Positions 1-64,000 are shown, counted from the stretch's first letter. The stretch is 64,000 nucleotides of DNA from Candidatus Latescibacterota bacterium (GCA_965222075.1 OZ244937.1:2368001-2432000); one strand, 5' to 3'. Notes: generated from the letters alone by a model not told the origin. Translations and numbers: made by a program.

Positions 1-786
1 CACCGCGCTGATCGGGTGGGCCAACATCATCTGCAGCGCATCCTCAACCGTCTCCACGATCTTCTCCCGACCCATAATGCAGATATGGACATCGGGGATG
101 CTGGAAACCAGCCGGGCGTTTCCCTCGTTCGTTTCAATCACAATCGCGCCTGTCTCGGCAACCCCCACATTGGCCCCGGTCATGCCGATATCCGCATTCA
201 AAAAAATGGGCCGCAGGTATCGGCGCACAACCTTCATAATCGCATCCACGTCTTTGGAGACCGCCTCCCCCGCCACCTTCTCAAAAATCTCCGCCACCTC
301 GCCCGCCGTCTTGTGAATCGCTGGAAACACCAGATGAAACGGCTTCTCCTGGACCTTCTGGATAATCAACTCCCCCAGGTCGGTCTCGATCACCTCCATC
401 CCCGCCGCCTCCATCGGGTGGTTGACCTCGATCTCCTCGCTGGTCAGCGATTTCGATTTTGCCACCACCTTCGCCCCGCATTCCCGGGCGACCTTCAAAA
501 TATACGCGATCGCCTCGGCCCCGTCCTTTGCCAGGAAAACGGACGCCCCCCGCTCCCTGACCTTCTCAGCAAACCGGTCCACCAGATCGTCCTGCTGCTC
601 CAAACACCGCAGCTTAATCCCCCTCACCTCACCCCGAAAGCCCTCTCCGCCGGGGAGTAAGTCCACGGCCGCGTGGCGGCTGTCCCGCCCCCGTTTCACA
701 ACCTGATAAAGCGCCGTGCGTTTGGACTTCTCCTTCAGCGCCCGATCGATCTTTGCATACAACCGCGAATACCTCGTCTCAGCCAT
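1..786 (-). CDS. lutB: Lactate utilization protein B (LUD/Fe-S), N-terminal part; runs off window
   Basis: Manual translation from ATG 786: MAETRYS...VVAKSKSLTSEEI...ETDLGELIIQ...PAIHK...GMTGANVGVAETG...TNEGNARL (LutB motifs); directly downstream of lutC. Confidence 0.9.
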   Translation of the reverse strand, partial: MAETRYSRLYAKIDRALKEKSKRTALYQVVKRGRDSRHAAVDLLPGGEGFRGEVRGIKLRCLEQQDDLVDRFAEKVRERGASVFLAKDGAEAIAYILKVARECGAKVVAKSKSLTSEEIEVNHPMEAAGMEVIETDLGELIIQKVQEKPFHLVFPAIHKTAGEVAEIFEKVAGEAVSKDVDAIMKVVRRYLRPIFLNADIGMTGANVGVAETGAIVIETNEGNARLVSSIPDVHICIMGREKIVETVEDALQMMLAHPISAV

Positions 787-860
787 AAGGGTCTTCCCTC
801 TGTTTCAAACGGCAAACGGCCCCTCCGCCTTCCCCAAAAGCTTCCGGGGGAGGAGGTGTT

Positions 861-1448
861 TCACGTCTTTACCACCACCGCATGCGCTACCGCAGGGCCG
901 TGCACCCCCAGCGTAAGCCGCATCTCGATATCCGCCGTGCGGCTGGGGCCGGAAATAAAGGTCGCTGTAGCATTGTGGGGATTCGCCTCATAAAAATCCC
1001 GGATGCGGGGCGCTGCCTCCTTAAGCGTTTCCACCAGATCCTCTGCTCGAAACAACCCTACATGCACCCCCGGAAGCGTGGAAACCAGACGGAAGGCATC
1101 GTCTGTGGCAAACTCCACCAGCGTACCGGTCTCTGCAATGGCAAAGGCCGCCATGGAAACGCCCACCTGCGCGGTGTCGATCTTGTGGGGCAACTCTGCG
1201 TGCTGAAACGGAGGCTTTAAGACCGCCACCCCCGCACCTTCACACCACGCTTCAACGGCCTCCTGAAGGCCTCCTGTAAGTTCCCCTATGGCAACCCGCC
1301 TGGCGTCTGTCTCCCGAAGGATCGAGGCCACAATATCAGCGGCCTCGTCAGTACTGGCAGCCAGATGTACGATGCCCGCCAGGGCCTCGTACTTCTGTTT
1401 AAACCGTTGGATGGAATCACCGGCCACAAAACGCCCCTCTTTAATCAT
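861..1448 (-). CDS. lutC: Lactate utilization protein C (LUD domain)
   Basis: AIAETGTLV and ISGPSRTADIEMRLTLGVHGP motifs. Confidence 0.9.
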   Translation of the reverse strand: MIKEGRFVAGDSIQRFKQKYEALAGIVHLAASTDEAADIVASILRETDARRVAIGELTGGLQEAVEAWCEGAGVAVLKPPFQHAELPHKIDTAQVGVSMAAFAIAETGTLVEFATDDAFRLVSTLPGVHVGLFRAEDLVETLKEAAPRIRDFYEANPHNATATFISGPSRTADIEMRLTLGVHGPAVAHAVVVKT

Positions 1449-1547
1449 CCGCGCGCTTTTTTCACAACTTTGACGCCCTCAAAGTAATGTGAAACCACAT
1501 CAGAATCAAGACCTATTCTGCGCGGTGAGAAATACCCATTAAAACTG

Positions 1548-1576
1548 TTGCAAAAACAACACATCTGTGCTATAAT
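1548..1576 (+). promoter_or_regulatory. Sigma70-type promoter
   Basis: TTGCAA-17 nt-TATAAT upstream of the 1754 operon. Confidence 0.6.
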
Positions 1577-1753
1577 TTCACATGCTCCCCTGCCCCTGCG
1601 CCTGCCGCCCTCAGTTCAAATCTCTCCAATAACCTGTTTTTAATAAAAATCCGGTATAATAAGTCCACCCGGTGGGGGCGGTACGGTTCTTGCCTGATCT
1701 ATGATGAGGTGCAGCATCAACCGATTTGGATATCCCTTTGATGAGGTAAGCCT

Positions 1754-3043
1754 ATGCAACGGGCGCTATTTCTGATTCTGATGGCAGGCCTCCTCTGCGG
1801 CTCTCCCCTTTTTGCTCGAGACGGTACGGGATACATCATTGAGCGAATCGAAGTTCGGGGCAACAAAAAGACCAAGCCGAAGGTCATTCTCCGCTCCCTT
1901 ATGCTGCGGGAAGGGGATCGTCTACCCCCCGACTGGATCAACCAGAGCCGGCAGGCCCTCTACCGGACGCGCCTCTTCCGGACCGTCCACCTGGCCTCCA
2001 AACCGGGCACGGAAAAGGGCAAAGCCGTCGTGGTGGTCTATGTGGATGAAAAACGCTTCGGCGACCTTGGCGTCAGCCTCGAATATACCGAACTCGACGG
2101 ATTCGGGATCGCCTCGGACGCTTACCACGTCAATCTCTGGGGAGAAGGAAAGATTGTGGGGGTCGAATATGGCCTGGGAGAACGGCTCAAACACTGGAGG
2201 TTCAGCTATACCGACCCCTGGCTCTCCGGCTCAAACCTCTCCCTCCATGTACAGGGTTCCACCTCATCCTCAGATCGGGATCTCTACCGGAGCAAGAACC
2301 CCGATGTCCGGGGACGGTATGACCTGGAACGCATCGGGGGGTCTCTGGGCATCGGCCGTCCCATCGGCACGGCCTACCGGCTGATCTTCAAGTACTCATT
2401 TGAAGATGTCCAGGTCGGAGATTTCCACGCGCCGGCCGTACTCAGGGGAGGGGGGCTGTTCGCGCAGGAGGTCGGAGCCGCGGTGGGCCGGAAGCCGGTG
2501 GGCTTTCTCGGCCTCGACCTCTACCGACGGCCGTCGGGGCGGCCCTGGGGCAGTGTCCCGGGCGTCGATCTGAGCCTGCAGGTCGACTTTTCGGCAACCT
2601 ACCTGGGGTCTACGGCCAATTTCCTCCGATTGCGTACCGAACTCTACCGGCATGTTGAGACCTTTCCGGGGCAGACCTTCTCCTTTGGAGGACGCGCTGG
2701 AATCATCTTTGGCTCTTCCCCGTTCTACGAACGGTTCTTTCTGGATGGCCCCAACCAGCTCCGAGGAATGGAGCGGCGCGAAGTTGGACCCGAGGGGGGC
2801 ACCCGGTTTGTTTCAGCGGAAGGGGTCTATTCGGTCTCCCTGGCAAAGATGGGACGGTTCTATCTCTTTGCAGAAGGCGCAGGCATCAGGCGGCCTGTGA
2901 ACGGCACCGTCCGAAAGGACGCAGACGCAACCGTGGGCATAGGCATCCTGCTCTTCAACCGAATCGACATCAGTTTTGGCATCACAACCGGCACATTAAT
3001 CGTAAAATTCCACCGGTTCGGGGGAATCAATGTGGGCCTTTAA
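1754..3043 (+). CDS. Omp85/BamA-TamA family outer membrane protein with one POTRA domain
   Basis: Signal peptide; POTRA motif IERIEVRGNKKTKPKVI; FSYTDPW; FFLDGPNQLRG. Confidence 0.8.
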   Translation: MQRALFLILMAGLLCGSPLFARDGTGYIIERIEVRGNKKTKPKVILRSLMLREGDRLPPDWINQSRQALYRTRLFRTVHLASKPGTEKGKAVVVVYVDEKRFGDLGVSLEYTELDGFGIASDAYHVNLWGEGKIVGVEYGLGERLKHWRFSYTDPWLSGSNLSLHVQGSTSSSDRDLYRSKNPDVRGRYDLERIGGSLGIGRPIGTAYRLIFKYSFEDVQVGDFHAPAVLRGGGLFAQEVGAAVGRKPVGFLGLDLYRRPSGRPWGSVPGVDLSLQVDFSATYLGSTANFLRLRTELYRHVETFPGQTFSFGGRAGIIFGSSPFYERFFLDGPNQLRGMERREVGPEGGTRFVSAEGVYSVSLAKMGRFYLFAEGAGIRRPVNGTVRKDADATVGIGILLFNRIDISFGITTGTLIVKFHRFGGINVGL

Positions 3044-3125
3044 AATCGGGGAATAGGGAGTAGAACAGGGAATAGGACCGGCCTCCTGCGCCTGCGCCCT
3101 GTATTTAAATGGATGCAAACAAGGC

Positions 3126-3737
3126 ATGAAAGAGGCATTGAGACAGGGATGGATCGTCTGGTTGGGCCTCTTTTTTTTTATGACGCAGCCCGGCAGCGCA
3201 TCGGCTCAGACGATAACGGTCGGAAAGCGGCAGGTCTATATCCAGGGCAACACCCTCAAATTGGACGTGGCGCTCGACTCCCTCTTTTCTCAGCGCGCCC
3301 TGGATGCGATCGAATCGGGGATGACCACTTCCATCACCCTGGAACTTCGACTTGGCCCGGAAGACAATTTCAAACCTCTGGATCAAATCCTTCACATCCG
3401 CCTCGATCACGACATCTGGGAGGGACAGTACCACGTCGTTCGACACGCCAGCAGGCCCGAGACCCTTCAGACTGCCAGCTTCGACACCGTCCGGAGCTTT
3501 TGCTCGAACCTGAAGGGCATCACCCTTGGCCCCCTGCCCTCGACCGGAAAACAATTCGTCCTGCAAGCCAGAGTCGGGGTGAACCCCATCTCACCCGAAC
3601 AGCAGCAGCGTACCCGAAAGTGGCTCAACCTCCTGGAAAAAGGGAGCCTGCTGGAACTCTTTATCCCCCTGGATCGACCGTCTGAACGCACGCGCTGGAT
3701 CGAAGTTGAGCGCTTCAACCTCAAGGATCTGAAATGA
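3126..3737 (+). CDS. DUF4390-like exported protein
   Basis: Signal peptide; AIESG...LELRL...HDIWEGQY pattern; directly upstream of an ntrY-like kinase. Confidence 0.65.
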   Translation: MKEALRQGWIVWLGLFFFMTQPGSASAQTITVGKRQVYIQGNTLKLDVALDSLFSQRALDAIESGMTTSITLELRLGPEDNFKPLDQILHIRLDHDIWEGQYHVVRHASRPETLQTASFDTVRSFCSNLKGITLGPLPSTGKQFVLQARVGVNPISPEQQQRTRKWLNLLEKGSLLELFIPLDRPSERTRWIEVERFNLKDLK

Positions 3738-5236
3738 AACCCCTATCGCTACGATCGCGGATCATCATCGCCCTGATTGCCCTGGCGCTGGGAACCACAC
3801 TGGTCCTCTCACTTCTGGCCAAAAACCTGCTGGACCAGAGCCTGCAGGTCAGCATTACCCCGGAGATCGGACAGGCCCTGAACGATGCGCTCGTTCTGGC
3901 AAAAGAAAACTACAGTGTGCGTAAAGCCATCATGGTCGAGGCCGGCGGTGCGCTGGCCGAATCGCCGATCCTCAACAAGGCATTCCAAAACGGAGATCTC
4001 GAACGGTTGCGGGACGTGTTCAAACAGAGGGAACTTTCGGAGGTTTCACTCCGTTTCGCCCCCAGGGGAAGCCTGCCGGCGTCGCTTGCCGACCGCCTTG
4101 TTGGTGGCCCGCAGGTCTTCAAAAGCCCCGAGCAGGCAGCCCTGCTACAAATGGCGGTGCCCGTTTGGGAAAACGGACGCATCGTCGCGGCCCTGTTCGT
4201 CACGGAGCGCCTGGACAAGCTCATAAACGTAGAGCGGGCGGCACAGACGGTTGGGCACCTGCAAATGATCTTCGATCACACCCAGGAAGACCTCTATCGG
4301 GCCTTTCTACTGACCTTTTTGGTGGCCGCCGCAGGCGTGGTCCTGGTGGCCTCGGTAGTCGGTATCCGCATCGGGTTTGAAATCACCGGCCCCCTCTACG
4401 CCCTCATCAAGGGCACCCGGGAACTGGCCCGGGACAACCTGCATTACCGCATCCCCAGGGGCCGCGACGACGAGATCGGTCTGGTCATCGACTCCTTCAA
4501 CCGCATGGCGGAAGACCTGAACCAGAACCGGCGGCAGCGGGTGGAAGCCGAAAAAATCGCGGCGTGGCAGGAAATTGCCCGCCGCCTGGCCCACGAAATC
4601 AAGAATCCCCTCACCCCCATCCAGCTCACCGTTCAGCAGATGAGAGACAAATATGCAGGAGACGATCCGGCCTATCGGAATCTGATCGAGGATTGTACCG
4701 AGATCGTCACCGAAGAAGTGGAAAGCCTCAGGGGCCTGGTTCAGGAATTTGCGGACTTCGCCCGCATGCCCTCCCTTTCCCTGAAGCGGCACGACCTCAA
4801 CAGCGTGGCGCAGGACGCCGTCCGCCTCTATCCGGAAGCCAGCATCAGGCTCGACCTTCAGGTCGACCTGCCCGAACTCGACTTAGACGTGGAACAGATG
4901 CGCCGCGTGCTGATCAACCTGATCGAAAACGGCGTGGAGGCAGCCGGAGAGAACGGCACCCTCGCCGTCTGCACGCAGTTCCGGAACGGGACCGTAAAGC
5001 TCCAGGTCACCGATTCCGGGCCGGGTGTGGCCAGAGAGAACCGGGAACGGATCTTCCAGCCCTACGTGTCAACCAAAGAGAACGGAATGGGCCTGGGTCT
5101 GGCAATGGTGCGAAGTATTGTTGAGAACCATGGAGGGCGCGTTACCGTAACAGACGGCCCGGAGGGAGGGGCTCAATTCGAGCTTCTGCTGCCCATTCCA
5201 GAGGGATCTATAAAATGGCCGGAGGTGCAGACATGA
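3734..5236 (+). CDS. NtrY-like HAMP sensor histidine kinase
   Basis: 2 TM segments, HAMP, AWQEIARRLAHEIKNPLTPIQL H-box, N/G boxes. Confidence 0.9.
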   Translation: MKPLSLRSRIIIALIALALGTTLVLSLLAKNLLDQSLQVSITPEIGQALNDALVLAKENYSVRKAIMVEAGGALAESPILNKAFQNGDLERLRDVFKQRELSEVSLRFAPRGSLPASLADRLVGGPQVFKSPEQAALLQMAVPVWENGRIVAALFVTERLDKLINVERAAQTVGHLQMIFDHTQEDLYRAFLLTFLVAAAGVVLVASVVGIRIGFEITGPLYALIKGTRELARDNLHYRIPRGRDDEIGLVIDSFNRMAEDLNQNRRQRVEAEKIAAWQEIARRLAHEIKNPLTPIQLTVQQMRDKYAGDDPAYRNLIEDCTEIVTEEVESLRGLVQEFADFARMPSLSLKRHDLNSVAQDAVRLYPEASIRLDLQVDLPELDLDVEQMRRVLINLIENGVEAAGENGTLAVCTQFRNGTVKLQVTDSGPGVARENRERIFQPYVSTKENGMGLGLAMVRSIVENHGGRVTVTDGPEGGAQFELLLPIPEGSIKWPEVQT

Positions 5237-6612
5237 CCGAACAAACCGTGCTGGTCGTCGACGATGAGCGGAACATCCGGCGATCCTTGAAAATGATTCT
5301 TTCGGGCGAGGGCTACAGCGTCATCTGTGCATCCGCCGGGGAGGAGGCCCTGGAGGTCCTCTGCCAGCAGCCCGTTCACACCGCCCTGCTGGACATCGTC
5401 ATGCCCGGCATGAACGGCATCGACGTGCTTCAGAACATGCGAAAGACAAGACCCAACCTGCCCGTCATCATGATCTCCGGCCACGGCACCGTTCAGGACG
5501 CTGTGTGGGCGACCAAGCTGGGCGCCTACGACTTCTTGGAAAAGCCGCTCTCCCGGGAGAAAGTGCTCCTTTCCGTCTCCCATGCCCTGGAAACATCCAC
5601 ACTGGCTGAGGAAAACCGGAACCTGCGGCAAAAAATCGAAGGCCGCTACGAAATGGTCGGCCAGAGCCAGGCCATGCAGGCCATCCTGGAACAGATCGGG
5701 AAGGTCGCGCCCACCAATGGACGGGTGCTCATCTTAGGGGAAAGCGGCACCGGCAAGGAACTCATCGCCCGGCACATCCACCGGCAAAGCCAGCGGCACC
5801 GGGGCTCTTTTATCAAAGTAAACTGCGCCGCCATTCCAGAAGAACTGATCGAGAGCGAACTCTTTGGAAGCGACCGGGGAGCCTTCACAGGGGCCGTGAA
5901 GACCCGGGATGGAAAATTCCTGCAAGCCGACGGCGGCACCCTCTTCTTAGACGAAATCGGCGACATGAGCCTCAACGTCCAGGCGAAGGTCTTGCGCGCC
6001 CTCGAACAGGGAGAATTCGAGCGCGTGGGTGGCTCCGAAACCATTCGGGTAGACGTCCGGGTGATTGCGGCCACCAACAAAGACCTCCGGAAACGGGTGG
6101 AACAGGGCCAGTTTCGTGAAGACCTCTTTTTCAGGCTCAACGTCATCCCCATCGTGTCCCCGCCCCTGCGGGACCGTCGCGAAGACATCTCCCTGCTCAC
6201 TGCCCACTGCCTCGATCTCTACGCCGAAGAGAACGGCTTCCGGCCCAAAAAGATCGCCCCCGATGCAATGGAGGTCCTCTGCCGCTACGACTGGCCTGGA
6301 AACATCCGGGAACTCAAGAACCTGGTAGAACGCCTCTCCATTATGGTCAGCGCAGATGTTATTGGCGCTGGTGACCTGCCCACCCTCAGCGGCCTTCATA
6401 TTCCACGCGCCTCAGAAGAGGCAGACACCCCGGCGCTCCCGAATCTGCCCTCCGGAAAAACGCTGCGGGAAGTGAGGGAAGCCGTAGAGCGGGTCGTCAT
6501 CGGTGACGCCCTGGAAAAGAGCGGCGGGAATGTGACGCAGGCGGCCAAAATCCTGGGTATTGAGCGGACAAACCTGCATAAAAAGATCAAAGCCTATGAC
6601 CTCGAACGGTAG
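5233..6612 (+). CDS. NtrX-like sigma54-family response regulator (REC-AAA-HTH)
   Basis: REC domain, GESGTGKE, GAFTGA, Fis-type HTH; ATG 5233 overlaps the kinase stop. Confidence 0.9.
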   Translation: MTEQTVLVVDDERNIRRSLKMILSGEGYSVICASAGEEALEVLCQQPVHTALLDIVMPGMNGIDVLQNMRKTRPNLPVIMISGHGTVQDAVWATKLGAYDFLEKPLSREKVLLSVSHALETSTLAEENRNLRQKIEGRYEMVGQSQAMQAILEQIGKVAPTNGRVLILGESGTGKELIARHIHRQSQRHRGSFIKVNCAAIPEELIESELFGSDRGAFTGAVKTRDGKFLQADGGTLFLDEIGDMSLNVQAKVLRALEQGEFERVGGSETIRVDVRVIAATNKDLRKRVEQGQFREDLFFRLNVIPIVSPPLRDRREDISLLTAHCLDLYAEENGFRPKKIAPDAMEVLCRYDWPGNIRELKNLVERLSIMVSADVIGAGDLPTLSGLHIPRASEEADTPALPNLPSGKTLREVREAVERVVIGDALEKSGGNVTQAAKILGIERTNLHKKIKAYDLER

Positions 6613-7750
6613 TCAATTGGCGCAACGGGCGCTCATACTGGCGGCATTATATCTTTTCATCGGTGCCGCAGAAGCCAACGCGCCGCAGGGACGTCTAAAG
6701 GCGTTCTACCGGTCCATCCGGATGCGCTACAACCGGGTAGAAGGCATTTTTCTGGGCTACCGCCTGGGCGTTGCGCCCAGGACCTGGCAGGGCTTCGGCC
6801 TCTTTGCAGAGGGCGGCTACGGCATGCACAACCAGTCGCCCCGCTGGGAAAGCGGCCTGGAGTACCAAAAGGATAAGGCGACCTTTTCCCTTACCCTGTT
6901 CGACCGCACCGAAACCAACGACCGCGAAATCACCCGCACCAGTGAAAATACCGTTTTCACCCTCCTCTTCAAATGGGATTACCAGGACTACTTCCGGACA
7001 AAGCAGGGGTTTGAGGCCAAAGGGGCTTACCGCTACCGGCGGCGCCTGCTCTTCCTGGGCCGGCTGTCCGCGTTTACCTATGACAATATGCCCCTCGAAA
7101 CGGGGTGGAGTCTTTTTCATCCGAACCGCGCCTTCCGAATCAATCCCCGGATTCAACCCGGAGACGCCGGTCTGCTGCAACTCGGGTTCATCCTGGATAC
7201 GCGGATACGCAGTCCCATCTTCCGGAACGCCTGGTACCTCAGCGGAATCTACGAACGGGGATTTCGGGCATTCGAATACAACGGCCTGATCCTGGCGGTC
7301 AAACGGTTCCAGAAAGTCATCTTCGGCAGCCAGGCCTTTGTCGTGCAAGCCCGGATCGGTACTCGCGAGAGCACCCACGAGCAGCACCTGTTCGATCTGG
7401 GAGGGGTGAGCACGCTTCGGGGCTACGACATCAAAGAATTTACCGGCAACCGGATGGTCATGGTCAACTTCGACTACCTCTTCGGTGGGGACCTGCTGGG
7501 TCGAATGCCCATCAAAGGGTTCCACCTGCTCAACCTCATCCTCTTCTTCGACGCCGGATGGGCGCACGCGGTGCCCAAATCGGAAACCCTGTTGAGCGGC
7601 TTCGGTGACTTGAGTCTGAAAGACTTCAAGCCCAACGCCGGCGTCGGAGTCGCCGCTCTCCGGCAGTTCCTCCGATTCAACATCGCCCTGCGTCTGGACC
7701 GCAAGAATGACCCCTGGGTTGTATCCTTGCGTGTTAAAAGAAAATTCTAA
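6596..7750 (+). CDS. Outer membrane beta-barrel protein (Omp85 surface-antigen-like)
   Basis: Signal peptide; RYNRVEG; FDLGGVSTLRGY; FFDAGWA; C-terminal Phe. Confidence 0.7.
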   Translation: MTSNGSQLAQRALILAALYLFIGAAEANAPQGRLKAFYRSIRMRYNRVEGIFLGYRLGVAPRTWQGFGLFAEGGYGMHNQSPRWESGLEYQKDKATFSLTLFDRTETNDREITRTSENTVFTLLFKWDYQDYFRTKQGFEAKGAYRYRRRLLFLGRLSAFTYDNMPLETGWSLFHPNRAFRINPRIQPGDAGLLQLGFILDTRIRSPIFRNAWYLSGIYERGFRAFEYNGLILAVKRFQKVIFGSQAFVVQARIGTRESTHEQHLFDLGGVSTLRGYDIKEFTGNRMVMVNFDYLFGGDLLGRMPIKGFHLLNLILFFDAGWAHAVPKSETLLSGFGDLSLKDFKPNAGVGVAALRQFLRFNIALRLDRKNDPWVVSLRVKRKF

Positions 7751-7764
7751 TTGGACCGCACAGG

Positions 7765-9015
7765 CTAAGTCCCTTCCTCCCAGGAACTCAGGTACGCCGC
7801 CTGCTCGGACGTCAGTTCGTCGATCTGCACCCCCATCGCCTCCAGCTGCAGCTGGGCGACCTCCCGATCAATCTCGTCCGGCAGCCGGTAGACCTTCGGC
7901 TCCAGTTCATCCGCATGGGCAATGCCGTATTCCACGCCCAGCGCCTGGTCGCAAAATGAAAGCGACATCACCGCAGACGGGTGACCCTCCGCGCAGGCCA
8001 GGTTCACCAGGCGCCCTTCGCCGCAGAGGAATATCGACTTCCCCTTTAAGGAATACTCGTGGAAAAGCGGGCGTACCTCCCGTTTGTTGTCCGCCATCTC
8101 CTCCAGGCCAACCACGTCAATCTCTAAGTCGAAATGTCCGGCGTTGGCCATCACCGCACCTTCCTTCATAACCTCCATATGATGGGTGTTGATCACGTGC
8201 TTGTTCCCGGTCACCGTCACAAACAGGTCGCCCAGTGGGGCGGCTTCCGCCATCGGCATTACCCGGAAGCCGTCCATCCGCGCCTGCAGTGCCCGGAAGG
8301 CGTCCACCTCCGTCACCGCCACCTCTGCGCCCAGCCCCCTGGAGCGGGAAGCCACGCCCTTCCCGCAGTTGCCATATCCGACAACCACCACCGTCTGCCC
8401 GCTGATCAGCAGGTTGGATGCCCGGACCACGCCATCCAGCGCCGACTGTCCGGTCCCGTAAAAATTGTCCATCAGGTGCTTCGTATCGCAGTCGTTCACC
8501 GCAATAATCGGGTATTTAAGGGCACTGTCCTTCTCCATCGCCCGCAGACGGATGATTCCCGTCGTGGTCTCTTCACACCCGCAGAGAATATCGGGAATCT
8601 GGTCGGCGTAATTGGTGTGGATCTCGGAGACCAGATCACACCCATCGTCAATGGTCACATGCGGTTTGGTCTCGATCACCGCCCGGATATATTTGTAATA
8701 ATCCTCGCGGGTCTCTCCCTTGTAGGCGTAAACCGTCGTGTCCTCATAAGCCAGAGCCGCGGCCACATCGTCCTGCGTCGACAGCGGGTTGCAGCCGGTA
8801 ATGGCCACCTCCGCGCCTCCCGCCTGCAGGGTGCGCACAAGCACGGCCGTCTCTTTGGTCACGTGCAGCGCCATGCCAATCCGGTACCCCTCCAGCGGTT
8901 TTTCCGCTTCAAACCGTTGCCGGACCTTCATCAGCGCCCCCATCTGCTTCTCCGCCCACTCGATATTCTTCAGGCCCTGATCGGCCAGGTTGATATCTTT
9001 GACCTCGTAAGCCAC
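7765..9015 (-). CDS. ahcY: Adenosylhomocysteinase
   Basis: CNPLSTQD, EETTTG, TKHLMDNFYG, NAGHF, EGRLVNL motifs. Confidence 0.97.
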   Translation of the reverse strand: MAYEVKDINLADQGLKNIEWAEKQMGALMKVRQRFEAEKPLEGYRIGMALHVTKETAVLVRTLQAGGAEVAITGCNPLSTQDDVAAALAYEDTTVYAYKGETREDYYKYIRAVIETKPHVTIDDGCDLVSEIHTNYADQIPDILCGCEETTTGIIRLRAMEKDSALKYPIIAVNDCDTKHLMDNFYGTGQSALDGVVRASNLLISGQTVVVVGYGNCGKGVASRSRGLGAEVAVTEVDAFRALQARMDGFRVMPMAEAAPLGDLFVTVTGNKHVINTHHMEVMKEGAVMANAGHFDLEIDVVGLEEMADNKREVRPLFHEYSLKGKSIFLCGEGRLVNLACAEGHPSAVMSLSFCDQALGVEYGIAHADELEPKVYRLPDEIDREVAQLQLEAMGVQIDELTSEQAAYLSSWEEGT

Positions 9016-9027
9016 CTCATTCTCCTT

Positions 9028-10194
9028 TCAAATCAGCTTTTTTGCCGCCCTCCGCAGGGCCTGAGCCTTATCGGTCTGCTCCCAGGTAAACGCATCGCCC
9101 CGGCGCCCAAAGTGCCCGTAAACGGCTGTCTGCCCATAGATGGGGCGAAGCAGCTTCAGCGACTTGATAATCCCGGAAGGCGTCAGGGGAAAATGCTCCC
9201 GAATCAGCTTTGAAATCGCCGCATCGTCAATCTTCCCGGTCCCGAATGTATCCACAGCGACCGACACCGGTTCGGGCACGCCGATCGCGTATGCAAGCTG
9301 GACTTCGCAGCGGTTGGCCAGACCTGCCTTCACCACATTCTTGGCCACGTAACGGGCCGCATAGTGGGCGCTCCGGTCCACCTTGCTGGGATCCTTGCCG
9401 GAAAACGCCCCCCCTCCGTGCCGCCCCATCCCACCGTAAGTATCCACAATAATCTTCCGCCCCGTCAGCCCGGTATCGCCGTGGGGGCCTCCAACCACAA
9501 AACGTCCGGTAGGATTGATGTGGTAGATCGTATCTGTGTCCAGATATCGTTCCGGCACCACTTTCTTGATGACCTGTTTAATCATGTCATTCGTGATTTT
9601 TCTATGGCTCGTCTTGGGGGCATGCTGGGTGGAAACAACAACCGTGTGCACCCGGACCGGCGTATCGCCTTCGTACTCCACCGTAACCTGCGACTTGCTG
9701 TCCGGGCGCAAATAGGGCAGTGTGCCCCTCCTGCGAAGCTGCGCCAGGCGCTGCATCAGCTTGTGCGCCAGCATAATGGGCATCGGCATCAACTCCGGCG
9801 TCTCCCGGCAGGCATAACCGAACATCATCCCCTGGTCGCCGGCCCCCTGCTCCTGATGTAAGCCTTCCCCTGTGCTGACACCCTGGGAAATATCGCCCGA
9901 CTGTTTGTCCAGGGCAACCAGCACCCCGCAGGACTGGCAGTCAAACCCGTAGTCCGAATCGGTATACCCGATCCGGCGGATAACATCTCGAACCAGCTCT
10001 GAAACTTCCACCGTCGCCTGGCTGGTCACCTCTCCCGACACGATCACCTGCCCCGTCGTCACCAGGGTTTCACAGGCGACCCGGGACCTGGGGTCCTGCG
10101 CAAGCATCGCATCTAAAACCGCATCGGAAATCTGATCGCAAATCTTGTCCGGATGCCCTTCAGACACCGACTCGGAAGTAAAAAGACGCCGCAT
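9028..10194 (-). CDS. metK: S-adenosylmethionine synthetase
   Basis: [35 protein letters not shown]. Confidence 0.98.
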
Positions 10195-10252
10195 AAAGTT
10201 AAGTTCTCCCTCCCGTGATAAGAAGCTGTTTTAAAATTCCTGTCCAGACCGG

Positions 10253-12082
10253 TTATGCCCTCCCCTCGCCGGGACGGTCGGCCTCAACTCGCACCTCTGG
10301 TCCATCTCCCTCCAGCACCACCTCTGTGAATACGGGTTCGGGAAGCGCCTGTCGGACCTCGGCCGGCAGGGCCTCTTGCAGGTGATTCCTGATCTCTTCA
10401 CACGACCGCAGAGAAAGCACCGCCCCGGCCAGGACCTTGGCTTCCTCCATCGTGATGGACCGGATGGCCCGCTTAACCGCCGGTATGGCCATCGGGCTCA
10501 TGCTCAGTCCGTCCACCCCCAGGCCCAGCAGCAGCGCGCTAAACCAGGGATCGCCTGCCATCTCGCCGCACACGGTCACCGGAATCCCCTGCCGGCCCGC
10601 CGCCACCACCACATTGTGAATCAACCGCAGCACCGCCGGATGGAGCGGATCGAAGAGGTAGGCCACCTTTTCGTTCCCCCGATCCACGGCGATCGCATAC
10701 TGAATCAGGTCATTGGTCCCGATGCTGAAAAAATCGACTTCCTCCGCCAGTTGATCAGCCACCACCGCCGCGGCAGGCACTTCAATCATCGCCCCCACCG
10801 GACAGCCCTCGTCAAAAGGAACGCCCTCGGCCCTCAGCTCTTCACGGGCCTCCTCCAGCACCTCGTTGGCCTCGATCAACTCTTCCACGCCCGATATCAT
10901 CGGGTACATGATCCGGATGTTGCCCGTCACGCTCGCCCGGAGAATCGCCCGCAGCTGCACCCGAAAAAACCCCTTGTTGGCCAGCGACAGCCGGATGGCC
11001 CGCCAGCCTAAGAAGGGGTTCATCTCCGGGCTGGTATGCAGGATGTAGGAGAGTTTATCTCCCCCCAGATCCAGCGTGCGGACCACCAGAGGGTGAGGCG
11101 CCATCCGCTGGGCGATCCGGGTGTAGGTCTCTGTCTGCTCACCTTCGGTAGGCAGGCTGGAACTGGCCAGATAGAGATACTCTGTCCGGTAAAGTCCGAT
11201 GCCCTCTGCGCCATAGGCAAGTGCGGACTCCACCTCCTCGGAGATCTCGATATTCCCCTGCAGATTCACCTCAATACCATCCAGCGTCACACTGGGCAGA
11301 TCTTTTAACGACGAGAGGTCCTTCCGGACCTCCTGGAACCGTTTCGCCTCGACCCGATAGCGCTCCAGCGTCTCGGCATCCGGATTAATGTAGACCAGCC
11401 CCCGGCGCCCGTCCACAATGGTCAGGTCCCCCGATTCTGCCGAGGCAATGGCCGATTCGACACCCGCCACGGCCGGAATCTCCAGCCCACGCGCAATAAT
11501 GGCCGCATGCGATGTGGTCCCCCCCACCTCGGTCACAACCCCCAGCACACAATCCCGATGCATATGGGCCGTATCCGACGGAGTGAGATCGTGGGCCACC
11601 ACAATCGCCTCTGTGGTCAGCCGGTCCAGCAGCACGTCCTCCCGCTGGCACAGTTTGGCCAGCACCCGCTTTTCAATGTCTAAGATATCCGCCTTACGCG
11701 CCCGGAAATAGTCGTCCTGAATGGCGTCGAACTGTCGCCTGACCCCCTGGAATGTCCGCCAGAAGGCATATTCGGCGCTGAACCGCTCCTGCTGGATCAA
11801 CTGGGTGGTGGGGTCTTTGAGGGCCATGTCTTCTAAGATCAGCAGGTGCGCGTCAAATATCTGCGCATAGTCCCGGCCCAGCCGCTCCTCCACCTGCGCC
11901 CGAATCACCTTCACATCTTCGGCCACCTCCTCCAGCGTGGCCAGAAACCGCCCGACTTCGGCTTCCACATCCACCTCGGAAATCCTCCGGTCATCAATCC
12001 AGGGATCTTCCGGATCGTGCAGGTATATTGGACCTATCGCAATACCTGGAGATATCTGGATGCCTTTAAGCCGTACCATCAT
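10253..12082 (-). CDS. ptsI: PEP-protein phosphotransferase (PTS enzyme I)
   Basis: GGTTSHAAI phospho-His motif, GIGLYRTE, FSIGTNDL, CGEMAG. Confidence 0.96.
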   Translation of the reverse strand: MMVRLKGIQISPGIAIGPIYLHDPEDPWIDDRRISEVDVEAEVGRFLATLEEVAEDVKVIRAQVEERLGRDYAQIFDAHLLILEDMALKDPTTQLIQQERFSAEYAFWRTFQGVRRQFDAIQDDYFRARKADILDIEKRVLAKLCQREDVLLDRLTTEAIVVAHDLTPSDTAHMHRDCVLGVVTEVGGTTSHAAIIARGLEIPAVAGVESAIASAESGDLTIVDGRRGLVYINPDAETLERYRVEAKRFQEVRKDLSSLKDLPSVTLDGIEVNLQGNIEISEEVESALAYGAEGIGLYRTEYLYLASSSLPTEGEQTETYTRIAQRMAPHPLVVRTLDLGGDKLSYILHTSPEMNPFLGWRAIRLSLANKGFFRVQLRAILRASVTGNIRIMYPMISGVEELIEANEVLEEAREELRAEGVPFDEGCPVGAMIEVPAAAVVADQLAEEVDFFSIGTNDLIQYAIAVDRGNEKVAYLFDPLHPAVLRLIHNVVVAAGRQGIPVTVCGEMAGDPWFSALLLGLGVDGLSMSPMAIPAVKRAIRSITMEEAKVLAGAVLSLRSCEEIRNHLQEALPAEVRQALPEPVFTEVVLEGDGPEVRVEADRPGEGRA

Positions 12083-12137
12083 AAGCGAATACCCAAACCC
12101 TGAGTGTCCACAAAACCCTCACCCCCTGCCCACACCT

Positions 12138-12398
12138 CTAATCGAACTTACGCTCAATCACCTTAACGGTTTCCGCAACCGCCTCGACCTCGTCCTCCCC
12201 TTCTGCCCGCACCAGGATGGTCGAGCCCTCTTCCGCAGCCAGCATCATCACCCCCATAATGCTCTTTCCACTGACCTCCAAACCCTCTTTGACCAGGGTA
12301 ATCTCACAAACATACCTGGACGTCGCCTGCACCAGAAGCGCGGCTGGCCGTGCATGGAGCCCCAATCTGTTTTTGACCGTCGCCTGCCGTTCCTCCAT
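12138..12398 (-). CDS. ptsH: Phosphocarrier protein HPr
   Basis: GLHARPA (His15) and GKSIMGV (Ser46). Confidence 0.96.
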   Translation of the reverse strand: MEERQATVKNRLGLHARPAALLVQATSRYVCEITLVKEGLEVSGKSIMGVMMLAAEEGSTILVRAEGEDEVEAVAETVKVIERKFD

Positions 12399-12465
12399 AA
12401 ACAGATCCTGTATTGCAACCCAAGCGCCTGAAAAAGATACGATCTATATAGAAGGCCACAGGATG

Positions 12466-13350
12466 TCAAGCGCTGCCGACCAAACGCAGCACCTGCGCTT
12501 CCCCGTCGATATGCCCGTTGCCGCCCAAACCACAGCAGGTCAACGCCGCGCTGGCGCTGGCAAACTGGACGCTCCGGGTCAGCGTCCATCCCTGAAGGTA
12601 GCCGGTTATCAATCCTGCGCGGAACGCATCGCCCGCACCGGTCGTATCCCGCACTGGCACCGAAAACGCCGGCTGGTCGAAACTGCTCCCGTTCTCCCGA
12701 TACACCGTGCACCCCTCGCGCCCCCGGGTGATCACAACCGTCTTCACACCGGCCTTGAGCAGGCCAACAGCCACATCGGCGTCGGCCCCCATCCGATGCC
12801 GTCTGATAAATCCGTTGGAATTGATCACCAGATCGCAGAATTCTGCCAGGGGGTGGTCCTCCGAAAGCTCAATGGAAAACACGGAACTCCCCGCTTCCCG
12901 CGCCAGCCGGGCGGCTTCCACCGCATTCTTTCCCAGAAAAGGATCCACCGAAAGCAGGGATACCCCCTCAATATCTTCCGGCCTCAGGGGCCGGCTCACA
13001 AGATTGTAGATAGAGCCCATCATACTCCGTGCCCCATCCAGACTGGAAAGGATCACAACGTGGACCGTTGGCACTCCCCCGTCCACATCCAGATCGCGGG
13101 TATCCACCCGATAAGGGCGGATTTGCCGCAAAAAGAGGTTGCCCCGACGGTCGTCGCCCAGCGTGCTGCCCATCAGCTTTACCGGTACGCCCAGACAGCT
13201 CAGCGTAATGGCAACATTGGCCGCCTCGCCTCCGATATACTCGCCATTAGAAAGCATTCGGGTATGGCCGTCTGGCTCCGGATAGTCGACAACCTGAACG
13301 ATCTGGTCCACACCCAGCACACCGTAGCAGAGCACCTCGCCGGGTTTCAT
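12466..13350 (-). CDS. PfkB/ribokinase family carbohydrate kinase
   Basis: GGEAANVA and DTTGAGDAF signatures. Confidence 0.9.
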   Translation of the reverse strand: MKPGEVLCYGVLGVDQIVQVVDYPEPDGHTRMLSNGEYIGGEAANVAITLSCLGVPVKLMGSTLGDDRRGNLFLRQIRPYRVDTRDLDVDGGVPTVHVVILSSLDGARSMMGSIYNLVSRPLRPEDIEGVSLLSVDPFLGKNAVEAARLAREAGSSVFSIELSEDHPLAEFCDLVINSNGFIRRHRMGADADVAVGLLKAGVKTVVITRGREGCTVYRENGSSFDQPAFSVPVRDTTGAGDAFRAGLITGYLQGWTLTRSVQFASASAALTCCGLGGNGHIDGEAQVLRLVGSA

Positions 13351-13437
13351 AACGTCGCTTCACTCTCTCAAAAAAAATCCGCCAATTGCGTTCTGGCGGA
13401 ACGTCGCTTGAAAACGAGAAACCCTTTCCCAAGTGTG

Positions 13438-14184
13438 TTAATCGGAACGATGGATGGCCTGGGCAAACGCCCGAACCGTCGAAGCGTCCCGCCGGGCCTC
13501 CAGAACACTTCCCACAACGACAAACGAAGCGCCTGCCTCCACTCTCGCTTCAGCATCCTCCGGACGCTGAAGCCCTCCTCCCACAATGATCGGTATCGAA
13601 ATATAGCCCGTAACCGCCTCAAGCATCTCCTCGGGCACCATTTGCTCTGCACCGCTGCCGGCGTCTAAGTAAACACACTGCATCCCCAGATATTCCGCTG
13701 CCAGTGCATGGGCCATGGCAATATCGGGCTTGTCACGGGGCATCGGTTTTGTATTGCTGATGTACTCGACCGTGGTCTGCCTGCCGGAATCGACAAGCAT
13801 ATATCCGGTGGAAATCGGCTCTAAGCCGTAGGCCTTTAAAATCGGTGCGGCCTTCACATGCTGCCCTACCAGCAGTTCCGGATTCCTCCCGCTGATCATC
13901 GACAGGTATAAAATCGCATCCGCAGCCGCCGAAATCTGATTGTTGCCGGCCCCGAAGATAATCACTGGAACACGCACGGCATGCTTGATCTCCCGAACCA
14001 TCCGGTCAAAATCGGTCGAAAGGAGAAAACTGCCTCCAACCAGGATGGCATCCGCACCGTTCTCCTCAAACATGGCCGCCGTTTGAACCAGGTCTTTTTT
14101 TTTCAGGCGATCCGGATCCAGCAAGGGCAGAAAACCTGCCCCCAGCGTTGCCCGGATGTCCATCAAATGGTCAAAAGTAGACAT
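13438..14184 (-). CDS. Geranylgeranylglyceryl phosphate synthase family protein (group II-like)
   Basis: LLDPD, ILVGGS, SMISGRNP, TGYMLVDSG, YLGM...YLDAGSGA, VGGGL. Confidence 0.9.
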   Translation of the reverse strand: MSTFDHLMDIRATLGAGFLPLLDPDRLKKKDLVQTAAMFEENGADAILVGGSFLLSTDFDRMVREIKHAVRVPVIIFGAGNNQISAAADAILYLSMISGRNPELLVGQHVKAAPILKAYGLEPISTGYMLVDSGRQTTVEYISNTKPMPRDKPDIAMAHALAAEYLGMQCVYLDAGSGAEQMVPEEMLEAVTGYISIPIIVGGGLQRPEDAEARVEAGASFVVVGSVLEARRDASTVRAFAQAIHRSD

Positions 14185-14193
14185 GGAGGCGCG

Positions 14194-16806
14194 TCACCCT
14201 CCCAGTTGCGCCCGCACAATCTCGGGAACCAGAGCCAGCGCTTGGTTTATCTTTTCCGGATGTCTGCCTCCGGCCTGTGCCATATGGGGCCTCCCGCCGC
14301 CGCCGCCGCCCACCACCCTGGCCACTTCCTTCACAACCGCACCCGCCTGAACCCCCCGCCGGATCAGGTCGTCGGACACCACCGCAATCAGAGAGGCCTT
14401 GCCGTCCAGGTTCGTTCCCAGTACCCCCACCCCCGATCCCAGGGCCGCTCGGAGCCCGTCGGCCATGTCTCGAAACGACGCCATATCGACAATCTCCACC
14501 TCCGCTGCCACCACCCAGGTGCCGTCCACTTCCAGGGCCCCGTGCACCAGGTCGTCCATGGCTGCTCCGGCCGTTTTCCGGCGCAGGTCCAGCAGCTCCC
14601 GTTCCAGCTCCCGGTTTCGGGAGAGCAGATCGGATACACGCCCGGGCAAGTCCGGCATCTGGGCGTCTAACAGCCCCTCCAGTTCAGCAAGCGTTGTCCG
14701 CTCCCGGCGCAGCACCCGCTCCATCCCTCTACCCGTAAGGGCCTCAATGCGGCGCACACCCGCTGCAACACCCGCCTCGGCAACCAACCGCAGGATACCG
14801 ATCTGACCCGTGGACTGGACGTGCGTCCCCCCGCAGAGTTCCAAGCTGAAATCGCCCACGCGGACCACCCGCACCACATCGCCATATTTTGCCGTAAACA
14901 GCATCGTGGCCCCCATCTCCTTCGCCGCCTCCAGCTCGGCGTAAGAAACCTCCACAGCCAGATCCCTGCGAGTCACATCGTTGACAATCCCCTCGACCTC
15001 CTCCATCTGCCCCGTTTCAACGCCCGTAAAATGGGTAAAATCGAACCGGAGTCGGTCCGGCGCAACCAGCGACCCCGCCTGCTGCACGTGACGCCCCAGC
15101 ACCCGGCGCAGCGCGTCGTGAACCAGGTGCGTCGCCGTATGGTTGCGCGCCGTATCCAGCCGCTGCTCCCCGTTTACCTCCGCCTTGACCCGCGCATCGG
15201 TCAGATCCTCCAGCTCTCCCTGCATCAGACGCCCCCGGTGCACAATCCCCTCCCCAACGCGGAACGTATCCTCCACCTGGAAGACCACATCGTCGTTGGA
15301 AATCCTGCCCCGGTCGCCCACCTGCCCACCCGCCTCTGCGTAGAAGGGCGTTACATCCAGATAGAGGTCCAGTATCCCCTCACCGGCCGTCCGCCAGGCC
15401 ACCACCCCGGCCTGCGCACTCAGGGTCTCATATCCCACGAACTTGGAATGTCGCTTCGGCAGAAACCCCTCCTGAACCACGCCCTGGGACACAGTCCGGG
15501 CAGCCTCTCGGGAACGCGTCTGCTGTACCGCCATCTCCCGCTCGAACCCCGCCACATCCACCTCCAGCCCCTTTTCGGCGGCCATCAACTGAGTCAGGTC
15601 CAGCGGGAACCCGTACGTATCGTAAAGGCGAAACGCGTCCTCACCCAAAATACGGCCTTTCCGGCTGACCTCTTCAAAAATCTCAATGCCCCGGTCCAGC
15701 GTCTTGCCAAACCCCTCCTCTTCCGACTTGACCACCAGCGCAACATGCTGCGCCTGTTGCAAAATTTCGGGAAACACCTTTCCCATCACGTCCGCAACCG
15801 TGGACGTCAGACGGTAGAGAAACGGCTCGTGCATATCCAGCGTGCGTCCAAAGCGCGAGGCCCGCCGGAGGATGCGCCTGAGTACGTACCCGCGCCCTTC
15901 GTTGGAGGGCAGGGTGCCTTCGGCAATCGCAAAAGTCAGCGCCCGGATATGATCCGCGATAACCTGCATGGCCGCCCTGTGTTCGTCGCCGTAGGGTTTC
16001 CGGGTAATCTCTCCGATGGCCTCGATAATCGGTTGAAAAAGGTCCGTATCGTAATTGGATCTCACACCCTGGAGAAGGGAGCAGATCCGCTCGAACCCCA
16101 TGCCGGTATCCACATGCTTGTCGAGCAGCGGCTCAAGGTGGTTGTCTTCCTCCCGGTTGAACTGGATAAAGACCAGGTTCCAGATCTCAATATAGTTCGG
16201 ATCGTCGGAGTTCACACCCTCCGCAGACTGAGCAGAGAGGTCATCTCCCAGATAGTAGTGGATTTCCGAATTGGGTCCGCAGGGGCCCGTCTCACCCATC
16301 TCCCAGAAATTGTCCTCCTTCCCGAACCGAAGCACCCGTTCGGGCGGCAGATCCGTCACCTCCGTCCAGAGCTTTTCCGCCTCCTCATCCAGCTCCAGCC
16401 CCAGAGATGCGTCTCCGCCAAAGACCGTGGCCCAGAGGCGCTCCCTGGGCAGTTTCCACACCTCGGTGAGCAGTTCCCAGGCCCACGCAATCGCCTCGCG
16501 CTGGAAGTAGTCTCCAAAAGACCAGTTCCCCAGCATTTCAAAAAAGGTATGGTGCAGGCAGCTGAACCCCACCTCTTCTAAGTCGTTGTGCTTCCCCGAC
16601 ACCCGGATACACTTCTGCGTATCCACCGCCCGCGTGTACTCCCTGCGCCCCGTCCCTAAGAACACATCCTTGAACTGGTTCATCCCCGCGTTGGTAAACA
16701 GCAGCGTCGGATCGTCCTGGGGCACCACCGGCGCGCTTGGCACCCGGGTATGGCCCTTGCCTTCAAAAAAGCGGAAAAAATCCTCTCGTATCTCAGATGA
16801 AGTCAT
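14194..16806 (-). CDS. alaS: Alanine--tRNA ligase
   Basis: LLFTNAGMNQFK, FFEMLGNWSFGDY, HTATH, ELCGGTH, GGGGG-AQAGG. Confidence 0.98.
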   Translation of the reverse strand: MTSSEIREDFFRFFEGKGHTRVPSAPVVPQDDPTLLFTNAGMNQFKDVFLGTGRREYTRAVDTQKCIRVSGKHNDLEEVGFSCLHHTFFEMLGNWSFGDYFQREAIAWAWELLTEVWKLPRERLWATVFGGDASLGLELDEEAEKLWTEVTDLPPERVLRFGKEDNFWEMGETGPCGPNSEIHYYLGDDLSAQSAEGVNSDDPNYIEIWNLVFIQFNREEDNHLEPLLDKHVDTGMGFERICSLLQGVRSNYDTDLFQPIIEAIGEITRKPYGDEHRAAMQVIADHIRALTFAIAEGTLPSNEGRGYVLRRILRRASRFGRTLDMHEPFLYRLTSTVADVMGKVFPEILQQAQHVALVVKSEEEGFGKTLDRGIEIFEEVSRKGRILGEDAFRLYDTYGFPLDLTQLMAAEKGLEVDVAGFEREMAVQQTRSREAARTVSQGVVQEGFLPKRHSKFVGYETLSAQAGVVAWRTAGEGILDLYLDVTPFYAEAGGQVGDRGRISNDDVVFQVEDTFRVGEGIVHRGRLMQGELEDLTDARVKAEVNGEQRLDTARNHTATHLVHDALRRVLGRHVQQAGSLVAPDRLRFDFTHFTGVETGQMEEVEGIVNDVTRRDLAVEVSYAELEAAKEMGATMLFTAKYGDVVRVVRVGDFSLELCGGTHVQSTGQIGILRLVAEAGVAAGVRRIEALTGRGMERVLRRERTTLAELEGLLDAQMPDLPGRVSDLLSRNRELERELLDLRRKTAGAAMDDLVHGALEVDGTWVVAAEVEIVDMASFRDMADGLRAALGSGVGVLGTNLDGKASLIAVVSDDLIRRGVQAGAVVKEVARVVGGGGGGRPHMAQAGGRHPEKINQALALVPEIVRAQLGG

Positions 16807-16848
16807 AACGGGTCTGTCGCAGGTTTCACAATTGAGAATTTCAAGCCG

Positions 16849-17400
16849 TCATCCTGCCCACGGCGTCTCCTCCTCCTGCGCCTCCTCCAGCTCGGCCCAG
16901 GTCCGTTCGGCCGCCTCGCGTGCGATACGGGCCTCAAACCCCCGCCTGCCCAAAAAGCCGTACATCCGGGAAAGCGCCTTCTGGCGTTCCAGCCCCCGGT
17001 ATCGCTCCTGCCGGGACCTCAGTAAGTCCAGGGCGACCACACCTAAGTCCACGCCCTCCAGCGCCTCGTCCAGGACCTGCTGGACGGTCTCCTCCGCAAC
17101 GCCCCGCACCTTGAGCTCCCGCGCCAGCATCTGTCGGCCCATCGGCCGCAAACGCATCCGTTCCTGCACAAAGCGCCTCGCAAACGCCCAATCGTCGATC
17201 AGCCCGAGTCGTTCCAGCGTCTGCACCGTCTGCTCAATTGCCCGCCGCCTGAACTGCCTTCCCCGCAGCTTGCCGAGGATCTCCTGCCGGGTGTAAGCCC
17301 GCCCGCCCAGCAGACCAAAGGCAACCTTCTTGGCCTTCTCAACCTCCTCGTCTACCTCGAACATCCGGGCCGATTCGGGATGGAGCTTCAATGCTGGCAC
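16849..17400 (-). CDS. recX: Regulatory protein RecX
   Basis: GLIDDWAFA...LKVRGV...FLGRRGF; between recA and alaS; start uncertain. Confidence 0.9.
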   Translation of the reverse strand: MPALKLHPESARMFEVDEEVEKAKKVAFGLLGGRAYTRQEILGKLRGRQFRRRAIEQTVQTLERLGLIDDWAFARRFVQERMRLRPMGRQMLARELKVRGVAEETVQQVLDEALEGVDLGVVALDLLRSRQERYRGLERQKALSRMYGFLGRRGFEARIAREAAERTWAELEEAQEEETPWAG

Positions 17401-17456
17401 CTCTTAAAGGCCAAATGACGGTGGATACTTCCCCCCCTTCCGGGGGTGGGACAGGC

Positions 17457-18506
17457 CTATCCTTCCGCCGCCGCCTGCTGTTCTGAGGGCGTCCCGTTTA
17501 CCGGCAGCGCCACTGCCTGCCGCACCTCCTGCTCGACCCTGGTTGCAATTTCCGGGTTCTCTTTCAGGAAGCGCTTCACATTCTCCCTGCCCTGTCCCAG
17601 ACGGCCGCCGTCGTAGGAGAACCAGGTCCCGCTCTTGTTGATGATCCCGTGCAGTTCGGCCATGTCGATCAGGCTTCCCTCCCGTGAGATCCCCCCGCCG
17701 AACATCAGGTCGAACTCCGCCTCCTTAAACGGCGCAGCCATCTTGTTCTTCACCACCCGGACCTTCACCCGGTTGCCGATCACGTTCTGCCCGTCCTTAA
17801 TAGATCCGATCCGCCGGATGTCCATCCGCACGGACGAATAGAACTTGAGGGCGTTCCCCCCGCTGGTCGTCTCCGGGTTGCCGAACATCACCCCGATCTT
17901 CATCCGGATCTGATTGGTGAAAATCAAGCAGGTCTTCGACCGACTGACGGACCCGGACAGCTTGCGCATCGCCTGGGACATCAGCCGCGCCTGCAGCCCC
18001 ATGTGGGAATCGCCCATCTCACCTTCCAACTCCGCCCTGGGCACCAGCGCCGCTACCGAATCGACCACCACCACGTCGGACGCCCCGCTGCGCACCAGCG
18101 TATCGGTAATCTCAAGCGCCTCCTCTCCGGTATCCGGCTGGGAGATCAACAGGTGCTCCAGATCCACCCCGATCTGTTCGGCCAGCTCCACATTGAGCGC
18201 ATGCTCAGCGTCCACAAACGCCGTCACACCGCCCCGTTTCTGGGCCTCGGCAATCACGTGCAGGGTCAGCGTTGTCTTCCCCGACCCTTCGGGGCCATAA
18301 ACCTCAATGATCCGCCCTTTGGGCACCCCTCCCGTCCCCAGGGCCACGTCCAGCGCCAGAGACCCCGTCGGGATCACCTCCGCCCTTATTCGGTGGTTTT
18401 CCTCCCCTCCCAACCGCATAATAGCCCCCTGACCGAACTGCTTCTCAATCTGAGCAATGGCCAGGTCAATCGCCTTCTCCTTACCGTCTGTCGCTCGCTT
18501 CGCCAT
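17457..18506 (-). CDS. recA: Recombinase A
   Basis: [37 protein letters not shown]. Confidence 0.99.
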
Positions 18507-18607
18507 AGCGTCGCCCCTCCTGTCCTCTGTATAGGGGGTTGATGGGATTACGGTGCAGCCCTTGGATCTCTAAAACACCTTCTGCACCGTACGTTAGGTG
18601 ACGACAT

Positions 18608-18636
18608 AATATACTGAACACATGTATATTGGTCAA
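18608..18636 (-). promoter_or_regulatory. recA promoter with candidate SOS operator in the spacer
   Basis: Minus strand TTGACC-17 nt-TATATT; spacer contains GAAC-ACAT-GTAT (18616-18627). Confidence 0.65.
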
Positions 18637-19205
18637 GGGTAATAATGCCCCACATCCAGCGCCCCGCACCCCAGCACCGAATACACCGCCCCCTCAGGCC
18701 GCAGGTCGCTCTTCATCACGTCCACCCGTTCCACCCGGAAGCGAACCGGTTGGATCGGACCCGCCATATCCCCCGACAGCGCCACAGGCCGGCGACGCGC
18801 CCTTCCCAGCGTCAGGTGGGCAGTGAACCGCCGCCGCTCGGGGGGAAACCCGAGGGAGTTCAGGACGCGCTCGACCCCGTCCTGGAGCCGCTTCAGAGCC
18901 TCTAAGTCCCCCTCGATTCCAACCCAGAGCACCCGGGCTCGATCCCGGCTGGGAAACCCTCCGGCCCCTGCGGTCTGAAGCGTAAAAGGCGCGACCTCTC
19001 CGGCAACCTGCTCAACGGCCGCAACAACGTCTGGAATCTGCGCCTCTTCGACATCTCCCAGAAATTTCAGCGTCAGGTGGATGCCTTCCGGGCGCACCCA
19101 GCGCACCCCATCTCCTACCTCCCTCAGACAATCGATTGTAGCAGCCAGAGTCCGGACCACTTCACCCGGGAGTCCCACGGCAACAAATGTCCGCACCAAC
19201 CCCAT
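18633..19205 (-). CDS. thpR: RNA 2',3'-cyclic phosphodiesterase (2H family)
   Basis: Two HLTL motifs, RTFVAV, RVLWVG. Confidence 0.93.
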   Translation of the reverse strand: MGLVRTFVAVGLPGEVVRTLAATIDCLREVGDGVRWVRPEGIHLTLKFLGDVEEAQIPDVVAAVEQVAGEVAPFTLQTAGAGGFPSRDRARVLWVGIEGDLEALKRLQDGVERVLNSLGFPPERRRFTAHLTLGRARRRPVALSGDMAGPIQPVRFRVERVDVMKSDLRPEGAVYSVLGCGALDVGHYYP

Positions 19206-19209
19206 CAGA

Positions 19210-19707
19210 TTACCTGTTCCAGAGCGTCAATGCGCCGCGTAAAATCAGATTGCCGTAAACCCCGGCAATAATGTCGTCCATCATCACACCCCACCCCCCG
19301 GGCAGGGCTTCCAACTGGCGTGCGGGGGGCGGCTTCACAATATCCAGCGCTCTGAAAAGGAAAAATCCGGCAATTCCCAGCCCTATGGACGGAGGCAGCA
19401 GGAACATGGTCACGAAAAAACCGATCATCTCATCGATGACCACAGGCGCAGGATCTTTGCCCCAGACCGATTCACCGGCCGATGCGGCATACACACCCAG
19501 GACAAAAAGGAGCGTGAGGAAGGCGATCCAGGAAAACAGGCTGAGAGGAGGCAGCAGGCAGTAAATCACAAGCGCAACTGCAGTCCCGACCGTGCCGGGC
19601 GCAAAAACAGAATACCCCGCAAAAAAACCGGTAGCGATCAGACGCGTCGGGAAATTCAAAGAGCGCTCCCGTTCGGCATGCTGAGGTTCACAGGAAAGAG
19701 GAGACAA
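19210..19707 (-). CDS. pgpA: Phosphatidylglycerophosphatase A
   Basis: APGTVGT, DPAPVVIDE, FRALDIVKP, GVMMDD. Confidence 0.95.
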   Translation of the reverse strand: MSPLSCEPQHAERERSLNFPTRLIATGFFAGYSVFAPGTVGTAVALVIYCLLPPLSLFSWIAFLTLLFVLGVYAASAGESVWGKDPAPVVIDEMIGFFVTMFLLPPSIGLGIAGFFLFRALDIVKPPPARQLEALPGGWGVMMDDIIAGVYGNLILRGALTLWNR

Positions 19708-19711
19708 ACGT

Positions 19712-20365
19712 TCAGGTCCGGGACCGGTGCAGAACCCTCAGATAGCGCACACCTGAAACCACGGCCAGCAGCGTCACCGCAGCAACCAGCCCGTTCAACA
19801 CCAGATGCGACCAGGAATCGATCAGGACCAGCGGCTGTGACGTCAATTTTGCCTCGATAACCCGCACATTGATAAAGACCAGAATGCCGAAGATAATGAC
19901 CAGCTGCAGCATCGTCTTCCACTTGGCCAAACGGGACGTCACCACCGGCCGCCCCGCACGGATGCCATACACCCTAAGCCCCGTGATCGCCGCATCCCGA
20001 ATCAGCATCGCGCCCACCAGCCAGGCCTCTACCATCCCCAGAACCACAAAAGAGATCAGGGCCGAAGAAACCAGCAGCTTATCCGCCAGGGGGTCCAGAA
20101 ATTCCCCAAGGCTGGTCACCGTCCCGTTGCGTCGGGCAATCCGCCCGTCGTAGAAATCGGTCAGCGACGCCACCGTAAACACCAGCAGCGCCAGGATTTT
20201 GCAGTACCAACTCTCCGCAAAAATCAGGAGCAGAAAGACCGGCGTCAGCACAAGCCGAACCGTGCTTAGAATGTTCGGAAAGGTCACCAACCGATCCATC
20301 GTCCCCCGCTTGGGAAAGGGGAGGTCTCCGGTATTTCCACGAAGGGTATTTGCGCGTTCCATCAC
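19712..20365 (-). CDS. pgsA: CDP-diacylglycerol--glycerol-3-phosphate 3-phosphatidyltransferase
   Basis: PNILS, TDFYDGRIAR...GEFLDPLADK; true start may be the later MDRLV ATG. Confidence 0.93.
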   Translation of the reverse strand: MMERANTLRGNTGDLPFPKRGTMDRLVTFPNILSTVRLVLTPVFLLLIFAESWYCKILALLVFTVASLTDFYDGRIARRNGTVTSLGEFLDPLADKLLVSSALISFVVLGMVEAWLVGAMLIRDAAITGLRVYGIRAGRPVVTSRLAKWKTMLQLVIIFGILVFINVRVIEAKLTSQPLVLIDSWSHLVLNGLVAAVTLLAVVSGVRYLRVLHRSRT

Positions 20366-20958
20366 AATAGCTCCCGACGCCCTTCCAAGGCCCGCGCCAG
20401 AGTAACCTGATCCGCCAGCGTTAAGTCGCTCCCAACCGGCAGCCCCCGGGCAATCTGGGTCACCTTTATGTTGAACGGTTCAAGACACTGCCCGATGTAC
20501 TGTGCCGTGGCATCTCCCTCCACCGTTGGACCGTTCGCCAGAACCACTTCCTTGATCTCGTTCTGTTTCAACCGCTCCAACAGCTCCTGAATGTGCAGAT
20601 CTTCGGGACCGATGCCGTCCAGTGGAGAAATCCGACCGTCTAAAACGTGGTACACTCCCCGATTGGTACTCGTCTGCTCAATGGCCAGGAGGTCTCCCAC
20701 ATAGTCGACCACCATCAACAGTGAGCGATCTCGGCGCGGATCCGAGCAGATCGGACACGGATCGCTCTCGGTCAGATTAAAACAGACCGAACACCGCCGG
20801 ACCGCCGTCTTCACCTCTACCATCATTTTCGCCAGCTCGCTGACCTTCTCCGTGTCCCAGGTCAGCATCTCCAGCGCAATCCGCCGGGCGGACTTGGCCC
20901 CGATGCCCGGCAGACGGTTCAAACCGGCAATCAACCTGTCGATGGCGTTTGAAGTCAA
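20362..20958 (-). CDS. recR: Recombination mediator RecR
   Basis: LPGIGAKSA, C4 Zn finger, YHVLDG, TVEGDATA, ARGLPVG. Confidence 0.96.
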   Translation of the reverse strand: MTSNAIDRLIAGLNRLPGIGAKSARRIALEMLTWDTEKVSELAKMMVEVKTAVRRCSVCFNLTESDPCPICSDPRRDRSLLMVVDYVGDLLAIEQTSTNRGVYHVLDGRISPLDGIGPEDLHIQELLERLKQNEIKEVVLANGPTVEGDATAQYIGQCLEPFNIKVTQIARGLPVGSDLTLADQVTLARALEGRRELL

Positions 20959-21017
20959 CCGTCCTTCTCCCCTATCTTTATCTCAATAAAGAGCGAAAAG
21001 CAGCAGCCACCGGAACC

Positions 21018-21350
21018 CTAAATCCCCAACCCCGGCACATTCATCCCCGGCGGGATCAACCCCGCCGTGGCCTTCTGCATCGCTTCTTCGGCCATCGCCT
21101 GTGCCTTTTCACGGGCCTGCTGGATCGCGGCCAGCACCAGATCCTCCAGCATCTCCACATCCTCCGGGTCCACCACTTCCGGGTCGATTTTGATCCCCAA
21201 AATCTCCTGACGCCCATTGGCTCTGACCACCACCATCCCGCCGCCGGCCGAACCTTCCACCTGCTTCTCTGCCAATCCCTCCTGCACCCTGGCCAGCTTT
21301 GCCTGGAGCTTCTGGGCCTGCCTCATCATCCCCGCCATACCCTTTGCCAT
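21018..21350 (-). CDS. ybaB: YbaB/EbfC nucleoid-associated protein
   Basis: MMRQAQKLQ...SAGGGMV...DVEMLEDLV; between dnaX and recR; ATG 21350. Confidence 0.95.
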   Translation of the reverse strand: MAKGMAGMMRQAQKLQAKLARVQEGLAEKQVEGSAGGGMVVVRANGRQEILGIKIDPEVVDPEDVEMLEDLVLAAIQQAREKAQAMAEEAMQKATAGLIPPGMNVPGLGI

Positions 21351-21384
21351 AACCACCGTCCTCCCGGGATGCTTCCCGCGCCGG

Positions 21385-21420
21385 CCTGCCTGCGCGTGCT
21401 GTCTCACGCACGCAGGCAGG
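21385..21420. repeat. REP-like palindrome CCTGCCTG...CAGGCAGG
   Basis: Intergenic hairpin; related copies at 28314-28346 and (partial) ~34105-34125. Confidence 0.65.
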
Positions 21421-21422
21421 GC

Positions 21423-23057
21423 CTACCGACGGAGAACCTCCCCATCAAAGATCCGGAGGGCCATCTGCACCCGTTCGTCCGCTTCGGCACGATCCTCATC
21501 CTCGGCTTGGGACGCCGCATCGCCATCCAGCCGGCACACCACCCGCAGCTTAGCCCCAAACAGCTTGGCTACCGCCGCTTCCACCGCCTCCCGGTTGCGG
21601 GTGACCTGATTGGCGTGAAACGTACTGCTCCGATCAAAAAAAACGTCCAGCTGACGACCTTTCAGCGCCCTGGGGCTTCCCGCTGCCAGAAACGTACCCA
21701 CCGAAATCTTCTGTGCCTTGACCCCCTGCACCAGCGCATCCCAGCCGGCCTGGACGGCCTTCAGCGTCACCTCGCCCCCCGTTGGGGGCTCCCGGTCCCG
21801 CGCCGCGGTTTCCGCTACGGGGGGCGCTGCCCTGGCCTCTTTCTGTGGGGGACTGCCTTTCCGATCCGGCTGCCGGGATCTTGTTGTTTCCCGGCCCTTT
21901 AAAAGCCCCTCCAGCCCCTCCAGCCGGCCCATCAGGTCCTCCAGCGCCACCGTCGAGGCCATCTTCACCAGCTTCATCACCGTCAGTTCCAGCCAGAATT
22001 GGGGTTCGGAGACGCGCCCTAAGTTAAGCTCAAGTTCGGAAACAATCTGGAGCATGCGAACCAGATCGTCCTCCTGAAAACGCCCGGCAAAGTCCACATA
22101 CCGCGCCCTGTCGGACTCCGGCAGACCCTCCCCTTCCATCCCCTCCGAAACGCGGGCCACCAGCAGGTGCCGGCCGTGCCCTAACAGCCCTTCGGTAAAC
22201 TCCCCCACATCCCCACCCTCTTCTATGACCCGGGCAACCACGTTCAGAGCGGCCGCCCCATCCCTGTCTAAGATCGCCTGCGTCAGTTCAAAATAAACGT
22301 CCCGGGGGATAATGCCCAGCAGATTCCTGGCGGCCTCTTCCGTAATCGCCCCTTCGGAAAAGGCCACGACCTGGTCCAGCAGGCTCAGCGCGTCTCTCAT
22401 CGCCCCATCGGCCTTCCGGGCGATCAGAAAAAGCGCCTCCTCCTGGGCTTCCAGGCTCTCCGCCTCCAAAATCGTTCGAAGCTGCGCCACAATCTGCTCG
22501 CTGGGAATCCGGCGGAAATTGTAGCGCTGGCACCGGGAGAGAATCGTCTCTGGCACCTTGTTGGACGCTGTGGTGGCAAATACGAAAACAACGTGCGGGG
22601 GGGGCTCCTCCAGCGTCTTGAGGAGGGCGTTAAAGGCCTCCGGCGTCAACATGTGGACTTCATCAATAATATAAACTTTCCGCTTCCCCTTGGAGGCCGC
22701 GTACCCCACTTCTTCTCGAAGCTGGCGGATCTCATCGATCCCCCGGTTGGACGCCCCGTCGACCTCCAGCACGTCAAAACTTTTGCCGTCTGCAATCGCC
22801 TTGCAGGAATCACACGCCCCGCAGGGATCCGGCGTGGGCCCCTCCTCGCAGTTGAGGGCCTTGGCCAGCAGCCGGGCCATGGTGGTCTTCCCCGTCCCAC
22901 GCGGGCCTGAAAAGAGATAGGCCTGAGCGACCCGGTCCGAGAGGATCGCATTTTGCAGGGTCTTCACAATGTGGTCCTGAGCGACAACGCGTCCAAACAC
23001 CTCCGGCCGCCACTCCCGGGCCATCACCCTGTAGACCTTGTGGGACATGGAATCCAC
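21423..23057 (-). CDS. dnaX: DNA polymerase III subunit gamma/tau
   Basis: GPRGTGKTT, DEVHML, NALLKTLEEPP, SRCQ. Confidence 0.97.
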   Translation of the reverse strand: MDSMSHKVYRVMAREWRPEVFGRVVAQDHIVKTLQNAILSDRVAQAYLFSGPRGTGKTTMARLLAKALNCEEGPTPDPCGACDSCKAIADGKSFDVLEVDGASNRGIDEIRQLREEVGYAASKGKRKVYIIDEVHMLTPEAFNALLKTLEEPPPHVVFVFATTASNKVPETILSRCQRYNFRRIPSEQIVAQLRTILEAESLEAQEEALFLIARKADGAMRDALSLLDQVVAFSEGAITEEAARNLLGIIPRDVYFELTQAILDRDGAAALNVVARVIEEGGDVGEFTEGLLGHGRHLLVARVSEGMEGEGLPESDRARYVDFAGRFQEDDLVRMLQIVSELELNLGRVSEPQFWLELTVMKLVKMASTVALEDLMGRLEGLEGLLKGRETTRSRQPDRKGSPPQKEARAAPPVAETAARDREPPTGGEVTLKAVQAGWDALVQGVKAQKISVGTFLAAGSPRALKGRQLDVFFDRSSTFHANQVTRNREAVEAAVAKLFGAKLRVVCRLDGDAASQAEDEDRAEADERVQMALRIFDGEVLRR

Positions 23058-23079
23058 TCCAGAGTGTAATGAAAGACAA

Positions 23080-23354
23080 GGCCGTGCACCCCGCTTTGAT
23101 CCTCCATTTCGGGGCGTTCAGAAAGCGCCAGCTCCCGCCAGGTTGCCCCACGGCACACGGGCCGCATTGCCTACCGCTGCTACCTTCCGGTCCTGACGGA
23201 GTTGAGCAAGGACCCGTTGCGCAGGACCTGACGATCCACACCGCCTTCTCTCTGAACCGCATCCCAAAATGAGCAACCTCAGACGTGGGAATTCGACCCC
23301 GCTACAGCGGATTGCGGGCTACAGGGCACCGCTACCTCCCCGTCTAGCACGACC
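23080..23354 (-). ncRNA. ffs: Large (Alu-domain) bacterial SRP RNA
   Basis: Minus strand GGGGAGGTAGCGGTGCCCTGT (Alu 5') ... TCAGGACCGGAAGGTAGCAGC (helix 8) ... GGTGCACGGCC; ~275 nt; upstream of dnaX. Confidence 0.92.
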
Positions 23355-23433
23355 TTGAAAAAGGTTTCAGTGGTCAGCCGACGGCGGTTGGTCTCAATTT
23401 TACTGACCACTGACGACCGAAGACTGTTTTTTC

Positions 23434-23509
23434 TGGTGGAGCAGATGGGATTTGAACCCACGACCTCCAGAGTGCGATTCTGGCGCTCTCCCAACTGAGC
23501 TACTGCCCC
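23434..23509 (-). tRNA. tRNA-Ala(CGC)
   Basis: GGGGCAGTAGCTCAG...CCAGA-AT-CGC-AC-TCTGG...TTCAAATCC...CCA. Confidence 0.95.
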
Positions 23510-23543
23510 ACAATGATCATTGAAAATTGCCAGGATTGAAGGT

Positions 23544-23634
<91 letters not shown>

Positions 23635-23727
23635 AGCGTATAAGTCACAAGTCAGGGTTCCCAACCCTTCTTGCGAGTGCCGATCTTGAACTTTTGACTT
23701 TAGACGCGTGACTCAAAACGCTTTTCT

Positions 23728-23817
<90 letters not shown>

Positions 23818-23831
23818 AAAGCTCAGACACT

Positions 23832-24323
23832 TCAGCGCCGCTTCTTGAAGAAGACCCTCAAAACCTCCCCACAGGCCTGCTCCAGAACTCCCCTTTGGAC
23901 CGCCACTTGATGGTTCAACCGGCGGTCCTCGACCACATTCCGAACCGATCCGCACGCCCCGGCTTTTGGATCCCATGCCCCGAACACCAGCCTGGGTATG
24001 CGGGCCAGAACCATCGCCCCGGCGCACATAGCACAGGGCTCTAAGGTGATGTAAATCGTGCACCCTTCCAGACGCCACGACCCCAGGTGCGCGGCTGCCT
24101 GCCGGATGGCCAGCATCTCGGCGTGGGCCGTGGGATCGTTGTCCTGCCGGGTTCGGTTGTGCCCACACCCCACCACCTCTTCCCCCCGCAAAATCACCGC
24201 CCCCACAGGCACCTCACCCCCCGCTTCCGCCACCTTCGCCTCGGCTAAGGCCAACCGCATGCCAGCTTCGTCTACATCCTGCAAAACAACCCCGATTTGG
24301 ACACGTACAGGGGCGCATTCCAT
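23832..24323 (-). CDS. tadA: tRNA adenosine(34) deaminase
   Basis: EVPVGAV, DPTAHAE, TLEPCAMC, DPKAGACGS. Confidence 0.95.
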   Translation of the reverse strand: MECAPVRVQIGVVLQDVDEAGMRLALAEAKVAEAGGEVPVGAVILRGEEVVGCGHNRTRQDNDPTAHAEMLAIRQAAAHLGSWRLEGCTIYITLEPCAMCAGAMVLARIPRLVFGAWDPKAGACGSVRNVVEDRRLNHQVAVQRGVLEQACGEVLRVFFKKRR

Positions 24324-24341
24324 ATCCTGAGAGAACTAACG

Positions 24342-24370
24342 AATATACCAATTTACCCCTGTTCAGTCAA
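24342..24370 (-). promoter_or_regulatory. Sigma70-type promoter for tadA/tRNA/ffs
   Basis: Minus strand TTGACT-17 nt-TATATT. Confidence 0.6.
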
Positions 24371-24448
24371 CCACTTTCCCGACCCCAAAAGCCGCCTAAC
24401 CCCTTGATCAGTTCGTGTAAAACACCCTCTTGCTCCCCTGAGATCCCA

Positions 24449-25750
24449 CTACAGCTTCGTGCAGAAAAACGGGATCAACATCTCCCTTTCGTGCAGCCCG
24501 CCGTGCCGCCCCCCCCGCAGGTGGGACGGCCTGGCCCCCTCTTTGTAGGGGTAAAAGAGCGTGTGGGCGTCTCGAAACAGCACCAGCAGCTCTCCGATCC
24601 GGCCCTGAAACTCGGAGCTGACCCGCCCCGGCCCCCATAGCCCCTCGCTCAGGGCATCCCCACACATCAGCACCAGCGCCCGATCTCCCAGGGCCACCCT
24701 GAGGTAGCCCTTCGCAGACGCCGCCCTTCCATCCCTCAGATACAGGTAGGCCGACCGCCCCGTTCCGGTCGGCGGCACAGCCAGCATTTTCCCCCATTTT
24801 GGAAATTTACGTATCGAAATCACGTCCTTCGGCTCGACCTGGATATGCCCGTGGTCTGACAGAAACATCAACGCGGCCCGTCCTCTGCCCGACCGTGCCC
24901 TGGGCCCCAAGAGTTCCCGTTGGAGGGAATAGGCCAGATTTCTCACCTCCGCTTCCGGCTCCTCCCCCAGCGTGCCGTAATGGTGCAGGATGGTGTCCAG
25001 CGCCCCCCAGTACGCCCAGATGCAGGCGGGTGTCTGTGGATCGGTCTCAAGCAATTTCCGAATCTGAACGAACAGGTCGGAAGAATTCACACAGGGGATA
25101 ACCTCCGTAGCCCCCTCATAATGCATCACCGAAAGCCCGCTCCGATGGATCGTATCCCGGATCAGACAGTACGACCGGACGCCCGCCCGGGCCAACCGTC
25201 GGTGCACGGTTGGCACCCCCAAAAGCGCCCGGGCAGCGCCCGGATGCTGCACCAACCGATTGGCACGCTCGTCTGCATCCGGACTCAATCGGATCATATT
25301 GGCCACCACGCCCCGCTCGGGAAGGTACATCCGGTAGCCCGCAATCCCGTGTCCAACCGGAGGCAGGCCCGTGTGCAGGGTGGTCAGCGCCACAGCCGTC
25401 GTAGAAGGAAACACCGACGTCAGCGGTGCAAACCGGCCCCGGCGCCTCAACTCGTTCAGACCAAGGCTGCGGTCCCCGGCCATCTGTGCCGACACCGCTA
25501 AGTACCCCAGGGCGTCCATAAGCATAACGACCAGCTTCCGGCATCCCTTTAATTCGTCCCCCACCACCTCAGGCGCCAGCGGCGGGGTTGGCACCCCCGA
25601 AACCCCAAAGTGGGCCAGCACCGTTGCCGGCACATTGGCCAGACTGTATCCACCATAAGCCGGCAGCACAAAATCGTCCGGCAGCGTCTCACCGGCCAGC
25701 GTACGTCTTTTCCGCAGACGCTTCAAAACGCCCTGGGCAACCCCTCTCAT
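24449..25750 (-). CDS. Alkaline phosphatase superfamily nucleotide pyrophosphatase/phosphodiesterase
   Basis: MDALG, SVFPSTTA (Thr nucleophile), DTILHHYG, SDHG, HGGL. Confidence 0.85.
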   Translation of the reverse strand: MRGVAQGVLKRLRKRRTLAGETLPDDFVLPAYGGYSLANVPATVLAHFGVSGVPTPPLAPEVVGDELKGCRKLVVMLMDALGYLAVSAQMAGDRSLGLNELRRRGRFAPLTSVFPSTTAVALTTLHTGLPPVGHGIAGYRMYLPERGVVANMIRLSPDADERANRLVQHPGAARALLGVPTVHRRLARAGVRSYCLIRDTIHRSGLSVMHYEGATEVIPCVNSSDLFVQIRKLLETDPQTPACIWAYWGALDTILHHYGTLGEEPEAEVRNLAYSLQRELLGPRARSGRGRAALMFLSDHGHIQVEPKDVISIRKFPKWGKMLAVPPTGTGRSAYLYLRDGRAASAKGYLRVALGDRALVLMCGDALSEGLWGPGRVSSEFQGRIGELLVLFRDAHTLFYPYKEGARPSHLRGGRHGGLHEREMLIPFFCTKL

Positions 25751-25828
25751 CGCACCTCCGATCCCAACAAACCATCCCCATCTCCAGGACAACCGATTGG
25801 CTGGTCGCCCCTTTTTTCGATTCGGACG

Positions 25829-26539
25829 CTACCCCCTGCACCGCCGCCGTTCAATCTCCTGGATCTTCCGCACCCCGTCCGCATACTTCCCCCCCTCAAA
25901 CGGCGTCGTCAGCCAGGTCGCCACAATCTCCCGCGCCACCGTATCCCCAACAGTCCCCACACCCAGACAGAGCACATTCGCATCCACGTGCGCCCGGGCA
26001 AACTTGGCCGACGTCACATCGTGGCAGGCTGTGGCCCGCACCCCCACCACCTTGTTGGCCACAATCGCGGACGGCCCCCCCGCACCGTCCGCCACGATCC
26101 CCGCCTCACAGCGTCCCTCCGCCACGGCCACCGCCACCTTTTCGGCCACCGCCTCACCCGCCCCGCAATCCACCACCTCCCGCCCCGCCCCCCGAAGCAT
26201 CCCCTTCAGCGCCTCCTTTAAGGCCTCCCCCCTCTGATCCGCCCCAACAGCAATCCCCCCCAACGTCCTTCCCGCCCCCGATCCACCCTCCTCCGCGTCC
26301 GTAACTTCAACCAGCGCGATCCCCTCCCGCCAGAGCGCATCCCGTGCCAGCGGCGTCACAATCCCCCCCTCACCCACCCGGATCTCCCTCCCCCCACGCG
26401 CCGCCGTCTCCACCACCAGTTCCTCGGTAACCAGCCGCACCGCAGGCTCGCCCCCCCAGTCCGCCGTCTCCTCCCCCGACAGCGCCTTCAGCCGCCGAAT
26501 CACCTCCACCACAATCCGTTCAATCAGCTCCCGATCCAT
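25829..26539 (-). CDS. RpiB/LacAB sugar-phosphate isomerase-like protein with ~90-aa N-terminal extension
   Basis: IAVGAD, ANKVVGVRA, ARAHVDANVLCLG, WLTTPFEGG; extension MDRELIERIVVEVIRRL...IVTPLARD. Confidence 0.85.
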   Translation of the reverse strand: MDRELIERIVVEVIRRLKALSGEETADWGGEPAVRLVTEELVVETAARGGREIRVGEGGIVTPLARDALWREGIALVEVTDAEEGGSGAGRTLGGIAVGADQRGEALKEALKGMLRGAGREVVDCGAGEAVAEKVAVAVAEGRCEAGIVADGAGGPSAIVANKVVGVRATACHDVTSAKFARAHVDANVLCLGVGTVGDTVAREIVATWLTTPFEGGKYADGVRKIQEIERRRCRG

Positions 26540-26570
26540 AGTCTCTCACCACACCCGTTTCAATTTTCTT

Positions 26571-27383
26571 TTACCCCTCCCCCAGCACCCGATTCAACCG
26601 ATCCGGATAATTCGTAATAACCCCCCCCACCCCCATCTCCACCATCTCCCGCATATCCTCTTCCCGGTCCACCGTCCACACCCAGAATCCCATCGCCCGG
26701 CTCAAAAAGACCTCCACCAGATCCGGCCGCGCCGCCGTGTATTTCAGCGACAGCGCATTCGCCCCCAGCTTCAACACCCGCTTTACCACCCCCGTCTTTC
26801 GGCGCAGGGCCGCTTCACTGCCCGTCATCAAAAACGCCGTTGGAATCCGCCGGTCCAGCCGGTTCACCACACGCACCGCCGTTCCCAGGAAAGACTGGAT
26901 CACCACGTAGGACTGTGCCCTAAAAGAGCGGACCACCGCAACCACGCGTTCTGCGGCCTCTTCGGTCTTTGCCTCCACCAGCAGCAGCGCCCGTTTGTCC
27001 ACCAGGTCCAGCACCTCCTCCAGCGTCGGGATCCGCTCCCCCCGAAACGGGGAACCGAACCAGCTCCCGGCATCCAGCCTCCGGATCTCACCCAGTGTCA
27101 GCATATCCACGGCCCCACTCCCGTCCGTGGTCCGGTCCACCGTCCGGTCGTGAATCGCCACCACGTGTCCGTCCGCCGTTAAGTGGATGTCGGTCTCCAC
27201 CAGATCCACGCCGACTTCAAGGGCCTTCTCCACCGCCGCCAGTGTGTTCTCCGGCCCCAGCCCAGCCCCGCCCCGATGGGCAATGCGCATCACCGGAGGC
27301 AGGGGCCTGGACACCGCCGCCCGCCGCCGCCCGATCCGTTTCGGTTTTCGACTCCGCGCCTTCCGACTCCGCATCGGTTTCAT
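26571..27383 (-). CDS. Glycerophosphodiester phosphodiesterase (GlpQ/UgpQ family)
   Basis: IAHRGG, PENTL, ETDIH, HDRTVDRTT, WTVD, ITNYP; start chosen downstream of the 27445-27473 promoter. Confidence 0.92.
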   Translation of the reverse strand: MKPMRSRKARSRKPKRIGRRRAAVSRPLPPVMRIAHRGGAGLGPENTLAAVEKALEVGVDLVETDIHLTADGHVVAIHDRTVDRTTDGSGAVDMLTLGEIRRLDAGSWFGSPFRGERIPTLEEVLDLVDKRALLLVEAKTEEAAERVVAVVRSFRAQSYVVIQSFLGTAVRVVNRLDRRIPTAFLMTGSEAALRRKTGVVKRVLKLGANALSLKYTAARPDLVEVFLSRAMGFWVWTVDREEDMREMVEMGVGGVITNYPDRLNRVLGEG

Positions 27384-27444
27384 ATTCGGCCAACATGTCT
27401 GAAAAACTGGATTTTGAACGCCACGGACAACCAGGAATGCGCCA

Positions 27445-27473
27445 AAAATAGACCATCTCCCCCATTTTGTCAA
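27445..27473 (-). promoter_or_regulatory. Sigma70-type promoter
   Basis: Minus strand TTGACA-17 nt-TATTTT. Confidence 0.55.
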
Positions 27474-27568
27474 GGACAATACCCCCAAAGCATCCAAACC
27501 GAAAGACCCCTCTCAAACCCACACCTGAAACCTGCAACCCGCTTCGCCTGCCATCCCCAATTTTATCC

Positions 27569-27597
27569 TTGACACCCCCCCCCCCTTATCGTATGTT
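27569..27597 (+). promoter_or_regulatory. tRNA-Asn promoter with poly-C spacer
   Basis: TTGACA-17 nt (C11 tract)-TATGTT. Confidence 0.7.
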
Positions 27598-27618
27598 TCC
27601 ACATACTGGACCTTATGT

Positions 27619-27694
27619 TCCGGCGTAGCTCAGTCGGCAGAGCAGGTGGCTGTTAACCACTGTGTCGCAGGTTCGAGTCCTGCCGCCGGAGCCA
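27619..27694 (+). tRNA. tRNA-Asn(GTT)
   Basis: TCCGGCG/CGCCGGA acceptor stem, CT-GTT-AA anticodon loop, GGTTCGAGTCC, GCCA. Confidence 0.96.
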
Positions 27695-27732
27695 ACTATC
27701 CATCGCCAACTTTGGCGATCCATTCGTTAACG

Positions 27733-27769
27733 CGAGACCCCGAGGGGCGATCCCTTCGGGGTCTTGTCG
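27733..27769 (+). terminator. Hairpin downstream of tRNA-Asn
   Basis: GAGACCCCGAGGGG...CCCTTCGGGGTCTT stem-loop. Confidence 0.6.
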
Positions 27770-27852
27770 CATCTGTTCTATTTCCAACTAAAAGAAAAAT
27801 CACCCACCCCCATTCAGGGTTGGGTGATGCACTCGGAGGTTGCGTTGTTTCT

Positions 27853-28155
27853 TCAAACGATGGAAACCACCAGGCTCAAATTTTCTTTTCGAAGCATATC
27901 TTGTAAGGCAAGCTGAACCCAGAAGCTTTCTGGCTCGCCAAGTTTTCTGGCGATTTCTGCTGCCCTGCCGGGGCTTGGAATTCTTCTCTCTTTTTCAATA
28001 TCACAAAGGCTTTGAGGCGAAATGCCCAAAAAAGTAGCAAATTCTCTCTGGTTTTTTTCTTCTCCCATGCGATAGCTTGCCAGGGCATTTCCAAAGGTAA
28101 GATATCCAAAGTCTTTCTCCAATTCAGGAATCCCATATTGTCCTTTAGTACTCAT
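27853..28155 (-). CDS. XRE/HigA-like HTH antitoxin (orphan)
   Basis: QREFATFLGISPQSLCDIEKERR HTH; upstream stub QEINKHEY* (28145-28171) overlaps its start. Confidence 0.8.
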   Translation of the reverse strand: MSTKGQYGIPELEKDFGYLTFGNALASYRMGEEKNQREFATFLGISPQSLCDIEKERRIPSPGRAAEIARKLGEPESFWVQLALQDMLRKENLSLVVSIV

Positions 28156-28269
28156 GTTTATTGATCTCCTGAAGCGGCTGCTTGGAAAATAGGCTTTATT
28201 TTCATCATTATGGGTGCCCCAAAGGGCGCATGACAACTGCTTAGAAAATAACCTTTCTTTTGCTCTTGG

Positions 28270-28560
28270 CCTTTTTCTTGTTCGCCCAAGAAAAAGGCCG
28301 AAAAAGAAGGGCGCCTGCCTGCGCGGCGCACCGCGCTGCAGGCAGGCCGCTCAAACGCCGCGGGGGCTGCTTTTCCGCGAATAGCCCCTGTGGTGGAAAC
28401 GGAAACTCCTGTCTGCCGTTCTGCCCTGCGGACCTTTGGGGCGTTGCTGGGCGATGGTGATGGACGGAACCGCGCGGAAAAGCCCACCCCCCTCATTACT
28501 CCCCCCTTGAGGGGGAGTCGGCAAGCCAGGCGCGCCGGTGGGGGGATCGCAGAGGCGACA
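28270..28560. repeat. Composite palindromic/MITE-like repeat
   Basis: TTTTCTTG..CGCCCAAGAAAAAGGCC.AAAAAGAAGGGCGCCTGCCTG recurs at ~34063-34120; hairpin ACTCCCCC-TTGA-GGGGGAGT at ~28498-28518. Confidence 0.6.
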
Positions 28561-28696
28561 GGACTCGTCGGCTGCGGTGACAACACGGCAGCCGGAGGAA
28601 CGTTACACGCCAGCCCAAGGCGATGCCCCATAAAGCATGCCCGTAGTCGGCTCTGATCCCTTGGCTGCAGATCAACTCACATGCATTGGAGGTGAG

Positions 28697-29155
28697 ATGA
28701 AAAAGCAATCGGAGGGGCTTTCTCACCGCGGATTGGCTGCGTCCTGTTTCAACAAGACCTGGGACTATCTGGGTAAGTCTGAACTCAGCGCCGAGGAAGC
28801 TGAAGAAATGATCCATGTGGCCCATGCTTCCTTCTGGCATTGGAATCAGGTTGAGGATCACACTCCGCTTAACATTTCTGTTGGGACCTGGCAGCTTTCT
28901 CGGGTTTACACAATGGCAGGACTTCCAGAGCGTGCTGAATACTTCGCACGGAGATGCATTGAAGTGAGTGAGAACAACAATCTGCCACCGTTCTATGTCG
29001 GCTACGGCTACGAGGCGAGTGCACGTGCGAAAGCTTTGCAGGGAGAGAAGCAGGAGGCACAGGATCTGATTGAGAGGGCAAAACGTCTTGCTGATCAAGT
29101 CCAGGAGAAGGATGACCAGCAGACGCTCCTTGACGACTTGAACAGTATTCTGTGA
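28697..29155 (+). CDS. Hypothetical alpha-helical protein
   Basis: GGAGG RBS; 152-aa ORF with FNKTWDYL, AHASFWHW, WQLSRVY; TPR-like helices. Confidence 0.7.
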   Translation: MKKQSEGLSHRGLAASCFNKTWDYLGKSELSAEEAEEMIHVAHASFWHWNQVEDHTPLNISVGTWQLSRVYTMAGLPERAEYFARRCIEVSENNNLPPFYVGYGYEASARAKALQGEKQEAQDLIERAKRLADQVQEKDDQQTLLDDLNSIL

Positions 29156-29385
29156 TCAGTAAACAGTGACTACTCAACGACTGCAAAGGCGTTGTGATTT
29201 TGCGGACCATTGGTGTCCCCATGACAGGGATTCAGCCACAAATGGGGCCGGCGTGTAACTGCGGACTTGCGTGCCCCACACATCCCTGACCACCCCACAG
29301 GCGTTTCGCGTACGGGGAAATCGTTATGCGGCATTTCCAGTGGCTGAATAGAGTGAGCATTCAGATGACCTTGTGAGGAATCTCG

Positions 29386-29732
29386 ATGATTGTCAAATCT
29401 GAAGCAGCAAAAGAGGCCAGCTTCGAAGGCCTTACGATTCGAGACTATACCCCGGATCACGACCGTAGTTCTTCATTGGCCACAGTCGAGGTGCCTCCCG
29501 GGGTGCAGCACCGAAAAGCACGGTCAACGCGTTCCGACAAATACTACTATGTGATTGAGGGGAAGATACACTTCACTTTGGGTGACGACGAAAACCACCT
29601 TGAAAGGGAGACTTCTGCCTGGTGCCAAAGGGAGTACATTTTGGGTACAGGAATGACACTCAAGTGATGGCGATCTTGTTGCTGTTCCATACCCCCAGCT
29701 TTGATTTATCGGCGGAGGTTTTCGAGGGTTGA
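29386..29732 (+). pseudogene. Cupin-domain protein, frameshifted
   Basis: Motif 1 (DKYYYVIEG) in one frame; motif 2 (GDFCLVPKGVHFGYRN...FHTPSFD) in the -1 frame after ~29605. Confidence 0.8.
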
Positions 29733-29793
29733 AATCGTAGGGACGTCCCTTGTGCACGCCCAATACGGCGAAAACGACGCAACCGACCATACC

Positions 29794-31050
29794 TCACAGA
29801 TACAGGCCGATCATGCAGCCGGTGAGCATCGTCGCCAGGGTGCCCCCCAGCAGCGAGCGCAGACCCAGTCGCGCCAGATCGCCGCGGCGGTCGGGTGCGA
29901 TGCCGCCAATACCGCCTATCATAATCGCGACGGAGCCGAAGTTGGCGAATCCGCACATGGCGTACGCCGCAATAACAAAAGCGCGTTGCTGGAGGGGATC
30001 CGGTCCGCCCATGTGCCGCGACAGCTCCACGTACGCGACGAACTCGTTGAGAATCGTCTTCAGGCCCATGAGCTCGCCGACGACCCGGGCTTCGCTCCAC
30101 GACAGACCCATGAGCCAGACGAAGGGACGAAACACCCAGCCGGCGGCCGCCTGCAGGCTCCAGTCGCCCGCGCCGGCGTTGACCATCACCTCCACCCTGC
30201 CGATGACGAGGTTGGCCAGGGCGACGAGGCCGATAAAAGCGACGAGCATGGCGAGGATGTTGATCACCAAATGCATGCCTTCGGCAGCGCCGCGAGCCGC
30301 AGCGTCGAGACCGTTCAGCGTATCGTCGCGCGGAAGTTCCACCTGACGGTGTGAGGTGACAGGCTCACCAGTCTCCGGGATCATGAGTTTGGCCACCGCA
30401 ATCGCCGCCGGGGCGCTGATCAGCGAAGCCGTGAACAGATGGCCGGCGATGTCGGGATGAGCGGAACCCAGAATGGTCGCGTAGATGACCATCACCGTAC
30501 CGGCGATCGTGGCCATGCCGACGGTCATCAGACAGAACAACTCACTCTCGGTCATGCGGCTTACGTAGGGTCTTATCAGCAGCGGGGATTCCGTCATGCC
30601 CAGGAAAACGTTGGCCGCAGATCCCACGCTCTCTGCCGAACTGAGCCCAAGGGACTTCTGCATGGCCAGACTGAGGCGACTGATCACCCAGGGCAGGATG
30701 CGGTAGTGGTAGAGCATGCGCGAAACCGCAGCCACAAAAATCAGGATCGCGGCAATCTCCAGGGCGACGATGGGGCCGTACTGACTCGTGAATTCGGGGT
30801 TCGAAAGTCCCGAGAACAGCAGCGACTCGTTGGCCTTCAGCGCGGTTGCGCGCAGCATCCCCGTCAGGGCGTTGATGACGCCGAAGACGTAATGCCGCAG
30901 TCCCGTTTGAACGAGGAGGCCCGTGAGCAGCAGCTGCAGACCACTGGCGACGGCGACGGTTTTCCACGGGATTCGCCTCGTGCGCGTGCCCACGGACCAG
31001 GCGATGGCCAGGAGCACGACATAGCCGATGGCGCTGTGCAGTATCGTCAT
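29794..31050 (-). CDS. NupC/CNT nucleoside transporter
   Basis: ANVFLGMTESP, GMATIAG, KTILNEFVAY, CGFANFGS. Confidence 0.93.
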   Translation of the reverse strand: MTILHSAIGYVVLLAIAWSVGTRTRRIPWKTVAVASGLQLLLTGLLVQTGLRHYVFGVINALTGMLRATALKANESLLFSGLSNPEFTSQYGPIVALEIAAILIFVAAVSRMLYHYRILPWVISRLSLAMQKSLGLSSAESVGSAANVFLGMTESPLLIRPYVSRMTESELFCLMTVGMATIAGTVMVIYATILGSAHPDIAGHLFTASLISAPAAIAVAKLMIPETGEPVTSHRQVELPRDDTLNGLDAAARGAAEGMHLVINILAMLVAFIGLVALANLVIGRVEVMVNAGAGDWSLQAAAGWVFRPFVWLMGLSWSEARVVGELMGLKTILNEFVAYVELSRHMGGPDPLQQRAFVIAAYAMCGFANFGSVAIMIGGIGGIAPDRRGDLARLGLRSLLGGTLATMLTGCMIGLYL

Positions 31051-31460
31051 GGCTCGTTTCCTCTTTCGAAATCGACCGGCCAGTGGCCAGCAACGCGATA
31101 GGCCTCGTCTTCGCCCGGCCAGGGCGGCATCGTGACGATCACGAAGCGCAACGGCCGATCTCCGATGGTCCTGAATTGGAAGTGCGCGCCGGTAGGAATC
31201 GACAGACTCCCGCCCGGAGCCACATCCACGACCCGCTCCTCGTCACCGTGTCGCCGCCACATTTGGCCTGTGCCCTCAAGACAGTACCAGAGCTCTTCGA
31301 CGGTCCTGTGCGCAACGGGCACGGACACCTCTCCCGGATTCAGTGCGCAGTGGACCATGCTCCCGCGGCGCGTCTCAGACAGCAACCGGATCTCCGAGCC
31401 ATCCGGTGCGAGCACGTCACAATCCCTGGCAAGCTGTTTGTAGTCCAGGACCTGGCCCAT
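31047..31460 (-). CDS. Cupin-domain protein
   Basis: APDGSEIR, HRTVEELWY, IPTGAHFQFR, TMPPWPG. Confidence 0.85.
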   Translation of the reverse strand: MGQVLDYKQLARDCDVLAPDGSEIRLLSETRRGSMVHCALNPGEVSVPVAHRTVEELWYCLEGTGQMWRRHGDEERVVDVAPGGSLSIPTGAHFQFRTIGDRPLRFVIVTMPPWPGEDEAYRVAGHWPVDFERGNEP

Positions 31461-31528
31461 CTCTTAAGGCCTATTACCCGACCGTGAAAGAATACGTCTA
31501 CGGTATTTCCCTCTGGAGCTCACCTCTT

Positions 31529-31816
31529 CTACACCAAAGACAGCCGCTCGACCTTGATTCGGTCGGCTTGTTTCATCGCCTGCGCCAGGTCGTAGGCCGC
31601 CTGTAACCGGTACCACCTGGTCGCGCCCCTGCCGAAGGCCTTGTCGAGGCGGATCGCCATCTCCGGCGAGATCCCCGAATGGCCATTCACAACATCGGAC
31701 AACTGCTTGCGGCTGACGCCAAGCTTCTGTGCGGCTTCCGTCACGGTGAGGCCCAGCGGCTCCAGGCAGTCGTGACGGACGGACAGGCCCGGATGGGGCG
31801 GGTTCTTCATCGGCAT
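31529..31816 (-). CDS. higA: HigA-family antitoxin (orphan)
   Basis: MKNPPHPG...[17 protein letters not shown]...ISPEMAIRL...LQAAYDL. Confidence 0.92.
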
Positions 31817-31835
31817 ATCACGATCCTTCCTTCGG

Positions 31836-31861
31836 TGTAACCTGTCACCTCTCAGGTTACA
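31836..31861. promoter_or_regulatory. Palindromic TA operator upstream of higA
   Basis: TGTAACCTG-N8-CAGGTTACA, 20 nt from the higA start; no higB between. Confidence 0.7.
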
Positions 31862-31933
31862 ATTTTTCCCACACCTTCTCACCCCATGCGCGATTTTCTC
31901 GGCAGTCTCACGACCTTCGATAATTCCTTGTGA

Positions 31934-33784
31934 TCAGACAGAACGCCCGGTCGACGAAACGGAATGACGCATGCCTGACGGATCCGCGTGGGTTCGGGCA
32001 ACCGGCTGCTGCTCATCCTCTTCAGGCCTGCGTGCGTTCATCTTAGCGGAAATCGACCGGACTTCTCCGAGGAGCGCGAGGATCGCCTTTCGCCCACCTT
32101 TGTGATCGAACCGCTTCCAGGCCTGGCGAAAGTCGTCGCGACAGATCGCGGCCTGACGGCTTTGGCCGCTGATCAGTTGCCCCAGGGCGATGAGCCGGCC
32201 TCGGTTGCTGACGCGCGCAGGGACGCCCTCGGCGTACTGTCGAAGCTGTTGGGTGGCGACGCACGCGTCCTGGAATTCGCCCAGCACATCCTGGAGCTTC
32301 TTTAACCGCTTGATTTGCGGTTTGAGCACCTTTCCGTAGATCGGGTAAAAAAACTCGAACAAATAGCGCAGCCGTTTGCATTGGATCCTGAGCGCGTGGA
32401 GCGACTCGTCGGGAGAGCCGGGCGTGATCGCACGGCCATCGCGACGTACGCTCTTATAGCGTTTCCCAATGAGTTGCCAGGCGGCATCGCCAATCGTGAC
32501 GACGCCGAACGTCTTCATGACCTGCCGCGACGGACCGCGTTCGAGGAACCGGGCAAAGCGATCTTTCAAACGCTCATACCGCCGACTCATCAGGCACGCC
32601 AACAACCGTTTTCGCGCTTTTCGCCACTGATCGGCCAAATGCCGTTGATAGTCGCTCAGGTGCGCGGCATCCGCGGCGGGAATTTCGGCCGCGTAGTGTT
32701 TGAGATTGTCCCGGTAGACATCCAGGTCGCGCACCTCGCCCAGAGCCGCCGCGACCCACCTGAACTCGCGGTTGAACGAACGGATCGAATGGGCGGGCAG
32801 CACGTCTTTGAAAGCTCGAAACGCGGCGCGGAGGCGACGCGTGGACACCCGCATCTGGTGCACCCCTTCCGGCTCCAGGCCTTCCCAGGCCTTTGGCTCC
32901 TGGGCGAGCATTTCCTCAAATTGTTCGAGCAAGCAGCGATACGCCAGGTGAATCGCTGAATCGGTCGGTGACAACTTCTGTTCGTGCAACCTCTGTACAA
33001 AGGGCGTGTCCCTGAACAGCCATCGCATTCGAGGGGCGCGTGGGGGCGACAGGCCCACGGTCTGCAATCCTCGCTCGAACTTACTCAGCCGCGAGGGCAA
33101 AAGGCCGAATTGTTGCTGTATCGTCGTCGCCAGTTGCCGCAACGATTCCTCCCGACCATCCTTTAACTCCATCTCCAACTCGACAAATGCCATACGGCCC
33201 GGCGCCAGCTTGCTGACCGGGACCCTGGTCGTGATGGTTGCCTGGTCGATCGCTATTTCGATCAATGCACCGTCGGAGATGCGGATGTTGAAGAGTCGGC
33301 GGTAGTTGTGTACCCGGAACAGCTCCAGCAGATCCCTTGATCGAAGACCGTTAAGCTGCTCAGCGAACCTTCCGGTGAGGAAAGAATGGCTGTTGTCTTC
33401 CGGAAACGCGACGACTTGCTGTTCCACCTCCAGTCGCTTTTGCACGACATCGTTGCCTGGGTCGATGGATTTCAACGTCAGATTCTTTTTGCCCGAGGCG
33501 TCACGCCATCGGTACGCCCATCCCGCCTTGAAAAGATGCCAGTCGGGCGTATCCCAGTAACCATCCAAGACGTCCACGGCCGAGACCGACTGCACGTCGT
33601 ACGACTGAAGAATATCGATCAGTTCTCTGACTTGCACGGCGTCTTCGATCAGGAACTTCGCTTCGATTTCCGCCCGAGCCGTCTCGGGCATAAGCGGTGG
33701 GTTTCGTGAGTCAGTCGCTTCTCTCGGTAACATAGGGTCCGATTCCGGGTCGAAGGCTGGATCGAGATCGACTTCCCGCTCCAT
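31934..33784 (-). CDS. CYTH + CHAD domain protein (polyphosphate-binding)
   Basis: EIEAKF, ELEMELK, SKFERG (CYTH); VHQMRVSTRRLR, RDLDV, LHALRIQCKRLRY, LQDVLG (CHAD). Confidence 0.9.
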   Translation of the reverse strand: MEREVDLDPAFDPESDPMLPREATDSRNPPLMPETARAEIEAKFLIEDAVQVRELIDILQSYDVQSVSAVDVLDGYWDTPDWHLFKAGWAYRWRDASGKKNLTLKSIDPGNDVVQKRLEVEQQVVAFPEDNSHSFLTGRFAEQLNGLRSRDLLELFRVHNYRRLFNIRISDGALIEIAIDQATITTRVPVSKLAPGRMAFVELEMELKDGREESLRQLATTIQQQFGLLPSRLSKFERGLQTVGLSPPRAPRMRWLFRDTPFVQRLHEQKLSPTDSAIHLAYRCLLEQFEEMLAQEPKAWEGLEPEGVHQMRVSTRRLRAAFRAFKDVLPAHSIRSFNREFRWVAAALGEVRDLDVYRDNLKHYAAEIPAADAAHLSDYQRHLADQWRKARKRLLACLMSRRYERLKDRFARFLERGPSRQVMKTFGVVTIGDAAWQLIGKRYKSVRRDGRAITPGSPDESLHALRIQCKRLRYLFEFFYPIYGKVLKPQIKRLKKLQDVLGEFQDACVATQQLRQYAEGVPARVSNRGRLIALGQLISGQSRQAAICRDDFRQAWKRFDHKGGRKAILALLGEVRSISAKMNARRPEEDEQQPVARTHADPSGMRHSVSSTGRSV

Positions 33785-34175
33785 GGCTCAAAACATACTC
33801 CAAACAGTATATGCTGTCAAGGGCACTTTCAGCCGTCTTTGCGGCAGGCCCATCCTGGATAAGATCGCCTCCGGTCCAAACCGGCGCAAACCGGATGCTC
33901 GCACCTTCTCCGGCTTTGCAGCCTACAGGAGGCGTGGCGCAAATCTCCGGTTGAGGCCCCTGTCCGAAGCAGCGGTCATATATTACCGGGAACGGAGATT
34001 ACCGCGATTTTGGACAACCGATTGACGCACCCGGCCCTTTGTTCCCATGCCTTCGGCGAGACCTTTTCTTGCACGCCCAAGAAAAAGGCCCAAAAAGAAG
34101 GGCGCCTGCCTGTGCGTCGCACGCAATTAAGTAAACTTGCGTAGACACAAAGTTTTGTGTAGTATCATGCCAGTC

Positions 34176-34256
34176 ATGCGCAAAATCCTCATCACCTGGA
34201 TCGGGCATGTGGACCTCCGTGCTCCCGAAAAGAAAAAGATCCTTTCCTGGTCGTGA
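34176..34256 (+). pseudogene. N-terminal stub resembling RtcR-like sigma54 activators
   Basis: MRKILITWIGHVDLRA; palindrome ACACAAA-N2-TTTGTGT at 34145-34160; family match from recall only. Confidence 0.4.
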
Positions 34257-34365
34257 ATTGTGGCGCCATCCCTCCCAAATCCGCACAGGTGAAACTGCTT
34301 CGAGCACTCCACAAAGGGCTGGTCTATGAAGAGGGCTGATCTGGGACCGGAGATAATAATAATTA

Positions 34366-35319
34366 ATGAAATGGGCACCTCGCATAAAGCCGCTGAAAAT
34401 CCGCCGTCTTTACAGGCTTTCTCGCATCGGCGTATATGATGATGAACTTCTACTCGAAGTAGGCTGGGGCTTGTATGCTCGGTGCAGGGATGTCGCAGCT
34501 GTGGCTCGTGCCATTGACTATGGCGAAGTCCCTTGTCCTCAATGCGGGACGAACGTGAAACGCAGAAACGTATTGTCACCAGCGGAAAGCGTCTGTCTTT
34601 TTTCCGAAAAAACTTATCGGTCGGGCTGGTTCCACTGCTCTTATTGCCTGAAACGTCTCTTATGGAGCGACTGCCGGGATGCCCTTCGGGAAACCCCTCG
34701 CTGCTTCGACTGCTATTCCATGTTGAAATTGAACGCTGAAACAAATCGGCTGGAATGCCAGTGCGGAAAATCCTGGGCGGCCCACCAATACCGGCAATCA
34801 GTTACTCGTCGGCTTCGTCTTCCCTGCCCAGAGTGCGGATCTCTTATCCGAAGACCGAATTCCCAAAGCAATCGCCGGGATGCAAGTAATGACGGTGAAC
34901 GCAAAGCCTCCTCTGCAAACCGTGAGTTCCTCTGTCCCAAATGCGGGAAGACGGCCGTACATTCGGGAGGCTACCTTCACTGTCCGCATTGTGATTACCG
35001 GCGCCGATGGAGAAACTTTCGTAAGTCACTGAAACGGCGCGATGAGAAACTGCTCTGCCATGGATGCGGCCACATCTTTAAGTGGCAGACGTGGAGGAAG
35101 GAAGTTTCGAGTCTAAAACTGAGAACAGGCCACCCATTCCCTGCACAGCTATTCATTGAAAAATGGCCCAGCTGCAAGAAACCTGAAGAAAAGATGCTCC
35201 AAATTGATTTCCTGATCCAGGCCCTGCATGGCCGCGGAGCATTGGCTCCCGTATTTATTGCGGGGAATGAGCGGAATATCCGTCAGTTACTTGACCAACT
35301 GGGGGCGCAGGTCGTCTGA
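34366..35319 (+). CDS. Cys-rich multi-zinc-ribbon hypothetical protein
   Basis: CPQC, CSYC, CFDC, CQC, CPEC, CPKC, CPHC, CHGC. Confidence 0.8.
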   Translation: MKWAPRIKPLKIRRLYRLSRIGVYDDELLLEVGWGLYARCRDVAAVARAIDYGEVPCPQCGTNVKRRNVLSPAESVCLFSEKTYRSGWFHCSYCLKRLLWSDCRDALRETPRCFDCYSMLKLNAETNRLECQCGKSWAAHQYRQSVTRRLRLPCPECGSLIRRPNSQSNRRDASNDGERKASSANREFLCPKCGKTAVHSGGYLHCPHCDYRRRWRNFRKSLKRRDEKLLCHGCGHIFKWQTWRKEVSSLKLRTGHPFPAQLFIEKWPSCKKPEEKMLQIDFLIQALHGRGALAPVFIAGNERNIRQLLDQLGAQVV

Positions 35320-35355
35320 GCTTTCAGGTGCTCCAGGAACTCTACCCGACCCTCT

Positions 35356-35409
35356 GAACTGATCGCGGGTCAACTTCCCAAGCGACAGCAGCATCTGGTT
35401 GAGGCCTGG
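35356..35409 (+). pseudogene. DUF4160 toxin-like remnant
   Basis: ELIAGQLPKRQQHLVEAW directly before the DUF2442 gene. Confidence 0.65.
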
Positions 35410-35422
35410 AAAGGAGATCGAC

Positions 35423-35725
35423 ATGCATCATCCCATATATCGCGTAATATTTTTTGAAATACACGCGCCCTATACGCTTCGAGTTTGTTTTGACGATGAT
35501 ACGGAACAGATTATCGATTTCCAGGCCATATTGGAAGGTGAATTATTCGGTCCACTTCGTGATTTATCCTTATTCAATCAAGTTCGGATTGATCCCGAGG
35601 TCTATACTCTGGTATGGCCGAATGGGGCTGATTTTGATCCAGCCACTTTACATGATTGGCCTCAGCATCTTCCCGAACTTAAGCGCATGGGCAAGCGTTG
35701 GTCTCTTGCCGGGACGAAGAATTAA
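35423..35725 (+). CDS. DUF2442 antitoxin-like protein
   Basis: YTLRVCFDDD...GELFGPLRD...TLVWPNGADFDP. Confidence 0.85.
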   Translation: MHHPIYRVIFFEIHAPYTLRVCFDDDTEQIIDFQAILEGELFGPLRDLSLFNQVRIDPEVYTLVWPNGADFDPATLHDWPQHLPELKRMGKRWSLAGTKN

Positions 35726-35747
35726 CGCGGTCTTAAAGAGGTCTATT

Positions 35748-36116
35748 ATGCAGGCAGTCGTGAAAACGCCCCGTATTGAAATCAACATCAAGGGAGAGAT
35801 TCCCGACAAGTTGATGTCCGTGTTGGAAGAGGAGTACGGCGAACAGGTTCAACTTTCCGAAGATAACGACGAAGAGCACGTTAATATCTTTGAGACCGAT
35901 TGGTATCGGAGTATCAAATCAGGAATGACACCGGGCAATAATTTGAGGATTTACCGGGAGAATCACGGTTTGACTCAGGCCAGGCTGGGTGAGATGCTTG
36001 GCGGTGTTCCTCGCCAGCATATCTCAAATATGGAGAGAGAGGTGAGGTCGATCAGCCTGAGAACAGCACGAAAACTGGCAGAGATATTCAAAATATCCCC
36101 TGAGAAGTTCATTTGA
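35748..36116 (+). CDS. XRE-family HTH antitoxin (orphan)
   Basis: TPGNNLRIYRENHGLTQARLG...HISNME; upstream stub EVYYAGSRENAPY* (35738-35779) overlaps its start. Confidence 0.85.
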   Translation: MQAVVKTPRIEINIKGEIPDKLMSVLEEEYGEQVQLSEDNDEEHVNIFETDWYRSIKSGMTPGNNLRIYRENHGLTQARLGEMLGGVPRQHISNMEREVRSISLRTARKLAEIFKISPEKFI

Positions 36117-36316
36117 GGACTGGAAATAGCAAACAGGACTCAACATTAACCCACGTGTTAGGGTTCACTCCCTGCGGTCACCCCGACTCAAATGGCAGTG
36201 GGTTCGTGTGTTGACTTGATCGAACACCCCATTGCCTCCGGGCGACTTAAGAACGGTATACCATGGACCAGAAACTGCGCCGCAAGTTCAAACGGATCAC
36301 AGACATCCTCTGGGCG

Positions 36317-36769
36317 GTCAAAACCTCCGTCCTCGTCTTCCGCCGCCCCGCGACCGGGCCGGAGGAGGGCCAGACCGCGACGAAACACGTGTGATTCTAC
36401 GAGATCCGCAACGACGGCTACGACCCCGACAAGATCCAGGGCGGCGGCCGTCCCGAAACACCGGAGAAGAACGACATCCCCGGCCTGCTCGCAGCGTGGG
36501 CCGATTACAAAGCCTCCCGCTTCGAGAAACCACCCGGCGAGGAGGCCTGCGCCCTGCTCGAACCGGGCAGGGACGAGCCCCGCTGCTGGTGGACGACCTT
36601 CGAGACCATCGCCGGGAACGACTACAACCTCGCCGCCTCCCGCTACAAGCCGCGTGTTGCCGAAGCGGTCCCCGACGAAGACCCGGCGGAACTGATCCGC
36701 GAGGTCCTGGCGATCGAACGCGAGATCACAGCGGGCCTGGAGAAACTGCTCGAAGAGGTGGAAAAGTAG
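36317..36769 (+). pseudogene. hsdM: Type I R-M methyltransferase HsdM, C-terminal remnant
   Basis: VKTSVLVF...HV*FYEIRNDGY...NDYNLAASRYK...EREITAGLEKL; in-frame TGA at 36392; 5' part absent. Confidence 0.75.
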
Positions 36770-36806
36770 CTCCAGAGACTTGATCTGCGGATACTGGAGG
36801 TCCAGC

Positions 36807-37049
36807 ATGAAGAACATCACAATCACCCTGCCGGAGCATGTCCTCCGGTGGCTGCGGGTCAAGGCCGCCGAGAACGAGCGCAGCGTCTCCAAATGGCTGG
36901 CCGAACTGCTGGAAAGGATGCAGCGCCAGGAAGACGAGTACGAGGTCGCAATGAAGCGCTACCTGGCGATGAAGCCACGCAAGATCAACTGGCGGGACGG
37001 CCGCAGGCCGACACGCGAGGAATTGTATGACCGGCCCGGTCTTCGTTGA
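36807..37049 (+). CDS. Ribbon-helix-helix VapB-like antitoxin
   Basis: MKNITITLPEHVLRWLRVKAAENERSVS...TREELYDR; GGAGG RBS. Confidence 0.85.
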   Translation: MKNITITLPEHVLRWLRVKAAENERSVSKWLAELLERMQRQEDEYEVAMKRYLAMKPRKINWRDGRRPTREELYDRPGLR

Positions 37050-37130
37050 CACGACCCGGTTCGGGTGATCAATCCGTTTGCGTCGCCGGACCGGACGCCG
37101 GAAGAGATACTGGAAGCCCTGGCGTCGTGA
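37027..37130 (+). pseudogene. PIN/VapC toxin with large internal deletion
   Basis: N-terminus MTGPVFVDT joined out of frame to C-terminus VRVINPF...EALAS*. Confidence 0.75.
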
Positions 37131-37293
37131 GCAGTGTGATCGTCGTGGCACATCTGGTAATGCCACCAATCGCACACCTGGGAGGGCGTTGCCTACACCG
37201 TCAGTTTCGGCATGACTCTGCTCTACTGGCGCCGGGTTCTCTGAGAAGAACCTGTGCCTCATGATCGCGTGTGACAATCAAGGAGGTACAAAC

Positions 37294-37539
37294 TTGAAAT
37301 CGATTGACAGAGACATCGTAATCCCCGCGGACGGCACGTTGCCGCAGGATTTCCGCGAAGCATTTGGCCGGAAGGCCCGTGTCGTCGTCTACCTGAAGGA
37401 CGACGAGTTCCAAAATACGCAACTCAACCAACGCCTGATGAGCCTCGCCGGCAAAATTCGGGCATTCCGAGACATTGACGACCCGGTTGGCTTGCAGCGC
37501 GACCTTCGAAATTCGTGGAAGCGTGGTTGGGACCAATGA
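37294..37539 (+). CDS. Putative VapB-type antitoxin
   Basis: GGAGG then TTG start; C-terminal DDPVGLQRDLRNSW; overlaps the vapC start. Confidence 0.7.
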   Translation: MKSIDRDIVIPADGTLPQDFREAFGRKARVVVYLKDDEFQNTQLNQRLMSLAGKIRAFRDIDDPVGLQRDLRNSWKRGWDQ

Positions 37540-37907
37540 CTACCGACCGTTTCCTGATTGACACCAATATCTTCATACTGTTGTTCAACAACCGTCTGGC
37601 GGAGCCTTTGCCGCCGGGCGAGCTTGCATGTTCGATAATCACCGAAATGGAATTGCTGTCTTTTCCGACTATTACTCCGCCGGAGGAAGTGTCGATACGC
37701 GAGATGCTTGCTGGCTTGACGGTGTACGGTATTGACCAGGAGACAAAAGAGAAAGCGATTCGTTTACGGCGCGACTTACAGCTCAAATTGCCCGATGCAA
37801 TCATCGTCGCGACTGCGATTTGCCACCATGCCGTCCTGCTAACGAATGACGCCGAGTTGGGAAGCGTCCCGGGTTCGAGAAGCCGGACCATAACGGTGAG
37901 CCAATAG
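37536..37907 (+). CDS. vapC: PIN-domain VapC toxin, apparently intact
   Basis: LIDTN, TEMELL, KLPDAIIVATA, LLTND acidic residues present. Confidence 0.9.
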   Translation: MTTDRFLIDTNIFILLFNNRLAEPLPPGELACSIITEMELLSFPTITPPEEVSIREMLAGLTVYGIDQETKEKAIRLRRDLQLKLPDAIIVATAICHHAVLLTNDAELGSVPGSRSRTITVSQ

Positions 37908-37967
37908 ATGAAGGGAAGCCAAATTCGTCCGAGCGGGGCTGGAGAAGTCGCTGAGCGAGGTAGAGCA

Positions 37968-38735
37968 ATGACCCAGGTCACCGACACACTCATAGACCGG
38001 ATGGTCCGGGCCATCGTTGACGAAGTCGATCCCGAGCAGGTGATCCTTTTCGGCTCCCGCGGCCGGGGCGACGAGCGGCAAGATTCGGATGTGGATCTGG
38101 TCGTCGTGGAAGCCGAGCCCTTCGGCCCGGAGCGAAGTCGCCACAAAGAGATGGTCAGACTCTACCACGCGCTGGCGGGCTTTCCCGTCCCCGCCGACAT
38201 CCTCGTCTACTCCCATGAAGACGTCGACTACTGGCGCGACTCCCTCAACCACGTCCTGGCGCGGGTGCTGCGGGAAGGGCGGGCACTTTATGAGCAACAG
38301 CCCGTACCGATGGCGGAGTGCTGCGCGAAAGCAAGGTGCTCTTTCCGCGATGTCAAATGCGCCCGGATGCTCGTCGAAGCGACTGAACGCCATGTCCTCA
38401 CGCTCCGGAACCTGACTGCCGCCGCGCCGGAAGAATCGTTTGGATTCCATGTGCAACAGGCAGCGGAGAAGGCGTTCAAAGCCTGGCTCGCACTGCTGGG
38501 TGAGATGTACCCGCTCACCCACAATCTCGAAGCGCTGCTGGGCCTCCTCGCCGACCGGGGCGTCGCTACGAAACCTTTCCGGAAGCTGATCAACTACACA
38601 CCCTACGCCGTCAAGTTTCGTTATGAGGGTGTCAACTCGAGTACCGAGCCGATTGATCGCGAGGATGCGCTCACACTCGTCGAAACGCTGCTAAAACAGG
38701 TCCGGCGGCAGCTGGCAGAACAGGAGGGGGCGTGA
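37968..38735 (+). CDS. Minimal nucleotidyltransferase (MNT) fused to HEPN domain
   Basis: LFGSRGRG...DSDVDL (MNT); FHVQQAAEKAFKA...THNL...RY (HEPN); single ORF. Confidence 0.85.
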   Translation: MTQVTDTLIDRMVRAIVDEVDPEQVILFGSRGRGDERQDSDVDLVVVEAEPFGPERSRHKEMVRLYHALAGFPVPADILVYSHEDVDYWRDSLNHVLARVLREGRALYEQQPVPMAECCAKARCSFRDVKCARMLVEATERHVLTLRNLTAAAPEESFGFHVQQAAEKAFKAWLALLGEMYPLTHNLEALLGLLADRGVATKPFRKLINYTPYAVKFRYEGVNSSTEPIDREDALTLVETLLKQVRRQLAEQEGA

Positions 38736-39303
38736 TGAAGTGGCCTAGACCCCGTCTCAGGCAGCTTCTACTCGACGCGAGAAGCGGAACATGGGGCTCC
38801 CCACCAGACGAATCGAAGCCTGTGTATCCGGTGTTGCGCTCCACAAACATTCAGGATGGCAAGCTCGTAGTTGACAACCCGGCACTACGGACGCTGTCTG
38901 AGAACACTGTTGAGAAGTATCATGAGAAGGAGACATACTCGTAACAACTTCGTCGGGAAGCTCACGCCTTCTCGGAAAGAACGCGATTATAGAGAACCTT
39001 CCTGGAAACAACGATAAGTACGTGTTCTCAAACTTCACATGGAGACTCCGTCCAGTCGTGAGCCATGTGCTCCCAAAATTCCTCTATTACTACCTCAATT
39101 CTCCTACTGCTCGCACCGAACTTGAACGCATCCAAAGCACGACCAGCGGTCTCAGAAAGCTGAATATCGAAACCCTGAAGACAGTTCTGTATGAAATATT
39201 TGTCCTTCCAGACGAGAAGAAACAACGCATTAGCGCGATACAGCAGCTTCGGGAACAGGCCCTTGGGAAAAGCGCGAATAGAACAACTGAGGTGAATCAA
39301 TGA
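38732..39303 (+). pseudogene. hsdS: Type I R-M specificity subunit HsdS remnant, frameshifted
   Basis: PVLRSTNIQDG / EGDILVTTSSGS...GK / FSNF...LRP...PKFLYYYLNS spread over several frames. Confidence 0.75.
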
Positions 39304-39524
39304 ACACCAAGGCAATCAGCAGGAATCCTGGCATCCTCGGCGGAACCCCGGTGTTCTCTGGAACCAGAGTCCCGATACGTATCCTGATCGAACACCTGGA
39401 AGCAGGGGACCGTCTCGACGACTTCCTTGACAGCTACCCCACAGTGTCACGTGACCAGGCGATTGAGGTACTCAAAACCGCGAAAATGGCACTGACCGGG
39501 AAATCGGATGAAGCTGTTGTTTGA
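39300..39524 (+). CDS. DUF433 antitoxin
   Basis: PGILGGTPVFSGTRVP...FLDSYPTV. Confidence 0.9.
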   Translation: MNTKAISRNPGILGGTPVFSGTRVPIRILIEHLEAGDRLDDFLDSYPTVSRDQAIEVLKTAKMALTGKSDEAVV

Positions 39525-39669
39525 CGAGTCCATGCCGAGACCACTCGGGGCGTACTTCCCGAGATCATTCGAGATACTTACGGTCCAGCGCATGGGCTGG
39601 ACGGGACGATCGAACGGTGATCTCCTGCGCCTGGACGCGGCCCACGAATTCGAGCAATTCGAATGGTGA
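39508..39669 (+). pseudogene. DUF5615 PIN-like toxin, truncated
   Basis: MKLLFDESMP...TVQRMGWTG..NGDLL stops after ~53 aa. Confidence 0.8.
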
Positions 39670-39767
39670 ACCTGAAACGAATCCATACCTACAATGCCGT
39701 CAACCTCAAGAAAGGCTACCCCCTTCTCGAGATTCGAACTCCCCGGGAGATTTCAGACGATGAGTAA
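39663..39767 (+). pseudogene. PIN toxin C-terminal remnant
   Basis: VNLKRIHTYNAVNLKKGYPLLEIRTPREI overlapping the next start. Confidence 0.65.
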
Positions 39768-39969
39768 GCCTTCTACCAAAATCTTCGATTGTGTCCGAAA
39801 TATGCGCCAGAATCGAGACAGGCTCAGTGCCGAGATTGCGGACATGAGCTACGACGAACTGGCGAAGTGGCTTCGAGTCCATCAGTATTCGGACCCTCTT
39901 CTCCAACGGCTGGCGGAGAAGGCTGCCCAACAAGCCGATGCAGCGGACCAGCCTGCGGCCGGTTTGTAA
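39760..39969 (+). CDS. Small putative antitoxin; 3' end runs into an attC-like site
   Basis: FDCVRNMRQNRDRLSAEIADMSYDE; tail AAQQADAAD is translated attC-like DNA. Confidence 0.65.
   Translation: MSKPSTKIFDCVRNMRQNRDRLSAEIADMSYDELAKWLRVHQYSDPLLQRLAEKAAQQADAADQPAAGL
39925..39962 (+). other. Left half of an integron attC-like site
   Basis: GCCCAAC (RYYYAAC) AAGCCGATGCAGCGGAC...; right half missing. Confidence 0.55.
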
Positions 39970-40074
39970 TTGGCTGACCCGTGCTCTACTTGATTGGCTG
40001 CGCTCACGAGTGAACGCTACTTCAAGAACTTTTCGGGATGAGAGAGCAGATAGATGATCACGCTGATTGAAGCC

Positions 40075-40147
40075 CTGGACGAGACGATCGAACAGTGATC
40101 TCCTGCGCCTGGCCGCGGCCCACGAATTCGAGCAGTTCAAGCGGTAA
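40075..40147 (+). repeat. 73-bp direct repeat of 39597-39669
   Basis: CTGGACG.GACGATCGAAC.GTGATCTCCTGCGCCTGG.CGCGGCCCACGAATTCGAGCA; about 8 mismatches. Confidence 0.9.
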
Positions 40148-40198
40148 TGGAGAAAACTCGATGGTCTCGCACGACGATCTTAAGGACGGCCTTATCTG

Positions 40199-41941
40199 AT
40201 GCTCACCAAACTCACCATCCGCAACTTCAAACGCTTCGGCGAGGTCGAGATCGAACTCGGGAGTCCTGTGGTCTTCATCGGCCCCAACAACTCCGGGAAG
40301 ACCTCCGCGATGCAGGCGCTTGCCCTCTGGGACATCGGTCTCAAGCGCTGGAACGAGAAGCGATCCGGGAAAAGCACGCCCGAGAAGCGTCCCGGCGTCA
40401 CCGTCAACCGCCGCGACCTCGTGGCCATTCCGATTCCGAACGCGAATCTCCTGTGGCGCGGACTGCACGTGCGGGACGTGCGCAAGGTCGACGGAAAGCA
40501 GCGCACCAGCAACATCCGTATCGACATCATCGTCGAGGGAGTGACGAAGGGCCGGCACTGGACCTGCGGGCTGGAGTTCGACTACGCGAACGATGAATCC
40601 TTCTACTGCCGACCGCTTCGTCTGTCAGATAACAAGACCCCCGACCGCATGCCGATCCCTGATGAAGCGGGAAGTACCCGAATTGCCTTCCTGCCGCCGA
40701 TGTCGGGTCTTGCGGCCACGGAAACGCGGCTTGATGACGGGGCCGTCAACGTACGGATCGGAGAGGGACGCACGGCCGAAGTGTTGCGCAACCTCTGCTT
40801 TCGGATTCACGAAGAAGACGCATCACAGTGGAACAGGCTCGTCAAGCAGATCAAAAGCCTGTTCGGGTCCGAACTCCGTCCGCCGCGCTACATTGCCGAG
40901 CGCGGCGAGATCGCGATGACCTACCGTGAGCATGGCGCTGAACTTGACCTGTCGTCATCCGGGCGGGGTCTGCAGCAGACCCTGCTCCTTCTGGCGTACA
41001 TGTACGCCAATCCCGGCGCCGTCCTGCTCCTGGACGAACCGGACGCGCACCTGGAGATTCTCCGCCAGCGCCAGATCTACCGCCTGCTCACCGACGTGGC
41101 GCGCGCAAGCGGCAGCCAGATCATTGCCGCCAGTCATTCCGAAGTGCTGCTCAACGAGGCCGCAGGCCGGGACCTGGTCGTCGCCTTCGTCGGCCGGCCG
41201 CACCGCATTGACGACCGCGGCAGTCAGGTCCTGAAGGCGCTCAATGAGATCGGGTTCGACCAGTACTATCAGGCCGAACAGACCGGCTGGGTGCTCTACC
41301 TGGAGGGTCCGACGGACCTGTGGATGCTGCAAGCCTTTGCCAGGCGACTGGGACACGAACGCGCGGTCCAGGCGCTTGAGCGGCCATTCGTGAAATACGT
41401 GCAGAACCAGCCGACGGCGGTTCAGCGCCATTACCACGGCCTGCGGGAAGCTCTCCCCATGCTTCGCGGAGTCGCCCTCTTCGATCGCCTCGAATCGGAG
41501 CCACTCGACATCACCCCGGTCGAGTGTTTGACGTGGAAGCGTCGAGAAATCGAAAACTACGTCTGCTCGCGAGCCACACTGGAAGCGTACGTGACGGCGT
41601 CAGCGAAGGACGCCGCGCCGGGATCGCTGTTCACAGCAGCTGAAGTGAGGAAGCGTCAGAACGCCATGCCCAAAGCTATCGAAGAAGTAGAGTCAGCGCT
41701 GAAGACGCTCGGCAAGGGCTCTCCCTGGAGTGCTGACATCAAAGCCAGCGACGATTTTCTGGTCCCGCTCTTCGAAGCTTACTTCCAGAAGCTCGACCTG
41801 CCGAACCTGATGGCCAAGAAGAAGTTCTACGAACTGGCCGAGTACGTCCCCGGCAGCGAGATCGATCCCGAGATTCGCGAAAAACTGGACGCGATCGCGC
41901 GGGTCGCGGAGAGCGCGACATCCGTGGGAGACCATAAGTGA
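40199..41941 (+). CDS. OLD-like ABC ATPase + TOPRIM nuclease (putative defence)
   Basis: GPNNSGKT, LLLDEPDAHL, ASHS, YLEGPTD, LFD, RREIENY. Confidence 0.8.
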   Translation: MLTKLTIRNFKRFGEVEIELGSPVVFIGPNNSGKTSAMQALALWDIGLKRWNEKRSGKSTPEKRPGVTVNRRDLVAIPIPNANLLWRGLHVRDVRKVDGKQRTSNIRIDIIVEGVTKGRHWTCGLEFDYANDESFYCRPLRLSDNKTPDRMPIPDEAGSTRIAFLPPMSGLAATETRLDDGAVNVRIGEGRTAEVLRNLCFRIHEEDASQWNRLVKQIKSLFGSELRPPRYIAERGEIAMTYREHGAELDLSSSGRGLQQTLLLLAYMYANPGAVLLLDEPDAHLEILRQRQIYRLLTDVARASGSQIIAASHSEVLLNEAAGRDLVVAFVGRPHRIDDRGSQVLKALNEIGFDQYYQAEQTGWVLYLEGPTDLWMLQAFARRLGHERAVQALERPFVKYVQNQPTAVQRHYHGLREALPMLRGVALFDRLESEPLDITPVECLTWKRREIENYVCSRATLEAYVTASAKDAAPGSLFTAAEVRKRQNAMPKAIEEVESALKTLGKGSPWSADIKASDDFLVPLFEAYFQKLDLPNLMAKKKFYELAEYVPGSEIDPEIREKLDAIARVAESATSVGDHK

Positions 41942-42862
41942 ACCTGACCGCCCTTCGTATCGCCAACTTTAAGGCCTTCGCCGGTTCCCAGCGCGTGCCG
42001 CTACGGCCAATCACGCTGATCTACGGTGCCAACAGCGCCGGCAAGTCGAGCGTGCTACACGCCCTGGCGCTCGCCCACCATGCCATCGAGACAGGGGATC
42101 TCGACACACATCGGACCCAGATCGGCGGGGAAGCCATTGATCTCGGTGGTTTCCGGCAGTACGTACATCGGCGCGAGCGAGGCCGCCAGGTCGAGCTTGG
42201 CCTCGAGTTCGATCCGAGGCACCTCACCGGACGCGTCGCGGAGCTTCTGGGCGCGTCGCGCAAGATCGAGGTAGAGCTGGCAATTGGAGAGGGAATCACG
42301 AGCGATCAGCAGACACTGTTCGGGGACCGGGCGCGCGTGCTCGAACGGGAGGGCGGTGCACGTCTGGAGCGCTTCGCACTGGAAGTGGACGGCGCGCTCC
42401 TACTCTCGATGAGCGTGCGAGCAGGCGGACTCTTGCGCCTGGATCGGCTCGACCATAGCCATCCAGTCTTTCGCGAGCTGTTTCGCGCGCTCTTGACGCG
42501 GTCGACGACCATTCAGGAAGTACGCGACGAAGACTCCGTTACCCCCGGCGAAGTGCTCGACGAGCTGGTCCCCATCGTTGCCGCCAGGAGACGCGGCCTC
42601 TTCCCCCGAATTGAAGAGGAGTCCGAAGGTAGCGAGGTGGACGGTGAGACATGGGCGTTCCGTCGGAAGGAACGCTGTAGAAATGGCAGAGGTCGTGGCA
42701 TCTATGCTCAAGTGCAGCTCGGTTGTGATTTTCATTGACCCCCATTTTGGACCCGAGCGCCCGCGTTATCGGCGCCCATTCGAAGCGTTCCTGGAGCGAA
42801 TGGTGAGCCAGCGTCCCGGCGGTACACCAAAGCGCATAAAGGTGATTCTATCGAGGTGTTAG
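41938..42862 (+). pseudogene. Truncated AAA_15-like ATPase joined to a fragment of a downstream gene
   Basis: NFKAF...GANSAGKSS but no Walker B; after ~42650 another frame reads MLKCSSVVIFIDPHFG. Confidence 0.65.
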
Positions 42863-43150
42863 GAACGAGAAAGTTGTCCACGCCGTCGTAGCCGCCCCTA
42901 CGGCGCTAAAACCGGTCCAAACGATTAAAAACCATCGAGTCTGCTACGAGGGTCCCCCGGTTGAAGTCAGCCTCGGAGCCGGGTTGCCTGTCAATGGCGA
43001 TAAAGCCGAGGTTGGGGATGGCCCAACATATCGCGCTTGAGGCGCAGAACCGTGAAGTCGGTTAGATCTTGCGAAAGGCACTCTCTGTCAACCACACCAA
43101 ATTCGGTAACGTGCTAACCAAAGTTGCCAGTTTTTAAAAAAAGAAAAACC

Positions 43151-44410
43151 ATGGCTGATTCCAAAAAACCTGATGATACCTTTCGCGTCTTGCACACTGC
43201 CGATTGGCATTTGGGAAAAACACTGAATGATCAATCGAGGGATAAAGAACACGTGCTGTTCCTCAACTGGCTGCTCAAAATTATCGACGAATGTACAGTC
43301 GATGTACTGGTCATTGCAGGCGATGTGTTCGACGCCGCAAACCCGCCACAATTGGCACAGTCCCGATATTACGATTTTGTTTCTCAACTTTACAAAAACA
43401 CTAAATGTTCACTCATCGTCACTGCAGGCAACCACGATTCGCCATTACAATTAGAAGCACCGCGCCAGGTGTTGCAGGCACTCGGCGATCATGTCGTGGG
43501 TTTCTTGTCCGAAGACACCGCATCTCGCCTTATCGTCTTGCCTTCACCTGAAAATCCACGCCTTGTCATCGCAGCTATTCCCTTTTTGCGAGACAGAGAT
43601 CTCAGAACAGGCTACGCTGGTCAGGATGCAAAAGATATTCAACAAGCGCTCATTGCTGGCATCACACAGCGTTATGCAGAGACCGCCGAAGCAGCAGCCA
43701 AATGGTCTGAAAAAGGTGTACCGATATTGGCAACAGGCCACCTCACTGTCATGGGTGCCTCAAAATCGGATAGCGAAAGAGAAATCCATATCGGTGGTCT
43801 TGGTGCTGTTAGTGCAGACGTATTTCCCGATATCTTTTCTTATGTCGCCCTGGGACATCTACACCGGCCACAAAAACCATATAACCACGTATGTTATTCC
43901 GGATCTCCCATTGCGTTGAGCTTTAGCGAAGCAAATGATACCAAAGAAATCCAAATGCTCGATTTTGCAGACGGCACCTTAAAAGCACAAACGTCAATCC
44001 CTGTGCCAGTATTCCGCAGATTGGCGCAGATTCGCACATCGTGGGACGACCTATCGGAAGCCATCAGCAATTTTAATCCGGACACTGGCGAACTGGAAAC
44101 CTGGGTCGAGGTCGTTGTCAAAGATGCGAGCTTTAGTGAGGATATCAACGAGACAGTACAGAGTTTGGTGGCAGAGCTGGATTTTACGGTGCTAAAAGTA
44201 ATGAGAGAAAGTGCGACTCCGCCACCGGGTATGCGTATTGGGGACTATTCAGATGACGAAGCCATTGAAACACTTCTCGATGATCCCAAACAGGTATTCG
44301 AGCACCGACTGGAAGAAAAATCCGATATAAACGAAGAACATAAACAGGAACTTAAAATTGCTTTTGCTCAGCTACTCGATCTCCACCAGACGGAGAGCAC
44401 GGACACATGA
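43151..44410 (+). CDS. sbcD: Exonuclease SbcCD subunit D
   Basis: HTADWHLG, AGDVFD, AGNHDS, GHL, ALGHLH, YSGSP. Confidence 0.95.
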   Translation: MADSKKPDDTFRVLHTADWHLGKTLNDQSRDKEHVLFLNWLLKIIDECTVDVLVIAGDVFDAANPPQLAQSRYYDFVSQLYKNTKCSLIVTAGNHDSPLQLEAPRQVLQALGDHVVGFLSEDTASRLIVLPSPENPRLVIAAIPFLRDRDLRTGYAGQDAKDIQQALIAGITQRYAETAEAAAKWSEKGVPILATGHLTVMGASKSDSEREIHIGGLGAVSADVFPDIFSYVALGHLHRPQKPYNHVCYSGSPIALSFSEANDTKEIQMLDFADGTLKAQTSIPVPVFRRLAQIRTSWDDLSEAISNFNPDTGELETWVEVVVKDASFSEDINETVQSLVAELDFTVLKVMRESATPPPGMRIGDYSDDEAIETLLDDPKQVFEHRLEEKSDINEEHKQELKIAFAQLLDLHQTESTDT

Positions 44411-47334
44411 AAATCGATCGAATCATTCTCAATAATCTGAATTCTCTACGCGGCAAACACATCATTGATCTGACCGCTGAACCGCTGTCAAACGCAGGCC
44501 TGTTTGCAATTACGGGACCGACGGGCGCCGGCAAGTCAACATTGCTCGATGCCATTACCCTTGCCCTTTACGGTCGTGCTGCTCGTTATGGCAACCAGCC
44601 TAATCCTGAAAACATCATGAGTCGTCGTTGTGGTGAATGCTCTGCCGAAGTTGAATTTGAAGTTCCCAAGGGTAAGTACAGGGCCGTTTGGCAACTGAGA
44701 CGCGCACGAGGCAAAGCAAATGGCAGAATCCAGCCACCAAGACGTTATATATACGATAATGGCACTACGCTCGCACAGCAAGTGCGTGAGTGCGACGAGC
44801 TGGTTGTCGAACTGATAGGACTTGATTACGACCGTTTTGTAAGAAGTGTCATGCTCGCACAGGGTGAGTTTGCACGATTTTTAAAAGCCGACGCAAATGA
44901 ACGTGCAGGACTTCTAGAATGTCTTACGGGAACAGCTATCTATTCAGACTTGAGCATCCTTGCCCACAAGGAAGCGACACGCCGTGAGAATGATCTCATG
45001 ATCAAACAGCAAGCACTCGAACAAATCGAGATCCTTAAAGATGAAGAGCGCCAAGAAGTCGAGGATCATATCGCCGGGTTAAATAAAGAAAAACATGTGT
45101 TGGAAAAAGACCTCGATGAAAAATCGGAAATTGCCGTAAACATCGATAAACTCGAATCGGCATTAACGCAAAAGACAGAAATAACTGAAAATTTGGAAGT
45201 TTTGGAAGCAAGCCGCAAAGATGCCGAACCCGATTTGAAACTCCTCAAAAGACACCGGGAGACGACACCCTTCAGGGATGATCTTATCCACCTCCAAAAT
45301 GCGGAAGATACGGCGTATAGCTGCGAAGAGAAGAGACAAGCAGCACAGGATGAGCGCGACGAAGGATATGAACAATGCCAGCAGGCAAAATTGAACTATT
45401 ACAGAATCTTGAAAAATGAAATCGCCGAACAAGAATTGACAATCCAGGATGTCAAAGCTCGTGCGCGTAAAGCCAATGAAATACTTAAAGTAGAAAAAGA
45501 GTGGCTGGAAGCCCACCAGATAGATGCCGACCTTTCAGACCACATCACAGACCTGGCAGCTAATCTGACAGAATTAAGATCCAGACGCGCAACGCTCAAG
45601 CGGGAATGGGAACAGGTATGCGACATAACATCAGTATTGGCATCTGGCGCGATAGAACCGTTGCTACTTGAAAATACAGAAGAAGAAGAGCTAAAAACGA
45701 TCCTTAATACGATTGCAGAAAGACTTGCGGAAGAACATAAAAGTGCCGAAGATGAGCGCACTTCTGCCGAAAAAGATCTCGGTCTTCGCAAGGATCATCT
45801 ACAGAAAGCCCAATCGATCGCAAACCACGATACACATCGCGCTTCCCTTGTAAAAGGTGAACCATGTCCGCTTTGCGGCGCAACCGAGCATCCTTATGCA
45901 GAAGGCCAGGAGCCGAGTTTTCCATTTGAAGACCTGGAAGCGGAGGTCGCCAGAGCGGAGGCAACGCGCAACGCCAGGACCGATCGCGTTTCAAAACTCT
46001 CCGAAGCATTCAAGAAATTGACATCTCAACAATCTGTTGCTATAAAAGCACATCAAGATTTGACAGAATACGAAGCAGAGCTTCTTGACAGCCTTGGTGT
46101 TTTTGAGGTTGCATTGCCAGAGGAAGGTAAAGAGGAAGAAACGCGAAAATCCCTTCAAGACCGCGAAAAGGCGTATCAAACACATCGGGAAATTTGCGAC
46201 GACGCAGAGCAAGCGGTCGAAGGAGCCAAAGACGATAAAAACAACGCACATATCTTGCTTGAGAAACGGACACTTGATCTTCAACAACTCGAAGATATTG
46301 AAACAGAAGATGTTGAGATAGAGGGCGATGTGGCTGAACGGCTGAGTGTAGAGGAAGCAGAGCAGGATTGGTCGGACAAAAAGACCACATTGGAAATTCA
46401 AGAGGCTGAACTCAACGCTCGACTACAGGACACAAAAACCGCGCAAAAATCACTGCAAGAAATTCAAGAACGCCTCATATCTGCCCTGGAAGAATCCGAT
46501 TTCCAAGATCTGGACGATCTGCGTGCGGCAAAATTGAGTCAAGAAAAAGCCGGCCGTATAGAACAAATCGAAACCGATCTTCAAAACAAAGAACATGATC
46601 TAACCACCCGGTTAAGCATTGCAGAAGAAGAAATCGAATCCCTTCGAGAAGCCGAAATTCCAGAAGGAGATGAGGCAGAACAGTTCAAAGCAGAACATGA
46701 AAAATTACAAGATGATCGAGATATACTCATCGAAAAGCTTACAACTCGGCAAAATCAGGTTGAAGTGGACGACAAAAACCGCCTGAAACTCGCTAAACAG
46801 CAGAAATTATTGGAAGAAGCACAAAAAGAAGTGGCCATCTGGAACCGTTTGCGTGTGTTGATCGGCTCTCACGACGGCGCAAAATTTCGAAAATATGCAC
46901 AAAGTATTTCTCTGGATATACTCATTCGCCACGCTAACCAGCATCTGATCCGGTTGAGTGATCGTTACCGAATTCAGAGGCGTACAGAGGAAGAACTCCA
47001 GCTTGAAATCGAAGATTTGCACCAGGCGGGAGTCACACGGCCTATGGCCAGCCTTTCCGGCGGCGAAAGCTTTCTTGCCAGCCTGGCGCTTGCCCTTGGC
47101 CTCTCTGAATTGGCTGGGAGAAATGTGCGTATTGAATCGCTCTTTATCGATGAAGGGTTTGGCAGCCTGGATTCAGAAGTTCTCGATCTCGCCATTGGAA
47201 CCCTTGAAGGATTGCATCAGGATAACAAAAGTGTGGGCGTGATCTCACATGTCGAACTTCTAAAGCAGCGTATCGCAACGCAGATCAGAGTGATAAAACA
47301 AACGGCCGGCAACAGCATATTGAAAATCGTCTGA
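44407..47334 (+). CDS. sbcC: Exonuclease SbcCD subunit C
   Basis: GPTGAGKS, LAQGEF, CPLCG Zn hook, LSGGE, FIDEGFG, ISHV. Confidence 0.95.
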   Translation: MKIDRIILNNLNSLRGKHIIDLTAEPLSNAGLFAITGPTGAGKSTLLDAITLALYGRAARYGNQPNPENIMSRRCGECSAEVEFEVPKGKYRAVWQLRRARGKANGRIQPPRRYIYDNGTTLAQQVRECDELVVELIGLDYDRFVRSVMLAQGEFARFLKADANERAGLLECLTGTAIYSDLSILAHKEATRRENDLMIKQQALEQIEILKDEERQEVEDHIAGLNKEKHVLEKDLDEKSEIAVNIDKLESALTQKTEITENLEVLEASRKDAEPDLKLLKRHRETTPFRDDLIHLQNAEDTAYSCEEKRQAAQDERDEGYEQCQQAKLNYYRILKNEIAEQELTIQDVKARARKANEILKVEKEWLEAHQIDADLSDHITDLAANLTELRSRRATLKREWEQVCDITSVLASGAIEPLLLENTEEEELKTILNTIAERLAEEHKSAEDERTSAEKDLGLRKDHLQKAQSIANHDTHRASLVKGEPCPLCGATEHPYAEGQEPSFPFEDLEAEVARAEATRNARTDRVSKLSEAFKKLTSQQSVAIKAHQDLTEYEAELLDSLGVFEVALPEEGKEEETRKSLQDREKAYQTHREICDDAEQAVEGAKDDKNNAHILLEKRTLDLQQLEDIETEDVEIEGDVAERLSVEEAEQDWSDKKTTLEIQEAELNARLQDTKTAQKSLQEIQERLISALEESDFQDLDDLRAAKLSQEKAGRIEQIETDLQNKEHDLTTRLSIAEEEIESLREAEIPEGDEAEQFKAEHEKLQDDRDILIEKLTTRQNQVEVDDKNRLKLAKQQKLLEEAQKEVAIWNRLRVLIGSHDGAKFRKYAQSISLDILIRHANQHLIRLSDRYRIQRRTEEELQLEIEDLHQAGVTRPMASLSGGESFLASLALALGLSELAGRNVRIESLFIDEGFGSLDSEVLDLAIGTLEGLHQDNKSVGVISHVELLKQRIATQIRVIKQTAGNSILKIV

Positions 47335-47497
47335 CGCTCAACCTGGTTTCACTCAGTCTGTAGCGTATGCCGTGGCTTTGCCACCCCACGAGCCCGCCTG
47401 ATGCCTAACATTGCGCATGCGAGCGTCAGACCGTCTCAAGACAGGCTCAAAACGGCGCTTCGGCTCGCGGGTCGTCGTTAATTGAACTACGCCGTGC

Positions 47498-47536
47498 TTG
47501 ACTTTATCGCCTTACTTATTTAAGTTTTTTGTAAGG
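47498..47536 (+). promoter_or_regulatory. TA promoter/operator
   Basis: TTGACT-17 nt-TAAGTT overlapped by inverted repeat CCTTAC...GTAAGG. Confidence 0.55.
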
Positions 47537-47544
47537 AGAAACGC

Positions 47545-47787
47545 ATGATCGTCAAGATTACGTCAAAGCGCCAGGTCACCTTCCCCGCACGGGTGCTGGA
47601 TGCGCTGGGGGTACGGCCTGGCGACCAGCTTGAGCTGGAAGAAGGCCCCGACGGCTTTATTCTGCGGCCGCGGCGAATCGATCCCAACCGGCTTGCGCCG
47701 TTGCGCGCCAAGCTTCAACGTGGACGCGGCGGGTTCAATCTCAAGTCGTTCCGCGAGCAACCCTATGACCCGACGCTTCGGGATTGA
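47545..47787 (+). CDS. AbrB/MazE-type antitoxin (orphan)
   Basis: KITSKRQVTFP...LGVRPGD; followed only by a VapC stub MTRRFGIDTSVLV (47765-47803). Confidence 0.88.
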   Translation: MIVKITSKRQVTFPARVLDALGVRPGDQLELEEGPDGFILRPRRIDPNRLAPLRAKLQRGRGGFNLKSFREQPYDPTLRD

Positions 47788-47850
47788 TACGTCCGTACTC
47801 GTCAAAAAATCCTTTCCTCCCACGTCCCCTCCTGCCCGATCCCCCTGGTT

Positions 47851-49668
47851 CTACGTTTTATACCATCCTGCCTGCAAGGCCCACATGCGGGCGTACTCTC
47901 CGCCACGAGAGATCAGCTCGTCGTGGGTTCCGTTCTCGATCAGCCGTCCCTCCTTCAGAACGAGGATCCGGTCGCACAGCCGCGCCGAGCCCAGACGGTG
48001 GGAGACCACGATCGTGGTACGCCCGCCGGCCATGGTGAGAAAGCGGCGGAACACGTCGGCCTCTGCCTGCGGGTCCAGGGAGGCGGTCGGCTCGTCGAGG
48101 ACGACGAGGTCGGCCTCGCGCATGAAACCCCTGGAGATGGCCACACGCTGCCACTCGCCGCCGGACAGCTCCGTGCCCCCTTCGAACTCCCGGGTGAGCA
48201 GGGTGTCGTAGCCCTCCGGTAGCCGGCGGGCAACGGCGTCGGCCCCGCCCTGGCGCGCCGCTCGCTCGATTCCGCGCCGGTCTTCCATCCTCTCGCTACG
48301 GCCGAAGCCGATGTTCTCGCCGAGGGTGAAGGCGAAGCGTGTGTAATCCTGAAAGACCGCAGCCGACCGATCCCACAGCTGGTCGCGGTTCGCCCGTCGC
48401 GCATCAAGATCGCCGTACCTCAGCTCCCCGGCGGTGGGACGGAACAGCCCCAGCAGGACCTTGACGAGGGTCGTCTTTCCGGAGCCGTTGGGGCCGACCA
48501 GGGCCACGCGTTCGCCGGGCTGGATGGTGACCGTGATTTCCTCGATGGCGGGGCGGTCCGCCTGTGGATAGCGGAACGAGAGGTCGTACACGGCGATCGG
48601 CGTCCTGTCGAGGGCGCCGAGGGTCTCTCCCTCGGGCGGCTCTTCAGGGCCCAGATCCAGGTAGATGAACAGGTCGGCGATGTTCAGCAGCTGGATGGAC
48701 AGGAAGCTCATGCGGTTGACGAGGTGGTAGACGCCGAATCGGACCTGGCGGAGGGCGACGATCATGGCGGCGAACTGCCCGGCCGACAGCCCGCCGTCAA
48801 GAACCGCCCACGCCGACCAGCCGACGCCGGCGGCCAGCCCCAGGAGGCCGAGGGCCGACAGGCAACCGCCGATGGCGCAGTGCCTGCGACGCTGCCGGTA
48901 GAGAGCGTCGGCGACCCGCCAGTAGAGGTGCTCCCACCATCCGATCAGGGCGGGTCCCAGGCCGAACACCCGCACCTCCTTGGCGCCGTCCCGCCCCGTC
49001 AGCGTCCTCTCCAGGTACCCACGTAGCCGCTGCGATTGCGTCTGCCGACGTTGCAGGTAGAACTCGTGCAGGTTGTGGATCATGCCCGCGAGGGGCGGCG
49101 GCAGCGACACAAGAATGATCGCCACGAGCAGGACCGGGTCCCAGAGCCCGACGACGACGCCCACTGAGACCACGGTCAGCGATCCGGTGATGATCGTGTA
49201 AATCGCGAAGAGAATGTTGAGGAAGAAGCCGGGCGTTGCGGCCACCTGGGCACGGCGCAGGAGGTCGTGGAAATCGGCCCGCTCGAAGACCTCGAGGCAG
49301 AGGGATCGGGACTTGACCTGGAGCTGCTCCAGGAGCCGGTCCTCCATCTCCTGCTTCAGCCGCTCGAGCAGGATGGTGCGCGACCACGTCTGGAGGCCGG
49401 TCTCGGCGAGGGTCAGCGCCGCCCACAGGGCCAGCCACGGGAGCATGGCATGGAAAGAAAGCCGGCCCTCGTACACGTCGAGGCCCCGGTCGAAGAGGGC
49501 CCGCACGACCCAGATCATCGCGGCCGGCAGCAGGCCGGCCGTGAACTCCAGGGCCAGCGAGGCAATGGCCCGGCGGGGGTCGGTGCGGATCATCCAGCCC
49601 AGGAAGCGGAGGAGGGTCCGCGGCGCGGGCGGGCGCTCGAGGATCGGGTCGGGCGCTACCGGTACCAC
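47851..49668 (-). CDS. ABC exporter, fused permease/ATPase
   Basis: TM domain, GPNGSGKT, LSGGEWQR, LDEPT; GTG 49668 with GGAGG overlaps the upstream stop. Confidence 0.9.
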   Translation of the reverse strand: MVPVAPDPILERPPAPRTLLRFLGWMIRTDPRRAIASLALEFTAGLLPAAMIWVVRALFDRGLDVYEGRLSFHAMLPWLALWAALTLAETGLQTWSRTILLERLKQEMEDRLLEQLQVKSRSLCLEVFERADFHDLLRRAQVAATPGFFLNILFAIYTIITGSLTVVSVGVVVGLWDPVLLVAIILVSLPPPLAGMIHNLHEFYLQRRQTQSQRLRGYLERTLTGRDGAKEVRVFGLGPALIGWWEHLYWRVADALYRQRRRHCAIGGCLSALGLLGLAAGVGWSAWAVLDGGLSAGQFAAMIVALRQVRFGVYHLVNRMSFLSIQLLNIADLFIYLDLGPEEPPEGETLGALDRTPIAVYDLSFRYPQADRPAIEEITVTIQPGERVALVGPNGSGKTTLVKVLLGLFRPTAGELRYGDLDARRANRDQLWDRSAAVFQDYTRFAFTLGENIGFGRSERMEDRRGIERAARQGGADAVARRLPEGYDTLLTREFEGGTELSGGEWQRVAISRGFMREADLVVLDEPTASLDPQAEADVFRRFLTMAGGRTTIVVSHRLGSARLCDRILVLKEGRLIENGTHDELISRGGEYARMWALQAGWYKT

Positions 49669-51536
49669 GACGCCTGTTCCTCCCACATGCCGGCGTACAC
49701 TCCCTGAGCCGCCAGCAGCTCGTCGTGTCGGCCCTGCTCGACGATGCGGCCCTGCTGCAGCACGAGGATACGGTCGGCCATGCGCGCCGAGCCGAGTCTG
49801 TGGCTGATCAGCAGGGCGGTGCGCCCTTCGAGGAGCTCGGCGAACTGCCGGTAGAGCTCGGCCTCCGCCATGGCGTCGAGCGCCGCGGCGGGCTCGTCGA
49901 GGATGAGGAGTTCCGAATCGCGGGTGAAGGCCCGGCCAACGGCGAGGCGCTGCCATTCCCCCCCGGACAGACCCTGGCCGCCGTCCAGGATATGCCCGAC
50001 AGCGGTGTCGTAACCCTGGGGAAGCCGTTCCGCGAGAACATCGGCCCCGGACCGGCGCGCCGCCTCCGCGACCGCCGCCGGGTCGGGTCGTAGCCAGCGG
50101 GGCCACAGATCGGAGGCACGCCCTTCTTCGGTCGAGGCCAGCGCAGCGATGCCGATGGACTGCCCCAGGGTGAGCTCGAACCGGTAGTAGTCCTGGAAAG
50201 CGGCGCTCACGGCGCCGGTCAGGCTGTCCCGGTCGATCTCGGCGTAGCTGAGGCCGTCGGCCAGAATACACCCGGCCGTGGGCGGGTAGAGACCGAGGAG
50301 GATCTTGGCCAGGGTCGACTTGCCGGATCCGTTCTCGCCCACGAGGGCGACGCGCTCGCCCGGGGCCAGGTGGAAACTGACGCCTTGCAGCACGGCCCGG
50401 GCCGCCTCGCCGGAACCGGCCGCCGGGTAGGCGAAGTGGACATCGTCAACGGCGAGCCCCTGGCGCAACGGCCTGGGGAACGGCACTGCGGTTCCGGCGC
50501 CGTCCTCCTCCCGCAGGTCGAGGAATTCCCGCACGTAACCGACCTCGGCGGACTGGGCCTGCAGCTCCCTGGAGCTGTAACCAAGACTGGAGCCGGCGCG
50601 CAGCATGCCGTTGACCCCCTGAAAGAGCGCGACGAAGCGTCCGGGGGTGAGGACGCGATCGCCGAGCAGGTACGCGAGGACGCCGGCGACGGCGACCGCC
50701 ACAGCGACGCGCAGGCCGGCCACCAGCAGCCCTCCCACGACCTGACGATGGCGCTGGTCCAGCAGTCGTTCGCGCAACACCTGGCGCATCCTCCGCCAGC
50801 GTTCGGTGAGCGGCGCGTGCAGGGAGAAGAGGCGCATCTCCTTCTGTTCGTCCCGTCCGGTCAGGATGCGGTCGACGTACCCGGCCCGGCGCTCCTCCGG
50901 CGTCTCGCCGTAGGTGAAAGCCAAGAACATGCGGCTCTGCTCGATCTCCAGCCGGATCTGCGGCACCAGCACCACCAGCAGGGCCAGGGAGATCCACGGT
51001 GAGACCGGGGCGAACATGGCGGCCACAGAGACTGCTGTGATCGCCGCCTGGGAAAAGTGCATGGCGGAGAAGAACAGCCGGCAGAGCTTGCGCCCCGGAT
51101 CCCGGGCTCGCTCGAGGCGGTCGTACGTCTCGCTCACATCGAAGAACAGGAGGGGGAGCCGCGACGACCTGGCCAGAAAGCGGCGGCCCATAACGTGGGA
51201 GAGGTTCTGCTCGAGCCGCAGATGGAGGATGTCGCGGATGTTCCACAGCACTTCGTTGGTGAGCAGGAGGATCAGGCCGAAGGCGATCAGCCAGGGGAGG
51301 GCATCGCTGAAGTCTGCGGGGCCGCCGCCCGCCGCATCGACCACGGTGTCAACGAGGTTGCTGGTAACGTGGATGAGCAGGGCGGGCTGGACGCCCAGCA
51401 GGAGATGGACGGCGATGGTGCCGATCGCCGCCATCCTGGCATGGGCCCAGATGTGGCTCCAGGCCCAGCGCAGGTTGGCGGCGATCGCCGCGACGCTCGC
51501 ACGGCGGTTCCAGAACTTGAGGTCAGATCTCGGCAT
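49656..51536 (-). CDS. ABC exporter, fused permease/ATPase (heterodimer partner)
   Basis: GENGSGKS, LSGGEWQR, LDEPA, SHRL. Confidence 0.9.
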   Translation of the reverse strand: MPRSDLKFWNRRASVAAIAANLRWAWSHIWAHARMAAIGTIAVHLLLGVQPALLIHVTSNLVDTVVDAAGGGPADFSDALPWLIAFGLILLLTNEVLWNIRDILHLRLEQNLSHVMGRRFLARSSRLPLLFFDVSETYDRLERARDPGRKLCRLFFSAMHFSQAAITAVSVAAMFAPVSPWISLALLVVLVPQIRLEIEQSRMFLAFTYGETPEERRAGYVDRILTGRDEQKEMRLFSLHAPLTERWRRMRQVLRERLLDQRHRQVVGGLLVAGLRVAVAVAVAGVLAYLLGDRVLTPGRFVALFQGVNGMLRAGSSLGYSSRELQAQSAEVGYVREFLDLREEDGAGTAVPFPRPLRQGLAVDDVHFAYPAAGSGEAARAVLQGVSFHLAPGERVALVGENGSGKSTLAKILLGLYPPTAGCILADGLSYAEIDRDSLTGAVSAAFQDYYRFELTLGQSIGIAALASTEEGRASDLWPRWLRPDPAAVAEAARRSGADVLAERLPQGYDTAVGHILDGGQGLSGGEWQRLAVGRAFTRDSELLILDEPAAALDAMAEAELYRQFAELLEGRTALLISHRLGSARMADRILVLQQGRIVEQGRHDELLAAQGVYAGMWEEQASWYR

Positions 51537-51683
51537 GGGACGCTCCCTTTACCAAACTATAGTAAAGATAAGTCATCCAACGCACAAAATCAACGAAAAA
51601 TTATCTCATAAATATATGTTTATAAATAATTTATGTACTTGACTTTTTGGCGGTTTTTTGTTATATTATTATTGTGGGAAATC

Positions 51684-51725
51684 AAAGAGGGAGTTGAAGG
51701 TACACATCTTCGACTCCCTCTTTTT
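51684..51725 (+). terminator. Intrinsic terminator
   Basis: AAAGAGGGAGTTGAAG...CTTCGACTCCCTCTTTTT. Confidence 0.65.
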
Positions 51726-51947
51726 CATCTCTTGTTTTCGGCCCTCCAAACCGTCCCGGGCACCGGACCAGAGGGCAGATATCCCCTGACAAAACGTTCC
51801 TGCAACGCTCGCCGTCCCTACACGCCCGCTCACGCGTCTCGCCTCCCGCGCCTCCGGGGCGGGGGGCCGGAAGGTATCGCCGTCGTGACGGGAGACGACC
51901 TCCAGGACATGGGGGCCCAACCCCTTGAGTGGTTTGGCGTACCTGGA

Positions 51948-53144
51948 TCAGTCGAGCTCGAATCCGCGTCCCAACTCAAAGCGGATGCCCAGAACCAGAG
52001 CATTGTCGAGCGCCCGCTCAGTGCCGGGATTGATGATATACTGGATATCCGGCTGTATCTCCAACCCCTCGGTGATCCTCGCGCGATAGGTCAACTCGAT
52101 CGCTGTCTCGTGGCCTTCCGCGCCGGTAGCCGCCCGAAAATCCCCGCCGCACCGCGCCATTGCCACAGCGATTCCGATCTGATCGTCCGGCCGGCGAGGG
52201 ATGAATCCGGACAAGACCGTCCCGGCGCCGAGGTAGCTTTCGAAAGGATTAAGCGCTCCGTTGGCGGTTCCGTAGCGAACAAAGGCGGCGGCGGACCGTC
52301 CGCTGGCGGCATCCTCGTACACGCTGGCATCAGCGAATCCATACCAACCGGCATTGCCGCCGCTTCGCGCGGGATTCCCGGACGCGTCGGTCTCGATAAG
52401 CGACTCAAATTTCGCGGTATACCAGAAAGCGCCGAAGCCGAGCCGCAGACCGTTGGAGAAGTCGCGGACGTACTCAAGCGCATGCAAAACGCCCTCACCG
52501 CTGTTGAACTGGATGGCAGTGGCCGATGGATCGTCCGGATCACCCGGCACTGCGTCCAGCAGTGCATAGCGGATGAGATTGTGTTTGTCAATCTGCCAAT
52601 CCAGACGCGCGCTCAGTGATGTCACCGGAAATATCGACGGCCCGCGCTCCCCCGTCTGCGAGTACGTGGGTATGATTCCGTGTGAGCTGTTCAGGAACAA
52701 CGACGCCGAATCAACCGCGTCGAACTCGCTATTGAGATCGTAAAGTCCAAATTTCAGACGCAACACATCGGCAAAACGATGCTCGTACCAGAATTCGTAC
52801 AGGCGCAGCGCCTGTTCCGTATCGATATTGGAGACAGCTTGCGAGTCGCCCGGATATCGATCCGAAAACGTCAACGCATCATTCCAGAGAAAATAGGCGA
52901 ACAGCGAACCGCCCCTGGGCCCCAAAATCCGCCTGAGATCGAACGTGAACATCGCGTCAATATTCTGCAGATAGGCGGAGCCATGCTTGATGCCCCCGGA
53001 CGCGTTGTGAAGAAAATCGGCGACGTACCCAAATTCCGCGGCGACCGCGCCGGCATTGGCCTCTGCCCCGGCGGCCGCGGGGCTCAAGGCGGCCGAGCCG
53101 ATCAGCAACGAGCAAAAAACCACCTGGTAAAATTTGGCGTCCAT
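51948..53144 (-). CDS. OprB-family carbohydrate porin
   Basis: Signal peptide; RLYEFWYE; DLNSEFD; RPDDQIG; IQPDIQYIINPG. Confidence 0.9.
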   Translation of the reverse strand: MDAKFYQVVFCSLLIGSAALSPAAAGAEANAGAVAAEFGYVADFLHNASGGIKHGSAYLQNIDAMFTFDLRRILGPRGGSLFAYFLWNDALTFSDRYPGDSQAVSNIDTEQALRLYEFWYEHRFADVLRLKFGLYDLNSEFDAVDSASLFLNSSHGIIPTYSQTGERGPSIFPVTSLSARLDWQIDKHNLIRYALLDAVPGDPDDPSATAIQFNSGEGVLHALEYVRDFSNGLRLGFGAFWYTAKFESLIETDASGNPARSGGNAGWYGFADASVYEDAASGRSAAAFVRYGTANGALNPFESYLGAGTVLSGFIPRRPDDQIGIAVAMARCGGDFRAATGAEGHETAIELTYRARITEGLEIQPDIQYIINPGTERALDNALVLGIRFELGRGFELD

Positions 53145-53202
53145 ATCTTAGTGTGCCCACTGACCTCTTCGCGAGAATGCAGGTTATGTAGTATCCGGGT
53201 GC

Positions 53203-54120
53203 TCACTCGAACGTGAGTTCGAAAGTCTGCGAACTGTACCCGGCGAAGATCCCGTACCCGTTCTCCACATTGCTGTATATCCTCACCGGTTCGGCAAAAG
53301 GATTTTCTTGAGTGTAGTCATGAAGGAGAGCGCTCCTGAGGTGTTTGTAGTACATCTCGCTCACGTACAGAACCTGAACCCAAAGCAGACGCTCTTGACT
53401 TGCGAGTACCATGGTGCCGGCGGACGACAGTTCAATCTCATGGGTTTGACCGTCAAAGAGGGTATCTTTGAAAAAAGGCGCGGTACCGAAGAACGCTTCC
53501 ATCCCGTCGATAATGGGATCTTCAATCCTGTTGTCGGCGATGATGGAAGGGTCTCTTGTCGAGAAATGCAGGTCGTGTTTTCCAGACCGGTCAGGGGCAA
53601 TGACGCGAATCTGGTAATGGTTTTTCTCGCCGGGTGGATCCTGAATCCGGAGTCTGATCGAGAAATCGGTGATCGCCAATCCACCGGGTTCGTCAGGAGT
53701 AGGGTCGGATGCCTCAATACGATGCGATACGATGGATGTCGGTACCGGTCCGGGTACGGTGTCGGTCGCCCGGACCGTTGCAAAACCGGGGGCCGATACC
53801 CGCAATGAGTAGGACTTGCCCACTTGCAGGGGTGTTTCGCTCACATACACCCTTTCTCCCCGGAGAAACGTCAGATGGTCGATAACCTGATCCCCTGACA
53901 GCAACGCCACGGTGGCGCCGGCGACCGCCCTTTCGCCTCTGGGAAGGGACTCCAGAATCCCAATGGACCGGCCGACATAGGCGACCCACCTGCTATCCGG
54001 AGTAAAGAAGGCCTTAACCACGAGTCGGGGCGTGTGTTCGGGTAGGTCCGGATCGATGACCAACTCGCAACCGGACAATGCGAAGATGAGGATCGGGACA
54101 CTGAAGAACGCGTTTTTCAT
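53203..54120 (-). CDS. DUF4249 lipoprotein
   Basis: Lipobox LSGC; DPPGEKNHY; NPFAEP...YSNVENGYGIFAG; partner of the TonB-dependent receptor. Confidence 0.85.
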   Translation of the reverse strand: MKNAFFSVPILIFALSGCELVIDPDLPEHTPRLVVKAFFTPDSRWVAYVGRSIGILESLPRGERAVAGATVALLSGDQVIDHLTFLRGERVYVSETPLQVGKSYSLRVSAPGFATVRATDTVPGPVPTSIVSHRIEASDPTPDEPGGLAITDFSIRLRIQDPPGEKNHYQIRVIAPDRSGKHDLHFSTRDPSIIADNRIEDPIIDGMEAFFGTAPFFKDTLFDGQTHEIELSSAGTMVLASQERLLWVQVLYVSEMYYKHLRSALLHDYTQENPFAEPVRIYSNVENGYGIFAGYSSQTFELTFE

Positions 54121-54136
54121 CGGGGCTCGTCGGGCG

Positions 54137-56617
54137 TTAGAACTTGAACCGGTAACTGAGCCAGGGGAGAAGCGGGAAAAGGCTCACCTGTTTGGCGCGG
54201 TGCTCTCTGGCGTCGGTATTGGGGTTGTAGTGGTCTTCGAAATAGATAAAATAGGCATTCTTTCGATTATACGCATTGTAGACCCCCACGCTGAATCCAT
54301 GCGTGTCGCTTTGCCTCCAGGCAAAGTTGAAACTGAAATCAAAGCGGTGGAAGGCCGACATGCGGAAGCCGTTGCGGTCTTCGTAGATCTGAGTTTCACG
54401 GGGCAGGACACGGGGAATCCAGACTTCGTGTCCCCCTACTGATCTTGCCTGGTAGTCGTAGTAACGCGCGACAGGAAGGGTGATTGCATTGCCGGTTCCG
54501 TACACCCAGGTGAGCGAGAAGCTGGTGAATCGCGTCAGTTGATGGGTCAGGACGAGCGCCAGGTCGTGCCGGCGGTCGTAGCGATAGGGAAAGGTGCGTC
54601 CCCAATTCAGCTGCGCGAACCGACGCCGGGTCCAGGAAAGCGTATAACCGATCCAACCCGTGGTGCGGCCGCGCTTCTTCTGCACAAACAGTTCGGCGCC
54701 GTAGGACCACCCCCGCCCTACCTCTACCTTGTCCTGCCAGTCTTGACCACCGGCAAAGTTGACGAGAAAACTCGCGCCTTCCTGGTACTCGATCAGGTTG
54801 GTCATGGTTTTGTAGTACCCCTCCAGACTGAATTCGTACTGGCCTTTGAACAGCTCGCCCGCCAGACCCACGCCGAACTGCTGTGACCCCTGGGGGCGCA
54901 CCCGCTCGGTGGCCGGTAGCCACAGGTCGGTGGGCAGCCCCACGGTGCTGTTGGAAAGGAGGTGGGTGTACTGGCGCATCAGGGCATAGGAGGCTTTCAG
55001 GGCCCACTGCGATTTCAGCAGGTAGCGCGTTGAAACCCGGGGCTGTAAGGAGGTGTAGAACGCCTCGCCAACGAGGAAGCCGGAGGTATGCAGCCCCACG
55101 TTTGCTCTCAGTCGGTCGGTGAGGCGGACATCGTCCTCGCCGTACAGGCTGTACTCCAGCGCATCGGTGACTTGAGAGGGGGCAATGGTAGTATCCCGGG
55201 GGGTGCCGTCCGTCGGATTGAATTTGACCTGCGTCGCTCCGGGGCGATAGGTGTGGAAGGTGCCGCTGCCGCCAAAGCGGATGTAGTGGCGGAGGTTGGG
55301 GATATAGTCGAAATCCAGCTTTAAACCCCAGTCCCGGATACCCGACAGGTAGCGCAGCCGCAAGGTCTCCGTCTCCCGATGGCCGTCGATGGTGGTTGTC
55401 GTGGAGCGGTCGATGTCTGAGGAAAGCTTGTAGCGGCTGTAGACCGCGGTCAGATTGCCGAAGAGGCGGTTGCCGAAGAGGACGTTCCAGCGCAGCGTAG
55501 AAGTGAAGTTGCCCCAGCCTAAGTCTGCTGAGGTGGCATCTTCGTCGCGGAAGCTGGACCTGGTGTACTCGTCTCTAAAATCACTCCAGAAGCGATCGGC
55601 TCCGCTGTAGAGGCTCAGGAAGACGCGGCTTCGGGGCGATAGGATGTGGTTCACCTTGGCGTTGAGATCGTAGAAATAGTAGCCGCCCCGCTCGTCCGGG
55701 TCGAGGAAGGGGCGGATCAGCAGGTCGATATAGGTGCGCCGCGCCGAGACGATAAACGAAGTCCGGTCCTTTTGTATTGGCCCCTGCAGGGTCACCTGGG
55801 AAGCGACCAGTCCGATGGAGCCTTCGCATTCAAAGCTTTGCATATTGCCGTCCTTCATAGCGACCTCCAACACCGACGAGAGACGGCCGCCGTAGCGCGC
55901 CGGGAAACCGGCTTTTGTCAGCTGCACATTCTTGATGGCATTGGTGTTGAAAACCGAGAAGAAGCCGAAGAGATGCGAGGCGTTGTAAACCGGGGCGTCG
56001 TCAAGCAGGATCAGGTTCTGGTCCGGGCTGCCGCCGCGAACATAGAGGCCGCTCATGCCCTCGGCCCCGGACTGGACGCCGGGCAGGAGCTGCAAGGTCT
56101 TCATCAGATCAACTTCGCCCAGGAGGGCGGGTGCATTCTTGATCTGGCTGACCGGCACCTGCACAACCCCCATCTGGGTTTGTTCCTGGATGGGGTCCAG
56201 CCGCTCGGCCTCTACCTGTACCGTTGCCATTTCCAGAGGCAGGGGCTGGAGGGCGAAATCCAGCTGCAGGTCCTGGTCCAGGCGGGTTGCAAGGGTATCG
56301 CTCTGATAGCCGATGTAGGAGACCACAATCCGAAGTGAATCGGCAGGCAGGGTCAGGCTGAAAAAGCCGTAGCGGTTGGTCGTGGTGCCCTGCCGTAGCG
56401 TGGGTTCGTACAGGACGGCACCGATTAGCTTTTCTCCGCTGGCAGCATCTTGGACGTAGCCACTGAGTGTGTGTTTCGGATGGGATTGTGCACAAACGCC
56501 GCAGGCGAGGCCAAGGAAGAATATCAGGAAGCATCCGCCAAGAGAGGGTGGAAACGCCTCATTCCTGACAAAACCGGCAAGTGTAACGTATGACAATGTG
56601 CAATCTCTTTTTTTCAT
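54137..56617 (-). CDS. TonB-dependent receptor with N-terminal carboxypeptidase-regulatory-like domain
   Basis: LSGYVQD..SGEKLIGA, VRGGSPDQN, YGGRLSSV, C-terminal YRFKF. Confidence 0.92.
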   Translation of the reverse strand: MKKRDCTLSYVTLAGFVRNEAFPPSLGGCFLIFFLGLACGVCAQSHPKHTLSGYVQDAASGEKLIGAVLYEPTLRQGTTTNRYGFFSLTLPADSLRIVVSYIGYQSDTLATRLDQDLQLDFALQPLPLEMATVQVEAERLDPIQEQTQMGVVQVPVSQIKNAPALLGEVDLMKTLQLLPGVQSGAEGMSGLYVRGGSPDQNLILLDDAPVYNASHLFGFFSVFNTNAIKNVQLTKAGFPARYGGRLSSVLEVAMKDGNMQSFECEGSIGLVASQVTLQGPIQKDRTSFIVSARRTYIDLLIRPFLDPDERGGYYFYDLNAKVNHILSPRSRVFLSLYSGADRFWSDFRDEYTRSSFRDEDATSADLGWGNFTSTLRWNVLFGNRLFGNLTAVYSRYKLSSDIDRSTTTTIDGHRETETLRLRYLSGIRDWGLKLDFDYIPNLRHYIRFGGSGTFHTYRPGATQVKFNPTDGTPRDTTIAPSQVTDALEYSLYGEDDVRLTDRLRANVGLHTSGFLVGEAFYTSLQPRVSTRYLLKSQWALKASYALMRQYTHLLSNSTVGLPTDLWLPATERVRPQGSQQFGVGLAGELFKGQYEFSLEGYYKTMTNLIEYQEGASFLVNFAGGQDWQDKVEVGRGWSYGAELFVQKKRGRTTGWIGYTLSWTRRRFAQLNWGRTFPYRYDRRHDLALVLTHQLTRFTSFSLTWVYGTGNAITLPVARYYDYQARSVGGHEVWIPRVLPRETQIYEDRNGFRMSAFHRFDFSFNFAWRQSDTHGFSVGVYNAYNRKNAYFIYFEDHYNPNTDAREHRAKQVSLFPLLPWLSYRFKF

Positions 56618-57001
56618 AACGATAGGCTCGATCCGGCTCCGCGATCTGGTGCGTGAACCCTATGCCCGCCCTTACAAGCGGCGCGCCGTCGGTACCGGGG
56701 TGAGCAGCATCCGTAACAACATCCCGGACATGGTGGTCCTGATGTCGGATAAGGAGTTTTTTTTTACTAGGGGGGGCAAGATTTTACTTGACAGCACTTT
56801 CACCTCTACATTTCTTGAGTAGGAAAAGAAAAACCAAGATCCGAATGACAATGGATGGTGTGTGTGCGTCTGAGATTGTATTTTTTTAGTAACTCCGCGA
56901 CGGGGGAGGTACATTTCGTAGCCTCGCCACTCCGTCGGTAACCGTCACGGCTGCGTGAGTGCGCAGGCCGTGACACGTACCTTCAATATAGGGAGGTAGA
57001 A

Positions 57002-57328
57002 ATGGCAGCCAGAATTATTATTGGTCTGATCGCCCTTTTGGCGATCGTACAGGGCTTGGCGGCCGACGCCATCCCCGAGGGGATTGTGCCGCTCGCGCTG
57101 GTCATTCTGGGCTTAGCCTACGCGGCGGTGGCGATCGACGCTGAGGACGCAACCGCCTACCTGGTGGTTGTGCTTGCAGTCGGCGCTGCCGCTGGTGCGG
57201 ACGTGCTGAGCCACATCCAAGGGATTGGTGCCCCCCTGGACGCCATCCTCGACCAGGTCTGTACAGCGCTGTATGCCGGTGTCATAACCGTGCTCGTTCA
57301 GAGGACGATAAACCGCCTCAAGGGCTGA
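57002..57328 (+). CDS. Small hydrophobic membrane protein
   Basis: GGGAGG RBS; 108 aa with several hydrophobic helices. Confidence 0.7.
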   Translation: MAARIIIGLIALLAIVQGLAADAIPEGIVPLALVILGLAYAAVAIDAEDATAYLVVVLAVGAAAGADVLSHIQGIGAPLDAILDQVCTALYAGVITVLVQRTINRLKG

Positions 57329-57398
57329 AGATGACAGGTGGATGAGCGATCTGCAACCGCTGATCCGCCTGTAAAACTCACAGGTCCGTCCGCCCCAT

Positions 57399-57488
57399 CG
57401 CCGGAGTGAACAGCATTCGTAGCGACAACCCTGGCGACCCGTTCGTTAGAGCGAGACCCCGAGGGGAAAACCCGTCGGGGTCTTGCCG
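57399..57488 (+). repeat. Degenerate copy of tRNA-Asn 3' end and flank (attR-like)
   Basis: CGCCGGAG plus 66 nt aligning ungapped to 27704-27769 at 54/66 identity. Confidence 0.8.
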
Positions 57489-57617
57489 TCTCTCCGCTTC
57501 CACAAGCCTCCCGGTGCCTCGGAGGGCTCCGCTTGAGCCGGGCAGCTACGAGCGTCGGTCCGCGACCGACCTCCAGCGCCACCCGCTTCAGGCGTTCCAC
57601 ACCCGCTTCGGTTCCCA

Positions 57618-58775
57618 TCAGTCCGTCCCTCTTCTCTTGAAGCGGTTTCCAATCCTGAACAGATCTCCCAGGGGATTCTCCCTGTCTTCCAGCGCATCGG
57701 CGATCAACGGACCGATGGCGCCGCCGAACTTGAAGCCATGGCCACAGCCGCAACCGGCGATCAGCACCCGTTCGCACCCCGGGGCCCAGTCGATGACGAA
57801 CTGCTCGTCCTCCATGTCGGCCATGTTGGTGTAGAGACAGGAACGACCGCCGACCAGATCTCCGTCGCTCAGAGCGGGGATGCGTTGGGCCACGAACTCC
57901 CGCGCCCACGCCAGAAACGCGGATGTCGGTTCACGCGCGATATCAACCTCGGTGTCCTCCACCTTGCTGTCTTCGGCCACCTTCACGAACCCCTCGTGCA
58001 GGTAAGGGAACCCGTACCAGAGGTTGTCCGGTGACAGAATCGACCACACCGGAAAACGATCGCGCCGGAAGGGTGCCGGATCCTTTGGGGCGAAGAAGGC
58101 CATCTGCTGCCGCGTAATGCGCACCCGGGTCTCCATCGCCGGCAGAAGTTCGGCCACCCAGGGGCCGGCCGCCACAACCACGCGATCACAGTCTTCCGAT
58201 TCCGTGTTTGATCCGACCCTCACACCGGAATCGGTCTCTTCGACGGCCGCCACGAGCGTGTTCTCGCGAATCGTCACACCCGAGTCCCGGGCCAGCGTCG
58301 CCAGGTCGGCCAGTGCCTGACCGCTGCGCAGATACCCGGCCCAGGGGTCGTAGAACAGCCGGTCTTCGTCGCTCACGGCGAACTGCGGAAACCGCTTTCC
58401 GACCTGCTCGGCAGTCAGCTCGAAAACATCCTTTCCCAACCGACTCAACGTCTCCCAGCCGGCCAGCGCCTCGTGCTCCGGTCCGAAGTCGCGCACCGCA
58501 ATCAGCTTGCCGGTCTGGAAGTAAATCGACCGACTGGTGCGCTCGTGCCACGCCCTCCACTGCGCCGCCGCCCGCGTCACCAGCTCCACGTAGATCTCGT
58601 TCGGGTAGTTGGTGCGCCGAATCACCTTGGAAACATCCGTGCTCGACGCCTCCGGGTTGGGGATTTCGCCGCGCTCGATCAGGGTCACGTCGTGGCCGCG
58701 CTTGTGCAGCTCCAGCGCAGCCGCCATGCCGAAGATTCCGGCGCCGACGACACAGACATTCATGGAAGCGCTCAC
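57618..58775 (-). CDS. FAD-dependent oxidoreductase (sarcosine/fructosyl-amine oxidase, DAO family)
   Basis: VVGAGIFG, SSTDVSKVIR, CLYT, GHGFKFG. Confidence 0.88.
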   Translation of the reverse strand: MSASMNVCVVGAGIFGMAAALELHKRGHDVTLIERGEIPNPEASSTDVSKVIRRTNYPNEIYVELVTRAAAQWRAWHERTSRSIYFQTGKLIAVRDFGPEHEALAGWETLSRLGKDVFELTAEQVGKRFPQFAVSDEDRLFYDPWAGYLRSGQALADLATLARDSGVTIRENTLVAAVEETDSGVRVGSNTESEDCDRVVVAAGPWVAELLPAMETRVRITRQQMAFFAPKDPAPFRRDRFPVWSILSPDNLWYGFPYLHEGFVKVAEDSKVEDTEVDIAREPTSAFLAWAREFVAQRIPALSDGDLVGGRSCLYTNMADMEDEQFVIDWAPGCERVLIAGCGCGHGFKFGGAIGPLIADALEDRENPLGDLFRIGNRFKRRGTD

Positions 58776-58829
58776 AGGTATTGGGGGATGTTTTTCGTGC
58801 GCCCATCTCGATGCGGCACCGCTGATCGA

Positions 58830-59708
58830 TCACACGTCCACGCCCGACCGCAGCAGCAAATCCGGTATCATGTCAGTAAACTCATCCTGTCCGCGGTCAC
58901 CCCCATCGCGAAACCGGACGATGAGGTCTCTGACGAGCGGACTGACCTCCAGCGGTACCCCGAGTTCCGACCCGAGCTCAACCCCCAGACGCATATCCTT
59001 CACCGCCAGATCGGTGGTTGCGCCCATTCGACCGCTGTTCAGGAACAGCGAGACGGTGTGTTCAAATATCCTGCTTTGCCCCATACTCGCCTTGACCGCA
59101 TCCAGCAACAGCTGCAGATCGATCCCGGCCCTGGCACTTATCGCCACGCCCTCGCACGCACCGATGAAGTTGACGAACATAATCAGGTTGTTGATCAGCT
59201 TGATCACATTCCCGGACCCGGCCGGTCCCACGTGGACGATCTTGTTGCCGATTGTCTCCAACACCGGCCGCACCCGCTCCAGATCCTCCGCATCACCACC
59301 CACAAACAGCGTGAGCGCAGCATCCCGCGCACCAAAGATGCCACCGCTGACCGGCGCGTCGAGCACGTGCAGGCCCCGTTCCGCTCCGAGCGCGAAAATG
59401 CGGCGCACGGCGGACGGTGCGATGGTGCTGGTGTCGACGTAGGTCGATCCCTCGGCCAGACCGGCAAACATCCCGTCGTCACCCAACACGACCTTCTCGA
59501 CCGCCTCGGTGCCGGGCAGGGAGGTTAACACCACTTCGGATCGAACCGCCACCGCCTTCGCGTTTTCGGCCCAGGTCGCGCCCGCCGCCTCGAGGTCGTG
59601 GCCAGTCTGACGCCGCGTATCATGGATGGTCAAGGTGTGCCCGGCATCCAGGATATTGGCCGCCATCGGCTGCCCCATATTACCCAGACCAATGAACCCG
59701 ACTCTCAT
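58830..59708 (-). CDS. 3-hydroxyisobutyrate dehydrogenase-family oxidoreductase
   Basis: GFIGLGNMG, LDAPVSGG, KLINN, KDM. Confidence 0.9.
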   Translation of the reverse strand: MRVGFIGLGNMGQPMAANILDAGHTLTIHDTRRQTGHDLEAAGATWAENAKAVAVRSEVVLTSLPGTEAVEKVVLGDDGMFAGLAEGSTYVDTSTIAPSAVRRIFALGAERGLHVLDAPVSGGIFGARDAALTLFVGGDAEDLERVRPVLETIGNKIVHVGPAGSGNVIKLINNLIMFVNFIGACEGVAISARAGIDLQLLLDAVKASMGQSRIFEHTVSLFLNSGRMGATTDLAVKDMRLGVELGSELGVPLEVSPLVRDLIVRFRDGGDRGQDEFTDMIPDLLLRSGVDV

Positions 59709-60106
59709 GTGAATCCCTGGCGCTGTTCCTCATGGGTGTCAAATTCGGCCGGCATGGTGATTTCGATCACTTCCCAGTCATCGGAGTATTCGAGAACTTC
59801 ATGCCGGATACCGGGTGGTTGATACCACGCGTCACCCGCTTCGACCCGAATCTCGCCGATGTCCTCGAAGTAGAGGCGGGCCCACCCGTTGATCAGATAG
59901 ACCATCTGAAAATCCAGATCGTGTGAGTGATAGCCCAGCGGTCCGGTACATGGTTGATGGGCGCGGATGATGTGGGCCAGAACTTTCCCCTCCGTGGCGT
60001 CCTTGATACCCAGGTCCCGATAGGTGAAATAGGGACGCAACCCCTCCTGCGCCCAGCGGGCGTCTTTGGCGTGTGCGGCGAACGACTTGACCTTTTTCCT
60101 GGACAT
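59705..60106 (-). CDS. Cupin-domain protein
   Basis: YRDLGI, HSHDLDFQMVY, QPPGIRHE. Confidence 0.85.
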   Translation of the reverse strand: MSRKKVKSFAAHAKDARWAQEGLRPYFTYRDLGIKDATEGKVLAHIIRAHQPCTGPLGYHSHDLDFQMVYLINGWARLYFEDIGEIRVEAGDAWYQPPGIRHEVLEYSDDWEVIEITMPAEFDTHEEQRQGFT

Positions 60107-60311
60107 AGTACAACTCCTGTGTTACAGGGGATGCCAATGGTTGATGGCGGGACAAAACTCATCGGCGGACCGGCCGAAAGACTGCCCGTTAATTATGTGC
60201 CAAACCCGCCCGGTGCGCAAGTCATTTCTACGAGTCGCGCCGGTGGCGATCTCACCGGAACATGCTGCCGGCTTTCGAAGAGGTTGTCCCGGTGCGCCGG
60301 CCGGGTTTCAG

Positions 60312-61030
60312 TCAGGCCGAGGCGCCGGAATAGTGGCGGAGCCCCCACCGCCAGAACAGACGTGACGCGATCAGCATACCAGCCGCCACCAGAATCGCGG
60401 CCGTGAGCGACTCCGAATCGAGCCGGCCGGTCAGGGCCCGCGCGGGGACCGTGATTGCGAAAGCAATTGGAACGATGAACGTGAGCATGAAACGGAGCCA
60501 GTGGGGATAGATGCCGATCGGCCAGCGTCCCGCCTGAACCACCGCGTCGAATATGTTGAGGATATTCTCGACCTTGATGTACCAGAATGAAATCGTTGAC
60601 AGGATCAAGAAGAAGCTGTAGATCGTGGCCGCGCCACACAGAAGGACCAGGCCAAATGTGATTGCGTCCACAACGCCAACCTCAAGCCCCCGGTTGAAAA
60701 GCGCGTAGAAGAGCACGATGCCGCCAAGCACGAAGTCCGTGACCTTCCAGATACGAAACTGGCTGATGCTGACGAGAAACTGCGCATCTTCGGGCCTGGT
60801 CAGGGTATAGTCGAGCGTTCCCCGTCGCACGTCGGTCATCAGCTGCCCCATGCTGGGCCGGATGACGAGTGAGATCGCTCCCCCGGCTCAACGCTGAAGG
60901 AAATGGTCTCGACGGCCTTGACCACCCGCATTTTCCGGTTCACGAGGCTTTTGAGCGCCGCGACCAGGCCGGCCTCGCGTTCGGGGACGACGTAGAATTT
61001 GGAGAGGTCTCTGACCTTGATGGCGTGCAT
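60312..61030 (-). pseudogene. ABC-2 transporter operon collapsed by deletion
   Basis: ATPase start (MHAIKVRDLSKFY...ISFSVEPGE, no Walker A) joined to the C-terminal part of a DUF990-type permease (GTLDYTLTRP, RWPIGIYP). Confidence 0.75.
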
Positions 61031-61067
61031 GGCCCCTAAGATATTGATTGGCATATTTTAATACATA

Positions 61068-61097
61068 ATTATACATATATTCATGAACCCATGTCAA
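61068..61097 (-). promoter_or_regulatory. Consensus sigma70 promoter of the ABC pseudo-operon
   Basis: Minus strand TTGACA-18 nt-TATAAT. Confidence 0.7.
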
Positions 61098-61205
61098 GGT
61101 CTTCCCCACTGCAAAATGGGATACGGTTGGGCGGGACCGGTTCTGGAATCGACAAGTCGCGCGAAGAAGGGACTGGCCCGCGTTCACCAGTAAGGAGACC
61201 GAATC

Positions 61206-63344
61206 ATGAAGATGCGCCTCACCATCCGGCAAGCCAATCGGGTTCTGCTGTTTGTGGTCATGCTCAGTGGCGTGGTGCTCGCCTGGGGCACGTTCCAGAC
61301 ATATCAGAACCTCCCTCCCATTCCCCAGGCCCTGGTGACCGACACCGGCATTGAGGTCTTCAATGAAAACGGGATCCGAGCCGGCCAGGCCGTTTTCCAG
61401 CGGCGCAACCTGATGGGGTTCGGCACGCTTCTCGGTAACGGCAGCTACTTCGGCCCCGACTTTACGGCCGAGTACCTGGGATGGCTCCGCGATGAGATCG
61501 GAACGCAGGAGCTACGACGCTCCCTGCGGGCGAATGGCAGCGTCTTCCGCGTTCCCGAGGTCTGGATCACCGCCCACCGCCGGGTCGTCCAGGCCTACCG
61601 AAATCGGTTTGTCAACGGCGAACCTGAGCTCGGGGTCGCCAGCAACACCCTGCGGGAAGACGAGATCGAGGATCTGGCGGCCTTCATCGGGTGGACAGCC
61701 TGGTTCAGCCTTCTCGAACGTCCCGGCAGCGACGGCTCGTACACCAACAACTTTCCGTACATGCCCGAGCTTGGACTGGTGCCAACCAGCGGCACCATCC
61801 TCTGGACGATCTGGACCATGGGTCTGGTCCTTATCCTCGCCCTGCTTGTTGTTCTGGCGTACGTGTACGTGGATATCGAGCCGATCCCGGAACTGCCCGC
61901 GCTGGAGGAGCGTGCCAGCAAGCCTGCGTCACCACTCGAAAGAACGGCGCTTTTCGTGCTGGGCAGCTGCACCGTGGTCTTTGTCCTGCAATGTCTGGCC
62001 GGTGGGTACCTGGCGAATGCGTACGCCAACCGCGAATCGTTCTACGGCGTCTTCCAGTGGCTCGGGTTCGAGCGCATGGCGGTACTTCCCTTCCAGACGG
62101 TGCGATCTGCCCACACCGCGATGGCCGTGATCTGGGTTGTCGGGATGTGGATGGCGGGCGCCCTTTACGTCGCTTTGCGGATCGGTGGTACCGAGAAGCG
62201 CTGGCACCGCCGCGCGGCGTCAATCTCTATCGGCCTGCTGGCGGTCTCCGTGGTTGGCGCGCTCCTGGGGATCTTCGCAAGCGTTCGCGGATGGCTGGAC
62301 GCGAGTTGGTGGTTGATAGGCTCCGAGGGCACCGAGTACCTGGAAATGGGGCGCTTGTGGCGTGCCGGCATCGGCATCGGTTTCGTGATCTGGGTCGCTA
62401 TTATCGTCTCTGCCCTGCGAGGCACCCGAGTTCGCTGGAAGCCCTTTCTGGACTTACTGATGCTCACCGGCATCGGCATCACGGCCGCCTTCTTTGCCAG
62501 CTTCCTGTACTGGCCGGACAGCCACTGGGTGATCATCGATTACTGGCGCTGGTGGACCGTCCATCACTGGGTCGAAGGAATCTTCGCCTTCTTTCAGATC
62601 CTGGTGACGGGGTGGTTCCTGGCCGGGCTGCGGCTGGTGAGCCGCGAAGACGTGACCAAAAGCCTCTATCTTGAGGGCACGATCGTTCTGCTGGCGGGAT
62701 TCCTGGCGGTGGGGCACCACTACTGGTGGGTCGGCGAGCCGACCTTTTGGATGGGGATCGGCAGCGTCTTCAGCACACTGGAGGTACTGCCGCTATTCCT
62801 GTTGTTGGCCAGCGCACTCCGGACCCTCAGGGCTGGGATACGCGATCTGGGCACCATCCATCGCGTGTCGCTGCTCTTTTTCCTCGCCGCGGCAATATGG
62901 CAGTTCCTGGGTTCCGGGATCCTGGGCTTGTTGATCAACCTGCCGATCGCCAACTACTATGAGCATGGGACGTTTCTGACCGTGGCACACGCGCACGGCG
63001 CCTTTCTCGGCGCCTTCGGCTTTCTCGCTCTGGGCCTGCTGCTTTATGTCATTCGCCACGCGTCTCCGGATGGCTGGGACGAACGCAAGCTGCGGCTGAG
63101 CTTCTGGCTGCTCAATGTCGGCCTGCTGATCATGATTGGGCTGTCGGTCACCCCGATCGGCGTTCTGCAGCTGATAACCGTTGTGCAATCCGACTACGCG
63201 GCGGCGCGCGCGCTGGCATTCTACGAACGGCCCTCCGTGTACGTGCTCAATTACCTGCGCGTACCTGGCGACGCCACGATCATCCTCGGAGCCGCGCTGC
63301 TTGCCTGGCAGATCGTACCGCGCATTCTGCGCCGGGGCGACTGA
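61206..63344 (+). CDS. Quinol-dependent nitric oxide reductase (qNOR/NorZ type)
   Basis: [56 protein letters not shown]. Confidence 0.9.
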
Positions 63345-63393
63345 ACGGTTTCGAACTCGCGGGTATCCACTTATGTTATGGGAATATTTGAAG

Positions 63394-63591
63394 ATGTCTG
63401 ACGAAATTATCAAGGAGCTCTGGCAGATCAAAGACGGCATCGCGCGGGAACATGGGTATGATATCGAGGCACTTGTTGCCCATCTTCAAACCAAGAAGCG
63501 GCCGGAAGGTCAGCAAGTTGTGGATCTACGTGCCATGAAGGGTGCCGCCGAACAGGGCGCTCCACCGGACGCAGACAAGCCGCGCCACTGA
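63394..63591 (+). CDS. Small hypothetical, antitoxin-like cassette gene
   Basis: DEIIKELWQIKDGIAREHGYDIEAL; 3' end overlaps an attC-like site. Confidence 0.6.
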   Translation: MSDEIIKELWQIKDGIAREHGYDIEALVAHLQTKKRPEGQQVVDLRAMKGAAEQGAPPDADKPRH

Positions 63592-63606
63592 GCTCGGTCG
63601 TTCGAG
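63547..63606 (+). other. Near-complete integron attC-like site
   Basis: GCCGAAC-N5-GCTCCAC...CTGAGC-N6-GTTCGAG; 60 nt imperfect inverted repeat. Confidence 0.65.
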
Positions 63607-63742
63607 CAGCAGGGCCACCCTGGGCTCCCTGCGCAACGACCGGGGCGATCTCTCGCCGGCTTGATGGTTAGAGAGGCAGGTCTCGGGATTCAGGGATCAG
63701 GGGTCGAGGAAAAACCCGTGAAAGAAACGCGGTAGAGACACC

Positions 63743-63777
63743 AAAAGAGCGGCGTTTGCGTAGCCGCCGCTCTTTTT
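63743..63777. terminator. Bidirectional intrinsic terminator
   Basis: AAAAGAGCGGCG...CGCCGCTCTTTT. Confidence 0.8.
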
Positions 63778-63807
63778 ACTCAGCAGAGAAGGTTGTTGGA
63801 AGACAGA

Positions 63808-64000
63808 TCACAAGCTCTTCTTGATCTTTGCTACAACTGCATCTGTATCCATTACTCCGGACAGACGCTCCACAATCAGCCCTTGCGAGTCCACCAGGAA
63901 ATACGATGGGATACCGCGCACATTGTAGGCTCTGGCCGCATCGGAACCAAAATTCGCTGAGCGCACGTGCACGCCTTTGATCTCGTGTTTTTCAATCGCC
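63808..64000 (-). CDS. TlpA/ResA-like thioredoxin-fold protein, C-terminal part
   Basis: ARAYNVRGIPSYFLVDSQGLIV (cis-Pro loop); runs in from the window end. Confidence 0.75.
   Translation of the reverse strand, partial: AIEKHEIKGVHVRSANFGSDAARAYNVRGIPSYFLVDSQGLIVERLSGVMDTDAVVAKIKKSL

Follow-up and report, generated by a model that had tools for sequence, protein, structure and literature searches.

Why should a chromosome keep a series of antitoxin genes in good order when the toxins that they belonged to are gone? The question is raised by the window studied here, a stretch of 64,000 nucleotides from Candidatus Latescibacterota bacterium (GCA_965222075.1, OZ244937.1:2368001-2432000). The original prediction counted 8-9 intact antitoxins with destroyed toxins in it. 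The window contains nine, together with eight remnants that were each matched to a homologous toxin.

Nine antitoxin genes and the remains of their partners

The features considered, from left to right along the window, are the following.

27619..27694, plus strand: tRNA-Asn(gtt), left edge of the variable region, 159 nt from the XRE1 end
27853..28155, minus strand: XRE1, intact HTH antitoxin of 100 aa (Pfam HTH_3)
28145..28173, minus strand: remnant of the RelE/HigB-like toxin of XRE1, final 8 codons (..QEINKHEY) and stop
28255..28485, no strand: dispersed repeat of ~230 nt in place of the remaining XRE1 toxin and promoter (189 BLAST pieces genome-wide)
31529..31816, minus strand: HigA, intact, 95 aa, without higB remnant (TIGR02607)
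31847..31872, no strand: perfect 9+9 inverted repeat preceding HigA, operator-like, also scoring as a hairpin
35355..35413, plus strand: internal DUF4160 fragment of 59 nt (query positions 128-186), both toxin ends gone
35423..35725, plus strand: DUF2442, intact, 100 aa (Pfam)
35738..35779, plus strand: remnant of the XRE2 toxin, final 13 codons (..EVYYAGSRENAPY) and stop
35748..36116, plus strand: XRE2, intact HTH antitoxin of 122 aa (Pfam HTH_3), 23 nt downstream of DUF2442
36263..36775, plus strand: hsdM remnants, the first 18 aa resembling, by eye, the HsdM-like ORF of relative L018
36807..37049, plus strand: RHH antitoxin, intact, 80 aa (RHH_5, 26.3 bits against a cut-off of 26)
37027..37132, plus strand: VapC of RHH, internally deleted by ~367 nt, leaving 26 nt from the 5' end (37027-37052) and, joined to them, 74 nt from the 3' end (37059-37132)
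37261..37539, plus strand: VapB2, antitoxin of the sole intact pair, overlapping the PIN gene; no Pfam match
37515..37907, plus strand: VapC2 (PIN), intact, 130 aa (Pfam PIN, E = 2.9e-13)
37908..38735, plus strand: MNT-HEPN fused ORF, intact, 275 aa (Pfam NTP_transf_2/Polbeta and HEPN)
39300..39524, plus strand: DUF433, intact, 74 aa (Pfam, E = 2.9e-16)
39508..39669, plus strand: DUF5615, first 53 codons only (weak Pfam match, profile positions 1-43 of 110)
39663..39767, plus strand: PIN toxin stub of the 164-aa type, C-terminal 34 codons, ending 8 nt inside orf39760
39760..39969, plus strand: orf39760, 69 aa, in antitoxin position behind the PIN stub; 94% aa identity in genome G003
40075..40145, plus strand: second copy of a 71-nt DUF5615 piece (90% identity), a repeat flanking the PIN-stub/orf39760 cassette
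47545..47787, plus strand: AbrB/MazE antitoxin, intact, 80 aa (Pfam MazE_antitoxin; TIGR01439)
47765..47803, plus strand: VapC stub, first 13 codons (MTRRFGIDTSVLV)
63376..63401, plus strand: remnant of a PIN toxin gene, its 3'-terminal 26 nt; the locus is homologous to the intact L010 pair from query position 470 onward
63394..63591, plus strand: orf63394, intact, 65 aa, with a PIN toxin partner in relatives

Families were assigned by Pfam and NCBIfam profile searches, which place orf39760 and orf63394 in no family. All nine antitoxin-type ORFs are full length compared with their homologues, and a recognisable toxin remnant adjoins each of them except HigA. It is thus confirmed that nine such ORFs are intact in the window and that their partner toxin genes are lost. 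An adjacent intact toxin ORF, by which a type II toxin-antitoxin (TA) pair is recognised, is missing from all nine modules and present only in VapB2 plus PIN (37261-37907). This pair had been described as the only plain one left; it is indeed intact, and so is the MNT-HEPN fusion that follows it. Toxin-family ORFs pair with close homologues of XRE1, XRE2, DUF2442, AbrB, RHH and orf63394. For six of the eight remnant-bearing modules, a version whose toxin is intact was found in relatives or in the genome itself; no intact partner was found there for the DUF5615 beside DUF433 or for the stub preceding orf39760.

XRE1 shares 82-88% aa identity with homologues sitting behind a RelE/HigB-like toxin, and at 18.6 bits it is a non-member by the TIGR02607 model. 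Its partner in relatives is an ORF of 83-97 aa, HigB-like by a weak profile match (E = 0.005), with the C-terminus ..EEINKHDY and stop. Homology of the locus to intact pairs begins at query position 223. The genome holds no homologue of this toxin elsewhere, nor any further copy of the tRNA-Asn 3' end. HigA scores 102.4 bits with TIGR02607 (cut-off 47.7) and belongs to that family; no higB DNA occurs upstream of it or anywhere else in the window, and DNA homology to higBA pairs begins exactly at the ATG. Three HigA loci of relatives (L037, L038, L067), among those read as ORFs, have an intact HigB of 92 aa. The operator of HigA had been placed 20 nt from the start; the palindrome in fact lies ~30 nt (31 bases) upstream.

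DUF2442 is 81-93% identical (aa) to its homologues, four of seven of which are preceded by an intact DUF4160. Elsewhere in the genome DUF2442 has seven matches, against three full and two partial ones for DUF4160. The surviving stubs had been thought to be the part of the toxin next to the antitoxin start and ribosome-binding site. The DUF4160 piece, being internal, does not obey this rule, which also follows in part from the way in which orphans are recognised. The XRE2 partner is an 87-aa toxin, intact in relatives, with no Pfam family by profile search and no homologue in this genome. The claim that hsdM and hsdS decay near clean antitoxins stands insofar as both genes, read by eye, are fragments. 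The hsdM call rests on comparison with relatives, by eye and by DNA match (78-85% over 36312-36775), and not on Pfam.

Homologues of RHH at 80 loci, in records labelled as several phyla, show 65-91% aa identity; 58 of these loci (several phyla) keep a VapC 115 aa or longer, and 22 lack one. The VapC deletion, mapped by BLAST and by alignment to L085, L084 and L087, is clean, and L140 carries the identical junction. VapB2 occurs without the window's PIN at all six loci of relatives, an MNT or SbcD-like gene following instead.

No full DUF5615 follows DUF433 in six loci of relatives (truncated or absent in all those read). Intact DUF433/DUF5615 pairs of other lineages are present in the genome, where DUF433 has eight further matches and DUF5615 two. 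The stub before orf39760 matches the C-terminus of the genome's PIN paralogue, and only the C-terminus, with a score of 42 reached by none of 1000 shuffles; contigs of sequencing runs X1 and X5 extend it upstream with ..SWNFKH. Having no Pfam or NCBIfam match, orf39760 falls in no described antitoxin family, and its similarity to orf63394 is at chance level (217 of 500 shuffles); its position behind a PIN stub makes it a candidate antitoxin. The VapC stub at AbrB agrees in every position with the beginning of an intact VapC elsewhere in the genome (G000:C1:1224357), which adjoins an AbrB 79% identical to the window copy. AbrB homologues have a PIN partner by profile search. Homologues of orf63394 are preceded by an intact PIN ORF of 164 aa.

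Orphans in related genomes and the selection acting on them

The pattern is not peculiar to the window. Copies of seven families in 53 genomes of the same order were classed as having a full-length toxin region or as orphans, as follows.

XRE1: 8 with full-length toxin, 17 orphan
XRE2: 8 with full-length toxin, 7 orphan
HigA: 8 with full-length toxin, 15 orphan
DUF2442: 6 with full-length toxin, 7 orphan (plus 8 distant pairs)
AbrB: 8 with full-length toxin, 7 orphan
orf63394: 3 with full-length toxin, 10 orphan
DUF433: 0 with full-length toxin, 8 orphan

In total 71 orphan copies stand against 41 with a full-length toxin region, a ratio inflated by the choice of families that are orphans in the window; the 41 were read as ORFs in part, and at least four are broken (three XRE2 toxins, one HigB). 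Toxin-only copies are almost absent, with at most three candidates. Several toxin deletions in relatives leave the native promoter and operator in place, at XRE1, XRE2 and HigA, and one XRE1 deletion allele is flanked by TTTGAT repeats. Some orphans are themselves broken: 4 of 17 for XRE1, the DUF433 of L023 and the XRE2 of L016. In L068, XRE2 is interrupted by a premature stop and its neighbouring toxin is intact.

Selection was estimated by pairwise NG86, a crude method on genes of 65-122 codons, with non-independent pairs. Between orphans dN/dS is 0.12-0.19 for XRE1, DUF2442, XRE2 and DUF433, no higher than between paired copies. Orphans sharing one deletion junction have accordingly diverged after the loss of the toxin; an identical junction may nevertheless recur through microhomology, and gene conversion from paired copies could mimic constraint. 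Five such XRE1 orphans have a pN/pS of 0.072 at dS 0.25-0.56, and in two independent pairs Nd is 7 and Sd 40 (binomial p = 5e-20). The value is 0.26 for XRE2 (n=3, one junction), 0.27 for DUF433 (n=7) and 0.17 for HigA (n=8), the sets used being same-junction or all-orphan ones. Orphan XRE1, HigA, XRE2 and DUF433 are still under purifying selection without a toxin of their own, as had been expected of antitoxins that do not evolve neutrally. Selection is relaxed on orphans of AbrB (0.275 versus 0.109 for paired copies) and of orf63394 (0.47 versus 0.285). Because the dates of toxin loss cannot be fixed, the window copies themselves may be intact from a recent paired past.

Why the antitoxins remain

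These observations probably reflect a two-step erosion of TA modules, toxin first, within a variable defence island where most antitoxins are selectively retained. Deletions, insertions and recombination would strip toxin genes, which the cell can safely lose, while an antitoxin gene could not be lost as long as its toxin works and would remain. The survivors would then stay under purifying selection, as they do in relatives, often with the native promoter and operator still in front of them. With selection and promoter/operator both retained, most of them are most likely still DNA-binding and toxin-binding proteins. What this selection serves we infer: the foremost benefit would be neutralisation of related toxins, which for AbrB, DUF2442 and orf63394 would be paralogues resident in the genome and for XRE1, XRE2, HigA and RHH incoming ones, and the second a regulatory role as stand-alone repressors.

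The library interpretation of the original prediction holds that the orphans are kept specifically against the toxins of TA-bearing plasmids, phages or islands that enter the cell; with these toxins neutralised, such elements could neither addict nor kill it. This existing hypothesis, in print in the relevant passages of PMC7192599 and PMC7354431, is compatible with the data, and we regard it as unlikely. Purifying selection does outlast toxin loss, so that the antitoxins are not drifting, and modules cross family and even phylum borders (XRE1 shares 87% nucleotide identity with copies in another family, and RHH is 65-91% identical in protein). In other contigs of the same metagenome runs, the XRE2, RHH-VapC and orf39760 modules continue into toxin sequence absent from the window, with loose ends at 35738 in four of four runs, at 37057 in two and at 39663 in two. 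Intact cognate toxins elsewhere in the genome had been named as evidence against a library: related ones exist for AbrB, DUF2442 and orf63394, and none for the XRE1 and XRE2 toxins. Also against it, 72,556 plasmid records hold no close homologue (the nearest reach 38.5% and 41.8% identity), some orphans decay, and the toxin-first bias is the published decay route, which needs no library. Nor does the clustering of the orphans call for one, because the island is a long-lived hotspot common to relatives. Equally tentative is an extended version in which the toxin-less antitoxins of this uncultured order, far from being debris, form a selected, horizontally exchanged immunity repertoire: precise, promoter-sparing deletions would turn them into self-regulated stand-alone genes that spread, outnumber pairs by about 2:1 and gather in the long-lived defence hotspot, blunting addiction or abortive killing by TA modules circulating between phyla of one community.

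The orphan HTH, RHH and AbrB proteins might instead have become ordinary transcription factors unrelated to toxins, which we find doubtful to a similar degree. Constraint is strongest on the three HTH proteins (XRE1, HigA and XRE2), and toxin-less alleles retain native operators. Against this, no target genes are known, and the orphans lie in variable islands and are horizontally mobile, which is unusual for integrated regulators. We know of no DNA-binding role for DUF433, DUF2442 or orf63394. Co-option is among the options named in the pertinent parts of PMC12654330 and PMC10790755.

Somewhat less credible still is a neutral snapshot, in which toxins were lost recently and antitoxins are intact for want of time, without selection. 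The two-step decay model, as presented in the portion of PMC13617665 used here, predicts a transient orphan stage; broken orphans exist, and the AbrB and orf63394 orphans are relaxed. Same-junction orphans have, however, diverged to dS 0.25-0.9 with omega 0.02-0.21, all eight DUF433 copies are orphan in seven genomes of two genera, and all nine antitoxins of the window are intact while the nearby hsdM and hsdS are in pieces. Assembly chimeras as the source of the stubs are very improbable, even though metagenomes contain the modules in repeated copies and Logan contigs end at module borders: the genome assembled into a single 5.36-Mb contig free of N, the RHH-VapC junction recurs in L140 and is bridged by contigs of runs X1 and X6, that of DUF4160/DUF2442 by contigs of X1 and X5, and like junctions occur in many independent genomes.

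Relation to known systems

Both two-step erosion and the anti-addiction idea are already published, and the window is probably a further case of the former. Belot et al. (Mol Biol Evol 2026, PMC13617665) report, in the part concerned, 185 pseudogenised toxins alone, 186 cases with both genes and only 8 antitoxins alone, under the term 'two-step decay'. As here, truncation or deletion strikes the toxins first and leaves the antitoxins, in spots of high gene turnover, and toxin-only copies are rare. Their material, as described there, is one genus of cultured gamma-proteobacteria and the pattern is read as relaxed selection; here, throughout an order, there are more orphans than pairs, and purifying selection acts on most orphan families after the deletion. 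Orphan antitoxins are likewise abundant in populations of Klebsiella pneumoniae and E. coli, with 2253 and 73,201 occurrences (PMC7192599, PMC10790755), many of them amid degraded pairs, and anti-addiction and regulatory roles have been proposed. Those surveys stay within species and, in the sections drawn on here, include no selection tests; the present eight or nine orphans, from at least six families, lie in 36 kb and come with mapped junctions and dN/dS. In PMC11825919, orphan antitoxins borne by phages serve counter-defence, neutralising a toxin encoded elsewhere; the carrier there is a phage attacking host defence, whereas the present orphans are chromosomal, with no phage genes seen next to them. 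The anti-addiction role is rated plausible but undemonstrated in reviews, as far as the relevant portion of PMC7354431 goes.

The function of orphan antitoxins is a debated point in the TA field. Chromosomal ccd of Erwinia reportedly acts as an anti-addiction module against ccd of the F plasmid (work by Saavedra De Bast in 2008); by analogy, a chromosomal antitoxin of the window could neutralise the related toxin of a mobile element. The Erwinia module is a complete TA pair backed by experiment, whereas the toxin-less antitoxins described here are known from sequence. A literature search for 'orphan antitoxin' or 'solitary antitoxin' together with 'purifying selection' found no paper combining them. 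The clade is unusually clean test material, offering several families with a toxin deletion common to diverged genomes, surviving native promoters and intact cognate toxins in close relatives. For annotation, the census carries a warning: most 'TA antitoxin' calls in lineages of this kind do not mark a TA system.

Orphan antitoxins and toxin remnants

The feature belongs to an already known class, that of eroded toxin-antitoxin (TA) loci with orphan antitoxins, i.e. antitoxins without an intact toxin. Seven of the nine antitoxin-type ORFs fall in antitoxin families in domain scans (two HTH_3, HigA, DUF2442, RHH_5, DUF433 and AbrB/MazE), and the two others, orf39760 and orf63394, obtained no family in these scans; all nine align to homologues over their full length. 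The original prediction of intact antitoxins with trimmed toxins is confirmed, with remnants matched to toxins for each module except HigA, for which no higB remnant was found in the window.

Antitoxins, toxin remnants and neighbouring features (window coordinates)
27619-27694, tRNA-Asn
27853-28155 (-), XRE1
28145-28173, XRE1 toxin remnant, last 8 codons, by homology to intact toxins of relatives
28255-28485, dispersed MITE-like repeat of ~230 nt upstream of the XRE1 toxin remnant; partial copy at 34064-34122
31529-31816 (-), HigA
upstream of DUF2442, internal piece of DUF4160, 59 nt
35423-35725 (+), DUF2442
overlapping XRE2, 3'-terminal 13 codons of an 87-aa toxin, which five relatives have intact
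35748-36116 (+), XRE2
36807-37049 (+), RHH
downstream of RHH, VapC lacking ~367 nt through a clean internal deletion
37261-37907, VapB2 and PIN, intact pair
37908-38735, MNT (nucleotidyltransferase)-HEPN fusion, intact single ORF, 275 aa
39300-39524 (+), DUF433
downstream of DUF433, DUF5615, 53 codons
39663-39767, PIN remnant of orf39760, its frame ending 8 nt inside orf39760
39760-39969 (+), orf39760
overlapping AbrB, 13-codon VapC remnant, the same as the start of the intact VapC at position 1224357 of this genome
47545-47787 (+), AbrB
overlapping orf63394, 3'-terminal 26 nt of a PIN gene; full 164-aa PIN in three relatives
63394-63591 (+), orf63394

Among XRE1 homologues, a RelE/HigB-like ORF of 83-97 aa ending in EEINKHDY precedes the antitoxin in four of the seven loci examined first. 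Upstream of XRE1 in the window, one copy of the ~230 nt repeat, which gives 189 BLAST pieces genome-wide, many 70-97% identical, has supplanted most of the toxin together with the promoter. The HigA start is preceded, at a distance of 31 nt, by a perfect 9+9 palindrome. The VapC deletion next to RHH has a counterpart in locus L140, where both the junction and the downstream genes are as in the window. Relatives with intact toxins include L029 (RelE-like ORF), L017 (87-aa ORF), L037 (HigB), L085 (VapC) and L010 (PIN). The PIN C-terminal stub predicted before orf39760 was also borne out: its frame matches the C-terminus of this genome's PIN toxin paralogue with a score of 42, reached by 0/1000 shuffles. 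This match and the contig extension '..SWNFKH' rule out that the stub is the missing, frameshifted half of DUF5615. Comparisons of the stub with the PIN of locus L010 (score reached by 70/500 shuffles) and of orf39760 with orf63394 (217/500) were not significant.

The stubs are real and not assembly chimeras. The DUF4160/DUF2442 junction is spanned by contigs of metagenome runs X1 and X5, and the VapC deletion junction by contigs of X1 and X6; X1 may be the source sample, and similar junction types are present in many independent genomes. Other contigs of the same runs link the XRE2, RHH-VapC and orf39760 modules to toxin sequence missing from the window, so that cognate toxins are around.

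Some arrangements hint at how individual toxins were lost. A 71-nt DUF5615 piece occurs twice (39597-39667 and 40075-40145, 90% identity), on either side of the cassette formed by the PIN stub and orf39760, and homology to the related genome G003 stops exactly at these two repeats; judged from the sequence, the cassette looks like an insertion in the DUF5615 gene. At 34366-35319, an ORF of 317 aa with many Cys-x-x-Cys pairs and no solid Pfam family has a second copy, 96% identical, at 1866821-1867770 of the same contig. Since the copy in the window stops 36 nt short of the DUF4160 fragment, its arrival may have cut that toxin. VapB2, which has its PIN in the window, is without it in 6/6 relatives' loci: an MNT gene begins at the expected PIN site in five, and an SbcD-like gene follows VapB2 in the sixth (L021). 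In L011, L013, L014, L016 and L024 the first 9 codons of the window PIN, 'MEAWLGPMT' (window 37515-37560), join the MNT gene directly, and PIN seems to have been excised in these five loci between short repeats coding for 'TD.LID'. In L013 and L014 MNT and HEPN are two overlapping ORFs of ~115 and 132-145 aa.

Distribution of orphans across the order

The 53 genomes of the order were searched with one query per family, namely the DNA of an intact pair present in a relative or in this genome, and each match was classed by the part of the query it covered.

Matches per family in the order
XRE1, 47 matches: 8 toxin and antitoxin; 17 antitoxin with no more than 76 nt of toxin; 1 toxin plus half an antitoxin; 8 antitoxin fragments; 13 short pieces from the toxin part
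HigA, 66 matches: 8 including the higB region; 15 orphans; 43 fragments or paralogues (identity 72% or less), left out of classification
DUF2442, 28 matches: among close copies, 6 pairs and 7 orphans; among distant ones, 8 pairs and 3 partial matches; 4 short pieces
XRE2, 23 matches: 8 full length; 7 5'-truncated; 3 distant; 5 fragments
AbrB, 15 matches: 8 pairs; 7 AbrB only
orf63394, 27 matches: 3 pairs; 1 with a third of PIN; 10 orphans; 1 fragment; 12 short pieces
DUF433, 17 matches: 8 copies; intact DUF5615 in none of the loci read

Over the seven families this amounts to 71 orphans versus 41 copies with a full-length toxin region, the latter including at least 4 broken toxins among the ORFs read. 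The orphan is thus the majority state of these families across the order, in a census biased by the choice of families that are orphans in this window. Elsewhere in this genome DUF433 has 8 hits versus 2 for DUF5615, and DUF2442 has 7 versus 3 full and 2 partial for DUF4160. In four related genomes (L165-L168, in G020, G021, G014 and G015) an orphan AbrB is followed ~280 nt on by a second AbrB-VapC module, whose VapC is truncated too in 2/4 loci.

The RHH module was not found elsewhere in the 53 genomes, bar an 83-nt piece in G018, and its intact relatives belong to other lineages, outside the order. It was recovered at 80 loci (L084-L163) in records labelled as several phyla, 58 of the loci having an ORF of 115 aa or more downstream. 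RHH-VapC proteins 65-91% identical occur in records labelled Latescibacterota, Gemmatimonadota, Acidobacteriota, Binatia, Alpha- and Gammaproteobacteria, Thermodesulfobacteriota and others, a spread which points to horizontal exchange across a wide range. No close homologue of the RHH or XRE2 proteins was found in a collection of 72,556 plasmid records.

Selection on the orphans and possible reasons for their retention

Selection was estimated by pairwise NG86, a crude measure applied here to small genes and non-independent pairs. Orphan-orphan values are 0.12-0.19 for XRE1, DUF2442, XRE2 and DUF433, similar to paired-paired values. A sharper set is given by orphans with one common deletion junction, whose divergence therefore postdates toxin loss, with the reservation that a junction could have recurred via microhomology and that paired copies may have acted as gene-conversion donors; the toxin losses of the window's own copies cannot be dated. 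In five intact XRE1 orphans, only the final 20 nt of the toxin are left, fused to the promoter and operator, and these same-junction copies give a pN/pS of 0.072 at a dS of 0.25-0.56. Two independent XRE1 pairs show 40 synonymous versus 7 non-synonymous changes, for a neutral expectation of 78% non-synonymous (p = 5e-20). The pN/pS is 0.26 for XRE2 (three orphans, one junction), 0.27 for DUF433 (seven orphans) and 0.17 for the window's HigA family (eight orphans, most with a common junction sparing the promoter and two higB codons). AbrB gives 0.109 in paired copies versus 0.275 in orphans, and orf63394 0.285 versus 0.47. Of the 17 XRE1 orphans, 4 are disrupted by a stop, a frameshift or loss of the start, and XRE2 in L016 and DUF433 in L023 are also damaged. 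The reverse case is found in L068 (G010:C1:2141692-2144289), where the 87-aa toxin is intact and a premature stop at about codon 77 of XRE2 splits off the HTH domain.

Loss of the toxin with retention of the antitoxin is a prediction of TA biology and is already described. A Photorhabdus study counts 185 copies with the toxin alone pseudogenised, 186 with both genes and 8 with the antitoxin alone, read as two-step decay (PMC13617665). Klebsiella and E. coli have abundant orphan antitoxins, with untested proposals of an anti-addiction or a regulatory role (PMC7192599, PMC10790755, PMC7354431). The additions made here are the orphan majority across the order, several toxin deletions that leave the native promoter and operator in place, and purifying selection still acting on most orphan families. 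The original prediction, which saw in the antitoxins a selected library against TA-carrying mobile elements, is partly supported: these data speak for retention of the antitoxins by selection, not for any one purpose of it. Related intact toxins exist in the same genome for AbrB, DUF2442 and orf63394 and could be the reason for their retention. For XRE1 and XRE2 no toxin homologue was found in this genome, HigB homologues are only distant (33-41% identity), and the RHH search, made with the antitoxin only, yielded one paralogue, adjoining a truncated VapC; for XRE1, XRE2, HigA and RHH, a role against incoming toxins and a regulatory role are the candidates. The clade supplies clean natural experiments on the unsettled function of orphan antitoxins.

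Genomic setting

The window spans positions 2368001-2432000 of a single contig of 5.36 Mb without N. The strong negative GC skew of the window's left part stops after ~28 kb, beyond which the GC content fluctuates from 48% to 69%. The 20 kb beyond tRNA-Asn form a mosaic. At 70-94% nucleotide identity, its pieces are found in 38/41 related genomes, though in other orders and, in many cases, in a different family of the same order; in the sole same-genus genome the match is limited to a dispersed repeat. The right part, in which SbcCD-like genes are followed by AbrB, two ABC transporter genes, a porin and a TonB-type receptor, is syntenic in three sister-genus genomes, with TA and defence genes at the equivalent site. 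The orphan antitoxins of the window thus sit in a variable, long-lived hotspot of defence and TA genes.

An integron-like cassette array was dropped, no repeated recombination sites being seen between modules. Integration of an island at the tRNA was rejected because the tRNA-Asn 3' end has no repeat anywhere in the genome, and the tRNA flank lies ~0.9 Mb from the island in the three sister-genus genomes. Only the 71 nt just 3' of tRNA-Asn (27704-27774), including a GC-rich hairpin, recur, 29.7 kb downstream at 57423-57493 with 80% identity. A promoter scan was uninformative either way (12 sites versus 9.0 +/- 3.4 expected). The SbcCD-like genes (43078-47348) are 86% identical in nucleotides to those of G029, a genome of another family, and only 72% to those of the same-family G021, which suggests horizontal transfer of this defence-linked pair.
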